64,000 nucleotides of DNA. Source: Monocercomonoides exilis PA203 (lineage: Eukaryota; Protista; Preaxostyla). A program made the position numbers and the translations under genes. The notes under the pieces were generated by a model. That model made no database searches. It had not been told where the DNA came from and saw nothing but the letters and a program-made list of their open reading frames with translations. The stretch is from positions 186,001 to 250,000 of the forward strand of contig LSRY02000034.1 of assembly GCA_001643675.2 (NCBI GenBank), read 5' to 3'. Positions 1 through 64,000 of the stretch are shown piece after piece; positions within the stretch are counted from its first letter, which is position 1, and the number at the start of each line of letters is the position of its first letter.

Positions 1-1801
1 TTCTCATCTTCTTTCTTCTCCTTCTCCTCCTCAATCCCCAGCCGCGCCTTCGCACACGCCCTTTTCCTTTGCATCTCCCTCTGGATCTTACTCGCCAGGT
101 CTTCTTTGCCTCTTCTTCTCTGCTCTGATCCTTCTCCTCTTCTTCCACTTCCACTTCTTATGCTGCTTGGGCTGCACCACTTGGTGATTGCCACTTCCAC
201 TCTGTAAGCTGTGCCTCGTGTGAGTGGCATTGATGGCAGGAAGAGAAGCAGCCGGCGCTCGGCGTCGACAGAGAAGCGGCCAGACAGCGGAACAGGGCGG
301 GGGTATATGACAGAGTCGGTGAATGAAGGAGACGGGCAGGGTGGGGAAGGGGAAGGGGAATGAGAAGGAGAGGGGGAAGAAGAGGATGACGTGTCTGAAG
401 CGCTTGAAATGTTAGAAATATTTGAAGAAGCAGAAGATGGCGATGATGAATAGGAAGAGGCTGAAGATGATTGGGAACAAGAAGCAGCTGAGGATGAAGC
501 AGACGTTGATGTGGATGAAATGGAAGGAGAAGGAGAAGGGTGTCTGTGTGAAAGTGAGGGTGAGAGCTGGCGAGGTGCTGAAGTGGTTGAAGAAATGGCT
601 GACTCGGCTTTTGACTGCTGCCCTGCTGGTGAATAACTCAGCTGGTCAGACGGGACTTCTGATGAAATCGTTGGAAGTTCAAAAATCTTTATTCGTTTCA
701 AATTAAAAAAATGTCAAAAAAAAATATAATAAGTGAAAATTTGTAAGAAATTTGAGTTTTTATTTAATAAATAAAAAATGGAAAACAAAAATTGCAAACC
801 TTCATTTTTGGCTGTTCGTTCTTTGAGAATTAGTGTTGTCACAGTTGGTTCCAAGTTTGTTTTGAAAAAGAATTAAAAAAGAAACAAAAACGATAATAAT
901 TGAAAAAAAAAAAAGAAATATAAATCCTTGATTCAAACTATATCTTCAGAAAAAGTTAGATTTCTTCGAAATTTCAAGAAAGGTGAACATAAAAGACTCA
1001 CTTCCTTTGCGAATGGAGAAGGATAAATCAACGATAAATACGAACGAACTCCTTTTTTCCTATAAGACGAAAGATCAAGAAGCATATGCAACACGCAAAA
1101 CTATTCATATTTCATAAAAAAGGAATAATGTTTTTAAATGGCTTGATAACTGAAATACAAAAATTCACACTGGGCCAATTCTCATTGAGCGAAGTGTTGC
1201 TGAATCTGGAATATTTATGCCAATGTACAATAAACGCTGTGCTTCAACAGGACATGACGATTCACTTTCAATCATTTTTTTCACATCAAATCCAGAAATA
1301 AGTGGATGAACGCGGAATTGCACCGTTCCTGAAGGAATAATCACAGAGATATTAAATGCATCAACATGTCTCTTGAAAAGTTACAAATTTAAATATTTTC
1401 AAAAATTATCCATCAAAAAAGAATATATGAATTCTTAAAATATACCTCAACGCGAACAACTGTCCCATCCCAAATGTCCCAATCCAAAAGTGTCTTTCTT
1501 CCAGACAGAGTCTGCCGAGTGAAAAATCAAATAAATCGCAATAATTTTTGCACATTACACAGATATAACACAAACTGATGAGTGAATAAGAGTTTCACCA
1601 ACATATAGAAACATTTCGTTGAGAGGAATAGCCAAAAGAGAATTCACAACAGAGTACAATCCTTGTCTTGCAAAGAACGTTTAATATCATTTAAAAACTT
1701 CTTAAAATACAACAACTACAAATATACATTGAAAGAAGTCTTGGAACAACGTGTGTCTTTTTTGTTTCATCAACTTGAAGAACAATTGTGATAGAAGTCA
1801 T
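1..1801 (-). CDS. Multi-exon protein with two N-terminal ubiquitin-like domains and a Ser-rich region; 3' end uncertain, at or beyond the left edge
   Basis: ATG at 1801 (MTSITIVLQVDETKK). Manual splicing gives UBL-like segments 'KTLLDWDIWDGTVVRVE' and 'DVKKMIESESSCPVEAQRLLYIGINIPDSATLRSMRI', then a Ser/Pro-rich exon below ~690. Not called by the ORF track. Confidence 0.55.
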
Positions 1802-1925
1802 TATTAAAAATGGTTTGTAAAAAATATTCAATTAAAATTATAATTATCTCAACAACAATGCATATGTGAATTACATAAAACGAGAAATTGTTTATATATT
1901 AGATTATAAAAATAAATAACAATGC

Positions 1926-2835
1926 TCATTCAGATTTGATATCAAGCTTTGTAACGCAGATCTTGTAAAGTTCTTCGACAGTTTGATCGATTGTAAATGA
2001 TCCTGTATCAATAACAATTGCATCTGGTGCAGCAACAAGTGGGCCCACTGCCCTTTTTTTATCGGCTTCGTCTCGAAGTGCAATTGTTTCTCTTAGATCT
2101 GCAATTTCTTTTTCGGTCGGTTCTTTTGGGGTTGATGATGATGAAAGCTGATATGTTGCATCTTCTTGCATTTGCTTCAATCGCCTTTGAGTTCGTATTT
2201 CAAGTGAAGCATCCAAGTAAAATTTACACTTCGCATTTGGAAAAACAACAGTACCAATATCTCTTCCTTCATCAGAAAAAAGAGAAATGAAAATAAATAA
2301 TAAAAAAATAAAAATAAGGATGAAATGCAATTTGAAAAAAGTTTAAATCAAAAGAATATGATATATTTCAAAAAAAATAATTAAAAATAAAGACCTTCTG
2401 CAACAAAGCCTCCGCATGCTGTCGTAGCTTTTTGCAAATTAACCATTACTGATCTGACAGCAGGCTTTGTTGCAACCTATTTTTGTATTAATTTGTGAAA
2501 TTAAGTGAAAAAAAAAACAAAACTCAAACCTGAGAAACAGCTTTTGTAACCTCAGGAGATCGAATATAAGGAGTGCAATCTTTTCCATCGAAGAAAACAC
2601 GTTGCTCACCTGATTCCTTATTGATTTCAACAGTGACTTTGCGAGCAATTTCAGTGCAAGCGGCTTCATCTGTCAAATCGGTTTTGCACTCAATGCACCC
2701 ATAGCTAACAGCTCTATAAGTTGCACCTGTATCAAACATTAAAAATCCAAGTTTTTTGGCAAGCAGTTTGCTCACGGTGCTTTTACCCGTTCCTGCTGGC
2801 CCATCAATTGCAACGTTATTGGTTTTTTCTTCCAT
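1926..2835 (-). CDS. cmk: Cytidylate kinase, bacterial Cmk type; 3 exons
   Basis: P-loop 'IDGPAGTGKST', 'DTGATYRA', spliced 'VAEGRDIGTVVFPNA..KFYLDAS', 'RDEADKKRAVGPL' and 'IDT' are all Cmk signatures. GT..AG introns at 2529-2477 and ~2394-2268. Confidence 0.92.
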
Positions 2836-3162
2836 CTCCAATAATTAATCAATTTTTCGAAAAATAATTTTCAAAATAATAAACAGTAATACATATAAAG
2901 CGCAAAATTTCTGACAATTCCTTCACAAACTATCATAAACGATGAATTTCTTCTCTTATCTGATCCAAGCCCATATTAATATATATGTCATTTTAATTAC
3001 AAACTTTCAATAAAATCATTTAAAGCTTTTATTCCATATAAAAACTAAAATTCAAAAGGTGAAATGTTGATGTATATGTTAAAAAAAGAAACAAAAAAAA
3101 TTGCAAAGAAATATCTATCACTTTATTCAAATGTATTTTTTGTAACATTAAATTTTTGAATA

Positions 3163-5033
3163 TTAACCAACAACTCTGATTTTCTTTCCACGAGTAATCT
3201 CACCATTTCCTATCAATCTCCATCTTTTGTCGATCTTTCTAGAAAGTGTTATACGCTCACCGACTTCAGTGCAAACAGGGTTGTTAAGTTGAAGCCTGCA
3301 AACGCCTTCTTTCACTTTCTTCACTGTTGCTGATTCAGAATGTGACCCAATGTTGCACAGAATCACTTCATCAACTGAAAGTTCTTCAACCTAAAATAAT
3401 AATAATAATAATAAAGAAAAATAAAATAAAAATAAAAATAAAAATATAATTGGATCACGATTGCATTCACATATAAAGAAAAAAGAAATAGAGAGAAAAA
3501 GACAGATAACAATTGAAAAAATTTTTAAATTAATCAGTCCCACAAACTTTTCTAGTCGAGTCCTTTTCTGTTGTAACACCGACCACGTAATACAGCAGGC
3601 TGTACCTGATCTCTATCAGCGTGTATGTCGAGGGAAGATAGCCAGGTATGCCCAGCACTTGCCCCACCAGATGGTCTGCTTTCGAGCGCGACGGGTCGAT
3701 TTCTGTCCCAACACCAATAAGCCCCCCAGGAACAGCAAACTTCAGCTCGTTGTTTTCTGTGTGCAGCGACGTAATGACAGAGCGCAGGAACCGCATCTTT
3801 CCGACGCTGGCGGTGGCTGACGACGAGGAAGACGAGGATAAAGACAGAGAAGGGTGGGAGGTAGTCTCCACAATACCCGGACGCAGCTCTATTTGCATCC
3901 CGATCTTCAGCACACCGCACAGCAGGGAGCCTCCTACAACACCACCTTGGATGTTCTCGACGGTTGTGCCGGGCTTGTTCACATCGAATGAACGAATAAC
4001 AATCAAACGTGGTGGAGAAATGAAGTCACGAACGGGGATTGGAATCTGAGTTTTAAAATTAAAAAAAATAATAATAATAATGAATGGATTTTTCAAAAAT
4101 GTGAAAGAATGATTTTGTAATATACAAATTTCAACAAAGATAGTTATTACAAACATGAGTTACTAAGTGCTGTGCAACCAGATCAACGTTAATGCCTAAC
4201 TGTGCCGATGCAGGAATAATTGGAAGTTTTTCAGCAGCAGTTCCTTTGACAAATTTTCTAATCTCCTCTGAACGTTCAATCACTTCGCTTTTTTTCAGCA
4301 AATCAATCTTGTTCTGGACAACAAGAAAGTTTTTGACATCCATTCTTTCAATAGCAGATAAATGCTCCTGTGTCTGTGGCTGTGGGCATGATTCATTTGC
4401 AGCAATAAGCATCAACGCAGCGTCCATAACAGCTGCTCCGCTAAGCATAGTTGCCATAAGAATATCATGGCCAGGACAATCCACAAATGATATGTGCCTT
4501 ATAAGACGCATAACGCCTCCGCAACCTTCTCGTTGGCAAGGAAATCCTTCTTGCTTTCCGCTTCCAAAGCTTCTATAGCATCCTGGTGGAGGGCAAAACG
4601 GATTATCACATTTGAAAATCTTTGCATTTGCATAACCAAGTTTAATTGTAATATTACGCATTTTTTCATGTGAATGTTTAATTGTCTGATAAGATCAAAG
4701 CAAATAATAACTCATAAAATTAAAAAAGGCCTAATGATTATAAAATTCAGCAAACATGAACACCAGAAATAGCTTTCACAAGTGTTGTTTTACCATGAGC
4801 GACATGACCAATGGTACCTGTGATAAATTAAGCAAAAAAATACGTATTGATTTGAAAATTAAAAATAAAATAAAATGAAATTTCGAAGTCAAACCAATAT
4901 TGATAGTAGCTTGCATAGATATGATATCAGGATGAAGTGGATGTAATTCTGTAATTGGGCATGGAAGTCCTTCGTCAGTTGCAAAAAATTCTTCTGGTTC
5001 TCCAGTTTGAGATACGTCCAAAAGAGAAGTCAT
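3163..5033 (-). CDS. EIF2S3: Translation initiation factor eIF2 gamma subunit (multi-exon)
   Basis: 'QATINIG..GHVAHGK', '[17 protein letters not shown]', '[15 protein letters not shown]', 'QNKIDL', 'RSFDVNKPG', 'PGGLIGVGT', C-terminal 'WRLIG'. Confidence 0.96.
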
Positions 5034-5191
5034 GATTATCAATTATTTACTTAGAAATAATATAAAAGACACGAAAATCAATTGATCTGTTAGCCATAAG
5101 CAATTGAATTTTAAACCTTTATAAAATAATTGACAATTGATCAATTGATTGTTTTTCTTTATTTTAGCTTTTTAAATACAGATAATTTACA

Positions 5192-5804
5192 ATGTCAGAA
5201 GGACAGAACGTATGTATTCGTTTTTACGATGAGATTTAAAATTATATTATCATTATAATAGCAACCTTCTGCGATTTTGAGTTTGCTTTCAGGTTCAGAG
5301 CAAAAACCTTCTCTTTTGCAAAGCTTTGCGGGGAAGCAAACACTCTTATCTGGTACCCTCTTAGAGATTTTAAAATTTATTAATATATTTTTCTTGTTTC
5401 AAATTTCTTTTTTATACTTTGAAGATGTTCATCAAACAAAATCATTTTCAAGAGATGAAGTTGAAGAAGAAGAGATGCCCCGCGAAACCTTGAAGAAAAG
5501 TAATGAGCCTCCGGTTCCATCTGCATCTGATTGTGGATATTTGTTTTCGGAGGATGAATTGATGATAAATGAAGATTTAAATTGCTCGTTTCAAAGGACA
5601 AAAGACCTGTTTGATTTTAGTTGTTATGCAGTTTGATATTTTATGTTATTAAATTATCAATATTTTAGGAAAGAAATTCAAAGAGAATGGGCTCATTCGG
5701 TTCCCGATGATTTAACATATTTATATCGTGCAATGGAGAAAAATGCACGGGACGAATTAGAGCAATCGCAAAAAAGGCAATCGAAAAAACCTCATTTCAC
5801 TTGA
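5192..5804 (+). CDS. Small hypothetical protein (spliced)
   Basis: ATG at 5192 followed by a GTATGT donor; coding-like segments at 5261-5630 and 5670-5804 ending in TGA; divergent from eIF2-gamma. Confidence 0.5.
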
Positions 5805-6330
5805 TGTTGCACACTTTATATTTAAAATAAATGTTTGAATTTCTACGATTTATTCACTTCGATTCTTCGAAATCACCTCACAAATCATTTCATTTTTTTT
5901 ATGTTCGAAAATGCAACTTATTTTAATTTTAAAAAAAAAATGAGATGGCACGACGAAGAAAAAAACATTATTCGTCTATTAATGTTTTTGGATTGAAAGT
6001 GATTTCAAACTATTATGATAATATATTAAAGCAAATGAACAAAAGACTTTTGTAAGACCAAATAATCAGTACATTAAATGATGCTCAATTTTCAAACGAA
6101 AGAAACTAATTAAATACATCTAATATTCCAAAATTTTTCTATCATAAGAAGAGTAAAAATACACAGCCACATTTCACAAATAATTTTTTCAATTTTTTTG
6201 AAACATGGCAGCAGTTGAAGTATAAAAACCGAAGAGTACATAAACACTCACACACTAACAAACTAACAAACAAACAAAAGAAAACTATTTTCTTTTCTTT
6301 TCTTTTCTTTTCTTCTACTTGAAATGCAAA

Positions 6331-9300
6331 TCAACCAACTTTCTCCCCTTTTCTTGGTGGAGATTGCAAGATACGCTTTCTTAGGGACAAATATGCATTT
6401 GCGAGGGAAGTGCGTGTCTGTGTCCGAGGATATTTCCTGGCTATTGCCAATTGAGGAGAAGTGGCATGGGCTGAAGGAGAAGTGAAGCTGGTTGAAGGAG
6501 AAAGAGAACTGACTGAAGGAGAAGCTGGCTGTGAGACAGGTGGAGTGAATGAAAGCGGAGAAGCTGTGCGGGTCGAGGTGTCAGAAGGGGAAGAAGGCGG
6601 AGAAGCGATTGGAGATGATGAGGCAGGGAAAGCAAAAGACGGAGGAGAGGAAGAAGAAAGCGGAGGAAGAAGGGCAGGGGATGCTGGGGAAAATGGATTG
6701 GACAAGCGCAATTCGCCAGAAAAAGGAGGTGTTGTTGGCACAGTCATCGAGTCTGCTATTTGAAGAGAAGCATTTTCAGAGCTTTGTTCGATTTCTGCGG
6801 GAAGCTCGCTTTTTTGTTGTGTTTCTTTGATAGAAGTTGGAGATGAATCATCAATTGCTCTGAGGTTTTCTTGTTTTTCGTCTTTTTCTTTTTCTTCTTG
6901 TTTTTCTTGTTTTATTTCTTCGTTTTCGTCTTTTTCTACTTTTTCAACTTTATCCGTTTCCTCTGATTTTTCTTCTTCTTCCTTTTGCTGATTGACTATT
7001 TCTTGTTCAGATTCAGTTTTCTGCTTAATTTCACTTTTCTTCTGCTTTTCAAGTCTTTTTCTTCTTTTCAGATCGGCAATCAGATTTTGGAACGAAGAAA
7101 GAGGAAGCAGCGGATTGAAGCCGTCTTCAGGCAGCCAGTCAACTTCTCCTGTGCTTTTTCTTTCTTCTTTGGCTTTTTCTTCCTCTTTAGATTCTTCTTC
7201 ACCTTTGCTTCTTTCGCTTCTTTCGCTTCCTTTTCTTCTACTTCGTCTTTTCTTTCTATGTTTTGTTTCATCCATATAGTTGTCTTTAATATCATCAACA
7301 TATCCTTCTTCTTCGTCTTCTTCTTCTTTTCTTTCATTCTTTCCCCTTCCATTTTTCCCCTTTCCTCTTCTTTTCTCCTCCTCCACCGCATCCAACAGCT
7401 CAAGCTGATCTTCGGCTGCTTCTTCATTCACTCCATTTGCATCTCTCATCTCATTCGCTTCATTCCGGCTTTCTTCCTCCAACTCAAAGCCAGATGCTTC
7501 TCCTTCTCCTTCTCCTTCTCCTTCTGCTTCTGCTTCTGCTTCTGCTTCTTCCTCTTCCTCTTCCTCTGCATGATGTCCCCTCAGCACCCTCTTTTTCGGT
7601 CTCTCAACCTTCTTCCCTTTCTTTGCATTGCTTGAATTACTAATATTGCTTAGCTTCTTCCCTTTCTTCCCTTTCTTCTTCTTCTTCCGCTGTGATCTTG
7701 TTTCAATAATAGACTGTCGTTTTGTCGTGTGTTCAGGCAAATATTCTTCATCCAATTCGATTTTCGCTTCATCTTCCTCTTCGCATTCTTCAAGCGAATC
7801 TTCATATGCGTAATCTATTTCATCATCTTCATAATTAACTTCATTATCATCATCATATTCTTCTTCTTCTTTCCTTTTTCCTGAACTTTTCCTCTTCTTC
7901 TTTGAACTTCGTCTTTTCCTCCCCTTTTTTTCATTGTTTTCTGCTTTGTCTTCTTTGAATGGTGAAGAATTTGAAATCGCATTTTCTGCATTATCTTCAT
8001 TATCATGATTATTCAACGGCTTCTTTCTCTTTTGTTCTCCAAATAAAATATTTTCTTTTTCTTCTTCAAATTCTTCATTTCTCATCAAATTGCTATCTGA
8101 ACAGTCATCTTCTTCTTCATTCTGCTTGTGCATATCATCCAAACAAGAAGGAGATGTTGTTAACTCTTTTTGCTCTTTCGTCTCGCCAATGCTTATTTCC
8201 TCAGCCACCGCCACATTTTCTATGCTGTCTGAAATGTTCTCTGCGTGAAATGAGCCAAGTTCTGAATTTTCTGACATGAATGAAGAAGAAGGAGACGGGA
8301 GCGAAGGAGAAGCAACTTTGATGGTTTTGCTTGGCTGTGTGGAACTGAAAGGGACAGGTGAAGTGGAAGAAGAGGAAGAGGAAGAGGAGAAAGAAGAGGT
8401 GGAAGAAGAAGTTGATGATGATGTGCGTTTGGGTAGTGGAGAATAATTTGAAGGAGGAGAAACCTCCGGAGACAGCGAAGCAGGCGACGGAGCTTCTTCA
8501 AAGGGAGAGCAGGAGTTGGAGATAGAGGAAGAGCGAGTGAAGTAGTGGGCAAGTGAAACGATGGGTGACGACTGTGATGCGGGTGAGAGGTTTGTGAATG
8601 AAGATTGATGTGAATGTGAATGTGAATGTGAGTGAGTGTGTGTTTGTGAATGAGAAAACGAATGTGCCAGAGATGGCTGTATCTGAGGAGAAGATGCTGG
8701 CTGAAGATTTGAGGAAAGCTGCTGGGCGATTTCGAATGCTGTCCTAAACGGCATTTTAAAAAAACGTGTATGTGATTAAATAAAAATTCAAATTAAAAAT
8801 AAACAAATAAATAGTGCAGCATTTGTGTGATGATTAACTTTCTCCAAAATAACAACAGAAAACATACATTGGATGAGGATCTGACAGCTGCGAATTGTAT
8901 ACAAGCACCAGTTCTTTGTGTCTTTCGATTAGCTGCTCCCTCGTTCCTTTGGTTGACAACCCATGCGTTTTGCACAACCTCCTAATTTTTTCAGTTGTCA
9001 GTAAAGCATAAACTGTTGTTGGAAGAGGTTTCAGTGAAGTGACTTGTTTATCTTTTTGATTTGAAGCCGCTGAAATTATCTGAGGCGTTGAACGAGTCAT
9101 AGGATCACAAGCAGTACCATCAAGAGCTATAATTTCTTGTTTGTCTAATGTTGCTGAATCAGAAGTCTGTTTTGTTCTGTGTCGATGCTTTTTGTTCATT
9201 TCATCTGTCAAATCATTTGGTGAAGCTTTATTCGTAAAGCTCTCGTCTTGCTTCAATAGATCATTGCTTAAATGATTCAATATTTTAAAAAAATTTTAAT

Positions 9301-9734
9301 TCAATCATTGCTTTTGAAAAGGTTGAAAACAAACCGAGCTTCATAAAAAAGGTTGATAACTGTATCCAAAGTAGGTGTAGATAAAAAATTTCCAGTAATA
9401 TGCTAACAAAAAGAAGAAGAAAAAAATGTTAAGCACCATGTTTGTTGAAAATAAATTTGGAGGAACAAACTGTTCTGCAAACAGGACAATATGGCCTTGT
9501 TGCAAAGGAGCGTCTTATACAAAGACCACAAACTTTATTAAATATTGTAATAATATATTACGAATGAGATAATAGAATAGTAAGTTTAAGAAAGGAAAGC
9601 AAACATGAGTGAGGGCACGATTGAAGTTGGACTGAATGTTTCATAAATTCTCCGCAAATTGGGCATCTCAAAGCATCCTCTAATTTTCTTATGCTTTCAA
9701 TTTTCCAATCCGACGAAGAATCAATGTCATCCAT
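6331..9734 (-). CDS. RAD18: Rad18-like RING/SAP E3 ubiquitin ligase with long low-complexity C-terminus
   Basis: N-terminal exons read 'LEDALRCPICGEFM...CPHS..GLCIRRSF...YCPVCR'. The SAP-like segment 'KIRRLCKTHGLSTKGTREQLIERHKELVLVYNSQLSDPHP' matches Rad18 architecture. The 807-aa ORF 6331-8754 is the last exon. Confidence 0.78.
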
Positions 9735-9955
9735 AATTTTGATACGTATTTATTTAAAAAAATTCAATTCTCAGAAATCAAAATTATTTTGTTATGGAAG
9801 ATTTGGAATAGTCTTTTAATAATCGGAATTGCTTTTTGTAATGAACAACAGCAACTTTTGAACACTTCATTTTGAATTGAATGGAAGCCCATATTCCAAA
9901 ATAGAAAAAGAGATTCGAATTTGTTTCTTCTATAAACAAGAAGAAACAGGAAAAA

Positions 9956-12312
9956 ATGGCAATGAGAACATATGCACGACAAGCAGGGGTTACGATGGAG
10001 TATTTAAGCGATATACCTTCGTTTTTTAATTTGGATGACACAATATCTGAGCTTATTTCTGTTAATCATCCAACTCACGCAAAATTTGTCAATCTTCCAG
10101 AACCTTTGATAAAAGGTTACATATACTTTGCTTTTTGTGTAATTTTAAATAGTATTTTTGTTTTTCTTATTTCGTCAATAGCAATCATTTTATCTGCCAG
10201 AGAGATTTTCCATGAAGAAGAAACACTTCTCACGTTAGAGGCACCAATCAAGATTTGTGGAGATATTCATGGACAATATTACGATTTGATGAGATTGTTT
10301 GATCTTGGAGGATTTCCTCCAGATGAAAAATATCTATTTCTTGGTGGTTTGCGCTGATTCTGTTAGTTGTTATCCATTTATTTCGATTATCCTTTCTCAA
10401 TCAAATAGATTATGTTGATAGAGGAGAGTTTTCTATTGAAACTATAACACTTCTTTTGTGTTATAAAATTAAGCATCCAAAGAGCATCTTTATGCTTCGT
10501 GGGAATCATGAATGTGCGACAGTCAATCGGTTGTACGGATTCTTTGACGATTGTTTGTTATTTTCATTTTTTGTATTTTTTCTGACAAAGCATAACGTTT
10601 TCACACTTGCTAATTAAAACATAATTATTAATAATTTTTGTTTATAGGTTATACTCGATATTCTGAAGGACTTTGGAGAATGTTCAATGAATTATTCAGC
10701 TTTTTCCCGATTTGTGCTGTTTGTAGTTATTGTTTCTTTAGGATTTTTTATTTTTACTTTTAATAAAATTTAATATTGCGTTTTATCTTCCATTCTTCTT
10801 CTTTTCATTGCTATTTCAAAATTACCGTCATTTTCGCATTAATTTTGTATTTTCATTTGCAAATTCAAACAACCTCATTACTCAACTTACCCCTTTTCTT
10901 TTTGCGTCCAAATGTATCTTTCCATTGCAACAGACAATCAACGACAAGATCTTCTGCACACACGGCGGCCTTTCCCCTTCATTCAAATCGCTCGAAGAAA
11001 TCAAGCAGATTCCGCGCCCTTTGAAAATCCCAGATAGAGGGCTCCTCTGCGACCTGCTGTGGGCCGATCCTTCGCTCTCCATTCAGACGTGGGACAAGAA
11101 CGAGCGGGGCATCTCGTATGTGTTTGGGGAAGACGCCGTGGTGGACTTTCTGAACAAGCTGGACTTCGACTTGGTGGTGAGGGCACATCAGGTGGTGACG
11201 GACGGGTTTGAGATGATTATGGACCAGCGGCTGGTGACGATCTTCTCCGCCCCGAACTACTGCAACGAGTTCGACAACGCGGGTGGGATTCTGAATGTCG
11301 GGAAGACGCTGCTGTGCACATTCAGCGTGATCCGCCCGCGCGACACTCCGCTGCTGATCTTCCAGCGGAGCTGTGTGAGGCGATACCCGGCTGGCTACAC
11401 GACAAGAGTGAGCGAGCTTCCGTGCGACCCGTCGGTGTTTGACACAAGCACGATGATGATGCTGCTGCCCATGAGTGACTACGGCGTGGCAGAGTATGTG
11501 GAGGAAGGAGGGGATGACATGGAGATGGAGATGGAGGAAGGGTGTGCGTTGGATGGGGAAGACGAGGAGGAAGAGGACGAGGAGATGCAGCAGCCGATGG
11601 GGAAAGAAGAGCTGTGTGCAGAGCAAAAAAGGTTTGCGAGAGTGAAGCAGCGGATTGCATCGTCAGAGATGGGTTCTTCTTCTGTTTCTCCTTCTTCTTC
11701 GTCGTCGTCATCATCATTGTTATCTTCTTCTTCCTCCTCCTCTTCCTCTTCTCTTCCATATCGATCACCTTTGGCTTCACCGTCTGCTTCGAAAGTTCGA
11801 AGAATGAAGGCGTTAGCCTCAGCTTCATCATCATCATCTTCTTCTTCTTCTTCTTCCAGTTCAACATCTCCTTCTTCCTCATCTTCATCATCTTCATTGT
11901 CTTCGTCAAGTCTTTCCTGCTTCCCTTTCAATTCACCAACTGCTTCAGCCACTTCTTCTGCCCTCTCCACCCCTGCACACACAAGAGACCAATTCGGAAG
12001 ACCTCTTTCTCCGCTTCCTTCCCGACTTCAATCATCATCATCCTCCTCTTCTTCCTCTTCCTCTTCTTCCTCTTCCACTGCATTAGGCACACTCCAATCA
12101 ATGCCACTATCCACTCCTGGCTCATCTCACACAGCCAACAGCTCTTCTTCCAATATTCGTCCACACAGTCCAACTTTATCATCATCATCTTCTTCTTCCT
12201 CCTCCTCTTCCTCTTTGCTTTCCTCGTCCTCTCAGTCTTCTTCCTTGCTGAATTCACGACGCCCTATTTCTCCCACTTCTTATACACATTCATCTCGACA
12301 GCCAAGTCTAGG

Positions 12313-12345
<33 letters not shown>

Positions 12346-12490
12346 TTCTTCTCTATCAGGTTCACTTGCACGTCCAAAAAGTCCTTCTTTATCTTCTTCC
12401 TCATCTTCCTCTTCTGGCTCATCAATCAGAAGCTCTGCACCTTATCTATCAACAGGAAGTTATCTTCCTCGTTCTTCGTCAAAACGATGA
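9956..12490 (+). CDS. PPP-family Ser/Thr phosphatase (PP1-like) with acidic and poly-Ser tail
   Basis: GDIHGQ, spliced GDYVDRG, LRGNHE, HGG, DLLWADP, RAHQVV and FSAPNYC across 4 exons. Confidence 0.93.
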
Positions 12491-12934
12491 TGTTTTTAAA
12501 TTTTTCATTCATTTTCTGTATCTCTTTCCTTTCTATGTTCATTCATTTATTGTTTCTCGTTTTCCTTCTTTTCTCTCTCTCTTTCTTGGTTTGTGAGAGT
12601 TTGTTCTTTTCATGATTGTGCTTTATTACTCTTCACTTGTCTTCATTCAGATTCTTAGGTTTTTACTAAGAATAGCAAGATGTGGTGAATTAAGGGGTAG
12701 TTGCTATTTTTTGATGCTCTTTTTTCTATTCCAAGTAAAATTTTAGCTTATCTTTTATTATCAAAATTATTATTATAATTATTATTATTCTCATTCAGCA
12801 ACTTTTATCGCTTTTTTTCACAGAGGTTTGTGGGTTCTCTTCTTTGCTTGCGCATTCATTTCGCAATATTTCATAGAAATTAGGTTAATCACATCATTCA
12901 CTCAAACAATTTGAAGACTTAATTTTATTTTTCA

Positions 12935-13006
12935 TTCTCTTTCTCTCTCTTTCTCTCTCTTTCTCTCTCTTTCTCTCTCTTTCTCTCTCTTTCTCTCTCT
13001 TTCTCA
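12935..13006. repeat. (TTCTCTCTCT)n pyrimidine microsatellite
   Basis: About 7 tandem 10-bp units visible directly. Confidence 0.85.
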
Positions 13007-13336
13007 TTCTTTCATTCTTTTTACTGCGAAAAACAAAATAAATAAACAATTGGAATGTTGAAGAGCTTAACGTGGAAATGACATGTGGAGTTTGGGTCAT
13101 GTAACTCCATCATCATCAAAAAAATAAAAATAAAAATAAAAAATCAAGCGTTATGGAAATTCTGATAGAAATGTGCATCATTATGGATTGCTCTGAGAAA
13201 ATTTTAAAAGAGAATTAAAAATTAAATTAAAAAAGGAGTAATAATAATAATAATATATGAAAGCGGAGAAAACCTGAAAAAAATATAGAAGGAAAAGAAA
13301 AAATGACAATTGATAAATAAAAATACAGAAGTTATG

Positions 13337-13470
13337 CGCCAAGACATATTCATGTGGTTAGACGAACGCACAAGCTAACCACAGCCAGCTGTCTTGGAAC
13401 TTGCCACAGCTTCTGCATTTCTCACGCTTTGCGAGTGACTTCTTATGAAAAAAAGGCAATGTTCTAGACA
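13337..13470. ncRNA. Candidate structured RNA (two bulged hairpins), family unknown
   Basis: CCAAGACA(13339-46)/TGTCTTGG(13390-97) encloses TGTGGTTAG(13353-61)/CTAACCACA(13375-83). A second stem AACTTGCC(13398-405)/GGCAA-T-GTT(13455-63) follows. It is a GC-richer island in an AT-rich spacer. Confidence 0.3.
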
Positions 13471-14398
13471 GAAAAGGAAAAGGGATAAATTCTAAAAAGG
13501 GGAAGAAGAAGAAGAAGAAGAATTGAGAAAGAATAACAAGAAAGACGAATTCAGGCTAATGTGAAAAGAATAGGTGAATCGTAATGCAAAAAAGAAACAA
13601 AGAAGAAGATTGACAAAAGAATACTCATATTGAAATTTTTGAATAAAAAATTGGAGAAATTTTATGTTCATAAAAAAAATTGAAGGTGTTAGGTAACATC
13701 TGTTAAATTGACAATAATGAAACTTTGTAATGATAATGATAATTATTTTTATTATTTCAAAATATTGATTCTTTCAATATGCATTCACATGTCAATCTCT
13801 TTCAAATAACGCACTAGAAGAAAATTACACAAGAACTTCAAAGAGGGTGAAAAAAAGGCAAAGATAAAAATGAGGGGGGAAAATCGTTAAAGATAACTTC
13901 AAGTGTATCAAGATATAAATAGAATGAATTATTGAAACTTTCATTTTCCTTCTCTTCCCACCTTTCTCGAATGAAAAAAAAAGCATATTTTGATGTTCTT
14001 TTCATGAAAACAGCAGGAAAAAATGAAGGAAAAGAGTCGAAACGGTGAGGAGGGGGGATAAAGGGTGAATACGAATTCTTATGAAACTGTAGCTAAATTT
14101 ACAATAATTAACTCGAAAGAAAACAGGAACGAGCTAACTAATTCGAAAAAAATAGTTAAAACCATAAATATGTAGATTGCAAGTCAAAACGCAATACCAA
14201 AACACATAAATTTCAACATTAAAACGATTGTTGCGCTTTAACTTAATTCTAATTCAACAAACAAAAAAGAGTGAAAAAAACAGAAAAATAGAGAGAAAGA
14301 GTGAGAGAAAGAGAAAGATAGAAAGAAGCAAAGCAATTGATAATTAATTTTTTTTTTTGAAAACGGACTTTTTCTTTTCTTAATTGTCATTTAGAAGC

Positions 14399-15690
14399 TT
14401 AAACGACGGTTTTTGGAGCATTTTTTTGCTTTTCCAAAATATTTAAATACGAATAGATGAACACTCCGCTGACTGTAATAATCATTCCAATGATCTTTCT
14501 GAGAGAAAGGGTTTCTTTGAACAAGAGCGTTCCCAGAACAAGAATTGACACAGTCTTGAGATTGGACACAACACTATAACTGTAATGAAACAAAAAAAAT
14601 GTTGGGTTTTTGTTTTTTTGAAACATAAATTAGAGATAGAAATAATGTTAACGTTGAATTATAAATTCAAATAAAATGATAAATAAATAAATAAATAAAT
14701 TTTTCGCTTTTTATAACAAAGAAGCAAACGTCAATGCTGAAGTCCTGCGAGTAACCACAAACAATGAGATGTTCACCCCAACAGAAAGTGTTGCAGTCAC
14801 AAGGATTGCAGCCTACATAAATTTGTGAAAAATAAACAATTCGGTTCAATGAGGACAAATATTTTTGTATGCAATAAAAATAATTTAATAATAATGCATA
14901 CGACAATTGTTGGAGTATATGTAACATTCCAAATACTGGAAGGATCAGTAAAGCTGTAATTTTCTTGAAATGCAACAAATGAAAGCAAAAGCAAAGCAGA
15001 AATTGGAGTTTCAAAAAGAAGAATCTGATATTCATTGCAGTTGAGCTCTGTTTGCTTTGAGCGAGACATTATTACATACAATGCAGAAGCAAATGCACCT
15101 GAAGCACCAATAATAAATCCTTTAATATTCTAAAAATGAAAATAAAATTGTATTTTTTAAATTTTTATTAATCTTGGTTTAACGTACCATTGAAAAATCT
15201 TGAACGGTGCAAAGGCCTATTCCAACCATGATAACGAGAAGAGAAGCTTGAATTGGCACAGGGAATCTCTTTTTGTAGAAAATAAATTCGATCAAGCAGA
15301 CGCAAGGCATTGCTGCTATTTTCATTGTTTGATAAAATCCGACCTATTGAAGAAAAGAAATATGATCATAAAACAATTATTGAATGAAGGAATTCATACA
15401 GAATTGTATTGAATGGATAGGTTGTTCAAAACAATGCTTGCGCAAAATGATATTGAAAGTGGTAAAACTTTTCTTATTGACAACCACTTGAATTGAAATA
15501 CTTTGAGAAGGCATAGCATGCAAAGCACAGAAAATGTTGTAAAAAAGTGAATCATTGTCAAAGTCGTTCCAAATGGCCATTGTTTAAATGCAAATTTGTT
15601 TACTAGCACGACGGAAACACAGCAGAACCAATTTAAAAATAATGGAGTTGCAATTTGAACGTTGGAATAATGTTCTTTTTCTGAATTCAT
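14399..15690 (-). CDS. Nucleotide-sugar/triose-phosphate transporter family (SLC35E-like), multi-exon
   Basis: Multiple TM segments; 'SVVLVNK', 'TLTMIHF', 'NNLSIQYNSV|GFYQ..K', 'YSVVSNLKTV', 'G..IT..GVFIYS'. Confidence 0.85.
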
Positions 15691-15773
15691 TTGTACCTAT
15701 CCTATGGGTTTGATCTTTTTTATCCATAATGCAAGTTTTGAAAAAAACATAATTTATTTCCTTTATTAGTTTT

Positions 15774-17585
15774 ATGAATTTTGCAATTCCTAAAACTAAA
15801 TCTCAATTAACTTCATTTTCTTTGACATGGAATTTGTACGGAAAAGTATGTGCAATTGCTTTTTCGCAAAATTTCAAATTTTCGACTTTTTGAGCAGGTA
15901 CCAACTGAAGAAATGCTAGACTTTATCCCTTTTGGTCGTTACGATATTTATGCAATCGGAACAGAGGAGTGCGAACGAAGCATATCGGTTTAATTATCAT
16001 TTTTGGGATTATTTATCACTTTTCTTGTTTGGTTAAATGAATGTAGTCTTCTATTTTTTTTGAAAAAAAAGCAAAATGGGAAGCATTGCTCCTTAAACAT
16101 TTCGAAAAACATCACTACGTGCCTGTTAGGATGTGCACTTTGGTTGCAATACATATTGGAGTATTTATCAGAGCCCGTCTTTTTCCTGAAATAACTTGCA
16201 TTAGAAGTGGGAGCATTGCAACAGGCTTCAAAAACATTATAGGTAACAAGGGAGCAGTTGCTGTAGCATTTTGCTATCATGGATATTCGTTTCTTTTCCT
16301 TTGCTCTCATTTTGAAGCAAAGCAAGACAAAGTCGCAAAGCGAAACGAGAACTACCACCGAATACAAAACAGCCTCCAGCTCAGCCCCTGCCAGCACGAG
16401 ATCACTTCTTCGCCTTCGGAGCCTCTGCATTTAAAGCGGCCTTCTGTCTGGCCGCCGGAGCCGACGCGTGCTTCTGACAAGCCCCAGCGGATATTTCCGC
16501 GTTCTTTGACACCGCCTCCTCGAATGATTGCGCTGTTTCGCCACGACCCTGATCCAGTTCTGTGTGATGATAACACTAATAACATCAGCAGCCTTTTGCA
16601 GTTGGCACTTGCGAATCCATCGCAGTCTGCGTTTCCTTCGCATTCTCCTTCTCCTTATCCTTCTCCTTCGTTGTCGTCTTCATCATCATCATCATCTTCT
16701 TCTTCTTCTTCTTCTCCTCCTCCTCCTCCTCCTCCTCCTCCTACTGCTCTTCCTCCCTCCTCCTCTTCTTATTCTTCTTCAATTGCTTCGTCAAGCGACG
16801 CATCATCAAACCGGATGATAAATTTGACTCCAATGCAAGAAACGCCTTCATCAGCAGAAGCAGCAACAATGAAAGCAACAACTAGCTCATCTTCTTCTTC
16901 ACCATCTTCTACTTCTTCCTCCTCCTCCTCCTCCTCCTCCTCTTCCTTTCCTTCTCCAACTTCCTCTCCATTCCCATCTCCATTCCCATCTTCAAACAAT
17001 AATCAAACTGCGTTTTTGAATCAATCAGTCGATTTGAGTGGAACGCTTTCAGACACAAAGACTCTTCTGCCACATTCTCTTCTGTTTCAACAACAACAAC
17101 AACAACTGCAGCAGCAGCAGCAGCTTGGAAACACTTCATTTAGCTTTGTTGTTCCTAATTCTTCTTCTTCTGCTTCTTCTTCTTCTTCTTCTTCTTCCAT
17201 TTCATCATCATCTTCCTCCTCATCCTCTTCTCCTTCTTCCTCCTCATCCTCTTCTTCTTCCTCTCCTTTCCCTTCTCCTTTCCCTTCTCTTTCTTACTCT
17301 CTTGCACATCAACATTCAACAAGCGCTTTGCCTCTTTCAAACACCTCACACAACATTTCAAGCATTTCGATTGAATCTCCTTCTTCTTCCTCTTCCTCTT
17401 CTTCTTTTCTCTCTTCCACACTTGGTGACAATCAAATAGAGTTTACATCTTCTTCCACTTCCTCCTCCTGTTCTTCTTCTTCTTCTTCTTCTTCTTCTCC
17501 AGCAACCGCTGCCTCTACAATTGCTAAAGCACATTCATTCCACAACACACACGTATCTTGTTTGCCTTCTATTTCATCATCATCA

Positions 17586-17616
<31 letters not shown>

Positions 17617-19061
17617 CTTCTTCTTCTTCTTCTTCTTCTTCCTCTTCCCCTTCTTCCTCTTCTTCTTCCTCTTCCTCCTCCTCTTCTTCTTCTTCTTCTT
17701 CTTCTTCCTCTCTCTCTCCTCTCTCCATCTCTCTCAACACTCAACTCCGCCCCATCAAAGGAAGCAGGCCAAGCACAGCTCAAACAAAACAGTCGAGAAA
17801 ATTGATAAGTCCTCCTATTGCAAACGTGCCTTTACTCACTTCTCCTCTTTTCTTCGGAAATTCTTCTTCTTCTTCTTTTTCACCTTCTTCTTCTTCACCT
17901 TCTTCTTCTTCCCCTTCTGCTTCGTCACAGTTTCCTCTTCCTCTTCCTCTTCCTCTTTCGGTTCCTTCTCCTTCTTCCACCCCTTCATCTCTTTCTTCTC
18001 GTTCCTCGTTTTCTTCAAATTTTTCCTCTTTCTCTTCCTCCTCCTCCTCCTCCTCCTCCTCTCCTTCTTCTTCTTCTTCATTCACCTCTTCCTTTTTCAG
18101 CCCTCGTTTTTCTCCTCTTTCTGCTCCTCTTTCTTCTTCTCCTCTTCTTCTTCCTCAAAATTCACTAAACATTTCAAGCAATCCACATCATCATCTGCCT
18201 TCCATTTCATCTGCTTCTTCGAATTCTTCTTCTTCTTCTTCTTTAAATTCTTCTTCTAATGTAATTCCAGTTCCTCTTTCTCAACCTCTTCCTCTCCCTC
18301 CTCTTCGTTCTTCATCTCCTTCTTCTTCTTCTTCTTCTTCTTCTTCTTCAAATTCTTCTTCAAACAACATATCAAAATCAAATTCTAACACAAATCTTCT
18401 TTTATCATCATCAACAACAACAACTTCTTCCTCCTCTTCCTCTTCTCTTTCTTCTTCTTCTCCTTCTTCTTCTTCCTCTTCTTCTTCTCTTTCCTCCCGC
18501 CAATCATATCAATCATATCAAACAAATCAAACAAATCAATCGTATCAGCCATTCCATTCTTTTCATTCGCCTCGTTTCTCTTCTCTTTCTAACAAGAATA
18601 AAATGATTGTGTTGAAGCCATTGGCAGATGGTTTGTGTTCTGCTGATGATTTCAAAGAGAAAAATCAAAAAATGAAGAAGAAGGAGGAGGAGGAGGAAGA
18701 GGAAATGAAGAAGGAAATGAAGAAGATGAAGAAAGAAGAAGAAGAAGAAGAAGAGAAAGGGAATGAAAAAGAAGAAGGAGAAGAAGGAGAAGAAGAAGGA
18801 GAAGAAGAAATGCAACTTCTTTGCCATTCAGCTACTCCTCCTCCAATCAGAACTCTTTCTCCAATGATGGCTCATCCAAATGCTGCTGTTGATGCTTCTT
18901 CTTCTTCTTCTTCTTCTTCAACTGCTTCTTCTCTTTCTCCTTCTCAAAGTCCACTTTCTTCATCTTCATCATCATCATCTTCTTCTTCTTCTTCTTCGAA
19001 TTATTCTTCATCTTCCTCTTCCTCTTCTTCCTCTTCTTCCTCTTCTTCCTCTTCTTCCTCT

Positions 19062-19097
<36 letters not shown>

Positions 19098-19856
19098 CTT
19101 TCCTCCTGCCACTGCCCCTGTTCACTTCTCCTCACGAACCGCTTCCACTTTGTCATTTGGATGGGCGATTTGAACTATCGAATCGATGGCTCCTTTCCTC
19201 TTGTGATCCATCTGATGAAGAGGGGAGAATACGATGTGCTTTTGAGCAACGACCAATTGACAGCTGAGCGAAGGAAAGGGAATGTGTTTAAAGAAGGTTT
19301 TGTAGAGGCGCCGCTGCTGTTTCCGCCGACGTATAAGCTTGTGCCGAGGGAAAAGAAGAGGAGGAAGAAAGAGGAGGAGGAGGAGGAGGAGAAAGGAGAA
19401 GAAGAAGGAGAAGGAGAAGAAGGAGAAGAAGGGAGAGAAAATCAAAAGCAAATGAATATTTCGAATAAAGAAAAGTCATTGAAAAGTGGAAGAGAGGAAG
19501 ACAAAGGGTGGAGTGGATATGACATTAAAGCAGACAGGATTCCTGCGTGGACTGATCGCATTCTTTGGAAGGTCGGGGGCAAAATGGCAATACAGCTGGA
19601 TAATGTTGCCACAAATTCTGATAAAAAACAGAAATTTTTAAATAAGAAAGAAAATAAAAATAAAAATGGGTTCAAAAATAGAGAGGAGGAAGAAAAATCA
19701 TGGGAAGGAAGGAAATTTATTGTGAGGACAAAAAATGGGGGTAGGCAGCAGCTGAAAGAGTGGAGAACATCAGTGCTTTACTACAATGCCTGCTTTGATG
19801 CGGATATTTCGGATCATCGGCCAGTTTTTGCTGCTCATAAGTTTTCGTTTTTATGA
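15774..19856 (+). CDS. Inositol polyphosphate 5-phosphatase with very large low-complexity insertions
   Basis: Exon 1 'MNFAIPK..SLTWNLYGK', exon 2 'YDIYAIGTEE', then GNKGAV, FLCSHF, WMGDLNYR, PPTYK, PAWTDRILW and SDHRPV. Confidence 0.92.
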
Positions 19857-20569
19857 TTGGAAAATAGTTATCATTGATTTATCTCAATTTTTTCATCTTG
19901 AATTTATATTCGTCCTAATCTATTTGTGTTATGTATGAAAATGCAACTAATTTTTTTTTTCGAATATTTATTATTTATTTATATGAATTTGTTAGTATTG
20001 AGGAATTATTTTATTTATTTGTTTATTTTGATGTATTACGCTAAAAATAATTCGAAATGAGAATTTTTGCATTCAAAATAACAATTTTTTCAAACAAATG
20101 GGACGAAATTTTTAGCATTATGAATTTTGTTCCACCAATTTTTTTTTTGATGTTTTTATCAATTTTCTTTTATATCCTTCATAATTAAGTATGGGAATGT
20201 TTGACTTTTTATGATATGATGGAGAAAAAGTTTGGAACAAAACAAAGTTTTTTTCACAAAAGAAACAATTTCGCTCCAAATTAATAAGCCGAAAATTATA
20301 CAGACTCGAAAGACTTTTATTCAAAGTCGAAAAAAGTGGATAAAAAATATGAGTTTTGCCATTCAAAACATTAATATAAAAATTTCTTTTTTATTTCTTT
20401 TCTTTATTATTGTTGTTTTTATTTTCTTGAAGCAAATAAATATCAAATACAAATTGTTGTTGAACAATAGCAAAGAATCAAATAGTTCAAAAACAGTTTT
20501 ATTTTTTATTCACAATTGAATTATTATCACTTTTTTGTTATTCAAAAAGGAGAAAATAACAAAAACAAA

Positions 20570-21460
20570 TGGGGGGAAAATATGAACATTCAACCTTTTT
20601 TTGCACAAGGCATTGAAAAATTGCTTCACATATAACTTTATTTCACTTTCTCAGATTTCAAAATAAATTTGTTTTTCATGTACGAAAACAGGCATCATTG
20701 AAATTGAAACATAAATCATTGCGTCATTTCACGAATTTCAAAAAAACGACCCATTTTTATTGTGTCTTTTAAATTCAAAAAGTTAAAAAGAAGTGCAAAA
20801 TTTTTCTATGAAAATGCCTGAAGTGAAATATTTTTCGCCAAATGAAAAAAATTCAGTTTTGTTTGGTTATTACACTGTGAAAACAATTATTTCGATTTCT
20901 GACAAATGAAAAACCACTTTGATAAGCATAGTCAAAATCTGCTTTATCACAAGGCAAAAAACCACTATCTGATGGATTCATTTGAAAATGTGCGAATCCT
21001 GGAATGAGTGGACAATCAGAATCAAATGTTATCACATCGGTTTTTGCACAACATTTTGTGACTGCGTCTGATTGTGATTATACACGATGTCACTTGACAT
21101 TGAGAATACTAATAATAAATAAATTAATTAATTTGTTTTAGATCGATTTTTCCATATTAAAGATTCTTCATAAATACACTTTTTTCAATTGGGGGAAAAT
21201 ATTTTTCTTCAGGCATTTTCATTGAATAATCATGCGCTTCAGATATACTTTTTGTGAACAAAAATTTTCAACAAAATTGGTTCATTTTTCGAAACATGTT
21301 TATGTTCACAAAGCATAATGTTATTATATCAATGATGTTTGTTAACAGACATGAAAATCTTATTTATTTTGAAAATTAGATAAAGTTTCAAAATGTTATA
21401 AGTGAAACAAAACTTTCATGTGTTGTGCATAAAAAGCTTGAAAGTCCAAATTTTCCCACA
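20570..21460. repeat. Degenerate ~280-bp inverted repeat pair (old foldback/MITE-like element)
   Basis: 20810-20851 'gaaaatgcctgaagtgaaatatttttcgccaaatgaaaaaa' is the near reverse complement of 21180-21220 'ttttttcaattgggggaaaatatttttcttcaggcattttc'. Similarity continues outward (ttttgcacaa ~20600 / ttgtgcataaaa ~21425). Confidence 0.65.
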
Positions 21461-21717
21461 AATAAGAGTTTAATAATTTTCCATCCAAAAATACTCAAAA
21501 AATCTTATAGCGAGAGGAAAAAACCGTTCGCTTTTCATTATCTTTCGAATAAAATTTCCACATATTTGAAATTAATAGATTATTTCGAAAGAAAATGTCA
21601 AGTGTGAAAGTTTCTTCCCATTGGTGGTTTTTCACTCGCTGAAATTTTTGAAACGAATTGAAAGATATTTGAAAACACAGAAAATGAAAAAAAGATTCCC
21701 CACTATATCTTCTTTTG

Positions 21718-24700
21718 TAGACCTGTGCGACAAGTGGCTAAATTTGTCAGTAACTGACACAGGTGACCGACAGGTCAATTATTACTGATCACAACCATTG
21801 TTTTTTTTATTATTTTCATTTTTGGGAGTATTTTTTCGAATATAAAAATAAAATGTTTTAATAATTTTTTTTTCAAATAATTGACAGAATGTTTCATGTT
21901 CCAACAAAAATTTCAAATTTTGTTGGAACATGGCAGGAAATATTTGGTTCAACAAAATGAAATAAAGAAAGAAAACTGAAAGAGAAGAAAAGAAATCAAT
22001 AGAATTTTTATCTTTGTCGAAAATGATCAAAAATATTTGATAAAGAAATATTGAATATTTTTTTCAATATTTTAGAAAATTCAATTAATCAAATTTTCCA
22101 AAATATATTTTTCGCTGACATGATCAGTGAAACAAGGAATTAAATATGCCACTGGTTGTCACTTCTGTCACTGACATTACGTTTTGTCAATGAAATAAAC
22201 AAGTTCGAAAAGGAAACAGAATAACAAAATTACTAGTCGAGCATATGAAATGTTTGAGATTTCATTTTTCCATCAATTACAACCATAACTTTTCATTTGA
22301 TATCTTGTTGTCCTTCTTTTTAAAAGCAAAAAGCATATACATATTCAAAAAAATATCTGAAGAATGCATGTGGGAAGACATTTTCTTTAAACGATTGTTT
22401 GAAGATGGATATATTTGTCAATTTCATTATTTCATTAATTTTTTTTTGTTTGACTCATTTTTCAATTTTCTTCATGTGATGTGATTTTATCCTTGAAAAT
22501 GCATATCTTATTTTATTATGAAAACATGTCTTTCAAAGTTTTTGAATGTTCGTTCCGGATCTTTTTCGAAATAAAGGATGAAATTCTTATTTTTTAAATG
22601 GAAGAAAAAAGCATTATCAATGACTTAATGGAGCATTTGAACAAGTGATGAAGATAAAAGTGTGTGCAGCCCTTGGACAAAGAAATCGAACAAATTCACT
22701 CATATGCAATAAGTGGGCAGAGTTTATTCTATTAGTTGAACAGAAAGTGCTGAATTTTAATCATAAAAATGTGTGTCATTCTAAGAAATTAATGAAATAA
22801 TGATCAATCAATACTTGCTAGGAGAATTCTGATTTTATTATATTTTTTTTTGATTGCTGGAAAATTGATATTTAAACAGAACATTCATTCAACTTCTCAG
22901 AATTCTTCACGAATGCAACACGATTCATGTTTGCTAGATAATTTATTCACATAGCTTATCATCCTCGATATAATTTTTCTTTCTTTGCACTCTCCATTCT
23001 TATGCAATGTGAAAATAAACAGATTCTATGAAAATAAATGGAAAGATTTAAAGAAATAATTCCAATTGAAAAGAATTGAGAAAAACCAGTATAAAAGAAT
23101 GAAATTTTTTAAAAGGAGAAGACGAAAGGCAGCTGGAAGTTATGAAAGAAAAATGAAGGATGGAATTCATTATTTTTTCCCCCGAAACGTGGAAGCAACA
23201 AATTTCTTGTAGATGTTTACTGAAGAAGAAAAGAATTGCGTGGAATAATCTTCAATGCAATTTTCTCTATATATTACTGTGATTGGGTTTCACTTCATTC
23301 TTTAAAGAAATTATTATTAATAAAAAAACATTCTCAAACCATCAAGCGCATGTTTTCAATTTTGTGAAATGAACAAGAAAGAAGACATTTTTGAGTCAAA
23401 AAATAAAATGAAATAGATCTGGTCAAACATTCACAAAATGATAAGAAATTTTCAATAACAAATCATCAATATTATTTTCTTCGTTAAAAAATCGAATCAA
23501 TTCTGGGATGCTAGCTACGATATCTTCGCATCCTTCTTCTGCCATCTTTTCAAAATACTTCATTTTTGTTTCCTTTCTTTTCTCTTCCTTCATTTTGTCT
23601 TTCTCCTCTTCTTTCAATCCACTTGAAATTTTCAAAAAAAAACTTCAATCCATTAAATGTCATTCCGTCATCCAACGTTGGCTGCTGAATCCCCTCAAAA
23701 ACAGCATCAACAGCTCTGCCTTTCAACAGGTCTTCAACTTGCACACCTTCACTTTTTGCTGCTTCAATTATATAAATGCACTGCTAGTTGATTTCTTTGT
23801 ATTTGACTCTTGATACTCCATGCACTCTTTCAACGCTGCTGAAAGATATAATAAATTCTTCATTCCATGATCAGTAATAGCAAAAATAATCTTCCAATGC
23901 CTAAAGCCATCTCATCAAAGCAAGCTCTTCTTTTGTCTCTTTTCCCTCTTTCTCCGCTTCCTTCTCTCTCTTCCAATCCGCACACTTCACCGACTCTTCC
24001 AACTCTCTTTCTCCCTCACGCACAAAATGCAGCTCATTCACAATCACTCCCACAAAGCTGCTGTTATTGAATAATCTTTTGATAAAAAACAGCCAAGCGA
24101 ACTGATAAGCAAGTTATGTCAGATTGTGATACTCCTGATGATTTGTGTTATCTCATTTAAATACAGCTCTTTTTTGATTTCCCAATCAGAGTCATATAAA
24201 AAAAATCAAATCGAAAAATAAGAAATATCAAAAATGAAAAAGAAGTACTCAAACGTGACATCCAATGTTGCTCAATACCTGCAATGCTATTTCCACTTCA
24301 TTTTGAATCTCCTCGTTTTCCTCTTTCTTCGATCCAACTTTCAGCAGACTGCGCACACTGACGGAAATCGATTCCAACGAAATTCTTACATTCAGAAAAA
24401 CACAGCATTCGCTGATATCAACAGGAAGCTTTTCATTTTTCCCATTCTTTCCCTTCTTTCCTTCAATTCTGATCATCTCTTTTATTCTTTTTTTCAACGA
24501 AGACTTTCTCAAGCAACAAATCCATATATTTTTAATGAAATTGCAATATTTCATGTGCTTCAGCAATACAAACGCATTTTCCAAACACATTTCCTTTTCT
24601 TCAATCATTTTGTTTATTTTATCATACGATTCAGCCTTGAAAATGGATATGAATTCTTCCTTATTCATTCCATGAACAATTTCATTCATTTCTTCGATCT

Positions 24701-25149
24701 TCTGCTTCTGTTCAGCCTCAGTGCAATGCTCAAGCTCAAGATTCAATTCCGAATAAAAAACAAGGAAAGAAATGCAATAACCATGAATTCAATAGCAATA
24801 ATGAATCCAAACCATTGAATTTTTATTTGGAATATATCTTACGCATTTTCATCATTGATTTCATTCAGGAAACGATATAATTTCTTCATAAATGTTGTAT
24901 TTGAACATGCTTGGATTTAATGAATTAAAGAAAAGCCGAATCAAAAATTGCTCATGACAACATTTGTGTTAGCACTTCTTATTAAAAGATAAATATGATT
25001 CACAACTCATTAGTTGTAAAATAATGTTTTATGAATCTGTTTATGTAATAATGGATTGAACGATCAATGATATAAAAAAAGAAATATTTGAAATAAAATT
25101 TAATTGAATTGTTTCATGCGACAAAAGCGATTTTGTGACATAAAAAACT

Positions 25150-25201
<52 letters not shown>

Positions 25202-25246
25202 TGACCGACAGCAACAAAAATTCGCTTGTCGTGTCGCACAGGTCTA
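21718..25246. mobile_element. Non-autonomous hAT-superfamily element (3.5 kb) carrying a host-family gene
   Basis: Perfect 15-bp TIR TAGACCTGTGCGACA (21718-32) / TGTCGCACAGGTCTA (25232-46); identical 8-bp TSD TTCTTTTG at 21710-17 and 25247-54. Confidence 0.9.
23423..24750 (-). pseudogene. Degenerate copy of a lineage-specific multicopy helical (ARM-like) protein family, inside the hAT element
   Basis: Colinear fragments 'ELEHC..QKQKIEEMNEI', 'KKEENEEIQNEVEIALQVLSNIG', 'VEDLLKGRAVDAVFEGIQQPTLDD' and 'FEKMAEEGCEDIVAS..HFVNV*', broken by stops and frameshifts. The family resemblance is from recall, not from a search. Confidence 0.7.
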
Positions 25247-25360
25247 TTCTTTTGAATTCGTTTACTACAAAAAATTTGATTTCGTTTTTTTATAAAAATA
25301 CGAAGGAAGAATTTTTAAGCAATTCTAAAGTGTGATCAGTCCCTTTACTCGATTTTTGAC

Positions 25361-26427
25361 ATGATTGGGCTTGATCAAATTGCTGATATAGTTCTTGGAC
25401 ATGATGAACTTCGAAAGTACTGGCCTTGGTATTTTGTAATATTGGCAGTGCATATTGTGATGCGTTATGTAACTACGCAAATTATTGCTGCTTATGTTAA
25501 AAAAACCGTGCCAAACGCAAAGCCTCATCATCCTTACAAAGCTGCTGGTATTTCTATTTCATCGATGCGCATTTACAAAATCTTTATTTGTTATATTATC
25601 AATGTGTAATATGAATTGTTATTGTCGATTTATATGAAATGCTTTTCATTTTTTAGATTCATTTTGGTTTGCAACGTATTATCTAATGACGTTCATTTGT
25701 GGAGCGAAAGTATTTATTAATGCAAACATGAATCCTTTTAAAATTATGAAACATCCGGAATTGCTTAACATGAAAGGGCCATTGCCACATTCTTTTATAT
25801 TTTTTGTTTTCAATGAAGCTGCACATTACACAACATGCTTGATCTACTATAACTTTGATAAAAGACAAAACCATTCTGATTGGTATATGATGCTTGGACA
25901 TCATTTTGCCACATTGTCTTTGATTTATCTTTCTGCCAGAATTCCAGAGTTTGATCATTTTACAGTTATTTAATTAATTCCACATTTGAAATAATTTAAG
26001 ATTCCAGCCAGGACTGATTTATTCTCTCTTTATTCATGATTTTGCAGATTTCTGGATGGAATATGCGAAATACTTCCGTTATCTTCAAAATAATGTGTAT
26101 TACTTCTTTTATTTAGTACTTGTTCCATCTTGGGGAATTCCAAGGTGCTTTATTTTCCCCGCTACCTCCATTCGTTGCTGCATCCAATATTTTGAGCGTA
26201 CGCCTCAGATCATTGCGTTAACAATTTTCGAAATCATAATTTGGATCATGGATTGTGTGTGGTGGTACATGATTCTTCTGATGCTTAAAAGAGCTCTGAC
26301 TGGCACTCTTAACAAAGATGTCAGGAGTGAAGATGAAGAAGACGTACCATTTGAGGAAAAAGAAGCAAAGAAACTTAAAACAAACTCGGAAAAATCAAAA
26401 AGAAGTTCTTCAATTAAAGGAGAATAA
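25361..26427 (+). CDS. Ceramide synthase (Lag1/TLC domain), multi-exon
   Basis: Lag1 motif 'R..SDWYMMLGHHFATLSLIYLS' ... 'LFIHDFADFWMEYAK'; C-terminal 'DVRSEDEED' typical of CerS. Confidence 0.85.
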
Positions 26428-26920
26428 AGTAAAAAATAATCTTAATTGATTTGCAAACACTTTACAGTTTTTTGTCATAATTATTTTCCCAAATCATTAT
26501 TTTCGTACACTCAGTTTTATTTTCTCCTACATTGAATGTTAAATCTCATTATTGATAGAAAACCTTGTTGTTTACGATATTTTAGCGATTTATTCCTATG
26601 AAGTCTTCTTTCTTGAAAACAAAATTCATTTTTATAAAATTTCCTTGTTGAGAGCTTTATCCGGAAACGGAATTTCACAACATTTGCGAGCATTACGATT
26701 CTATTACTAATTTTTTATTTTGAAAATATTCTTTCAATGGAAGTTGCACTCTCAATTTGTGAATGTTGCTCAAAGAAATAATTAGTATTTAATATATTTG
26801 TAAGAAATTAATCAACATCAAATATAAAAATTTTTTTTCTTTCGATATCTTTGTCACAATAACTTCTGATGATCTATTGCATTATAAAAATTTTCAACAT
26901 CATTCGCATAAATAAATTAG

Positions 26921-27418
26921 ATGGATGACGATGTTTCCCACCCTTCGATAATGGCCGACGATAAGCATTCACAAGATGTACCAGCTAAACGATTTGAAAT
27001 TAAAAAATGGAGCGCTGTCGGTTATATATATATATATTTTCATATCTAATTGTAAAAAATATTTGTAAATATTTCGTTCTTTTATTAATTGCACTTTGCG
27101 TTCATTTTTCTTTTTTAATTTGATAGGAATGTGGAGTTGGGATCTGCAAGTTGATACATGCGCCATTTGCAGGAATCATCTCATGGAAGTTTGTATTGAA
27201 TGTCAAGCTTCAGGCGGTTCGCTTGATGAATGCAAAATTGCTTGGGGAAGTTGCAATCAGTATTTGTAAAATTATTTTAATTGTATAAAATTTGATTTAT
27301 TTCTTTTAATGTCAAATTTAGTGCATTTCATCATCATTGCGTATCTCGATGGTTAAAAACGAGACCAGCTTGCCCACTGTGCAATAGAGATTGGGAATTC
27401 CAAAAAATTGAAAGATAA
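26921..27418 (+). CDS. RBX1: RING-box protein Rbx1 (3 exons)
   Basis: '[10 protein letters not shown]|[38 protein letters not shown]|[28 protein letters not shown]'. Missed by the ORF track. Confidence 0.95.
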
Positions 27419-28196
27419 AGTTTGAATGGAATTTTCTAATATTATTAATTCTTTCCATTTTGCTTATCTGAACTCATTTTGTATCAATTATTGAAGGATG
27501 AAATACAAACAACTGGAAAAAAACAACATTTTTCATTTCACCTTTTTTCATAGTTTTGCAATTCTGCTGTTGTGCAATCTTTGAATATTTATTTTAGGTT
27601 TTTTCAGATCATTGATATTTTCATAATTGTGTTAGATTGTTGGGCTCAACTGGTGGCTCTTGGAGAATTTCAACTTTTTATGCACTTTCTGAGTTAAATA
27701 TTGGAAAGAGCATAAAGATGAAACTTTTTTTTCACATTTCACCAATACCGGGCAAAGATTTATTTTCTTTGCATCTTTTCATTTGAAGGATTAAAAACTA
27801 AAGAAGAAAACATTTTCAACAGGAAATAAACGTGAACTTTTCTCAAAGCTTTTATGTTTCAAACAAACGTTTTTTTTAAGTAAGCCTTTTCCCCAATATT
27901 TTGGCTTTTTTTTCTGTGCTTTTGTTGTACTCAGAACTCTGTTCTTTTTCTTTATTATCAAAAATTATTATCAACTCTTGTTGAAAGTCATTTTTCTTTT
28001 TTGACAATTCAACCAAAAAAAATTTTTTTTTAAAAAAGGCAAGTATTGCTGTCTTGTGCATCAATTTCAGTCATCATTTTTTTGAAAAAACGAAATAAAA
28101 AAATATCATTGATTTTGATTTTTATTTTCCATTTATATTTATTTATTAATTTATATTCGTATTTTAATTTTAATTTTAATTTTATTTTATTTTATT

Positions 28197-28227
<31 letters not shown>

Positions 28228-29516
28228 TTTTTTTTTTTGTGTGTGTGTGAGTTTGTTTGTTTGAGTTTAATAAAATGTGGATGCATCATTTTTATCCTTT
28301 CAATAATTGAGAAGTTAATTTATGCTCAAACTCTATTTAAAAATGACGCAAAATGATTTCATGAAAGAAATTCTTAAAACATAACCGAGTTAAGAAAATG
28401 TAAAATTATTCTCAACTAAATAGAAATTATAAACTCAAAAAACACCTTCCTTTCTTAAACCTTTTTTTAATATTTCTTTCAAGATTGTCAGTGACAATAA
28501 AATTGTTCAATTCATCTATTATTAAACAAAGCCAAAATCTTTTGTCAGAAAAAAATGAATTAGAGCTGACTAAGAGTCGTCTTATTAAAACTCCAATTGA
28601 TAAAAAGTTGAGTCAAATAAATAAAATATTTCTTTGGAAAAAAAAAAAAGCAAAAGTTTTCTTTCCAACTATTTTTAATTTTTATTTTCAATTATTTTTA
28701 TAAAATTGCTGTACCAATATCCAAACACCAAAAAAAGAAAAAGTTTAGAAAATATAATTATTAAATAAGTTGCATTAAAGAAATGATATCAACCAATAAT
28801 CTCTGAAAAAGTTCCAAACGTTGAAACATTCTGTGCAGAAGCGGAACAAATAATTCCAAAGAATAACCGACTCAATAATCCAATGAAAAAAGAACATGAC
28901 ACCAACAAAAATATTTAGAAAGCACATGAATAACAATAATATTTACAAAATACATAGCACAAATAAATATCCAAATAATCATGACAATGGTTAAAAATTA
29001 ACAAAAACTTTGTTCACATAAAGTCTTCACACTTATTTTCTTTCAACATAACACAATTGTCAAAATAAATAGAAAAGGTCAACTGAGAAATAAATAAGAA
29101 ATACATATCGCATTCGAATACATATTCATCTTTTTTCAAATCGGCAAATAGCCTTTTATTTTTAATAAACATACATATAAATAAATATAAACAATGCATA
29201 TCAAACAAAAATTAAAAATTAACAAAATAAACATAATAAAGGAAATAAAGGAAAAAGTTTGATTGATCCGAATCCTCGCCCTTCATGCAGAAGCGGAAAA
29301 CTGAAAAATAATTCTGGATCAAACATTCAAACACCCCATATCCAATATTCACTCCCTCATTTATCTGCTCCTCCCTCAAAATAAGAATTGCCAAGAAAGC
29401 ATTCAACTCATCTTTCCCAATGCACTGACCAATAATAAAATAATAATGTGGCGAAGCTCTATCAATTGGTTTTTTATGAAAGCAGCACAAACAATGATCA
29501 CTGCTCCAAGAACAAA

Positions 29517-32500
29517 TCAGCTCCACTGAGTGTCTATGATGAGCGAGGCACAGACAATTTTTGTGTCTTCAGTGCAATCGATTGCATCTGACACAGTCAC
29601 CATCGTGGCACCAGATGGGAAGTGTTGGAAAAACTCGCGCTTCATCCCAAACAGCGATGGGCGGTCGTCTTTGTTCTGCGCCACTGCCGATCTCACCAGG
29701 CGGCTGTATGTCGTCCCTTCAATTTCAGACAGATCTGGCCTCTCTCCATTCACAATCTTCTGCCCTGCCACATCTGCCTCGTACTCCCCAAACGGAACAT
29801 CCAGCGTCAGACACTCCCACAGCATCATCCCAATCGAAAACGCAACTGCCTTCTTTTTTGCTTCCATCTTCTTGTTGGCCATCAGCTCAGGCGCCTTCCA
29901 CCTCAGGCACTCTTTTTTCAAGGCATCTTCATCCTCAAATGCAGATGAGGGCAGAGAGTCTCTGTCATCATCATCATCATCACTTGTTGATGTGACAACA
30001 GTTGACGAAGAGATGGAGGATGAATCAGAATCTGAAGAAGAGCAGTCAGAGTGGAGGGCAATGCAGATGACCATGTGCTCAGAGAACAGCACAATGTGTG
30101 GACTCAGATTGGTAAGAGATTGAAGTGGATTGTTCATTTCATCAAACGAGCGGAGTGCCAGATTATCCACCCAGAACAGGATCTGAGCAGCCGTCACCTC
30201 CCTCTCCTGGAGAGTTCCGATTTCCATCTCTTTTGTCTTATTCAGCCCATGAAGCAGCATGAACAGTGAATCCCTCAAGTCAACGATCAGCTTCTCATGG
30301 GGAGACGAGCAGGCCATTGCATCCACCAGATTCGACATCGATGAAGTGGTTGGACATAAATCTTCCCCACGAACAAATGTGGATTCTGTATCTGATGTGT
30401 CTGTGGATGAAGTGGATGAAATGGATGGTGATGGTGTCCTCTTCCTCGATATATCATCTTCTTCCTCATCAACCTTCTCCAGCATCCATTGAGGGATCTT
30501 GTCTGAATCTCTTCCCAAGATATATTCAGTGGAACCACTCTCGCTCAATAAATTCTCTGATGACTCCGAATGTCCCAAGCTTTTTTCATTAACTCTCTTC
30601 TTGATCCTCTCTTCATTCTTCTTCTCTGCCTCTCTCTCTGCTCTCCTCCACTGCTCCTCAGGTGACATCTCCATCGTCACCATCTCAAAAGCTTTCGGAT
30701 CCTTCTTCACTGTGTCTTCCACAATCACCTCCAGCTCAACTGTTCTTCTCTTTTGCTTTCTCCACCGAATTGTGACAAAAATTGAAACTAAAAGCACAAT
30801 AAACAAAAGAACAACCAAAATAATTATTATCACAGTTGAAGAAGAAAACTTTCCATTTCCTCCTTCAGCAAGTTTTTCATTTCCATTTGTCCGAGATTCG
30901 CTTTTGTTCTTCAGTATCTGTGGAGAAGTTGCAGCCAATTGCTTTCCATACAATATCATCACAGACACCTCCGTTTCGTCTGCAATCGTTGAAATATTTT
31001 CTGATGGAATCATCCCAATCACTTCCGTTTCTGATACAAAACTGTCTTCCTCAAAAGGATATGTCTCAATCATCTCCACATCCCCTGTTTTATACACAAC
31101 TCTGAATGACAAGTCGCATGGCACAAAAAGAGTTCCCTTGAATTTTATCATGGCATTTCTTCCATTTTCATTCACAGAAACATCCTCCAGCACTGGGATG
31201 AACAATGGTGATGCTCGCTCCTCAACAATCCCCTTCAGCATGCATCCATCATTCAGAATCCACATCGATGAATCTGGCAACACTCCATCTCCTCCCTTCA
31301 GACTCATAATATTCACCTCAGCTGAATCAGAACACAACATGTTTCTCCGCACCGATGGATAATCCTCAATAGATGGGTTGTTGTTCTCAAATTCTCCTTT
31401 TTCAATCTTCACGTTTCCTTCACTCACAGACAATCCTCCCTTCTTGCTGTTTCTCATGGTTGTTTCTCTCAATTCCATTGTGCTCCTCTCCAAATCAACC
31501 ATCGACCCATTCCATCTACATATCTCCTCCTTCAACACATTGAAGCTCTTTCCTTCTTTGTTCCATTTCACACTCTCTCCTTCTTCTCCTCCTCTTCCTC
31601 CTCTTCCTCCTCTTCGTTCTGATTCTTCTCGTTTCCCATCAAACTCACACATTTCCATTCTCACACCCACACACCCCACCACACTCACCATCCCTCCTTT
31701 CTCCTTCGCTGATGAACATTCCCCAAAAGAACAGTTCGACAGTGTTATCATCTCTTTTCCATCCATCAACTTCATCGTGCTTCCTCCTCCTCGTGTTGTT
31801 GTGGTGTTTGCCATCTTCATCTCTTTCACACTCACCCTCGCTTCGTTCCCAACTTCAATCACATCGCTCCTCGATTCAATATCATTTACTTCTGTTTCCG
31901 ACACCACAACGCTCGATGCACAGCAGAACGAAAGAACTGCTCGAGAAACACCATGTGTGCAATCGAGCATTTGTTCATCTCAAACTCTCCTCCCTCCACT
32001 CCCACAATCGAGCTGTTCACCACATTCCCCATTCCCCAGCACTCGAACGAGCATTCCCTCATCACCAGCGATCCATTCTTCTCCTTCATTATCCACTTGT
32101 GTGTAGATTCAAACAGCACCCCAAACACAAACATGCACTTTTCCACAACACACCCTTCCACAAACACCACAACACTCTCCTCCTCTCCTCTCGCCTCAAT
32201 CTTTTTGCTCACCAAGACCCTCGCCTTTGCTTTCTTCTTTGATGCTATCCTCGCTCCTCCAACCACACACTCGCCCCCAACCATCCCTTCTCCATCAATC
32301 CACATTGCATTTCCAACCCCCTTCTCAATGTGTGTTATCCCGTTGTCGATGCTCTCACATGGCGCATCCTGTGCTCCACACTGCCTGCCATCTCTCCCAC
32401 CATACCATACAAACACCTGAGGAGCTGAATAATATATGATCCACGGAATCAGATCAACATCCTCCATCCCTGCCACATCGCTCCCGCAAATCGAGTTGTT

Positions 32501-35500
32501 CGACTTCAGCGCTTCCTGGCTGAAATCCATCGAAAACAGTTTTTCGTTGATCTGCAAATCAATTGAATCGCATCTGATAAACATATCCTTCCCCACATGT
32601 GCTTCATTCATCATGAATCGGATCCTTTCCATCCTGATCAAAAGCGGCAATGCTGAAGCCCCACCAGACTGAGCATTCGGTTCTATCCCATCAATCAGCT
32701 TCCCTCCTCCTCTCCCATTCCCTGCCGAGCACACACACATCCCAAACGAGCATTCCCTCACCCTCAGCTCCGACTCCCCACTCTTCAGCTGTACTTTCAC
32801 ACCTCCCCCTTCTTCGCTCCTCTCACTCATGCACTTTGTCAGCGCACACCCTTCCATCACACACACAATCCCAACTGCAAATGAATCCATACTCGCCACA
32901 GCTGATCTGTTGTCTCCACATGTAATATTTGTGAATGAAGAGCCATTTATCCTCAGCATCGTCTTCGAGTTTTGATTCTCATCATTCGCCACTCTGCTTG
33001 TGCGTGACGACGGACTCAATGATATCAAGCTGCATCCAGCTGAATTTGTGTTCGAAATCGACATGTTCACCACTTCAACAACTTCAACCCCTGAAGCAAA
33101 TCTCAAGAACCCTCCCATCAGACTGAACTGATCCAGCGAACAATCCTCAATCGTCACATTTCCTGCCTCAACTTCCATCACACAATATTTGGTTTCAACT
33201 GGTGGACTTCCACAAACAAATGAGCAGTGCGCAACTGACAGACATCCGCTCGGAGACAATGATTCAACAAGCGACACATGCCTCCCCAACTCACCTGGAA
33301 GATGAAACGACACATCTGCAATTGTCAGCCTCACATCCGATGCAATCATTGCTCTTTCATCTCCTCCTGCATCTCCTTCACTCACCCTCACAATTCTTCC
33401 TCTTTCTTCTCCTTCAATCACAATTTTCGGCCTTGGAAGTGCTGCTGAAGACGAAGCCAGCAGCGAGATTGGGTGATTGATGGAAGAATTGCCCTTGATC
33501 GTAATCGCTGATTCTTCTGTCTCAAGTGGCGAATATCTCAGCGAAACCACATGGTCAACTGAAGAACATGGCACAACAGAAAACCCACATCCGCTGAAGT
33601 CTCCTCCTCCTTCTCCATCAACAAACCCCTCCCCACTCCAGTTGCTCCACAAATACACAACCAGCGGAATCACATATTCCTCTCCTGTTGTTTTCCTCTC
33701 CCACCCACACAACTCATCAAATGATTCCAACTCCTCAGCACCCATTTCCCACTTGAAGTGCTCTTTGTTCACAATCTTGCTCAGATCCCATCCTGACACA
33801 AACACATTTCCTCCTCCCATCCCCGCACAGCAATCCACAAAACTCACTGATTCCATCACAAAATCTGCTGCTCCTTCCCCCAGCCACGCCATCACCCCTC
33901 CTCCATGTGCGCTGCACTTGCATCGATCAAACCTTGTTGTCACTCCGCTGGGCAATGCTGAAGTTCCAATGCGAGCCTTGCTTGCTGTTCCCTCCAACTC
34001 AACTTTCATCCCTCCACCACTCCCACTTTCGCACTCACAGTCAACGATTGTTGTGTTCCTCACCACAAATGTTTCTCCTTCCTTCACCTTCTTTGCCACC
34101 ACCACTCCATCTCCTGTTGTCCGATTCACATTCCCAATTGTCACATTCCCCAGCACGCTCTCTCCAGATGCCAATCCATTTGATGGCTGTTCTGAAAACA
34201 GTGATTGCGATAATTCCAAATCGATAACTTCGACATCGCACATCGTCAGCTGCGAGAGTCGAATAACATCAAACACCGAAGCCAATGTCGAATCACCCCC
34301 AACAACACCTGACGAGATCAACACATCCTCCAGCGAAAGTGACCCACTTCCTTCTGATACAACAAACACACTCAGCGAAGAACTGGCTGTTGCGTTGTGA
34401 TCTATTTTCACATGCTGCACATCCAGTTTCCCACTCGACACGCTGAACAGTGTTGTCGAAGATGGTGAAAGAGCTCCTGTCCCAATTGAAGTTGTCTCCC
34501 TTCCTTTTCCCACAACAATGATCTTCTTCTCACCAACACTGATTGTTTCTCTCTCACTCCCATAACTCCCACCAAGCACCGTGATTGTTGAGCTGAGCAA
34601 AATCAAGCTCTTTGCCACAGCTTGCCCAACTGTCGAACATGCCGCTAATTCGCTCGTTCCACACCATTCTTCTGAATCATCTCCTTCTTCTCCAACAAAT
34701 CGATCTTTCATTCCATCCTTCAGTCAGTTCTTCTTTTGTGTGTATTTCTCGTTATAATGAAAATCTGAATAGAACACTCTGTATTCATTGGTATTCGTGG
34801 TGTATGCTTCATAAAACGGGTTTCCCAAACTGTTGAAAAAATTGTAAAAATCAATAAATGAAACATCATGACCTATTTGGAATTCATTGCACAAGCAATT
34901 GTGAAAGACTGAAAAATAAACGTAAAAACCATCACTTGGTGCTATTTCTTGACATGGATAAAGATATAATCCTCCACCATTTGAAGCAGCAGAACATGAA
35001 ATAAACTGAAGGTTTTTCATTTTAAATTCCAACGGAGTGTGAGCACAATACATCCCTCCACCAAAATCTCCAGAAATTGAGCAAGAAGAAAATGAACAAT
35101 CATGCACATAAGCACAATCTCCACTTCCAATTTCTGTTCCTGTGCAGCCTGATCCGAAGGTGTTAAATTCATAAAAACAAAGCCCTCCTCCAGCGTTATT
35201 TGCTTTGCATTTCTGGAATTCGCAATCACTGATCCTTGAAACTGACGATATTATATATACATAAAATCCTCCTCCACTAGAGTTTTGAGATATGCATGAA
35301 TAAACAGAATTGTTTATGGCTTCAACTGACTTTATTTTTGCGCAGAATATTCCGCCACCGCTTTGATATGCTGTGCAGTCATTGAACGAACAATGAGAAA
35401 GTGAAAGAACTCCATTTCCCATGTCGAACATGCAAATGGCTCCTCCATTTGATGCAACATCTCCCCACAAATCATTCGTTCCTGTTGTCTTCGATCCATT

Positions 35501-36562
35501 CCACTCACACCAACTGAATGTATTTATCCCATTTTCTGTTTCATTTTGCCTCCCTGGCTGTTTCTTATCATCTGCAGTTCCAATAAACTCAACATTTCCG
35601 GTTCTGCTGCATCCGATAAACGAGGTGTTTGAGGCAGTCAAAGATGCCAAGGGATTGTTGAGAGATGACACAATTCCGCCATCATATGCATCACAAACTG
35701 ACGAAAACAAGCAACTTTCAACAAAAGTGGTGTGCCCGCAACAAGCAACCGGAGGATCCGCCTTTCCAGAAATTATTGATGATACGTTGGAGAAAATCAA
35801 ACCAGAAAGACAAACGCTCTCAACAAAAGGCGATGAAAGAAATGGAGGTGATGCAATTGAAAATGAAGAGAAAAATGAAGAACGAACGGAAGCTTGACTG
35901 AAGCAATGAATCTCACTTTCAGGAGGTGTTGAAGCAAACAATGGAGGCAGCAGGAACGGAAAAGAGGCCGAAGACGATCCGAGTGAAATATTCGTCAACA
36001 CCCCACAACTCCCTCGCAAAGCCAGTGGGCATGCCCCATGTCCCACCAACATGTTGCAATCTTCCATTTCCACGGTGCTCTGATCGTTTGCGCAGACAAG
36101 ACATTTTTCTTTGTCAGACATCATTCTCAGCCTCCTCCACTTCACTGACGAATTCCTCAAATTCGCACTTCCTTCAACAAAACTTTCTGAAAAGAAAGCA
36201 TTTTTGTTCTTATCGCCGTATAAAATATGGAAGTTGTTCTGCGTTAACGGCTTCCCACTCTTCTCCTTCTTTGATAAATCAATTTCAACAATTGCAAATT
36301 CATCTTTCCTCATTTCCAATTCTTCCATATTTTCAATCTTCGTTCCAATAAAATCGATGTCAAAATTTACCGAATATCTGTTTTCAAATTTATTGTGCGG
36401 TCCATAAAACGTCTCTGGACATGTTTCAGATAAAACAAATTGTTCATCTCTTGCTCCGGCAATCTCTCGAAAGCCTTGATCTGCAAATTCTGCATGAGCG
36501 TCACACATCAGTTTCCATTCCAGAACTATTATTGTCAGAGCGTTTAACAAAATGCTTGCCAT
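29517..36562 (-). pseudogene. ~2350-codon receptor-like gene: signal peptide, Cys/Gly-rich beta-helix-like ectodomain, one TM, degenerate kinase-like C-terminus; disrupted
   Basis: Three colinear ORFs joined by an in-frame TGA (34724-26, 'KKN*LKDGMKD') and a frameshift near 31950-31970. Repeated 'C...GGG(A/L/I)' motifs; TM 'VIIIILVVLLFIVLLVSIFVTI-RWRKQK'; kinase C-lobe remnants 'RWKAPE', 'FSIGMMLWECLT..PF', 'GERP', 'DRPS'. Confidence 0.8.
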
Positions 36563-36757
36563 CAACAAACACCAAACAAAATTTTGTGATAAATGAAAAA
36601 AAAGCTAATGGGTCCAAAGCTTTTAAATGAAATTGAACGAAAAATTCTTTTGGAGAATATTGAAAAGTTCATTATTCACGTTTAAATTCTAAAAACGATG
36701 TTCTTTCCATAATATTCTTTTCAGAATACTTTTTTGTGATTTATTTCAACAGCTTCG

Positions 36758-38643
36758 ATGAATCGCCGGTACTTGTCGCAGCGGGCAAGACCCGAAAACA
36801 AGCGGTACCTGATGCTGGAGCAGCTCGGGACGGGGACGTATGGGTCGGTGCGAAAGGCGTATGATTTGGAGACACACGAGTTTGTGGCGGTGAAGCAGAT
36901 CAAGCACCAGCACGGAGAATTCAACATCTCGCAGACAACGATTCAGGAGATTGCGCTGCTGAAGGAGATGGCCCATGAGAACATCGTGCGATTTGTGGAT
37001 GTTTGCTCATTGACTTTTCGGAAAGCAGTTTTTTTTTTTTCACACCGATTTCCTTCCGATTTTCTCATTTTGTTTTTTTCCCCTCTAATTATTTATTTGA
37101 TTTCTTTTTCAATTCAAAATGTGAATGAAACAGGTGAGAAGCGACCCACTGGAGAAGACGGTTGAGCTTGTGACCGAGCTTTTGGAAACTGACTTTTTTG
37201 TTTGGATTTATTTTTTTTTTTCAATTGCTTCTTTGCTTGACCCGTTATTGTCCTGTTGCTTTTATGTGCTTCTTTTTTTTTGGTTGTGCTTGTATTGGCT
37301 GTAATGCTGCTGGTTGTCTGCTCAATTGCATTTTTTTCCCTTTTGCGGGAAGATGTATCTGCACCGGGTGGATCAGCGGCTGCACTCGGAGCAGTTTGTG
37401 CGATCGGTGCTTTTCCAGGTGCTGAAGGCTGTTGGGTATCTGCATGCAAACTGGGTCATCCATCGCGATTTGAAGCCGAGCAACATTCTTCTGAATGGCG
37501 ATGGAAAGGCAAAACTGGGTGTGGGGAGAGAGACAGAAATTTGCTCCTTTTTCTTTTCTTTTCTTAAAAGAACTCCTCTTTTGTTGATAGTTAACATCTT
37601 TTGATTGCTCGTTTGTGTGCATTCATTGCTATTCTCTGCCTTTTTTTGATGTCTGATATTCTGGACTGGGGCGTTCAGCGGACTTTGGATTTGCGAGGTC
37701 GTTCCAAGCACCTCCTGAGGCGCTGTCACGTGATAAGGTGCGGGTGACACATTGGTATCAACCACCGGAGCAGGCACTGGGGGCAGAGATGTATGCGCCG
37801 TCTGTGGACATGTGGTCGATGGGGTGCATCTGCGCTGAGGCGATGACTGGATTGCCTCTGTTCCAAAGCTCTGAGAACAGACCTGAGAAGGTGCTGGAGA
37901 ACATCACGACCACCCTGGGGGACATAGAGAAGCAGTGGGCAGGGGTGCGTGCGATGGCAGAGTACAAGAAGCTGAAGGGGAAGTTGGCTGGCGGAGGCGG
38001 AGGAGGAGGTGGCGGTGGAGCACCGGGAAAAGGAGGAGCGAACGTGATCGGCTTGGGGTTGCGTAACCGTCTGGAAGAGAAGCTTGATCGGCTGTGCGAG
38101 AAGGAGCGAAGGAGAAGTCTGTATCCGGTGGAGAAACATCTGATTGGGCAGATGGTGCGGTATAATCCGGAGCTGAGGATATCGGCAGAGCAGGCGCTGC
38201 TGCACCCTTACTTCACAGTCCCTCCCGAAGAGCATCCCCACCTGTCCATTCACCGTGTGGAACAGCTGTTTGCGTCTGCCACTGCTTCGCTCGCCCGCTC
38301 GCTCGCTGCTGATCCTCAGCCTGTTCCACTGGCGCTGCGGGCCCAGGAAGGGAAATGTGGGCTGGATGAAGAGATTGAGCTAGGCACTGCCAGTTTTGAT
38401 GGGCATTGCGCAAAGTGCGAGGCGGACACATTGGAGCTGCCAGACATTCCGCTTGTGCCAATTGCGGGTGTTGTGGCGGAGCTACAACGAAAGCAGATTT
38501 TTGCGAAGGTGCATGTGTCGGAGGAGGATGCAGCGACAGCAGAGGTGTTTGGGAAGAGTGGAGTGTGCATTGCACAGCTGATCAGAGAGGTTGAGGAGTT
38601 TGGGGTGAAGGAAGGCAAAGAGGAGGAGCAGGGCACTTCTTGA
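36758..38643 (+). CDS. CDK-like (CMGC) protein kinase, 4 exons
   Basis: [14 protein letters not shown], '[13 protein letters not shown]' (PSTAIRE position), HRDLKPSN, spliced LADFGFAR, 'THWYQPPE', 'DMWSMGCI', '[13 protein letters not shown]'. Confidence 0.9.
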
Positions 38644-39251
38644 GTAAATGAGCACAGAAGCAGTGAAAAAAAGAAAGAAATTTCGAAGTTGACCGCTTGA
38701 CTGATGGAAACTATTGGAGCACGCTCAGATTGAAGCTGAGTGAAATGAACGGAAACAGCATTTGGCAAGCTTCCATATTGAATAAGACTTCTTTCAGAAG
38801 TCTTCAAGAACGATAGTTAGTTTTTTTGTTAACATCTGAATGCGGATGAAGTCTGGTTCTATCATATCAGATTTTTTTGTGTTATGATTCATTTATTTTA
38901 TGTTGGAGAAAATGAAAATAATAGAATTCTTCTCAACTTTCGGTGTTTTCCTTCTTTTCGTTCAAAAAAATCTTCAATTCTGAAAGTCAGAAACCAAAAT
39001 TCGAATGAAAAAGCTAAAATGCATTTGGATGAAAACTATAGCTTCATCAAAAGACAATCAACATTTCTGATTTTTTCGCTTTTTGAATTGTTGTGTGATT
39101 GAATATTTTTTGAAGTTTGTTATTTTGTTTCTTGAAATAGCAATAGAAGAAATGGTGAAAGAATCAAAAGATTTATCTGTTTCTTGCATTCTTTTTTCAT
39201 CGAAATATTTAAAAAATAGCGATCTGATACCATATGTTTTTCAATTGTTAA

Positions 39252-42195
39252 ATGGAAAAACATATGAAAATGAAAAGGCAGGAAATGCCGTTTGAATTTA
39301 GCAGAACCAAGGGGCGAAGAAGTAAAGGTATGAAATGTAATTTATGTATTTTCAAATGCAAAGATGAACGCATTGGTTTTACAATGAATTTGCTGATTCA
39401 GATTCACCTCTTTCCTTGGCACGAGTCGTGGCAAATCTGGAAACACAGAGCGAGTGCCGTGCGCAATTGGCAAGTGCACGCTGTATGCAGCTAAATCCTG
39501 AGCTTTTAGCATCTACATCGAGAAGCAGGGAAGCGACAAACATTTCTTCTTCATTTTGCTTTTCTCCTCCAGTTATTCGAGATTTGAATCCACAGAATGC
39601 ATCCGGGTCAGAAATGCGCATGGGTGAGTATCCCTGTGCATCTGGCAGAACGGATACAGGGTCATTTGTGCCAAGATTCTCATTTGGAAGTCAAAATCAA
39701 AGTCTTTATTCTTCCATTTCAGCTCAACCACAGCAGCAGCAAGTGCAGCATCCCAGCATTGCAAATGCTCCAAGGCCAAAGGGGGCAGGAAATAAGCCGG
39801 CTGTGAGCAAGGCATTTATGGATTCCTTGAGGAGCTCAGCTGGATCAATTCAGTTTATCTTACCAGACGGTTCAGATGCAGCACAAATAGGTACGAAAGA
39901 AAAGGATCACATGATCACCACTGAAGAAGATCAAAACAGTGAAATGAAAGATGAAGAAGAAAATGTTGAAAGAGGATCGGAAGTGAATGCTGTTGATGGA
40001 GTTGAAAGAAAGAAAAAAGATGAGGAAGAGAATGAAAATGGTGATGAGTGCTCCACTTCGGAAGAGATAAAAGCAAAAGAGTCGATTTGTCAACGAGAAA
40101 ATGAACAGGAAATTACTGAATTAACACCAACTGTTTTGGAGCATCAACTTCAAAATGAAATGGAAGAGAGAAAAGAAGATAGAGAAAGTGAGGAAGAGGA
40201 AGAGGAAGAGGAAGAAGAAGAAGAAGAAGAGGAGGAGGAGGAGGAGGAGAAAGAGAACAAAGAGAAAGAAGAGAAAGAGAGTGATGAAAGAAATGATGAG
40301 GATGAAGAGGAAGATGAGGAAGATGAGGAGGAAGGGGCAGGAGAAGGTGAAGGTGAATCTTCAAGAAACAAAGAAAAAGATGAAGAAAAGATGGAAAACG
40401 AAAACGAAAACGAAAAAGAAAAAGAAACAGAGGAAAAGGAAGCGAGAAGAGCATTTTCATCATCATTGTCCACTCTTCAGGAGCATATCATGCAGCAACC
40501 TCAAACGCCTCCATTGGCACTTCAATCTCCAGTTGCAACTGAACAATTGCAATCATCACGTTTATCTTCTTCCACAGGAAATAATACAGTTAATGAGAGC
40601 ATGGTGAGTGCATTGCAAAGGGAACAGATTGGTTCAGAAACAAAAAGAACACAAGGAAGAAGAGAAGAAGGAGGAGAAGAAGAAAGACTCATTGGAAAAA
40701 GAAGAGAAGGAGCAGAAGAGGAGAGAGCGAGATGGGATCAGCCAGATGAAAATGGAAATGGAGCGAGTGTTGCATCAGCAAAGCGGCACATCATCAAAAA
40801 TCTGAAGATTGTGAATAACGCGACGCTGAAGGAGAAGACGGAGCAGCTGATCTCAGCCACCATCCACGCGTCGATCATTGCCACACAAACAGCGCTGGAG
40901 CAGGACGAGGCATTGCTGGCAGCACACGCAGCGAGTGATTGGGATGAGAAAGAAGAAGAGCAAGGAGTGCGAGTGATGGCTGAGTCGATGGCTGAGCAGA
41001 AAGAAAAAGCGTCTGAAGGATTTGGCTTTGATTATGTTGGATATGAAAGAGAGCTTGCCGGAAAAGCGACGACACCTTCAGCAGCGCTGATGAAAGCATC
41101 GTCTATGGCACCATCTCTGTACTCTTCTGCATCGTCATCTTATTCCACATATCCTCTCTCATCATCGTCATCATCCTCAACATCATCCTATTCTTCTTCT
41201 TCTCCTCTTCCTCCTACACCTTCTCCGATGAGCAGAGCAAGCAGTGTGGGAAAGGAATTGGCTCCGGCTGTAGCGATGGTGTTTCCGGATCTGCGTCTTC
41301 CGCCGGAGACTGTGGCATTCTTGTCTGTTGGGGCGCCTGTGGTGAAGATTGGGACAGACTCTCTGTCTCGGATGTTCTACTTGACTGCCGAAGGAATCGA
41401 TCCGATGATGCGAAGGCAGCCTGTAATGCCATTAGGTGTGACTGCTTTTTTTTCTATTCCTTAAGTTTCATTGATATCTTTTTTTGAATCGTTTGCTTTT
41501 TAATGGCTGTGGTGATTGTATTCTTTGTCAATTATTTATATCCTTGGTTTTCTTTGATGTGTTATTGCTGCTGAATTGCTGCAGCTGGGAGAGAAGGGAA
41601 AGGGAGGAGAACTGAAGGAGCGAATGCGTTGGGGGTGCCGTTTGTGCGGGGAGGAGTGTTTTCGAGTGGGGCGTTTGCGGGGCTGGCGTGGCGGAAGAGC
41701 AGAGCAGGCGAAGTGGTGGGGACATGCCACTTCAGAGACATGGCTTCGATCAGGTGCTACGGCCGCTCAGGGAAAGAGCAGCGGGCTGAAAGCATGCCGC
41801 CTTCAAATGCAGACGCTGTGATGGAGAGCATCACAAACTCGAGCGATTTCTTGGCGAAGTGGGAACCGCTGGTGCGGAGCATGCAAGGGAGCAGTGGAAG
41901 TGGAGATGAAGCAGAGGAGCAAGAAGAAGTGGGATCAGTGGGTGGCAGGAGAGGAGGAAGGGATTCAGTTAAAAACAGTGGAAGGCGTGGTTCTATTCTT
42001 GAGCGTGTGCCGTTTGCGCCTGATGCAACGATGTTCTCGTTGAGGAGGACGGAGCATCGCCCGCAGATCACGTTTGCATTTGGATCTCCGTTTGAGATGG
42101 AGAGCTGGGTGATGTGCATCAGCCAGGCACATTGCGTGTGGAGAGGGATGGAGATGAAGGAGAAAATTCTGCGCGAGGAAATGGAAGCTCGCTGA
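39252..42195 (+). CDS. Hypothetical acidic low-complexity protein with possible C-terminal split PH-like domain; start uncertain
   Basis: 682-aa and 188-aa ORFs are separated by an AT-rich GT..AG intron. 'FLSVGAPVVKIG..SRMFYL' and 'FSL..QITFAFGSPFEMESWV' resemble PH strands and the terminal Trp helix. Confidence 0.55.
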
Positions 42196-43036
42196 ATGGG
42201 TTGAATGGATGTTGTTTTCTCCGTTTAAATTGATTTCTCACATTTTTAGACCATTTTCATTTTTCTAACAATTTTCATGATGTATTGCCACAGTTTTTTT
42301 GTTGGTTGTGTTAAATGTCATTTTGTCGAATTGCTGCTCATCCGATTGTCGAAGTATTTTTTGAGCATTTGATAACTGAATACCCGCAGGAGAGAGAAAT
42401 TTTTAATTAGCATCATTTAGCCTTGATAGATTCTACCAACAATACGTTCAACTGATGGCTGGGTTTCCAATTATATTTTTTATTCCTCAAAACCAAATAC
42501 ACCAAAAACTATTCAAAAATGAGAATTATTTAATTACATTTTTTTTTTCTTTTTTTGTGAAAAATCAGCCACTGTCCGAATGAAAGAAAGTGAATTGAAT
42601 ATTGCATTTAATAAATATTCGTGAAAATGATGAAAAATTGAAGTTTTATTTATATTAATAGCTGATAAACATAAAAATGTTCACATTTTCAGAAAAAAAT
42701 CATCAACCTTGAAATCAGATAATTTTCAAATGTGTTATTCTTTTTTTTGAAAAGTCACAAATGATCGATATGGGGCAAAATTTTTGCATTTGTGAAAAAA
42801 AACAACGATTTGTTCCAAACTTCTTCCACAACCTTTTCATGATAATATTTTCATTCCAATATTAAAAAAATAGATAGAAATTTTCAAAATTGAGATAAAT
42901 ATTTGAATGAATGAAATGGAGCAAAATTCATAAATCAAAAAAAATTGTCCCATATCTATATGTGTGATTATTTTTTATTTCAAATTTTTTCATTCATAAT
43001 TTTCTGTACAAATATTTTTCTTGAAGATAAAGTGAT

Positions 43037-44506
43037 GGCAAATGGGGATCATACGGCCAGTTTAAAAAAATGAATAAAAAAATTTGTTATAAAGCAATTT
43101 ACTGCAACCAACTTCTGATATATTATGTTTGAAACAATGTTGAATCAAATAATAATGTGAAAAACAAAAAATAAAAAACAAAATAAAGAAAAACAAAAAA
43201 TTATGGGATCATATTTTTTTTCCTCTTGATATTCTGATGCTGATTCTCCATATCCTGCACCAAACTCATCTTCATCTGTATCTTCTGATGATTCTTCAAA
43301 AAAAGGTGTTACTGACTCATCTTCTGGTTTATCTTCTGGATCTTCATCGATTTTTTCAGCCTCTGGAATTGAATACATTATTCTTTTGATGAATGAATAA
43401 AATTTCATTTTTTTGGTGTTATGAAACATAAACTCAGCAAGGCGATCGTCTCCATATTTATCTCTCACTCCAGATTTTGGTAAAAAATTCCGAAATCTCG
43501 ACCATAAGCTCTCTATACTGTTTGTGCAAACTTTTGTGATAGGATCTGCAAAGTGAAACTTATGACACACAGTTTGATGAATATATTTATACTCCGGCAA
43601 ACACTTGTAGACTGGCCATTCGTCCGAATAAATTTTTTGTTTTCGGTTTGATATTTGATAGGATTAACGGTAATAATGTTCTTTTGTTTCTTTTTTCAAC
43701 TCTAATAATGAAAAATTAGCTCTCTCTTTCTTTATCAGCCCTTTCAATTCTTCCAAATAACCAAATTTGAGGCTTCCTCCTTCCTTTGTGATATTTCCTT
43801 CTTCTCAGCAGGGCTTCATCGATTTCAACAATTCTCCCCTCCCCTCCAATCGCTTCAAAATCTTCAAATAAGAACTTGGCAGAAGATGATCTGCAATGAG
43901 AATGCCAAAATGAAACTGTTCTTCTATCAAGATTCAGCAATAAACATGTTTGCGAGATATTTATTTTTAGACAGTAATACAGAAGAATATGCAATAATTT
44001 GTTAAGAGGAATTTTGATGTTGAAAAAGGAAGTGTTGTGAAATATGCTCACAGATTTGCCACAATTTGAGCATCAAAATTGTCTTCTTGTTTCAGATCTT
44101 TTGTAAACGTACATTTTCGAGCCGCAATTTGAACAGTTTTCTTCATTCGTGTTAAGGACGTTGTTGATGATCCAGTCGAATGAACATTCGTTGCATGAAA
44201 ATATTATGTTCAATTCGTTTATCTCTTGTTTTGAACAGGATATGCTCTTTAACATCACTCAATAAATCGATTTCAAATGAGTTTAAATATTTGTATTTAT
44301 ATAAATAGTTATTGAATTAATTAATATTTGCACACAAATAATATTTATTATTAATGGGTTCATGAAATTTTCAGAATATTCAACATACGCACTTTTTATA
44401 TAAAAACACAGAAATATGTTGTTATTTCATATCTATTTGACACACATAAATTGAAAAAAAGATAAAAATTAGTTGATTTCTACTGGTCGTATAATACTCA
44501 TTTGCC
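43037..44506 (-). mobile_element. Merlin (IS1595/ISXO2-like) DNA transposon, 1470 bp
   Basis: 25-bp TIRs GGCAAATGGGGATCATACGGCCAGT / ACTGGTCGTATAATACTCATTTGCC (21/25 match); 8-bp TSD AAAGTGAT at 43029-36 and 44507-14. Confidence 0.92.
43145..44258 (-). pseudogene. Merlin/ISXO2-like DDE transposase, inactivated
   Basis: Zn-ribbon CSNCG x2, 'IGGEGRIVEIDEA..RRKYHKGR', 'YSDEW..Y', 'H.TVCH..F.DP.T.VCTNSIESLWS'. In-frame stops at 44073-75 and 43716-18 and a homopolymer frameshift near 43635. Confidence 0.9.
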
Positions 44507-45087
44507 AAAGTGATGACAACTGAAATATTTAAAGGTTTGGCAAAGACATCTTCTTCTATATTTCAGCTGAAATTCATATTTTTTAACAGTTGTGATAAAT
44601 TCAGCATTTGAATTCAAAACATTTTCCCAATGACAAACAATCTTTGAAAAATCAACACTTCGAAAAAAGATATGATTTTAAAAATAATCACCCAAATAAT
44701 CATCCAAAGGGAAATAAATCATTTATGACTTTTTAAAATAAAAGAATAACACATTTGAAAATTATCTGATTTCAAGGTTGATGATTTTTTTCTGAAAATG
44801 TGAACATTTTTATGTTTATCAACTATTAATATAAATAAAACTTCAATTTTTCATCATTTTCACGAATATTTATTAAATGCAATATTCAATTCACTTTCTT
44901 TCATTCGGACAGTGGCTGATTTTTCACAAAAAAAGAAAAAAAAAATGTAATTAAATAATACTCAATTTGATTTATTTTGAATAATAAGTTAAACATCTTC
45001 AAATAATAAAAGGTGAAATATAGAATTTTCTCGATGCTTTTCATTCTGCTAATGCGAGACTGTAAATACTAAAATATTTCTTAAAAT

Positions 45088-45327
45088 GGGTTATTCTTTT
45101 TGAAAAGTCGCGAATGTTTAATTTTCAAATAAATCAAAAATTTCATATTTTGCTCAAATTATTTTAAACATTCAACAAACTTCTTTTATATGGAATCTAT
45201 TTCTGGATAATGCCATTTCACACATTCTTAAGTAGATTCTTGAATAAAAACAGAAATTAGAGCAGAATAAGAAATTTTTGATTTATTTGAAAATGAAACA
45301 TTTGTGACTTTTCAAAAAGAATCACCC
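45088..45327. mobile_element. 240-bp MITE
   Basis: 29-bp TIR GGGTTATTCTTTTTGAAAAGTCGCGAATG / CATTTGTGACTTTTCAAAAAGAATCACCC; AAAT on both flanks (4-bp TSD). Confidence 0.75.
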
Positions 45328-45787
45328 AAATGAATTTTTTATATTCCAAAAAATGAAATATTTAAAAAAAAATTTTTTTTTCATTCTATGAACATTTCGA
45401 CAACTAAGAATACCAATCATAAACAGTTGTTCGTTTCAAAATTCGAAATTGTTTGTGGCTCTTTAAATATTGTTGTTTCAAAACATATCTATTAACTTGT
45501 TTTTATGAGTTGAAGAAAAATCAAATTAAAAAAAATTTACTTTTTATTTCATAAATATATAACTCAAAAAGACATAATTACAACATAATATTTAAATATG
45601 AGAATAAAGTGAAGATTCGATAGAAATGGGTCGAACAAAATTTTTGTTATTATCCAAAACAATTTTCTTTGAAAAGAAAAACCGATTTAAACTTTACCAA
45701 TCCAAATCATATAATTTGGTATATCTTCATAAATAACGATTTAATAAAGAATAAAATATCATTAAAATAAATAAAACAAATAAATAA

Positions 45788-48118
45788 CTACGCGACCGTT
45801 TTTGGTTTGACGAAAATTGGAGCTAACACAAGGGTAATGGTTGACAAAAGCTTAATAAGAACGTGAATAGATGGACCGGCTGTATCTTTGCATGGATCAC
45901 CAACAGTATCACCAGTAACAGATGCTTTGTGTGCATCGCTTCCTTTGCCTCCGTAGTTGCCCATTTCAATGAATTTCTTTGAGTTATCCCACGCACCACC
46001 AGCATTGTTCAAGAACAGTCCTACAAGCACACCTGTCATTGTAGCAACCATCAGCATTGATCCCAAAACACGTGCCCCAAGGATGTTGTCGCGTCCTGAA
46101 CCAATAAGACGGAATGTCAGGCCAAGAACAATTGGAGTAAGGATAATTAAAAGAGCTGGACGGATCATTTCTTTCAATGCAGCTTTTGTGACAATAGCAA
46201 CGCAGTGTTGATAATCTGGTTGTTCTGTGTAGTTCATAATACCTGGCTTTTCAGCAAATTGTTTGTTGACTTCACGAATGATTTCTTGTGCAGCGTTTCC
46301 AACAGCATTTATAGCCCATGAAGAGAACAGATACACAGTCATTCCACCAATCAATCCGCCACAGAAAACTTCTGATGTTCCCAAATCAACAGTGATTTCG
46401 GTGTCTGATTCTCCAACAAGAAGCTTGACAGTGTCGAGGAAAGCAGAGAACAAAAGGAATGTTGCAAGAGCAGCTGATCCGACTGCATATCCTTTTGTAA
46501 GTGCTTTTGTTGTGTTACCAACAGCATCAAGACGATCTGTACGGGCACGGATGTGTTCTGGTTGCATTGACATTTCAACAACACCTCCTGCATTATCAGA
46601 AATAGGACCAAAAGTATCCATTCCCAAAACAAAGGCAACAACCATCAACATTCCCATGGTTCCTGAAGCTGTTCCAAAGAAACCTGCTCCTGGAATGCAG
46701 AAGTCTCCAAGATAGTAGCATCCAACAATGGCTGCGCAAATCACCAACACAGGAAGGCAAGTTGATTCCATACCAACAGCCATACCAGCAATGATGTTGG
46801 TTGCATGTCCAGTTTCTGATGCCTTGGCAATAGATTTAACTGGACGGAAACGATAGTCAGTGTAATATTGAGTAATGAAAACGAACAGCAATGAAATGCC
46901 GATACCAATAAGACCACATGTTCCAAATGCCCACCAAGCATTTGGATATGATGGATGATGAAGGCACAAATATGAAACAAGGTAGATGCCAACAGCGCAA
47001 AGAGCTGCAGTAACGCCAAAACCTCTCAAAAGACCATACATTGGATCTTCAGCTTGAGCTTCTAGGGATTCAATATCTGCATATGAGCCAAAAGCTGAAG
47101 TGGCTTCAGCTGAAGATGACTCGCCTGCTTTTGGAGCAGCTGGAGCTTCTTTCTTTGGACCTTCCTTTGAATAAACACAGAGAATTCCAATCATTGAGCT
47201 CAATAAACCGAATGAACGAACAACAAGTGGGAATAGAACATAACCAGCCATTGATCTTCCTTCAAATTTGTGAAGTGCTGCAACTGTTCCTCCAATAACC
47301 ATAGCTCCGATATTTTCTGCAGCAGTTGATTCGAAAAGATCAGCACCACGACCAGCGCAATCTCCAACATTATCACCCACAAGATCTGCAATCACAGCTG
47401 GGTTACGAGGATCATCTTCTGGAATATCGTTGTTAACTTTTCCAACAAGATCGCATCCGACATCTGCTGCCTTGGTGTAGATACCTCCACCAAGCTGAGC
47501 AAACAAAGCAACAAAAGATGCACCAAATCCATATCCCACGATGACATTTGAAAGAACGCTCAACTTAACATTGGGGAAGAAGGCATGGACAAATGCAAAC
47601 ATTGTTGTCACACCAAACAATGAGAGTGTAACAATCAGCATACCTGAGAAAGAACCTCCACGGAAAGCAACCTTGATAGCTTCATTGGAAGAAATCATAA
47701 CGGCTGCAGCACAACGAACATTTGTTCTCACGGACACCCACATTCCAAACCACCCCGAAAGCCCAGAGCACAAAGCTCCAAGACAGAAGGCGATGGCGCT
47801 AATGAGTCCCATAACAACGCGTGAGAATTCCTTTCCATCATAAGTTTCAATTCCAGCAGTTGAGCCGGGAACGAACAGGTAAATACAGAAGATAATCACA
47901 GCAACGGGCACGGCAAATGCTGTAATTGTTGTGTATTGTGTTTTTAAGAAACCAAAAGCTCCTTCACGAATTGGATCTGAAACAGCTTTCATTTCCTTTG
48001 GTCCTTCATCGTGGCGCATAACCCATTTAAAAAGCCAGTAGATGTAAAAGCAACATCCAAGGCATACAACCATAACCATGGCTATAAAGCCCCAAATCCA
48101 TGAATCAGTCGAGTTCAT
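45788..48118 (-). CDS. Membrane H+-translocating pyrophosphatase, K+-independent type, intronless
   Basis: GGGIYTKAADVGCDLVGK, IPEDDPRNPAVIADLVGDNVGD, GPISDNAGG, LDAVGNTTKA, GGAWDNSKK, GDTVGDPCKDTAGPS. Confidence 0.96.
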   Translation of the reverse strand: MNSTDSWIWGFIAMVMVVCLGCCFYIYWLFKWVMRHDEGPKEMKAVSDPIREGAFGFLKTQYTTITAFAVPVAVIIFCIYLFVPGSTAGIETYDGKEFSRVVMGLISAIAFCLGALCSGLSGWFGMWVSVRTNVRCAAAVMISSNEAIKVAFRGGSFSGMLIVTLSLFGVTTMFAFVHAFFPNVKLSVLSNVIVGYGFGASFVALFAQLGGGIYTKAADVGCDLVGKVNNDIPEDDPRNPAVIADLVGDNVGDCAGRGADLFESTAAENIGAMVIGGTVAALHKFEGRSMAGYVLFPLVVRSFGLLSSMIGILCVYSKEGPKKEAPAAPKAGESSSAEATSAFGSYADIESLEAQAEDPMYGLLRGFGVTAALCAVGIYLVSYLCLHHPSYPNAWWAFGTCGLIGIGISLLFVFITQYYTDYRFRPVKSIAKASETGHATNIIAGMAVGMESTCLPVLVICAAIVGCYYLGDFCIPGAGFFGTASGTMGMLMVVAFVLGMDTFGPISDNAGGVVEMSMQPEHIRARTDRLDAVGNTTKALTKGYAVGSAALATFLLFSAFLDTVKLLVGESDTEITVDLGTSEVFCGGLIGGMTVYLFSSWAINAVGNAAQEIIREVNKQFAEKPGIMNYTEQPDYQHCVAIVTKAALKEMIRPALLIILTPIVLGLTFRLIGSGRDNILGARVLGSMLMVATMTGVLVGLFLNNAGGAWDNSKKFIEMGNYGGKGSDAHKASVTGDTVGDPCKDTAGPSIHVLIKLLSTITLVLAPIFVKPKTVA

Positions 48119-48180
48119 ATTTAAATTTTCAAACCCAAAAATGATCAACAATTTCCATTTCTGAAATTGAAAATATAAAA

Positions 48181-48190
48181 TTAGGGTTAG
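48181..48190 (+). promoter_or_regulatory. Telomere-like TTAGGGTTAG (telo-box-like) motif in the PPase/RPL23 divergent spacer
   Basis: Motif seen 30-39 bp upstream of the RPL23 ATG; function inferred only by analogy. Confidence 0.3.
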
Positions 48191-48219
48191 TGATCAGATA
48201 CAACTAAGAAAAAAGTTCA

Positions 48220-48764
48220 ATGTCAGATAAAAAACCACGCGGACGTGTTGGATCAACCGGAAACAAAATGCGTATGACTCTTGGTCTCCCAACCAGCTCA
48301 AGAATCAATTGCGCAGACAATACTGGAGCCAAGGAAATGAATGTTATTGCTGTGAAATGCATTCAGGGAAGACTTAACCGTCTGCCTGCTGCTAGCGTTG
48401 CAGAAATGTGCGTTGCTTCATGCCGTAAGGGTAAGCCTGAATATAGGAAGAAAGGTATTTGACTTCTTTATTGTTTGGAAAATTATTTAATTAAAAACTT
48501 TTTGTTGAATTTTTGAAAATTATATTACTAATTTTGTTGGTTCATAATAATTCCATATATTTATTAGTTGTTCCAATCATTATCGTTCGTCAAAGAAGAC
48601 CGTGGCATCGTCAAGATGGAACATACATTTACATGGAAGATAACGCTTGCGTTATTTGCAACCCCAAGGGAGAAATGAAGGGAACACAAATCACTGGACC
48701 AGTTGCAAAAGAAGCAGCTGAAATTTGGCCTAAAGTTTCCAGCCATTCTGATGCAATCGTCTAA
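48220..48764 (+). CDS. RPL23: 60S ribosomal protein L23 (uL14), 2 exons
   Basis: '[16 protein letters not shown]', 'GRLNRLPAA', 'KGKPEYRKK|[38 protein letters not shown]'. Confidence 0.97.
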
Positions 48765-49427
48765 ATACATATCATTTTCTGATCACAATTCTTTAAACTT
48801 TTATCCTCTTTGCATATAAGAACAATACGTTCACATGGTAATAACTTCTTTTCAAGCGCATATGCAATAATACTATTTGTGTTTCTTTTCAATTCGAATC
48901 TTTTGAAGTCAAAAACAAGAAATAAATTCTTTCAGAATTTATTGTGATTCTGAAACGTAATTCTTCATCTTCAATTGTTTACGAATGCTCCGTATATAAA
49001 TTATTTAATCAGAGATTTTTGAAAAGTTATTTCTTATCGTCTTGAGAGAGAAGAAAAAATAATAAAGTCTTCAAAACTGAAAAAACTGAAAAGTTTTAAA
49101 CAAACAATCAAAATAAATAACAGTAAATCAAAAAAGAATTTTTCGTAATGATTGCAACCTATAATTTTTGTTCAAATTTTCACAAATTAGAAGTGAAGAT
49201 TGTTGAAATATGGAAACTTCATTCGAGAGATGATTGACAGTATTTTCAACTGCTTTTGAATCTCTTTTAAAAATACTTCATTATTAATCATCATAAACGA
49301 TACACTATATTTGGTTTACGTTTAAAATCTTGATTAAAATTTCAACAAACAAAAAAATAGTTGAATACAAAATCATTTGTGTGAAAATTTTATTCTTATT
49401 TATGATGTAATAAATCATGTTATAAGT

Positions 49428-51126
49428 TCATCTTCTTTTTCTCATCCTTTTTGCTTTTTGCGGTAAAACAAATTCGCTGTCGGATGGCGATTTTCCCCAA
49501 TCCTCTTCAAGCTTTGAAACGGAATCTTTTATCTTGGTTCCATTTTTTTCATTCGCTTTGTTATAATCGTCTTCAATACTTTCGCTCTCTTCTGCATCAT
49601 CACAAAACAATGGCTTGACTTCAACTTCATTAATTCTTTCTTTACTGTCACTATCTTCATTCAAATGAGATTTTTCGTTTTGGCAATAAAATTCCTCAAA
49701 CGATCCATCAACCAGCTGTTGAGTAGAATATGATGATGAAGCTTCAGATTTCTCCTTTGTCTTATGATCATCATCCAATGTGCAGATTGTTATAACCTGT
49801 GGAAGACTCTTTTTCGCACGTTGTCTGATATGCTTCTTGTCTTTTGCACTTTGAAAACGATTGAAAAGAGAAGTGCGAGAAGTTTGGCCATGAACAGTTG
49901 AGAGTTGTTTGGGGCCAATCAAAGATTCAGATTGAGGATTCACAGAATTAATAGAGTTTGTTATACGATGTAGCCTTCTTCTTTTAAGAAGATGCATGTG
50001 CCTCTTTATGAGTGCATCTCTACGAAGCCTTTTTCTTTGGATGCTCGAGCTCTTTAACGTTTTTGCACTGCATTTATCATCAGCTCTTTGGAAATCTTCA
50101 TATTTCTTGTTTCTTAGCTCTGTTTGACAAGTGCCATGAGAATCTCTTCCATCTTCTTTTGAATATTGTTCAATGTCCATTTCATTTTGATGTTCATCAA
50201 ACTCTTCATCGGATAATGGTTCAGACTCTTCCATCGAATTGAAATGCATCAAAAATTCGAGTTCTTCTTTTTCTCTATCATCTTCAAAGTCATCATCGTC
50301 GTCGTCATCGTCTTCATCGTCAATCCCGTGATGCTGACGAAAAAATTGGAAAAATGAAGGCCTGTGATGAGGAACTATCAATTCGTCGCAATAAGAAAAA
50401 TGATTAACAGGCTCAAAACATTGACTTTCAACAAGTGGATTTGTCAAGTATTCTGCTGTGGGATGCATGAATACTTGAACATCGCTATCACCGCTACGAT
50501 GCGAGATGAAACTAAAATCCTGAGATCTTGGAGGAGGCGGTACAGGCTGTCCGTTTTCAAGAGCATCTATTTCAAAGCGAAACAATAAGGGGGGAAATGA
50601 AAGGAAAAATAAATGAGACCTTGAAGCCTTGCGACGAAATCTTCTTCAATCAATTGAGGGTCAAGCTCTATTCCTCCGTCATTATGTTGATCTTTATCAT
50701 TAACATTTATTATTGATTCTTTGGCTTGCCCCTTCTCAATCTTTTTTATAAGCTTAAACCTGGAATTGCAAATAGGACATTTGTTTGTTTCCTTTACAAA
50801 AGTTTGGCAATGGAAATTCAAAAAAATTAATTAACAATGTAAACAATGCCACATACGTCACTCCATTTGGAAATACACTTCAGAAATGGTTATATTAACA
50901 ACAAAATAAATTTATTATCGAATAATTTTAAAAAGTTTCAAAGTTTTCTGTTACATACAGAAAAGCAGAAAAAATGATTGCATGGCAATATTCCAGCCTG
51001 AATGTTCACTAAATCAAGGCATATTGGGCAATTCTGTAGGAAAATGTCTTCAATTTTTAATTTTTGTATGATATGTGAATTTTCTCCTTTTGAATTTGCA
51101 GATTTTCCACATATTCGAAAAGACAT
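49428..51126 (-). CDS. RING-finger (C3HC4) protein with acidic/disordered C-terminus, multi-exon
   Basis: 'CPICLD..GILPCNHFFCFS|CISKWSD|ETNKCPICNSRF' followed by a 385-aa last exon. Confidence 0.75.
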
Positions 51127-51558
51127 CAGCTGTTATGGGAAAGTTTGAGTGAATAAACATCCAATATTATCTAACAAAGATTCGTTATTAAATTCAAGAA
51201 TCAGAAACAAATAATTTGGAAAGAGCAGAAGATTGAGGTCCCTGAATTTCTTCACAATTTTGTGACACATTGTCATAAAAATCTAATTTTCATTTGTTCA
51301 TGGGTTGCATTTAATTGAAACATAAAGTTAAATACAAAATTGAAAGTAGATCTTTGCGACAGACCGACATTTTTTGAAAGCGTTCGACAAGTCGACCGAC
51401 AAAAAAAATTTATTCAAATGTTTATTGCATTTTTTCGAATTTCTTTTTTAAATTTTCAATTCAAACAAAATAAGATAGATATAATTCACATGTATTTTCA
51501 AATAATTAATAATATATTAACAATTCATAAATAAACATTGTTTATTTTTTTCGACAAA

Positions 51559-51633
51559 GATCAGTCGGTCGAATTGATCAGCCTGTCATATAGATCAGTC
51601 TGTCAATCTGATCAATCTGTCGAATAGATCAAC
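51559..51633 (+). repeat. Subterminal 17-bp tandem repeats, consensus GATCAGTCTGTCRAWW (about 4.4 copies)
   Basis: Units start at 51559, 51576, 51593, 51610 and 51627. Confidence 0.8.
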
Positions 51634-52059
51634 TTTTATTTCAGAAAGCTGATATCATGGAAGTTTCAAATGATTATGATTTCGTTAATTTTTTTCCTCT
51701 TGAATTACAAAATTGTATTAAGACGAAAGAAGTGGTTTGAAAACATTGTTTAATTTGAACAAAAATGAATCGTTTTGATTTTTTTTTCAAAGAGCGATGA
51801 ATTGAGAAAAAAAAAAGATTTGAAAAGAAATAATTGTTCATTTGTTAAGTTGGAATATTCGAAAACCACTAATTTTGGAAAATGTGTAAAAAAGATTTAT
51901 TACGATCAAAAGTCACATCATATCTTTTTCTTCATTAAAAAAAAGATTACAAACACCCCAACAATACAGGTGAAGAAATTGGAAAAGTTCACTTTGAAGT
52001 GAACAACAACAAACTTTGGATAGCATACACTCCAGTCAAAAATGATGGCTCGTTAAAAA

Positions 52060-54803
52060 AAGGATGGCCACATATACTATTTATGTCCTAACAGCAAGCA
52101 AGGAGTCGATTGCGGGATATGTGGAAGGAAAGGAAGCGAAAGGATATGCAATCATCAATGTTCTCTGTTGAATAATTCTTGTATCGTTCAATATTTAAAA
52201 TCACCATGTTCTTCAAGCTATCAAACAAATTTTGCAACAAAGAAAATCGTGCCTTATCATTTTCAATATGATTCTTTAATTAGTCTTTTTTTGAAGCTGA
52301 TCAGTCATTGTAATATAGCTTTCTTGTCTGCTTACTCATCGGAATTTAATGCTTTTATTTCAAAATAAAAACAGATCTCACAACAATATCCTTCTTTGTC
52401 AACAGAGTCCATTTTTCCACGTTTAAATCACAGAAAACTCTCTTCAGTCATTCATGATGAAGTGAACAAAATAATCGCTGAAAGGAAAAAAATAATCCAT
52501 AATTCTATGGTTGGAGTGATGATTGATGGAGGAGTTATTGCAAGCTAAAAATATACAGTTATTACAGTAGTCCCATTGAAGGAATTTGCAAAACCATTTT
52601 TTGGAGGATAAATGAAGCTTGCTACACTTCATCAGACTATTTGAAGCTCATTACACAGATTTTAACGGAAATCAGAGATCTTCATGGAGAAGTGCGATGC
52701 TTTTGCACGGATGGTTTGCTTCCTCAACGGAAAGCAATTGAAAGTTTGAGTGAAGAAAATATTACTAAAAACTCTTTATCGATATGCACAGGAACTACTC
52801 CAATATTTGTGTATTGTTGCAATCATCTGCTTAATTTAGTGGTGAGTCATTTTTACAGAAAAAATGAATTCTTTCAAAAATTGAGAGATTCAATAATTAC
52901 ATATTCCAAACAAGTGAAAATCCTTTCTCGAAGAAATCCTTCTATTCTGAAATGCCCCACATTTGTGGAAACCAGATGGCTTTGTCTTTATGACATTTGT
53001 TGTTTCATTGGAAAACATTATCATAATGATTGTTTTTCTGAATTGAAGGAATTAATTTTTGTTGATGATGTGATCAAAAATGAACTACTTTTATTTCCTC
53101 TTAAAGAACTTCAGTTGTTCTTTGAAAAGGAAGAAATCAAGTTAGGTGATATTTTCCCTGAGATATTGAAGGCATTTGCACGGTTCATTTGGGTGCAAGA
53201 GCTGGCAGAGTTTTCCGATGAAAACTGGCGATCTGGTTTACGTCAAATCATAATTCTTTTATTTAATTTTTTCTTGGCAGGAAATCGAGGGAATATTATT
53301 TCTTTAGCCTTCTCTTTGACACCAACAGGAAGAAATCTTTATCAAGCAGGATCATTTTCCGAAACATTCTGCTCAGAATTGTGCAGGTTAAAAGAAGGAT
53401 ATAAACTGGCTTTTTCAGTGGAAACTGCTTGTTCGATTTCCAAACACGTTGATTCAAATAATGAATTACAACATTCTGATATGAATATTACGAACAAAGC
53501 AGATTCATCAAAATCCCAGGGTCGCGAACACTTATTTAAGTCAATTTCACCCTCATTTTCGTCATTTTACTCCAATGCAATTTCTTCTTCATCATCTTCT
53601 TCCTCTTCCTCTCCCTCTTCCTCTCCTTCCACTTCTCCTTCCTTTCCTTCCATTCCATCAAAACAATCAACTTCTTCTCCTTCTTGTTTGAACTCGATTT
53701 CTTTTGAAAATGAAATGGAAACTGATCATCGAAAAATCTGCAAGATGAAAAGAACAGACAAGCAAAATGTATTTCCAAATGAAACTTCAAAGCAAAAAAC
53801 TGTGAAAGATTTGTTCATTGGAAATGATTTATCTTTTCGAAAAATAATGTTTGATGTTCCATCTTCAATGACATATGAATCGAACCCCTTCACAATCGAC
53901 GCATTTTATTCCATTCTTCGTTCGTTGAATCCTGAACCTTGCGAAAATAAAAAGCAAACTTCATCGACTCAAAAGGAAAGCAATTCATCTTCTCATATAA
54001 CAATCACTGTTCCAAAGATGGATAACGAGAATCCAGATGACACGCACATTATTCAGTTACTCAAAATAGTATCAGAAAATTCTCCGTTAAGATTTAATGA
54101 ATTTTCTTCAATGGATCAAGAAGAAATTGATGAGGAAGATCTGGATATTTTTGGATTATCACAAGCTGAAAGAGATTCTGAAGAAGACGAATTTCCTGAC
54201 ACTTTTAATTCGTCTTTAACTTTCCAGAAAGAGACCAATACATATTTCACAAGAAAAGAAAGTGAAAAAGAAACCAATGAAATAAGGAGCAAAGAAAGAA
54301 GCGAAGTTGCTGAAATCAATGATGATGACGAATCCTCAGACAATTCTGAAAATGATGATGATCTTCGATTTATTGGCTCAAGTGAATTTATTGAATTTGG
54401 AAAATTGAAAAATATGGATCAGAAACAAATGACAATTAGAAGCATTATCGAAACAATAAAGATGGATTGGTTTATAAGAATGAAAAGTGGATTTCATCAA
54501 TATGCGTCAAATGTTCTTTCAAACCAAAACAAAGAAGTTATGGAACATGTGGAAGCTTTGTATTCTTCTTTTATTTTTGACTGTCATCAGTCTGTTGTGC
54601 TTGATAATTGTTTTGTTTTATTCTCTGAAATTAGTAAACTTGATCATTTTCACTCAATTTTTTCAAACATTTGTTTCGCTTTAATAACTTTCCCCTGTAG
54701 CGAGACTTCTTGCGAGCGACTATTTTCAAGGCTTCGTCGTATCGTGGGGGATAGAAGACACTTTCTTTCATTGGAAATGCTGAATTCTTTGCTTCTTCTT
54801 TGA
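52060..54803 (+). pseudogene. hAT transposase; 5' part disrupted, 720-aa core open
   Basis: Cys-rich BED-like remnant at ~52070-52165; 'VGVMIDGG' (D1), 'FCTDG' (D2), 'YCCNHLLNL' (CxxH), 'ETRW', dimerization domain 'FPCSETSCERLFS..GDRRHFLS'. TAA stops at 52366 and ~52546 and a frameshift near 52600. Confidence 0.85.
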
Positions 54804-55392
54804 AAGTTTTCATTATTTCATTTTATAACATAAATTCAAAACAATTGATTAATTTGTTTTTTTTTAATATTTCAGTTTTTGAAACACTGATAATTATTTA
54901 AGCTCAAATTATCTAAAAGATAATATTCTGAACGTCAATTGAAACAACGATAAAAAACTATTAAATGTTGACTCTTGGAAACAAGCTGCAACTTTCCTCA
55001 AATCGTTAATAAGAAAAAAACGAATTACACAAGTTATTTCTTCATTCTCTTTTTAATGTGATTTTAAATTTGATTTTCATCGATGACAACAACCATTCGT
55101 TGAAAAATAAAAAGTTAGTTGTCATTGGAATGTCATTTCTATCCTGAATAAATCAATCTTAATTTTGATTGATAGATAAATACATTTGAAATTGCATTTC
55201 AAAACTGAAATATCACAAAATCATCACTTAAAAGTTCTCGTTTCCACTTTTAAAGATTCTCATAAGATAATATGAGTTTTTCATTTATTTTGCCTCCTTT
55301 TTTTAAGTTTCAACTTCTTCTCAATTTTTTCATCTCCTCCGTTCAAAACTCTTTGCTGCCTAAAATATGAAATATATTCATTTCGAATAGTT

Positions 55393-56610
55393 TTACACTC
55401 CTCTTTCAAAATTGACTTCTTTTTCTTTCATTCTTTTTCTATCACTTTCACAAATTGCATCTGACATCGTTATCATCACAGCGCCTGTTGGATAACGTTG
55501 AATAAACTCTCTCTTCAGAGGAGTCTGCGATAATCTTTCTAAGGGATCACCTGACAGACACACATTCACCACATTCTTTGAGTGTTTTCTTCTGGATTGC
55601 TTCCAAGTTTGACCTCTCCCCGTTCGCAATCTTCTGCCCAGCAGCTTCTGCTTCGTATTCCCCAAACGGGATCTGCAGCGTCACACACTCCCACACCATC
55701 ATCCCAACAGAAAACACAACCGTCTTCTTCGTCGCATTCTTCGTTGCTCCGCTCAGCAGCTCCGGAGCCTTCCACCTCATGCACTCCTTCCTGTTGTCTT
55801 CCTCATCCTCAAATGCCGATGAGGGCAGAGAATCTCTTTCATCGCCATCATCACTGGTAGATGTCACAACTGTTGAAGAAGAGATGGAGGATGAATCCGA
55901 GTCTGAATCTGATGAACAATTCGAGTGCATCGCAATGCAAATGATCATATGCTCTGAAAACAACACAATGTGTGGACTCAGATTTGTCAGCGATTGAAGT
56001 GGCACTTCGCATTCATCAAATGAATGAAGTGCCCCATTCGCCACCCAGAACAGGATCTGAGCAGCCATCACCTCCCTCTCCTGGAGAGTGCCAATCGCCA
56101 TCTCTTTTGTCTTATTCAGCCCATGAAGCAGCATGAACAGCGAATCCCTCAAGTCAACGATCAGCTTCTCATGAGGAGACGAGCAGGCCATCGCATCCAC
56201 CAGATTCGACATCGACGAGGTGGTTGGACACAGATCCTCCCCTCGAACAAATGTTGAATCTGAATCAGTTGTCGAAGTGGTGATAGTGGACGAAATGGAT
56301 GGAGAAGGAGATCTCTTCCTTATCTCTTCTTCCTCCTCCTTTTCTAAGGTCCAATCAGGGATCTTATCTGAATCCTTTCCCAAAATATATTCTGTTGAGC
56401 CACTCTCGCTCAAAAGATACTCTTCAGACTCCGAATGCACCATCTCCTTCCCATTCATTCTCTTCTTCATCCTCTCTTCGTTCTTCTTCTCTGCCTCTCT
56501 CTCGGCTCTTCTCCACTGCTCCTCAGGTGACATTTCCATTGTAACCATCTCAATCAACTTCGGATCTTTTCTGACGTTGTCATTCACAATCTCTTCCTGT
56601 TTTTCTGAAT
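55393..56610 (-). pseudogene. 5'-truncated cytoplasmic (kinase-like) half of the receptor-like family seen at 29517-30730
   Basis: Long identical peptides shared with the 29517 gene ('MVTMEMSPEEQWRRAEREAEKKNEER', 'FVRGEDLCPTTSSMSNLVDAMACSSPHEKLIVDLRDSLFMLLHGLNKTKEM'). No TM or ectodomain; frameshift near 55580. Confidence 0.88.
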
Positions 56611-56727
56611 TGCTCTATCCGATTTATAAACCAGCTCAAAACATTTTTATAAGAGATTCAATCAATGCAAATTACCATTTTTAAATATCACAACTCAAAC
56701 ATTTGTTTTCAAGTGTGTGATTTTCGC

Positions 56728-57015
56728 AAAAAAAGAAAAGAAAAGAAAAGAAAAAGAAAAAGAAAGAATGAATGAAAGAAAAAGCAGAAAAAGAAGAAAA
56801 AGAAGAAAAAGAAGAAAAAGAAGAAAAAGAAGAAGAAGAAAAAAAAAAGAGAAGAGAAAGCGAAAAGGAAGGAAGAGGAAAAGAAATGGGAAGAAGAGAG
56901 AAAGAAAAAGAAAGAAGAAGAAAAATTAAGAAGAGAAAAAGAAGAAGAAAAAGAAAGAAGAAGAAAAAGAAAGAAAAAGAAAAAGAAGAAGAAGAAGAAG
57001 AAGAAGAAGAAGAAG
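56728..57015. repeat. Polypurine microsatellite tract ((GAAAA)n, (GAAAAAGAA)n, (GAA)n)
   Basis: About 290 bp almost entirely A/G, immediately upstream of the captured fragment. Confidence 0.9.
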
Positions 57016-58443
57016 CAACTTATCGGACAAATGGCTTATAAAATCATTAACCTTTAATGAATATTATTTTTCTTTGTTACAAAAAGCATCAAAAATTAAC
57101 AAACAAAATAAAAAACGTTTTAAAAAAAACAAATATTTGACGAGTAATCTTCAATTTGAACTTCTGAATGTCGAAAGTTCGATTGCAAGGTTCCAATTGA
57201 CTGCTGTTTAAATAACCAATTCTATTGTTGAAATTAACGATTTGATATATTATCTGATTCTGTTTGTTGAAAAAAAAAGAATAAGAACAACAAAATATCA
57301 TCATCTTATAAAAATAATCTTAGATAAAAGAAAAATTGCCTCAAACCTGTTCTGAACAATGTGTTTTTTATAAAACAAATATATTTGAATCTCTTTATTG
57401 ATTGCTTTCTTATTTATGTCTTATATGCAGATATTGCATATCAAGCAATAACATCAAAATTATGAAACAAGAGATAATGAAATAAATGCATATGAACAAA
57501 CAATATCGTTTTATAAATTAATTAACAATAAAAAAGAAAATATTCAAAGTTAAGAGTGCAAAATTTTGCATCAAACTTTTCTCACAAGGAAATTGAACTT
57601 ATTTTCTAATTTGGCGCATAAAAACATAGCTTACAAATCGGATCTCCAACGAATGTATTTCGATCAAATGAATTATAAATTTTTTCGATAATTTTTTATT
57701 CTTTTTTTATTTGAATTAAAAATTAACACAAATTAATTGATAGGAATTCAATAAATTGAGAAAGTTTGCAATAAAAACGATGATAACACACTTTTTGGAT
57801 AATAATTGAGAAATTTAACAATTCGACAACGAAAGACTTATTCGACCGACACAATAATTAAAAAAATGAGTTGTCGCAAAGGCCTAATTGAAAGATTAAT
57901 AAAACAAACAATTTAAGATTTTAATTAATATTCAAATTATTTGTTATGTTGTCATATTTTTTTCTATTTGAAAAGAAAAAGTACAAATAGAATTATTATA
58001 ATAAAATGCACGGTAATCTGATGCAATATCATGCTTTTCAATAATGTTTCATCGGAAGATGATTTTGGAGTTGTGGATAGTTGAATGCTTCAAAAATAAT
58101 ATTGAAGACAATATTATTTAATTCTTTTTTCCGCAAAATATCACTTATATTGTCAGGGATAAAACACGAGATAAGGACAAAACGTGGGATATTCCATTCA
58201 GCTTTTTTTTTTGACACAATTCAACACTTTTGCATAAAAAAATTACAAACTTTCGAGTTTTTCGTGTATTTGGGTGGATCGAATAAGCCAGATGTAAATA
58301 TCTGAATTGAATTTGCATCAAAAATATCAGTTAAAAAAGATTGGCGCTTTAAAAGCAATTGAAAACAAAGCACTGTTGAATAACGTCGAATCATGTTTAT
58401 ATAAGCAAAGAATAAATAATTTGTGACTCACATTAAATTTTTT

Positions 58444-60160
58444 TTAACTGTAATTGAAGATGGATCCCCATTTGCTTTCTGAAGTTAGTTTTCTTTTCCT
58501 TTTTTCACTGGGGAAAAGAATCTCTTTTTTTGATGTATCTTGTTGCTCTTCTCGATCCTTTGAAATATCAGATTGTTCGGCAGAAATATCATCGTGAATA
58601 ATTGTTTTCCTTCCATGATTTTGAAAGTTGACATTTTCAACAGGTCCTGTTTCATTTGAGCTTTTGTCCTTAACATTAGATAATTCCTTCACCTCAGACA
58701 TTGCGCCATCCTGCTTAGTTACTGAGCTATTTGGCTGACTTTTCTTTTTTTTTTTCGAATTGCATGGAAAAGCTTTTGAAATAATTATCTCCTGTTATTA
58801 ATTACATGCTGATACTACTGAAAAGTGAAGAATTGTTTGCCGCTTTTTCAACCATCGATAAGACTTCAATGTTCAGCGGAAGACACTGATATAAGGCTGA
58901 AGTGTCAAATGGGAAAATTCCGCAAACTTCGAATGACTTCCTCGCAATTCGTAAAGAGAGAGTTTCAAACAGCTTCTGATACAGCTGGAATCAATGATTT
59001 CCGGAAAGAATAAATAGACGAATCAGAAGGAACCGTGAATGTTCTTTTAAAGCTGTTTTTGAAATGCACGAATACGAACATGTCCAGCGGATGAGAAAGA
59101 TGTTTTGAATGTGACGGATGAATTAATAAATGGATTAAATGATCTCTGCACCAAGATATCACTGGAAAACTTAGACGAGAGGAATGCCCATCAAGCATAA
59201 TCAAAGCGAAGGAAGACTGTCCATGAAGCTCTACTCTTTTTTCATCAATTTTTGGCAATAATATTTCTATCATAACCTTCACAAAATCTCTTTTTGTCAT
59301 CCAGCCTGTCCCATTTGCCAAACAGTTTATTCGATGATACTTCAATTCCTTTAGATCCTCGGAAATGGTCTGAGAAGGCCATAGCATGATTGGATCAAGT
59401 GTTGTCCCATCTGCAAAAATGGAAAAAAATAATGTTGAATTTTTCTTACGCTGTGCTTCTGGCAAAAAAGCATGTTGAGTTTCTTTTGTGATAACTATTT
59501 CCTCGTCCGACTGCTTCATCAAGATGCCAGTTTCATCCATATTGATAATTAAATCTGATGAAATATTATAATCATCAATCACATTTTTCAACAACGAAAA
59601 CCAATTCCTCATATTTTCAATTGTCGACGCTTGATGGCGATGAAGATCTAAAAAAGTTGGTTTTATTAATTTCAATAATCCACTTTTCTTTATCAACCTG
59701 CGTGCCCATTTTTTGCTGATTTTCCTGGCTTCAGGCGTTGGTGTGCATTCCTTCTTTTTCTTCATTATCACGTTTTCTGACTATCGAAAATGCACTATCA
59801 AAAAATAAAACGAACAAATAGAAACACACGAATCTGATAATGTCTGAAACTGTCAATTTGTTTGTGGATGATATTTGAGCAATTGCACAATCTTCTATTT
59901 CCTCGATTTCTTCTTTATTGAATAGCTCTGGTCTGCCAGCATGATGAGGATCACGCCCTGCATATTTTGAAGCCATATGCCGGTAAATGGAAGAATGAGT
60001 TATAATTTTGTCTTTCACAAGATCTGAAGGTTTGATTCCATCTTGTTTCAGAAGACAGTTAACTATTTCATCGTCTGTTGATAATCTGTCAAACTCTGCT
60101 GAGTCTTTTGTCGGTGAAAATTAATTGAAAGGGGCAGGCGATCATTAGTTTTCTTTTTTC
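58444..60160 (-). pseudogene. pogo/Tigger-type (DDE_1, Tc1/mariner superfamily) transposase, disrupted
   Basis: 'IINMDETG', 'GWMT', 'LIMLDGHSSR', 'HPSHSKHLSHPLD..F..FK'; HTH-like N-terminal fragment with 'GRP'; stops and frameshifts. Confidence 0.85.
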
Positions 60161-60523
60161 ATGTGATTTATGAAAATTTGATCATTCCATTTGATGAAAT
60201 TTATTATTGAAGAGGCAATTATTTCGACATGCATTCAAAGTTTGTGATTAAGAAAGCTTATCCAGAACTGTTTTTTGATTTGGAATAGTTTTCAATTAAC
60301 ATTCAAAAAATCATTCTTAACTAAAGTGTCCTCAGTTTTTTCCCTGACCATATTCAATTGATCCCATTCATTCCTCAATATTGTTATTATTTATCTTATT
60401 TAAAGCATATCGCATGATTTTTGTGCAAGATGAATGACAAGCTTTAATAATTTTTGGTGTCACAATCTTCTGCTCTTACCGATGCGTCATATTCCTATGT
60501 GTCCCTGTGTGAATAATAATAAT

Positions 60524-60582
<59 letters not shown>

Positions 60583-61134
60583 CGAAACGCATCGAGAAAT
60601 ATGTGTAAAAAAAGTCCGGATTTTAAAAAAGAGCTGGCTTATTAATTGTCCAAATAATAAAATATTTTAGTGCTTTAGAAATAAAAAATTTTCCTTATTT
60701 CATTAATCGATTTCATTTGTATATTTCGAATGAATTATAATTTAACTAGAGTTGTTTAGCATTGATTACACAATTATGTTCATTTTGCGCAGACAAGTTT
60801 ATTTTTTAATAACGAATTTGCTATGTATCGCTTTTTTTCATTTTGTATTTTTTGAAAATTCTCTGATCAATTTTTGTGTCCAAAACATTAATAAATGCAA
60901 AAGTGTTCTATATGCTTCATGTCACATTATAAGCTTGCATTAATAACATCCAATTTTTTCATTTCGTCAAATCTTTATCCTTTTTGTAACATTTTCTTTC
61001 TTTTTCACAACACACATAAATCCATTGATTGAACCATCATCCCCAACCTCAACGATCCTTTCACTTCTCTCTCTGCCTTCAATGTCTCTTTTCTTCACCA
61101 AACATGCTCTTCAACCAATGGACCTGTAATTCAT

Positions 61135-62150
61135 GTGGGAAATGAATCTCAAAGAAAGGAATTAAAAAGATTGTCCTTTTCTAATTTGAGAAGCTATCTT
61201 TTTGAATTGCATGAATGGAACGATCCAAATGGTTTGAATGATTATGGAGGTGTTCTGAAAGTCAACTGCACAAACGCAAATCTCGAAATCATTTCTTGTG
61301 CATTCAATAAATGCTCATCTATAAATGGTCATGGTGGAGCATTGAATTGTGAAAGTTTGTTGAAAATAAACATCACAAAATCATATTTCTCACACTGCTC
61401 TACAGTACATGGAGGTGCTGTCAACACGTGGTATAAGCAATCAAATTCTATTTATCATATTTCGGAAAACAGAGTGGAAAAATGTTCAATAACAAACTGG
61501 TGCGGAATTGGTTGGTATTTTTGGATCGGCGATTTTCCATCAAGCGGCCAATTCCTTTTCACCAAATGCCAATGCATTGCAAATTCTGGTGGAGATTCTG
61601 CTGGTTCTCTCACATTTCATAACCCTCCATAAAATAAACCAACTCAGTTTTTGGTCGATGATTGTCAGTTTATCAAAAATGAATTAATCGCCTCTTCCAC
61701 TTATGGAATCGCTGGTATACATTACACCAGTACATTTGATTGGATGAATGAAATAAGATTCATCTCTTTTTGCTTCTTCGATGGCAACACAGCAACAAAT
61801 GGCATGGGAAACGATGTCTTTTTAAATGGCAGCAGTGTCGCTCAATATCCATTCGAGAACTGTGGCTCAACAACTTCAACACAAAGAGTGTGGAATAATG
61901 GAACAGTTGACAATGCAGTGTGCAATGGCTGACTCCCCCTTATTGCCAGAACAAAATCGTTTCCAGCAATGGAACTGATGCAGATGCCTGTGGCAGACCC
62001 CAACAGACTCCATGTGCCACCATCGAGTATGCCCTCACTGGCTTCATTTCCCTCCTCCAAGACTCCACACTCCCTCTCCTTACCTCAATATTTGTTCCCA
62101 TTCAAACACTCACTTACAGCGCAGCTGATACAAAAATCACAGGAAATGAT
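61135..62150 (+). pseudogene. Fragment of a beta-helix-like (GGA-repeat) surface protein family
   Basis: 'YGGVL', 'HGGAL', 'HGGAV', 'GNDVF', 'CG....PCATIEYAL'; in-frame TAA at 61630-32, TGA at 61930-32, and a frameshift. Confidence 0.7.
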
Positions 62151-62380
62151 GAACTTAATCTGTTTTCATCGAAATTTCTTCCATTTTCCATGTCAGAAAA
62201 ATTCATGAACTTTCACAGCTTTTTCAACTGAAGCGTATATCATCATTTATTTTTCTGAACACTTGACTTCCACTCAAAAACTAATATTTCTTTAATTATT
62301 CCCTTTCTGATTTTATTTCTTCATTTTATGATCAAAATTCTCTTTTCTCAAAGAAATCATCTGTTTCTTCTCTTCAATTA

Positions 62381-63377
62381 GTGTGGTTTTTTTATCCGGA
62401 CATTTTTTTTATCCGAACATTTTTTTTCATTGGCGTTTCTCATTAAATAAAAACTGAAAATAGAAAAAGCATATTGAACCAGGTTTGAATACATATTAAA
62501 TGTCCATACAAAAAATTTTTCTTGTTAATTGTTGTTTTTGATGAAGATCTTGGGAATTTTTAATTTATTTTTGATCATTTGTTTTGTCAATTTCACACTT
62601 TCTTTCTTTCTTTGTTTATTTTTAACTATAAGGCGATGAAACACACACAATGAAGTTTTATTATTGCAAATGTTATTTGTCTTTAACTATTTTTTCGATT
62701 GTTTTTCGCATTTCATCATTTTTATGAAAATTTTTGAAAACAGAAAATAAAGAGAGACACAATGTTTATTTTATGTTTCATGTGATGTGCATGAAAAGAA
62801 GACAACTTGTATTGTGTATTAACCATGCTAAAAATTTGTGAAATGTTGTTAATTTCACAACATAAAAAAATTATTGATAAAAACAAATATGCTCATTTCG
62901 TTTTTTGCTTCATTTAACATGACATATAAATTTGTATATTTAAACATTTTTATCTAATTTTCATGATGCTTTGGTTAACAAAAAATAATATGAAATATAT
63001 TTTTTGGAAATTACAGTTTTTCAAAAATTTTCATATAAATGATGAAATGCGAAAAACAATCGAAAAAATAGTTAAAGACAAATAACATTTGCAATAATAA
63101 AACTTCATTGTGTGTGTTTCATCGCCTTATAGTTAAAAATAAACAAAGAAAGAAAGAAAGTGTGAAATTGACAAAACAAATGATCAAAAATAAATTAAAA
63201 ATTCCCAAGATCTTCATCAAAAACAACAATTAACAAGAAAAATTTTTTGTATGGACATTTAATATGTATTCAAACCTGGTTCAATATGCTTTTTCTATTT
63301 TCAGTTTTTATTTAATGAGAAACGCCAATGAAAAAAAATGTTCGGATAAAAAAAATGTCCGGATAAAAAAACCACCC
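62381..63377. mobile_element. ~1-kb foldback element with ~360-bp near-perfect TIRs and TA flanks
   Basis: 62381-62741 is the reverse complement of 63016-63377; TA at 62379-80 and 63378-79; two TTATCCG(G/A)ACA motifs at each end; no ORF. Confidence 0.9.
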
Positions 63378-64000
63378 TATATCAGAAATTTCTTCAAAAA
63401 CATTTATTTTTTCACTTTCCGATTTTAACATGATTGCATCCAATTCGTGCTTGCATCTCAAATGACTTCCCTTCAAATATGGCTTTTCCCAAAAATCGCT
63501 TTATCAAATTGTTTCATTTTCCGCGACTAGTCGAAGGTTTGTGGAATTGTTAAATCTGAAAATGTCCATTCTGATCCTAACTAAGTATCTCTTTATGCCT
63601 TTTTGTTTATAATTTCTGTGAATTCCTTCAGATTCCAAAAAAAAGGCAAAATCATCCTCTTTTTTTGATTTCGCACAGATTGATCGGCTTTCTACGACTC
63701 AAAATCACCCCATTGTAATTTTATTTAGGCTGTTTTTTTATGAAAGAATGAATATTCATTTTGAATCTCTTAATTGATGCTGAAGGCAAAATCTACTGTT
63801 GGATCTGAGGGATGTTGAATGAAATAAATAATCAACATCATTTCTGTGATTCATTGAGGAAGCCGAAGAAGAATGCGATTTGAATCAGATGAAATGAATA
63901 TGTCTTGATGGCATTATTTTCATCATCAGAATAATTAATGTAAAATGAAATGAATGTGTGTTTGGTGAATAGATGTTGAGAGGAAGATATGTGAATAAAA

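Follow-up and report, generated by a model that had tools for sequence, protein, structure and literature searches.

hAT-like elements of Monocercomonoides exilis carrying old passengers from two hyper-expanded host gene families

Two transposon-like elements, here called WA and WB, lie in a 64,000-nucleotide stretch of a Monocercomonoides exilis contig (the window), and each of them encloses a sequence belonging to a large gene family of this protist. The question raised by the locus is whether one hAT family captures and disperses such gene families, as proposed in an earlier note, or whether the elements simply carry pieces of them. The features involved, numbered from the first letter of the window, are as follows.

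21710-21717, no strand: left target site duplication (TSD) of WA, TTCTTTTG
21718-21732, plus: left terminal inverted repeat (TIR) of WA, TAGACCTGTGCGACA
21733-23367, no strand: left arm of WA, non-coding, matching other A-type elements only
21765-21772, plus: left subterminal GACCGACA of WA, a putative transposase-binding site
23426-24755, minus: cargo of WA, a decayed, near-complete gene of the ARM-like family
25151-25199, plus: poly-T tract of 49 nt in the right subterminal region of the A family
25203-25210, plus: right subterminal GACCGACA of WA, oriented as the left one
25232-25246, minus: right TIR of WA, TAGACCTGTGCGACA
25247-25254, no strand: right TSD of WA, TTCTTTTG, matching the left one perfectly
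29517-36568, minus: host paralog, a giant receptor-like gene in three long ORFs
51339-51346, no strand: left TSD of WB, ATTGAAAG
51347-51361, plus: left TIR of WB, TAGATCTTTGCGACA, with 2 changes from the family consensus
51362-51369, plus: GACCGACA abutting the left TIR of WB (second copy at 51394-51401)
51939-54803, plus: hAT-like transposase gene of WB, broken by two frameshifts
55550-56614, minus: cargo of WB, an open 355-codon fragment of a giant receptor-kinase tail
56704-57057, plus: AG-rich minisatellite with a period of ~9 nt, beside the 5' junction of the WB cargo
57844-57851, plus: right subterminal GACCGACA of WB
57872-57886, minus: right TIR of WB, TAGGCCTTTGCGACA
57887-57894, no strand: right TSD of WB, ATTGAAAG, matching the left one perfectly

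The architecture claimed in the earlier note was confirmed, with related 15-bp TIRs (within the short-TIR range of hATs), a perfect 8-bp TSD around each element and the common motif GACCGACA near all four ends. The two TIRs of WB differ at 2 of 15 positions and, since the family consensus equals TAGGCCTTTGCGACA, the left one is the mutated copy. In general, hAT elements are recognised by 8-bp TSDs, TIRs of about 10-25 bp and the target consensus nTnnnnAn. The TIR pattern was found four times in the window, against none expected from shuffled sequences, and a genome-wide scan gave 166 matches in the 82-Mb genome compared with 1 for the control. Perfect TSDs flanked 41 of the 55 paired elements examined, 40 of these duplications being distinct, and in 4 more pairs the TSD was off by a single base. 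Moreover, a moderate nTnnnnAn preference is present, the second base being T in 23 of the 41 perfect TSDs (56%) and the seventh being A in 21 (51%), both over a background of ~33%. Some genomic TIR pairs do have mismatched TSDs and are of the kind that arises by chance (L022, L025, L028 and L045), so that WA and WB could, in the same way, consist of two unrelated solo hAT ends flanking ordinary host DNA, with no composite mobile unit. Nevertheless, both have perfect TSDs and the whole cargo-bearing unit recurs elsewhere with other TSDs, in at least 21 copies for the WA family and in a verified sister element for WB (L051, contig C69), which refutes a chance arrangement for the two of them and leaves it a practically negligible probability. 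The structure, copy number and mobility of the elements, as well as the origin of their cargo, are directly documented by these data and by those that follow.

The motif GACCGACA was followed in 53 elements of both lineages, where it occurs about once per element end, roughly 50 bp inward on the left side and 40 bp on the right, and almost never in the interior. Its orientation is the same at both ends, and it is a putative transposase-binding site. Since the A and B TIRs have 13 of 15 bases in common, GACCGACA lies at matching positions in both, and the transposase remnant of the A-type element L016 shares 40% identity with its B1 counterpart, the view that WA and WB represent two related lineages of one hAT clade is supported at the sequence level. 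Further TIR variants, TAGACCTGTGTGACA and TAAACCTGTGTGACG, define C-type elements. The clade holds at least 20 open reading frames of transposase length, together with near-identical copies such as L010 and L019, separated by 9 substitutions over ~3.4 kb and inserted between unrelated flanks, and the elements may well be active at present.

One of the two elements had been said to encode a hAT transposase, and WB does contain such a gene, hAT-like and interrupted by frameshifts at about 52057-52088 and 52572-52602, its last 758 codons being open. The protein shows 92-95% identity to the intact 953-aa ORF of L051. Its assignment would correspond to a very divergent hAT-like transposase: the C-terminal hAT dimerisation domain (PF05699, cutoff 21.4 bits) scored 21.7 bits in L026, 19.6 in L051 and 13.9 in the window copy, and a profile of six transposase sequences found Hermes as its best PDB match (E=4e-4, about 22 bits), with CxxH-like and SERxFS-like blocks aligned, while a PDB search with a single transposase sequence gave nothing relevant. 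As to a possible N-terminal BED-type zinc finger, residues C49, C58, H72 and C74 are invariant in the transposase alignment, with no match to the Pfam BED domain. The protein is divided by a Ser-rich insert of low complexity. Internal ORFs of B2, B5 and B7 elements gave no Pfam match.

As the earlier note had stated, each element encloses a sequence from a different multicopy host family, namely an ARM-like gene in WA and a receptor-kinase tail in WB. No TIR or TSD of its own was found around either cargo, and so neither is a secondary insertion into an immobile hAT. Both cargos derive from hyper-expanded host families. The first encodes proteins of ~435 aa, predicted to adopt an armadillo-like fold, in which Pfam detected no domain; it comprises about 1,665 candidate loci, and the ARM-like exon gave 150 scored matches among these as well as matches to 201 representative M. 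exilis proteins. For the receptor-kinase tail family the candidate loci number at least 1,300, and the tail matched 117-127 scored loci, mostly within open frames of 2,500-4,200 aa. A member lies in the window itself (29517-36568), with a weak beta-helix match, a TM-like segment and a kinase C-lobe, and the DNA of its tail (29736-30732) matches the WB cargo at 81% identity. With shares of the genome estimated at 3% and 13-19%, the two families can supply cargo without any special targeting.

The WA family is non-autonomous, and transposase is absent from WA and from at least 20 further copies. Relatives at 96%, 92%, 85% and 75% identity each have a different TSD, and all sizeable copies contain one decayed, near-complete ARM-like gene. 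In WA this gene spans residues ~17-437 of the family consensus and has accumulated 6 in-frame stops and 1 frameshift. An AT-rich intron-like insert follows '...SNIG' and, judging from the open-frame lengths of the host loci searched, the A lineage apparently acquired the whole gene, intron included. The position and orientation of the gene are constant in all A copies, including the transposase-bearing L016, and this, together with an approximately unbiased (AU) test in which a single origin of the TE-borne genes obtained p=0.93 and the constrained tree was 57 lnL units better, fits one capture. These trees were built with the TE-borne pseudogenes read through and X placed at stops. Unconstrained trees (FastTree and a quick IQ-TREE) scatter the TE-borne genes, with 7 label changes, at least 2 of them forced by well-supported branches; multiple captures, initially deduced from this scatter, were dropped once the constrained tree came out ahead in the AU test. 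The monophyly could also reflect long-branch attraction among pseudogenes.

The constancy of the A cargo also lends itself to the reverse interpretation, that the ARM-like gene belongs natively to the A-type hAT as an accessory, and that the family seen across the genome goes back to element copies which have lost their ends. In favour of this, the gene occupies its one fixed place even in the transposase-bearing element, the family is lineage-specific and has stop codons at many loci, and the TE-borne copies can form one clade. However, only 3 of the 150 best ARM-like loci are, by their coordinates, enclosed by TIR pairs, and host loci resemble WA in DNA as far as the gene extends and never into the arms. 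Furthermore, host members form arrays (the 658-kb contig C48 has about 19), many of them being intact annotated genes, while every TE-borne copy is decayed, with 1-17 stops, which makes a derivation of the family from the element very improbable.

The same count bears on the claim of dispersal. Besides the 3 of 150 best loci inside elements, the copies carried amount to ~1-2% of each cargo family, values which are approximate given that the genome searches scored a subset of the candidates. In addition, the carried copies are pseudogenes or fragments, and the host family is represented by giant open frames that are intact or by genes clustered in arrays. The part of the proposal that stood is that genuine, related hATs carry host-family sequence; the dispersal of the families by them did not, and the elements neither created nor spread either family. 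As captures are few and old and the carried copies so scarce, the system corresponds to Pack-type hitch-hiking and not to a device for family dispersal.

The B lineages provided information on what happens to the cargo after its uptake. WB can be aligned end to end with L051, which has a different TSD, and both carry ~1 kb of a receptor-kinase cytoplasmic tail; a third copy of this cargo unit is probable on contig C32. In WB, the fragment corresponds to host residues ~414-754, including the kinase C-lobe, with DNA homology to host genes over 55610-56597. While the backbones of WB and L051 are ~96% identical, their cargos share only 66-85%, and the L051 cargo matches the tail of an intact 2,658-aa ORF situated 26 kb away on the same contig (1798986-1799990) with 99% DNA and 100% protein identity. 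Its next-best matches also lie on C69, and the contig of the window (C30) holds 3 of the top 8 matches to the WB cargo. Moreover, sharp patches of low identity were observed in the cargo of A (L003 and L020) and B2 elements, those in L003 and L020 being short and sharp-edged (120-200 bp). Such short patches are typical of conversion tracts and not of capture. Sequence has therefore been exchanged between cargo and host genes, and the contrast between backbone and cargo, together with the 99% match at 26 kb, argues for gene conversion from local paralogs. We infer that its direction is from host to element, and it would be the dominant ongoing process.

Recurrent independent capture, in which copies or subfamilies acquire their cargo afresh from nearby family members and the hATs act as active serial capturers, was weighed against the same evidence. 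The 99% match of L051 covers the entire homologous region, as a fresh re-capture would, and other parts of the receptor gene are carried by further hAT lineages (C-type elements, with their own 8-bp TSDs, inserted within L030 and L021) and by an unrelated long-TIR element in L028. However, the cargos of WB and L051 have the same position and orientation inside a 96%-identical backbone, the patches in L003 and L020 have the dimensions of conversion tracts, the test on the A cargo does not reject a single origin, and host-family sequence was undetected in B3 and B5, the two largest non-autonomous subfamilies. In fact, one cargo type per lineage was found, and not the serial capture of many cargos by one TE family, and recurrent capture is accordingly considered rather unlikely. 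No donor junction for a capture was found. Four of the five larger TIR pairs (L028, L030, L036 and L045; the fifth is L024) had been taken for additional cargo-bearing elements and turned out to be nested transposons or adjacent elements; the inserts in L014, L021, L028, L030 and L036 bear TIRs of their own.

Taking these results together, the locus is quite probably explained by a hAT clade with old host-gene passengers, patch-converted by their paralogs, which is not the builder of the families. The transposase would bind the 15-bp TIRs and GACCGACA, cutting and pasting the elements and yielding the 8-bp target duplications. The ancestor of each lineage would have acquired host DNA between its ends, possibly according to the usual capture model, template switching while an excision gap is repaired: a whole ARM-like gene in the A lineage and, in B1 and probably its relative B2, the final ~1 kb at the 3' end of a giant receptor-kinase gene. 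The cargo would then be a passenger in every transposition and decay, and host genes, above all those nearby on the same chromosome, would repeatedly overwrite it patchwise, as expected with over a thousand paralogs per cargo.

For maize and rice, Pack-hAT elements have previously been described as a category (Gisby & Catoni 2022, PMC8903248). Like these and the Pack-MULEs, the M. exilis elements are TIR DNA transposons with the TSDs of their superfamily and a host-gene interior which also exists outside them, is not a nested transposon and is amplified and mobilised with the element, the cargo usually being a fragment or pseudogene. Unlike in plants, the host is a metamonad protist, the captures are few and each amplified instead of involving many different cargos, and each cargo stems from a family of >1,000 members and is overwritten by local paralog conversion. 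Pack-TYPE elements are non-autonomous by definition, which fits the WA family, whereas one cargo-bearing lineage (B1/B2), that of WB and L051, still encodes its transposase. Outside plants, a hAT-mediated amplification of a housekeeping gene has been described in fungi (Mob DNA 2019, PMC6710886), where the transposon is likewise reported to carry and multiply a whole host gene, although a single-copy one and not a decayed member of a huge family. With Hermes, Ac and hobo, the elements share the 8-bp TSD, short TIRs, short subterminal motifs, the nTnnnnAn preference and a putative C-terminal dimerisation block with a SERxFS-like motif; they differ in the great divergence of the transposase, TIRs starting with TAGRC, the equal orientation of GACCGACA at both ends and the Ser-rich insert. 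The literature searched yielded no previous account of a metamonad with Pack-type capture.

These results provide a curated hAT clade for M. exilis, with its TIRs, a candidate binding motif and open transposase frames, and the 99%-identical donor 26 kb away documents gene conversion between transposon-borne fragments and host paralogs. Repeats make up about 46% of the M. exilis assembly, and 35% of the assembly consists of repeats labelled 'unclassified', which overlap with the tyrosine-kinase family (PMC8767320). The confusion between 'repeat' and 'gene family' is partly due to transposons with family fragments. Caution is also advisable in annotation, as transposon-borne pseudogenes are included in family counts.

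The DNA sequencing runs found all come from a single sample. Regarding expression, the contigs of the RNA run, which cannot show absence, match WB only over conserved stretches of its cargo, 41-75 nt long and divergent at their ends, with no contig on the backbone; these stretches probably derive from host genes and give no evidence of WB transcription.

A further role can be envisaged, in which hATs with cargo serve as shuttles while the giant receptor-kinase family evolves in a concerted or mosaic manner: a copy converted by paralogs at one locus would transpose and donate its tract to paralogs on another chromosome, the element-to-host step being hypothetical. The data include exchange and a local bias, with the inferred direction being host to element only, and this role appears unlikely at present. 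If it were true, shuttling would carry sequence variants between gene clusters that are otherwise locally homogenised.

Within the window (C30:186001-250000 of the genome searched, 82.3 Mb in 101 contigs), the degenerate TIR pattern gave exactly four matches against none expected, and these bound the two hAT elements proposed in an earlier note, each flanked by a perfect 8-bp TSD as had been described:

21718-25246: element 1 (WA), 3,529 bp, bounded by TIR-pattern matches
51347-57886: element 2 (WB), 6,540 bp, bounded by TIR-pattern matches

The genome scan with TIR pattern and TSDs that the note had called for returned 166 pattern matches, compared with one for the reversed control, 64 of them of TIR type A and 101 of type B. 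The elements compared were 21 A and 32 B pairs, fetched with their flanks, together with WA and WB (n=55). Perfect TSDs were present in 41 of the 55, 40 of these being distinct, and in four further elements, among them the A copy L019, the TSD was one base off. The TSDs were enriched in T at their second position and in A at their seventh, in agreement with the hAT target consensus nTnnnnAn. Moreover, the subterminal motif GACCGACA, reported as common to both elements, is indeed found about once at each end, with fixed spacing, in the A and B lineages alike, with nearly no copies in the interiors, and is a good candidate for a putative transposase-binding site. In all A and B elements it sits ~50 bp in from the left end and ~40 bp in from the right, with the same orientation at both (direct, not inverted), which lends the elements a built-in polarity.

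The hAT transposase attributed to WB was borne out as a hAT-like protein, with the qualification that two frameshifts break the WB reading frame within its first ~220 codons. An intact frame of 953 aa is retained in L051 (C69:1771586-1777940), the sister copy of WB. In Pfam only the hAT dimerisation domain was detected, with a score at or under threshold, and a profile of six transposases had Hermes as its top PDB match (E=4e-4), the alignment taking in a CxxH-like block and a C-terminal SERxFS-like block. At least 20 transposase reading frames in the genome are open over ~900-1,016 aa; they belong to several subfamilies, with 33-100% identity. Since L016, an 8.2-kb element with A-type TIRs, holds a decayed transposase with 40% identity to that of subfamily B1 (WB and L051), A and B are sister lineages within one hAT clade.

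Full-length copies of WA occur on other contigs with 96%, 92%, 85% (this one holding a nested element) and 75% identity. Of the 21 fetched A pairs, 18 carry the ARM-like gene close to the right end and on the minus strand, and these include every pair of ~3-3.9 kb save L005. The WA copy stays essentially in a single frame over consensus residues ~17-437, apart from one frameshift, and contains six stops; an AT-rich insert at the point where the open frames of host loci end is probably a retained intron, which suggests that the cargo was taken up as genomic DNA. Its first ~179 codons matched 150 scored loci among 1,665 first-look candidates, genome searches scoring a subset of candidate loci, and 201 representative proteins, typically of ~435 aa and annotated as M. 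exilis hypothetical proteins. No Pfam domains were found in the family proteins. The predicted structure is an all-alpha solenoid (pLDDT 80) with armadillo-repeat proteins and importin-alpha as top PDB matches, so that the label "ARM-like" is fair at the fold level. In unconstrained trees the element-borne genes were scattered; a tree constrained to hold them together was 57 log-likelihood units better and not rejected (p-AU 0.93). The economical reading is a single old capture with later amplification, long-branch attraction among pseudogenes being a caveat. The A family was also recently mobile: L010 and L019, though set in unrelated flanks, are separated by 9 substitutions over ~3.4 kb. L019 (in the region C91:1291632-1296011) lies inside a B3 element, at ~180-190 of that element, which shows a recent hAT-into-hAT insertion.

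Elements with B TIRs fall into at least seven subfamilies. WB and L051 can be aligned over their entire lengths; their TSDs differ. Positions 4264-5251 of WB are 81% identical to 29736-30732 of the window, the 3' end of a host gene:

29517-36568, minus strand: giant host gene, three long ORFs, with weak beta-helix and TM-like matches and a kinase C-lobe

The WB cargo ORF (346 aa) matched 117 scored loci among ~1,360 candidates, with identities of 77-86%; almost every one of these loci falls within an uninterrupted frame of 2,500-4,200 aa, which identifies the cargo as the cytoplasmic tail belonging to the largest host family. In the 9-kb elements of B2 (L026, L033 and L039) the transposases are intact, 900 aa long, and share 54% identity with that of B1 over the N-terminal ~490 residues and 29% over the remainder; a shorter tail fragment occupies the equivalent place. 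B3 and B5, abundant and non-autonomous, gave matches to other element copies only. Four more B1-like transposase loci exist in the genome, one of them (on C32) adjoined by a tail. Two B5 copies (C53:492158-496120 and C53:499224-503187), 100% identical, 3 kb apart and inverted, have mirrored flanks and were assigned to an inverted segmental duplication instead of two transpositions. Just past the 5' end of the giant gene, in a region dense in kinase-family genes, lie two plus-strand ORFs, one with a canonical Pkinase C-lobe (37738-38643, E=5e-15) and one of 682 aa without Pfam matches (39416-41464).

No TIR or TSD was found around the cargo of WA or WB, and neither is thus a secondary insertion bounded by its own repeats. 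Elsewhere, the larger TIR "pairs" are mostly nested or adjacent elements, L024 not being among those so explained:

L030:437-5747 (C14:834844-844009): third-variant copy nested in a B5 element
L021:3144-7059 (C47:226571-234035): third-variant copy nested in an A element
L028:747-3147 and 3719-5581 (C12:495617-503309): nested elements with ~45-50-bp TIRs unrelated to the hAT TIRs
L014:1283-4717, minus strand (A element C47:1812566-1820895): nested 4.8-kb insertion with a 1,145-aa ORF, tyrosine recombinase PF00589 (30 bits)
L036:711-2724 (C26:148380-154642): nested 2-kb element with GGGTTAT... TIRs and TTA/TAA flanks

The third hAT TIR variant, TAGACCTGTGTGACA / TAAACCTGTGTGACG, is missed by the original pattern; its copies in L030 and L021 have their own 8-bp TSDs (ATTTCTTC and AGAATAAC) and both hold receptor-gene pieces. 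Within L028, whose outer TIR pair has mismatched TSDs, the first nested element carries a 502-aa receptor ectodomain fragment and the second an 8-bp TSD, GAAATTAG. Receptor fragments are therefore carried by several TIR lineages in the genome. The insertion in L014 is probably Crypton- or DIRS-like, and that in L036 is reminiscent of PIF/Harbinger.

The most informative result is the exchange of sequence between elements and host genes. The backbones of WB and L051 are ~96% identical and their cargo only 66-85%, the same low-identity cargo signature being found between the B2 elements L026 and L039. The L051 cargo matches the tail of an intact 2,658-aa ORF 26 kb away with 99% DNA identity over 1,005 bp and 100% protein identity, its next-best matches (85-87% DNA, 89-92% protein) being mostly on C69 too; this tract may conceivably have been re-captured whole rather than converted. 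The WB cargo reaches 83-84% identity with its best host tails, three of the eight top matches lying on its own contig, and by 75-nt windows it is a mosaic in which the closest host tail varies locally. Sharp-edged patches of 120-200 bp were also present in the cargo of two A elements, L003 and L020, and the L003 patch, once translated, was nearest to host proteins and not to any A copy in the fetched set. Gene conversion of the elements by local host paralogs is the best reading of these sequences, the host-to-element direction being suggested by the L051 tract, since this belongs to the C69-local type. Such conversion preserves the recognisability of the cargo, which biases what gets noticed.

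The proposal of a "Pack-hAT" system ferrying host gene families holds in a narrow sense only. The same cargo-plus-TIR unit does recur, at no fewer than 21 loci for A and, with different TSDs, at no fewer than two verified loci for B1, so that captured sequences have been dispersed. The captures are few, however, and the element-borne copies are pseudogenes or fragments; host family members form arrays or intact giant genes. The ARM-like family was not concentrated within elements, only 3 of its best 150 scored loci falling inside TIR pairs. From candidate counts multiplied by gene length, the receptor family was estimated to fill ~13-19% of the genome, as against ~3% for the ARM-like family, and no special affinity is thus needed to account for the cargo.

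Homologues of proteins encoded in the window bear M. exilis MONOS_* names, in line with the published ONT assembly. The paper on that assembly (PMC8767320) puts DNA transposons at 4.5% and unclassified repeats, which overlap the tyrosine-kinase family, at 35%, hAT elements and gene capture going unmentioned. Pack-hAT elements have been described from maize and rice (PMC8903248), and a hAT amplifying a host gene is reported from fungi (PMC6710886). The present elements are of the same kind, in a metamonad host, and are set apart in that there are cargo-bearing copies with a transposase gene of their own and in that cargo clearly converts with a huge paralog pool.

Contigs from RNA runs fell on short conserved pieces of cargo only, and are presumably not element-specific; the backbone had none. 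Depth of DNA contigs rose ~15-40-fold over the cargo core (window 55940-56333), and RNA-run contigs lay on this core and its flanking bins (55546-56727), both signals reflecting a core that is highly conserved and expressed in the host tail family.
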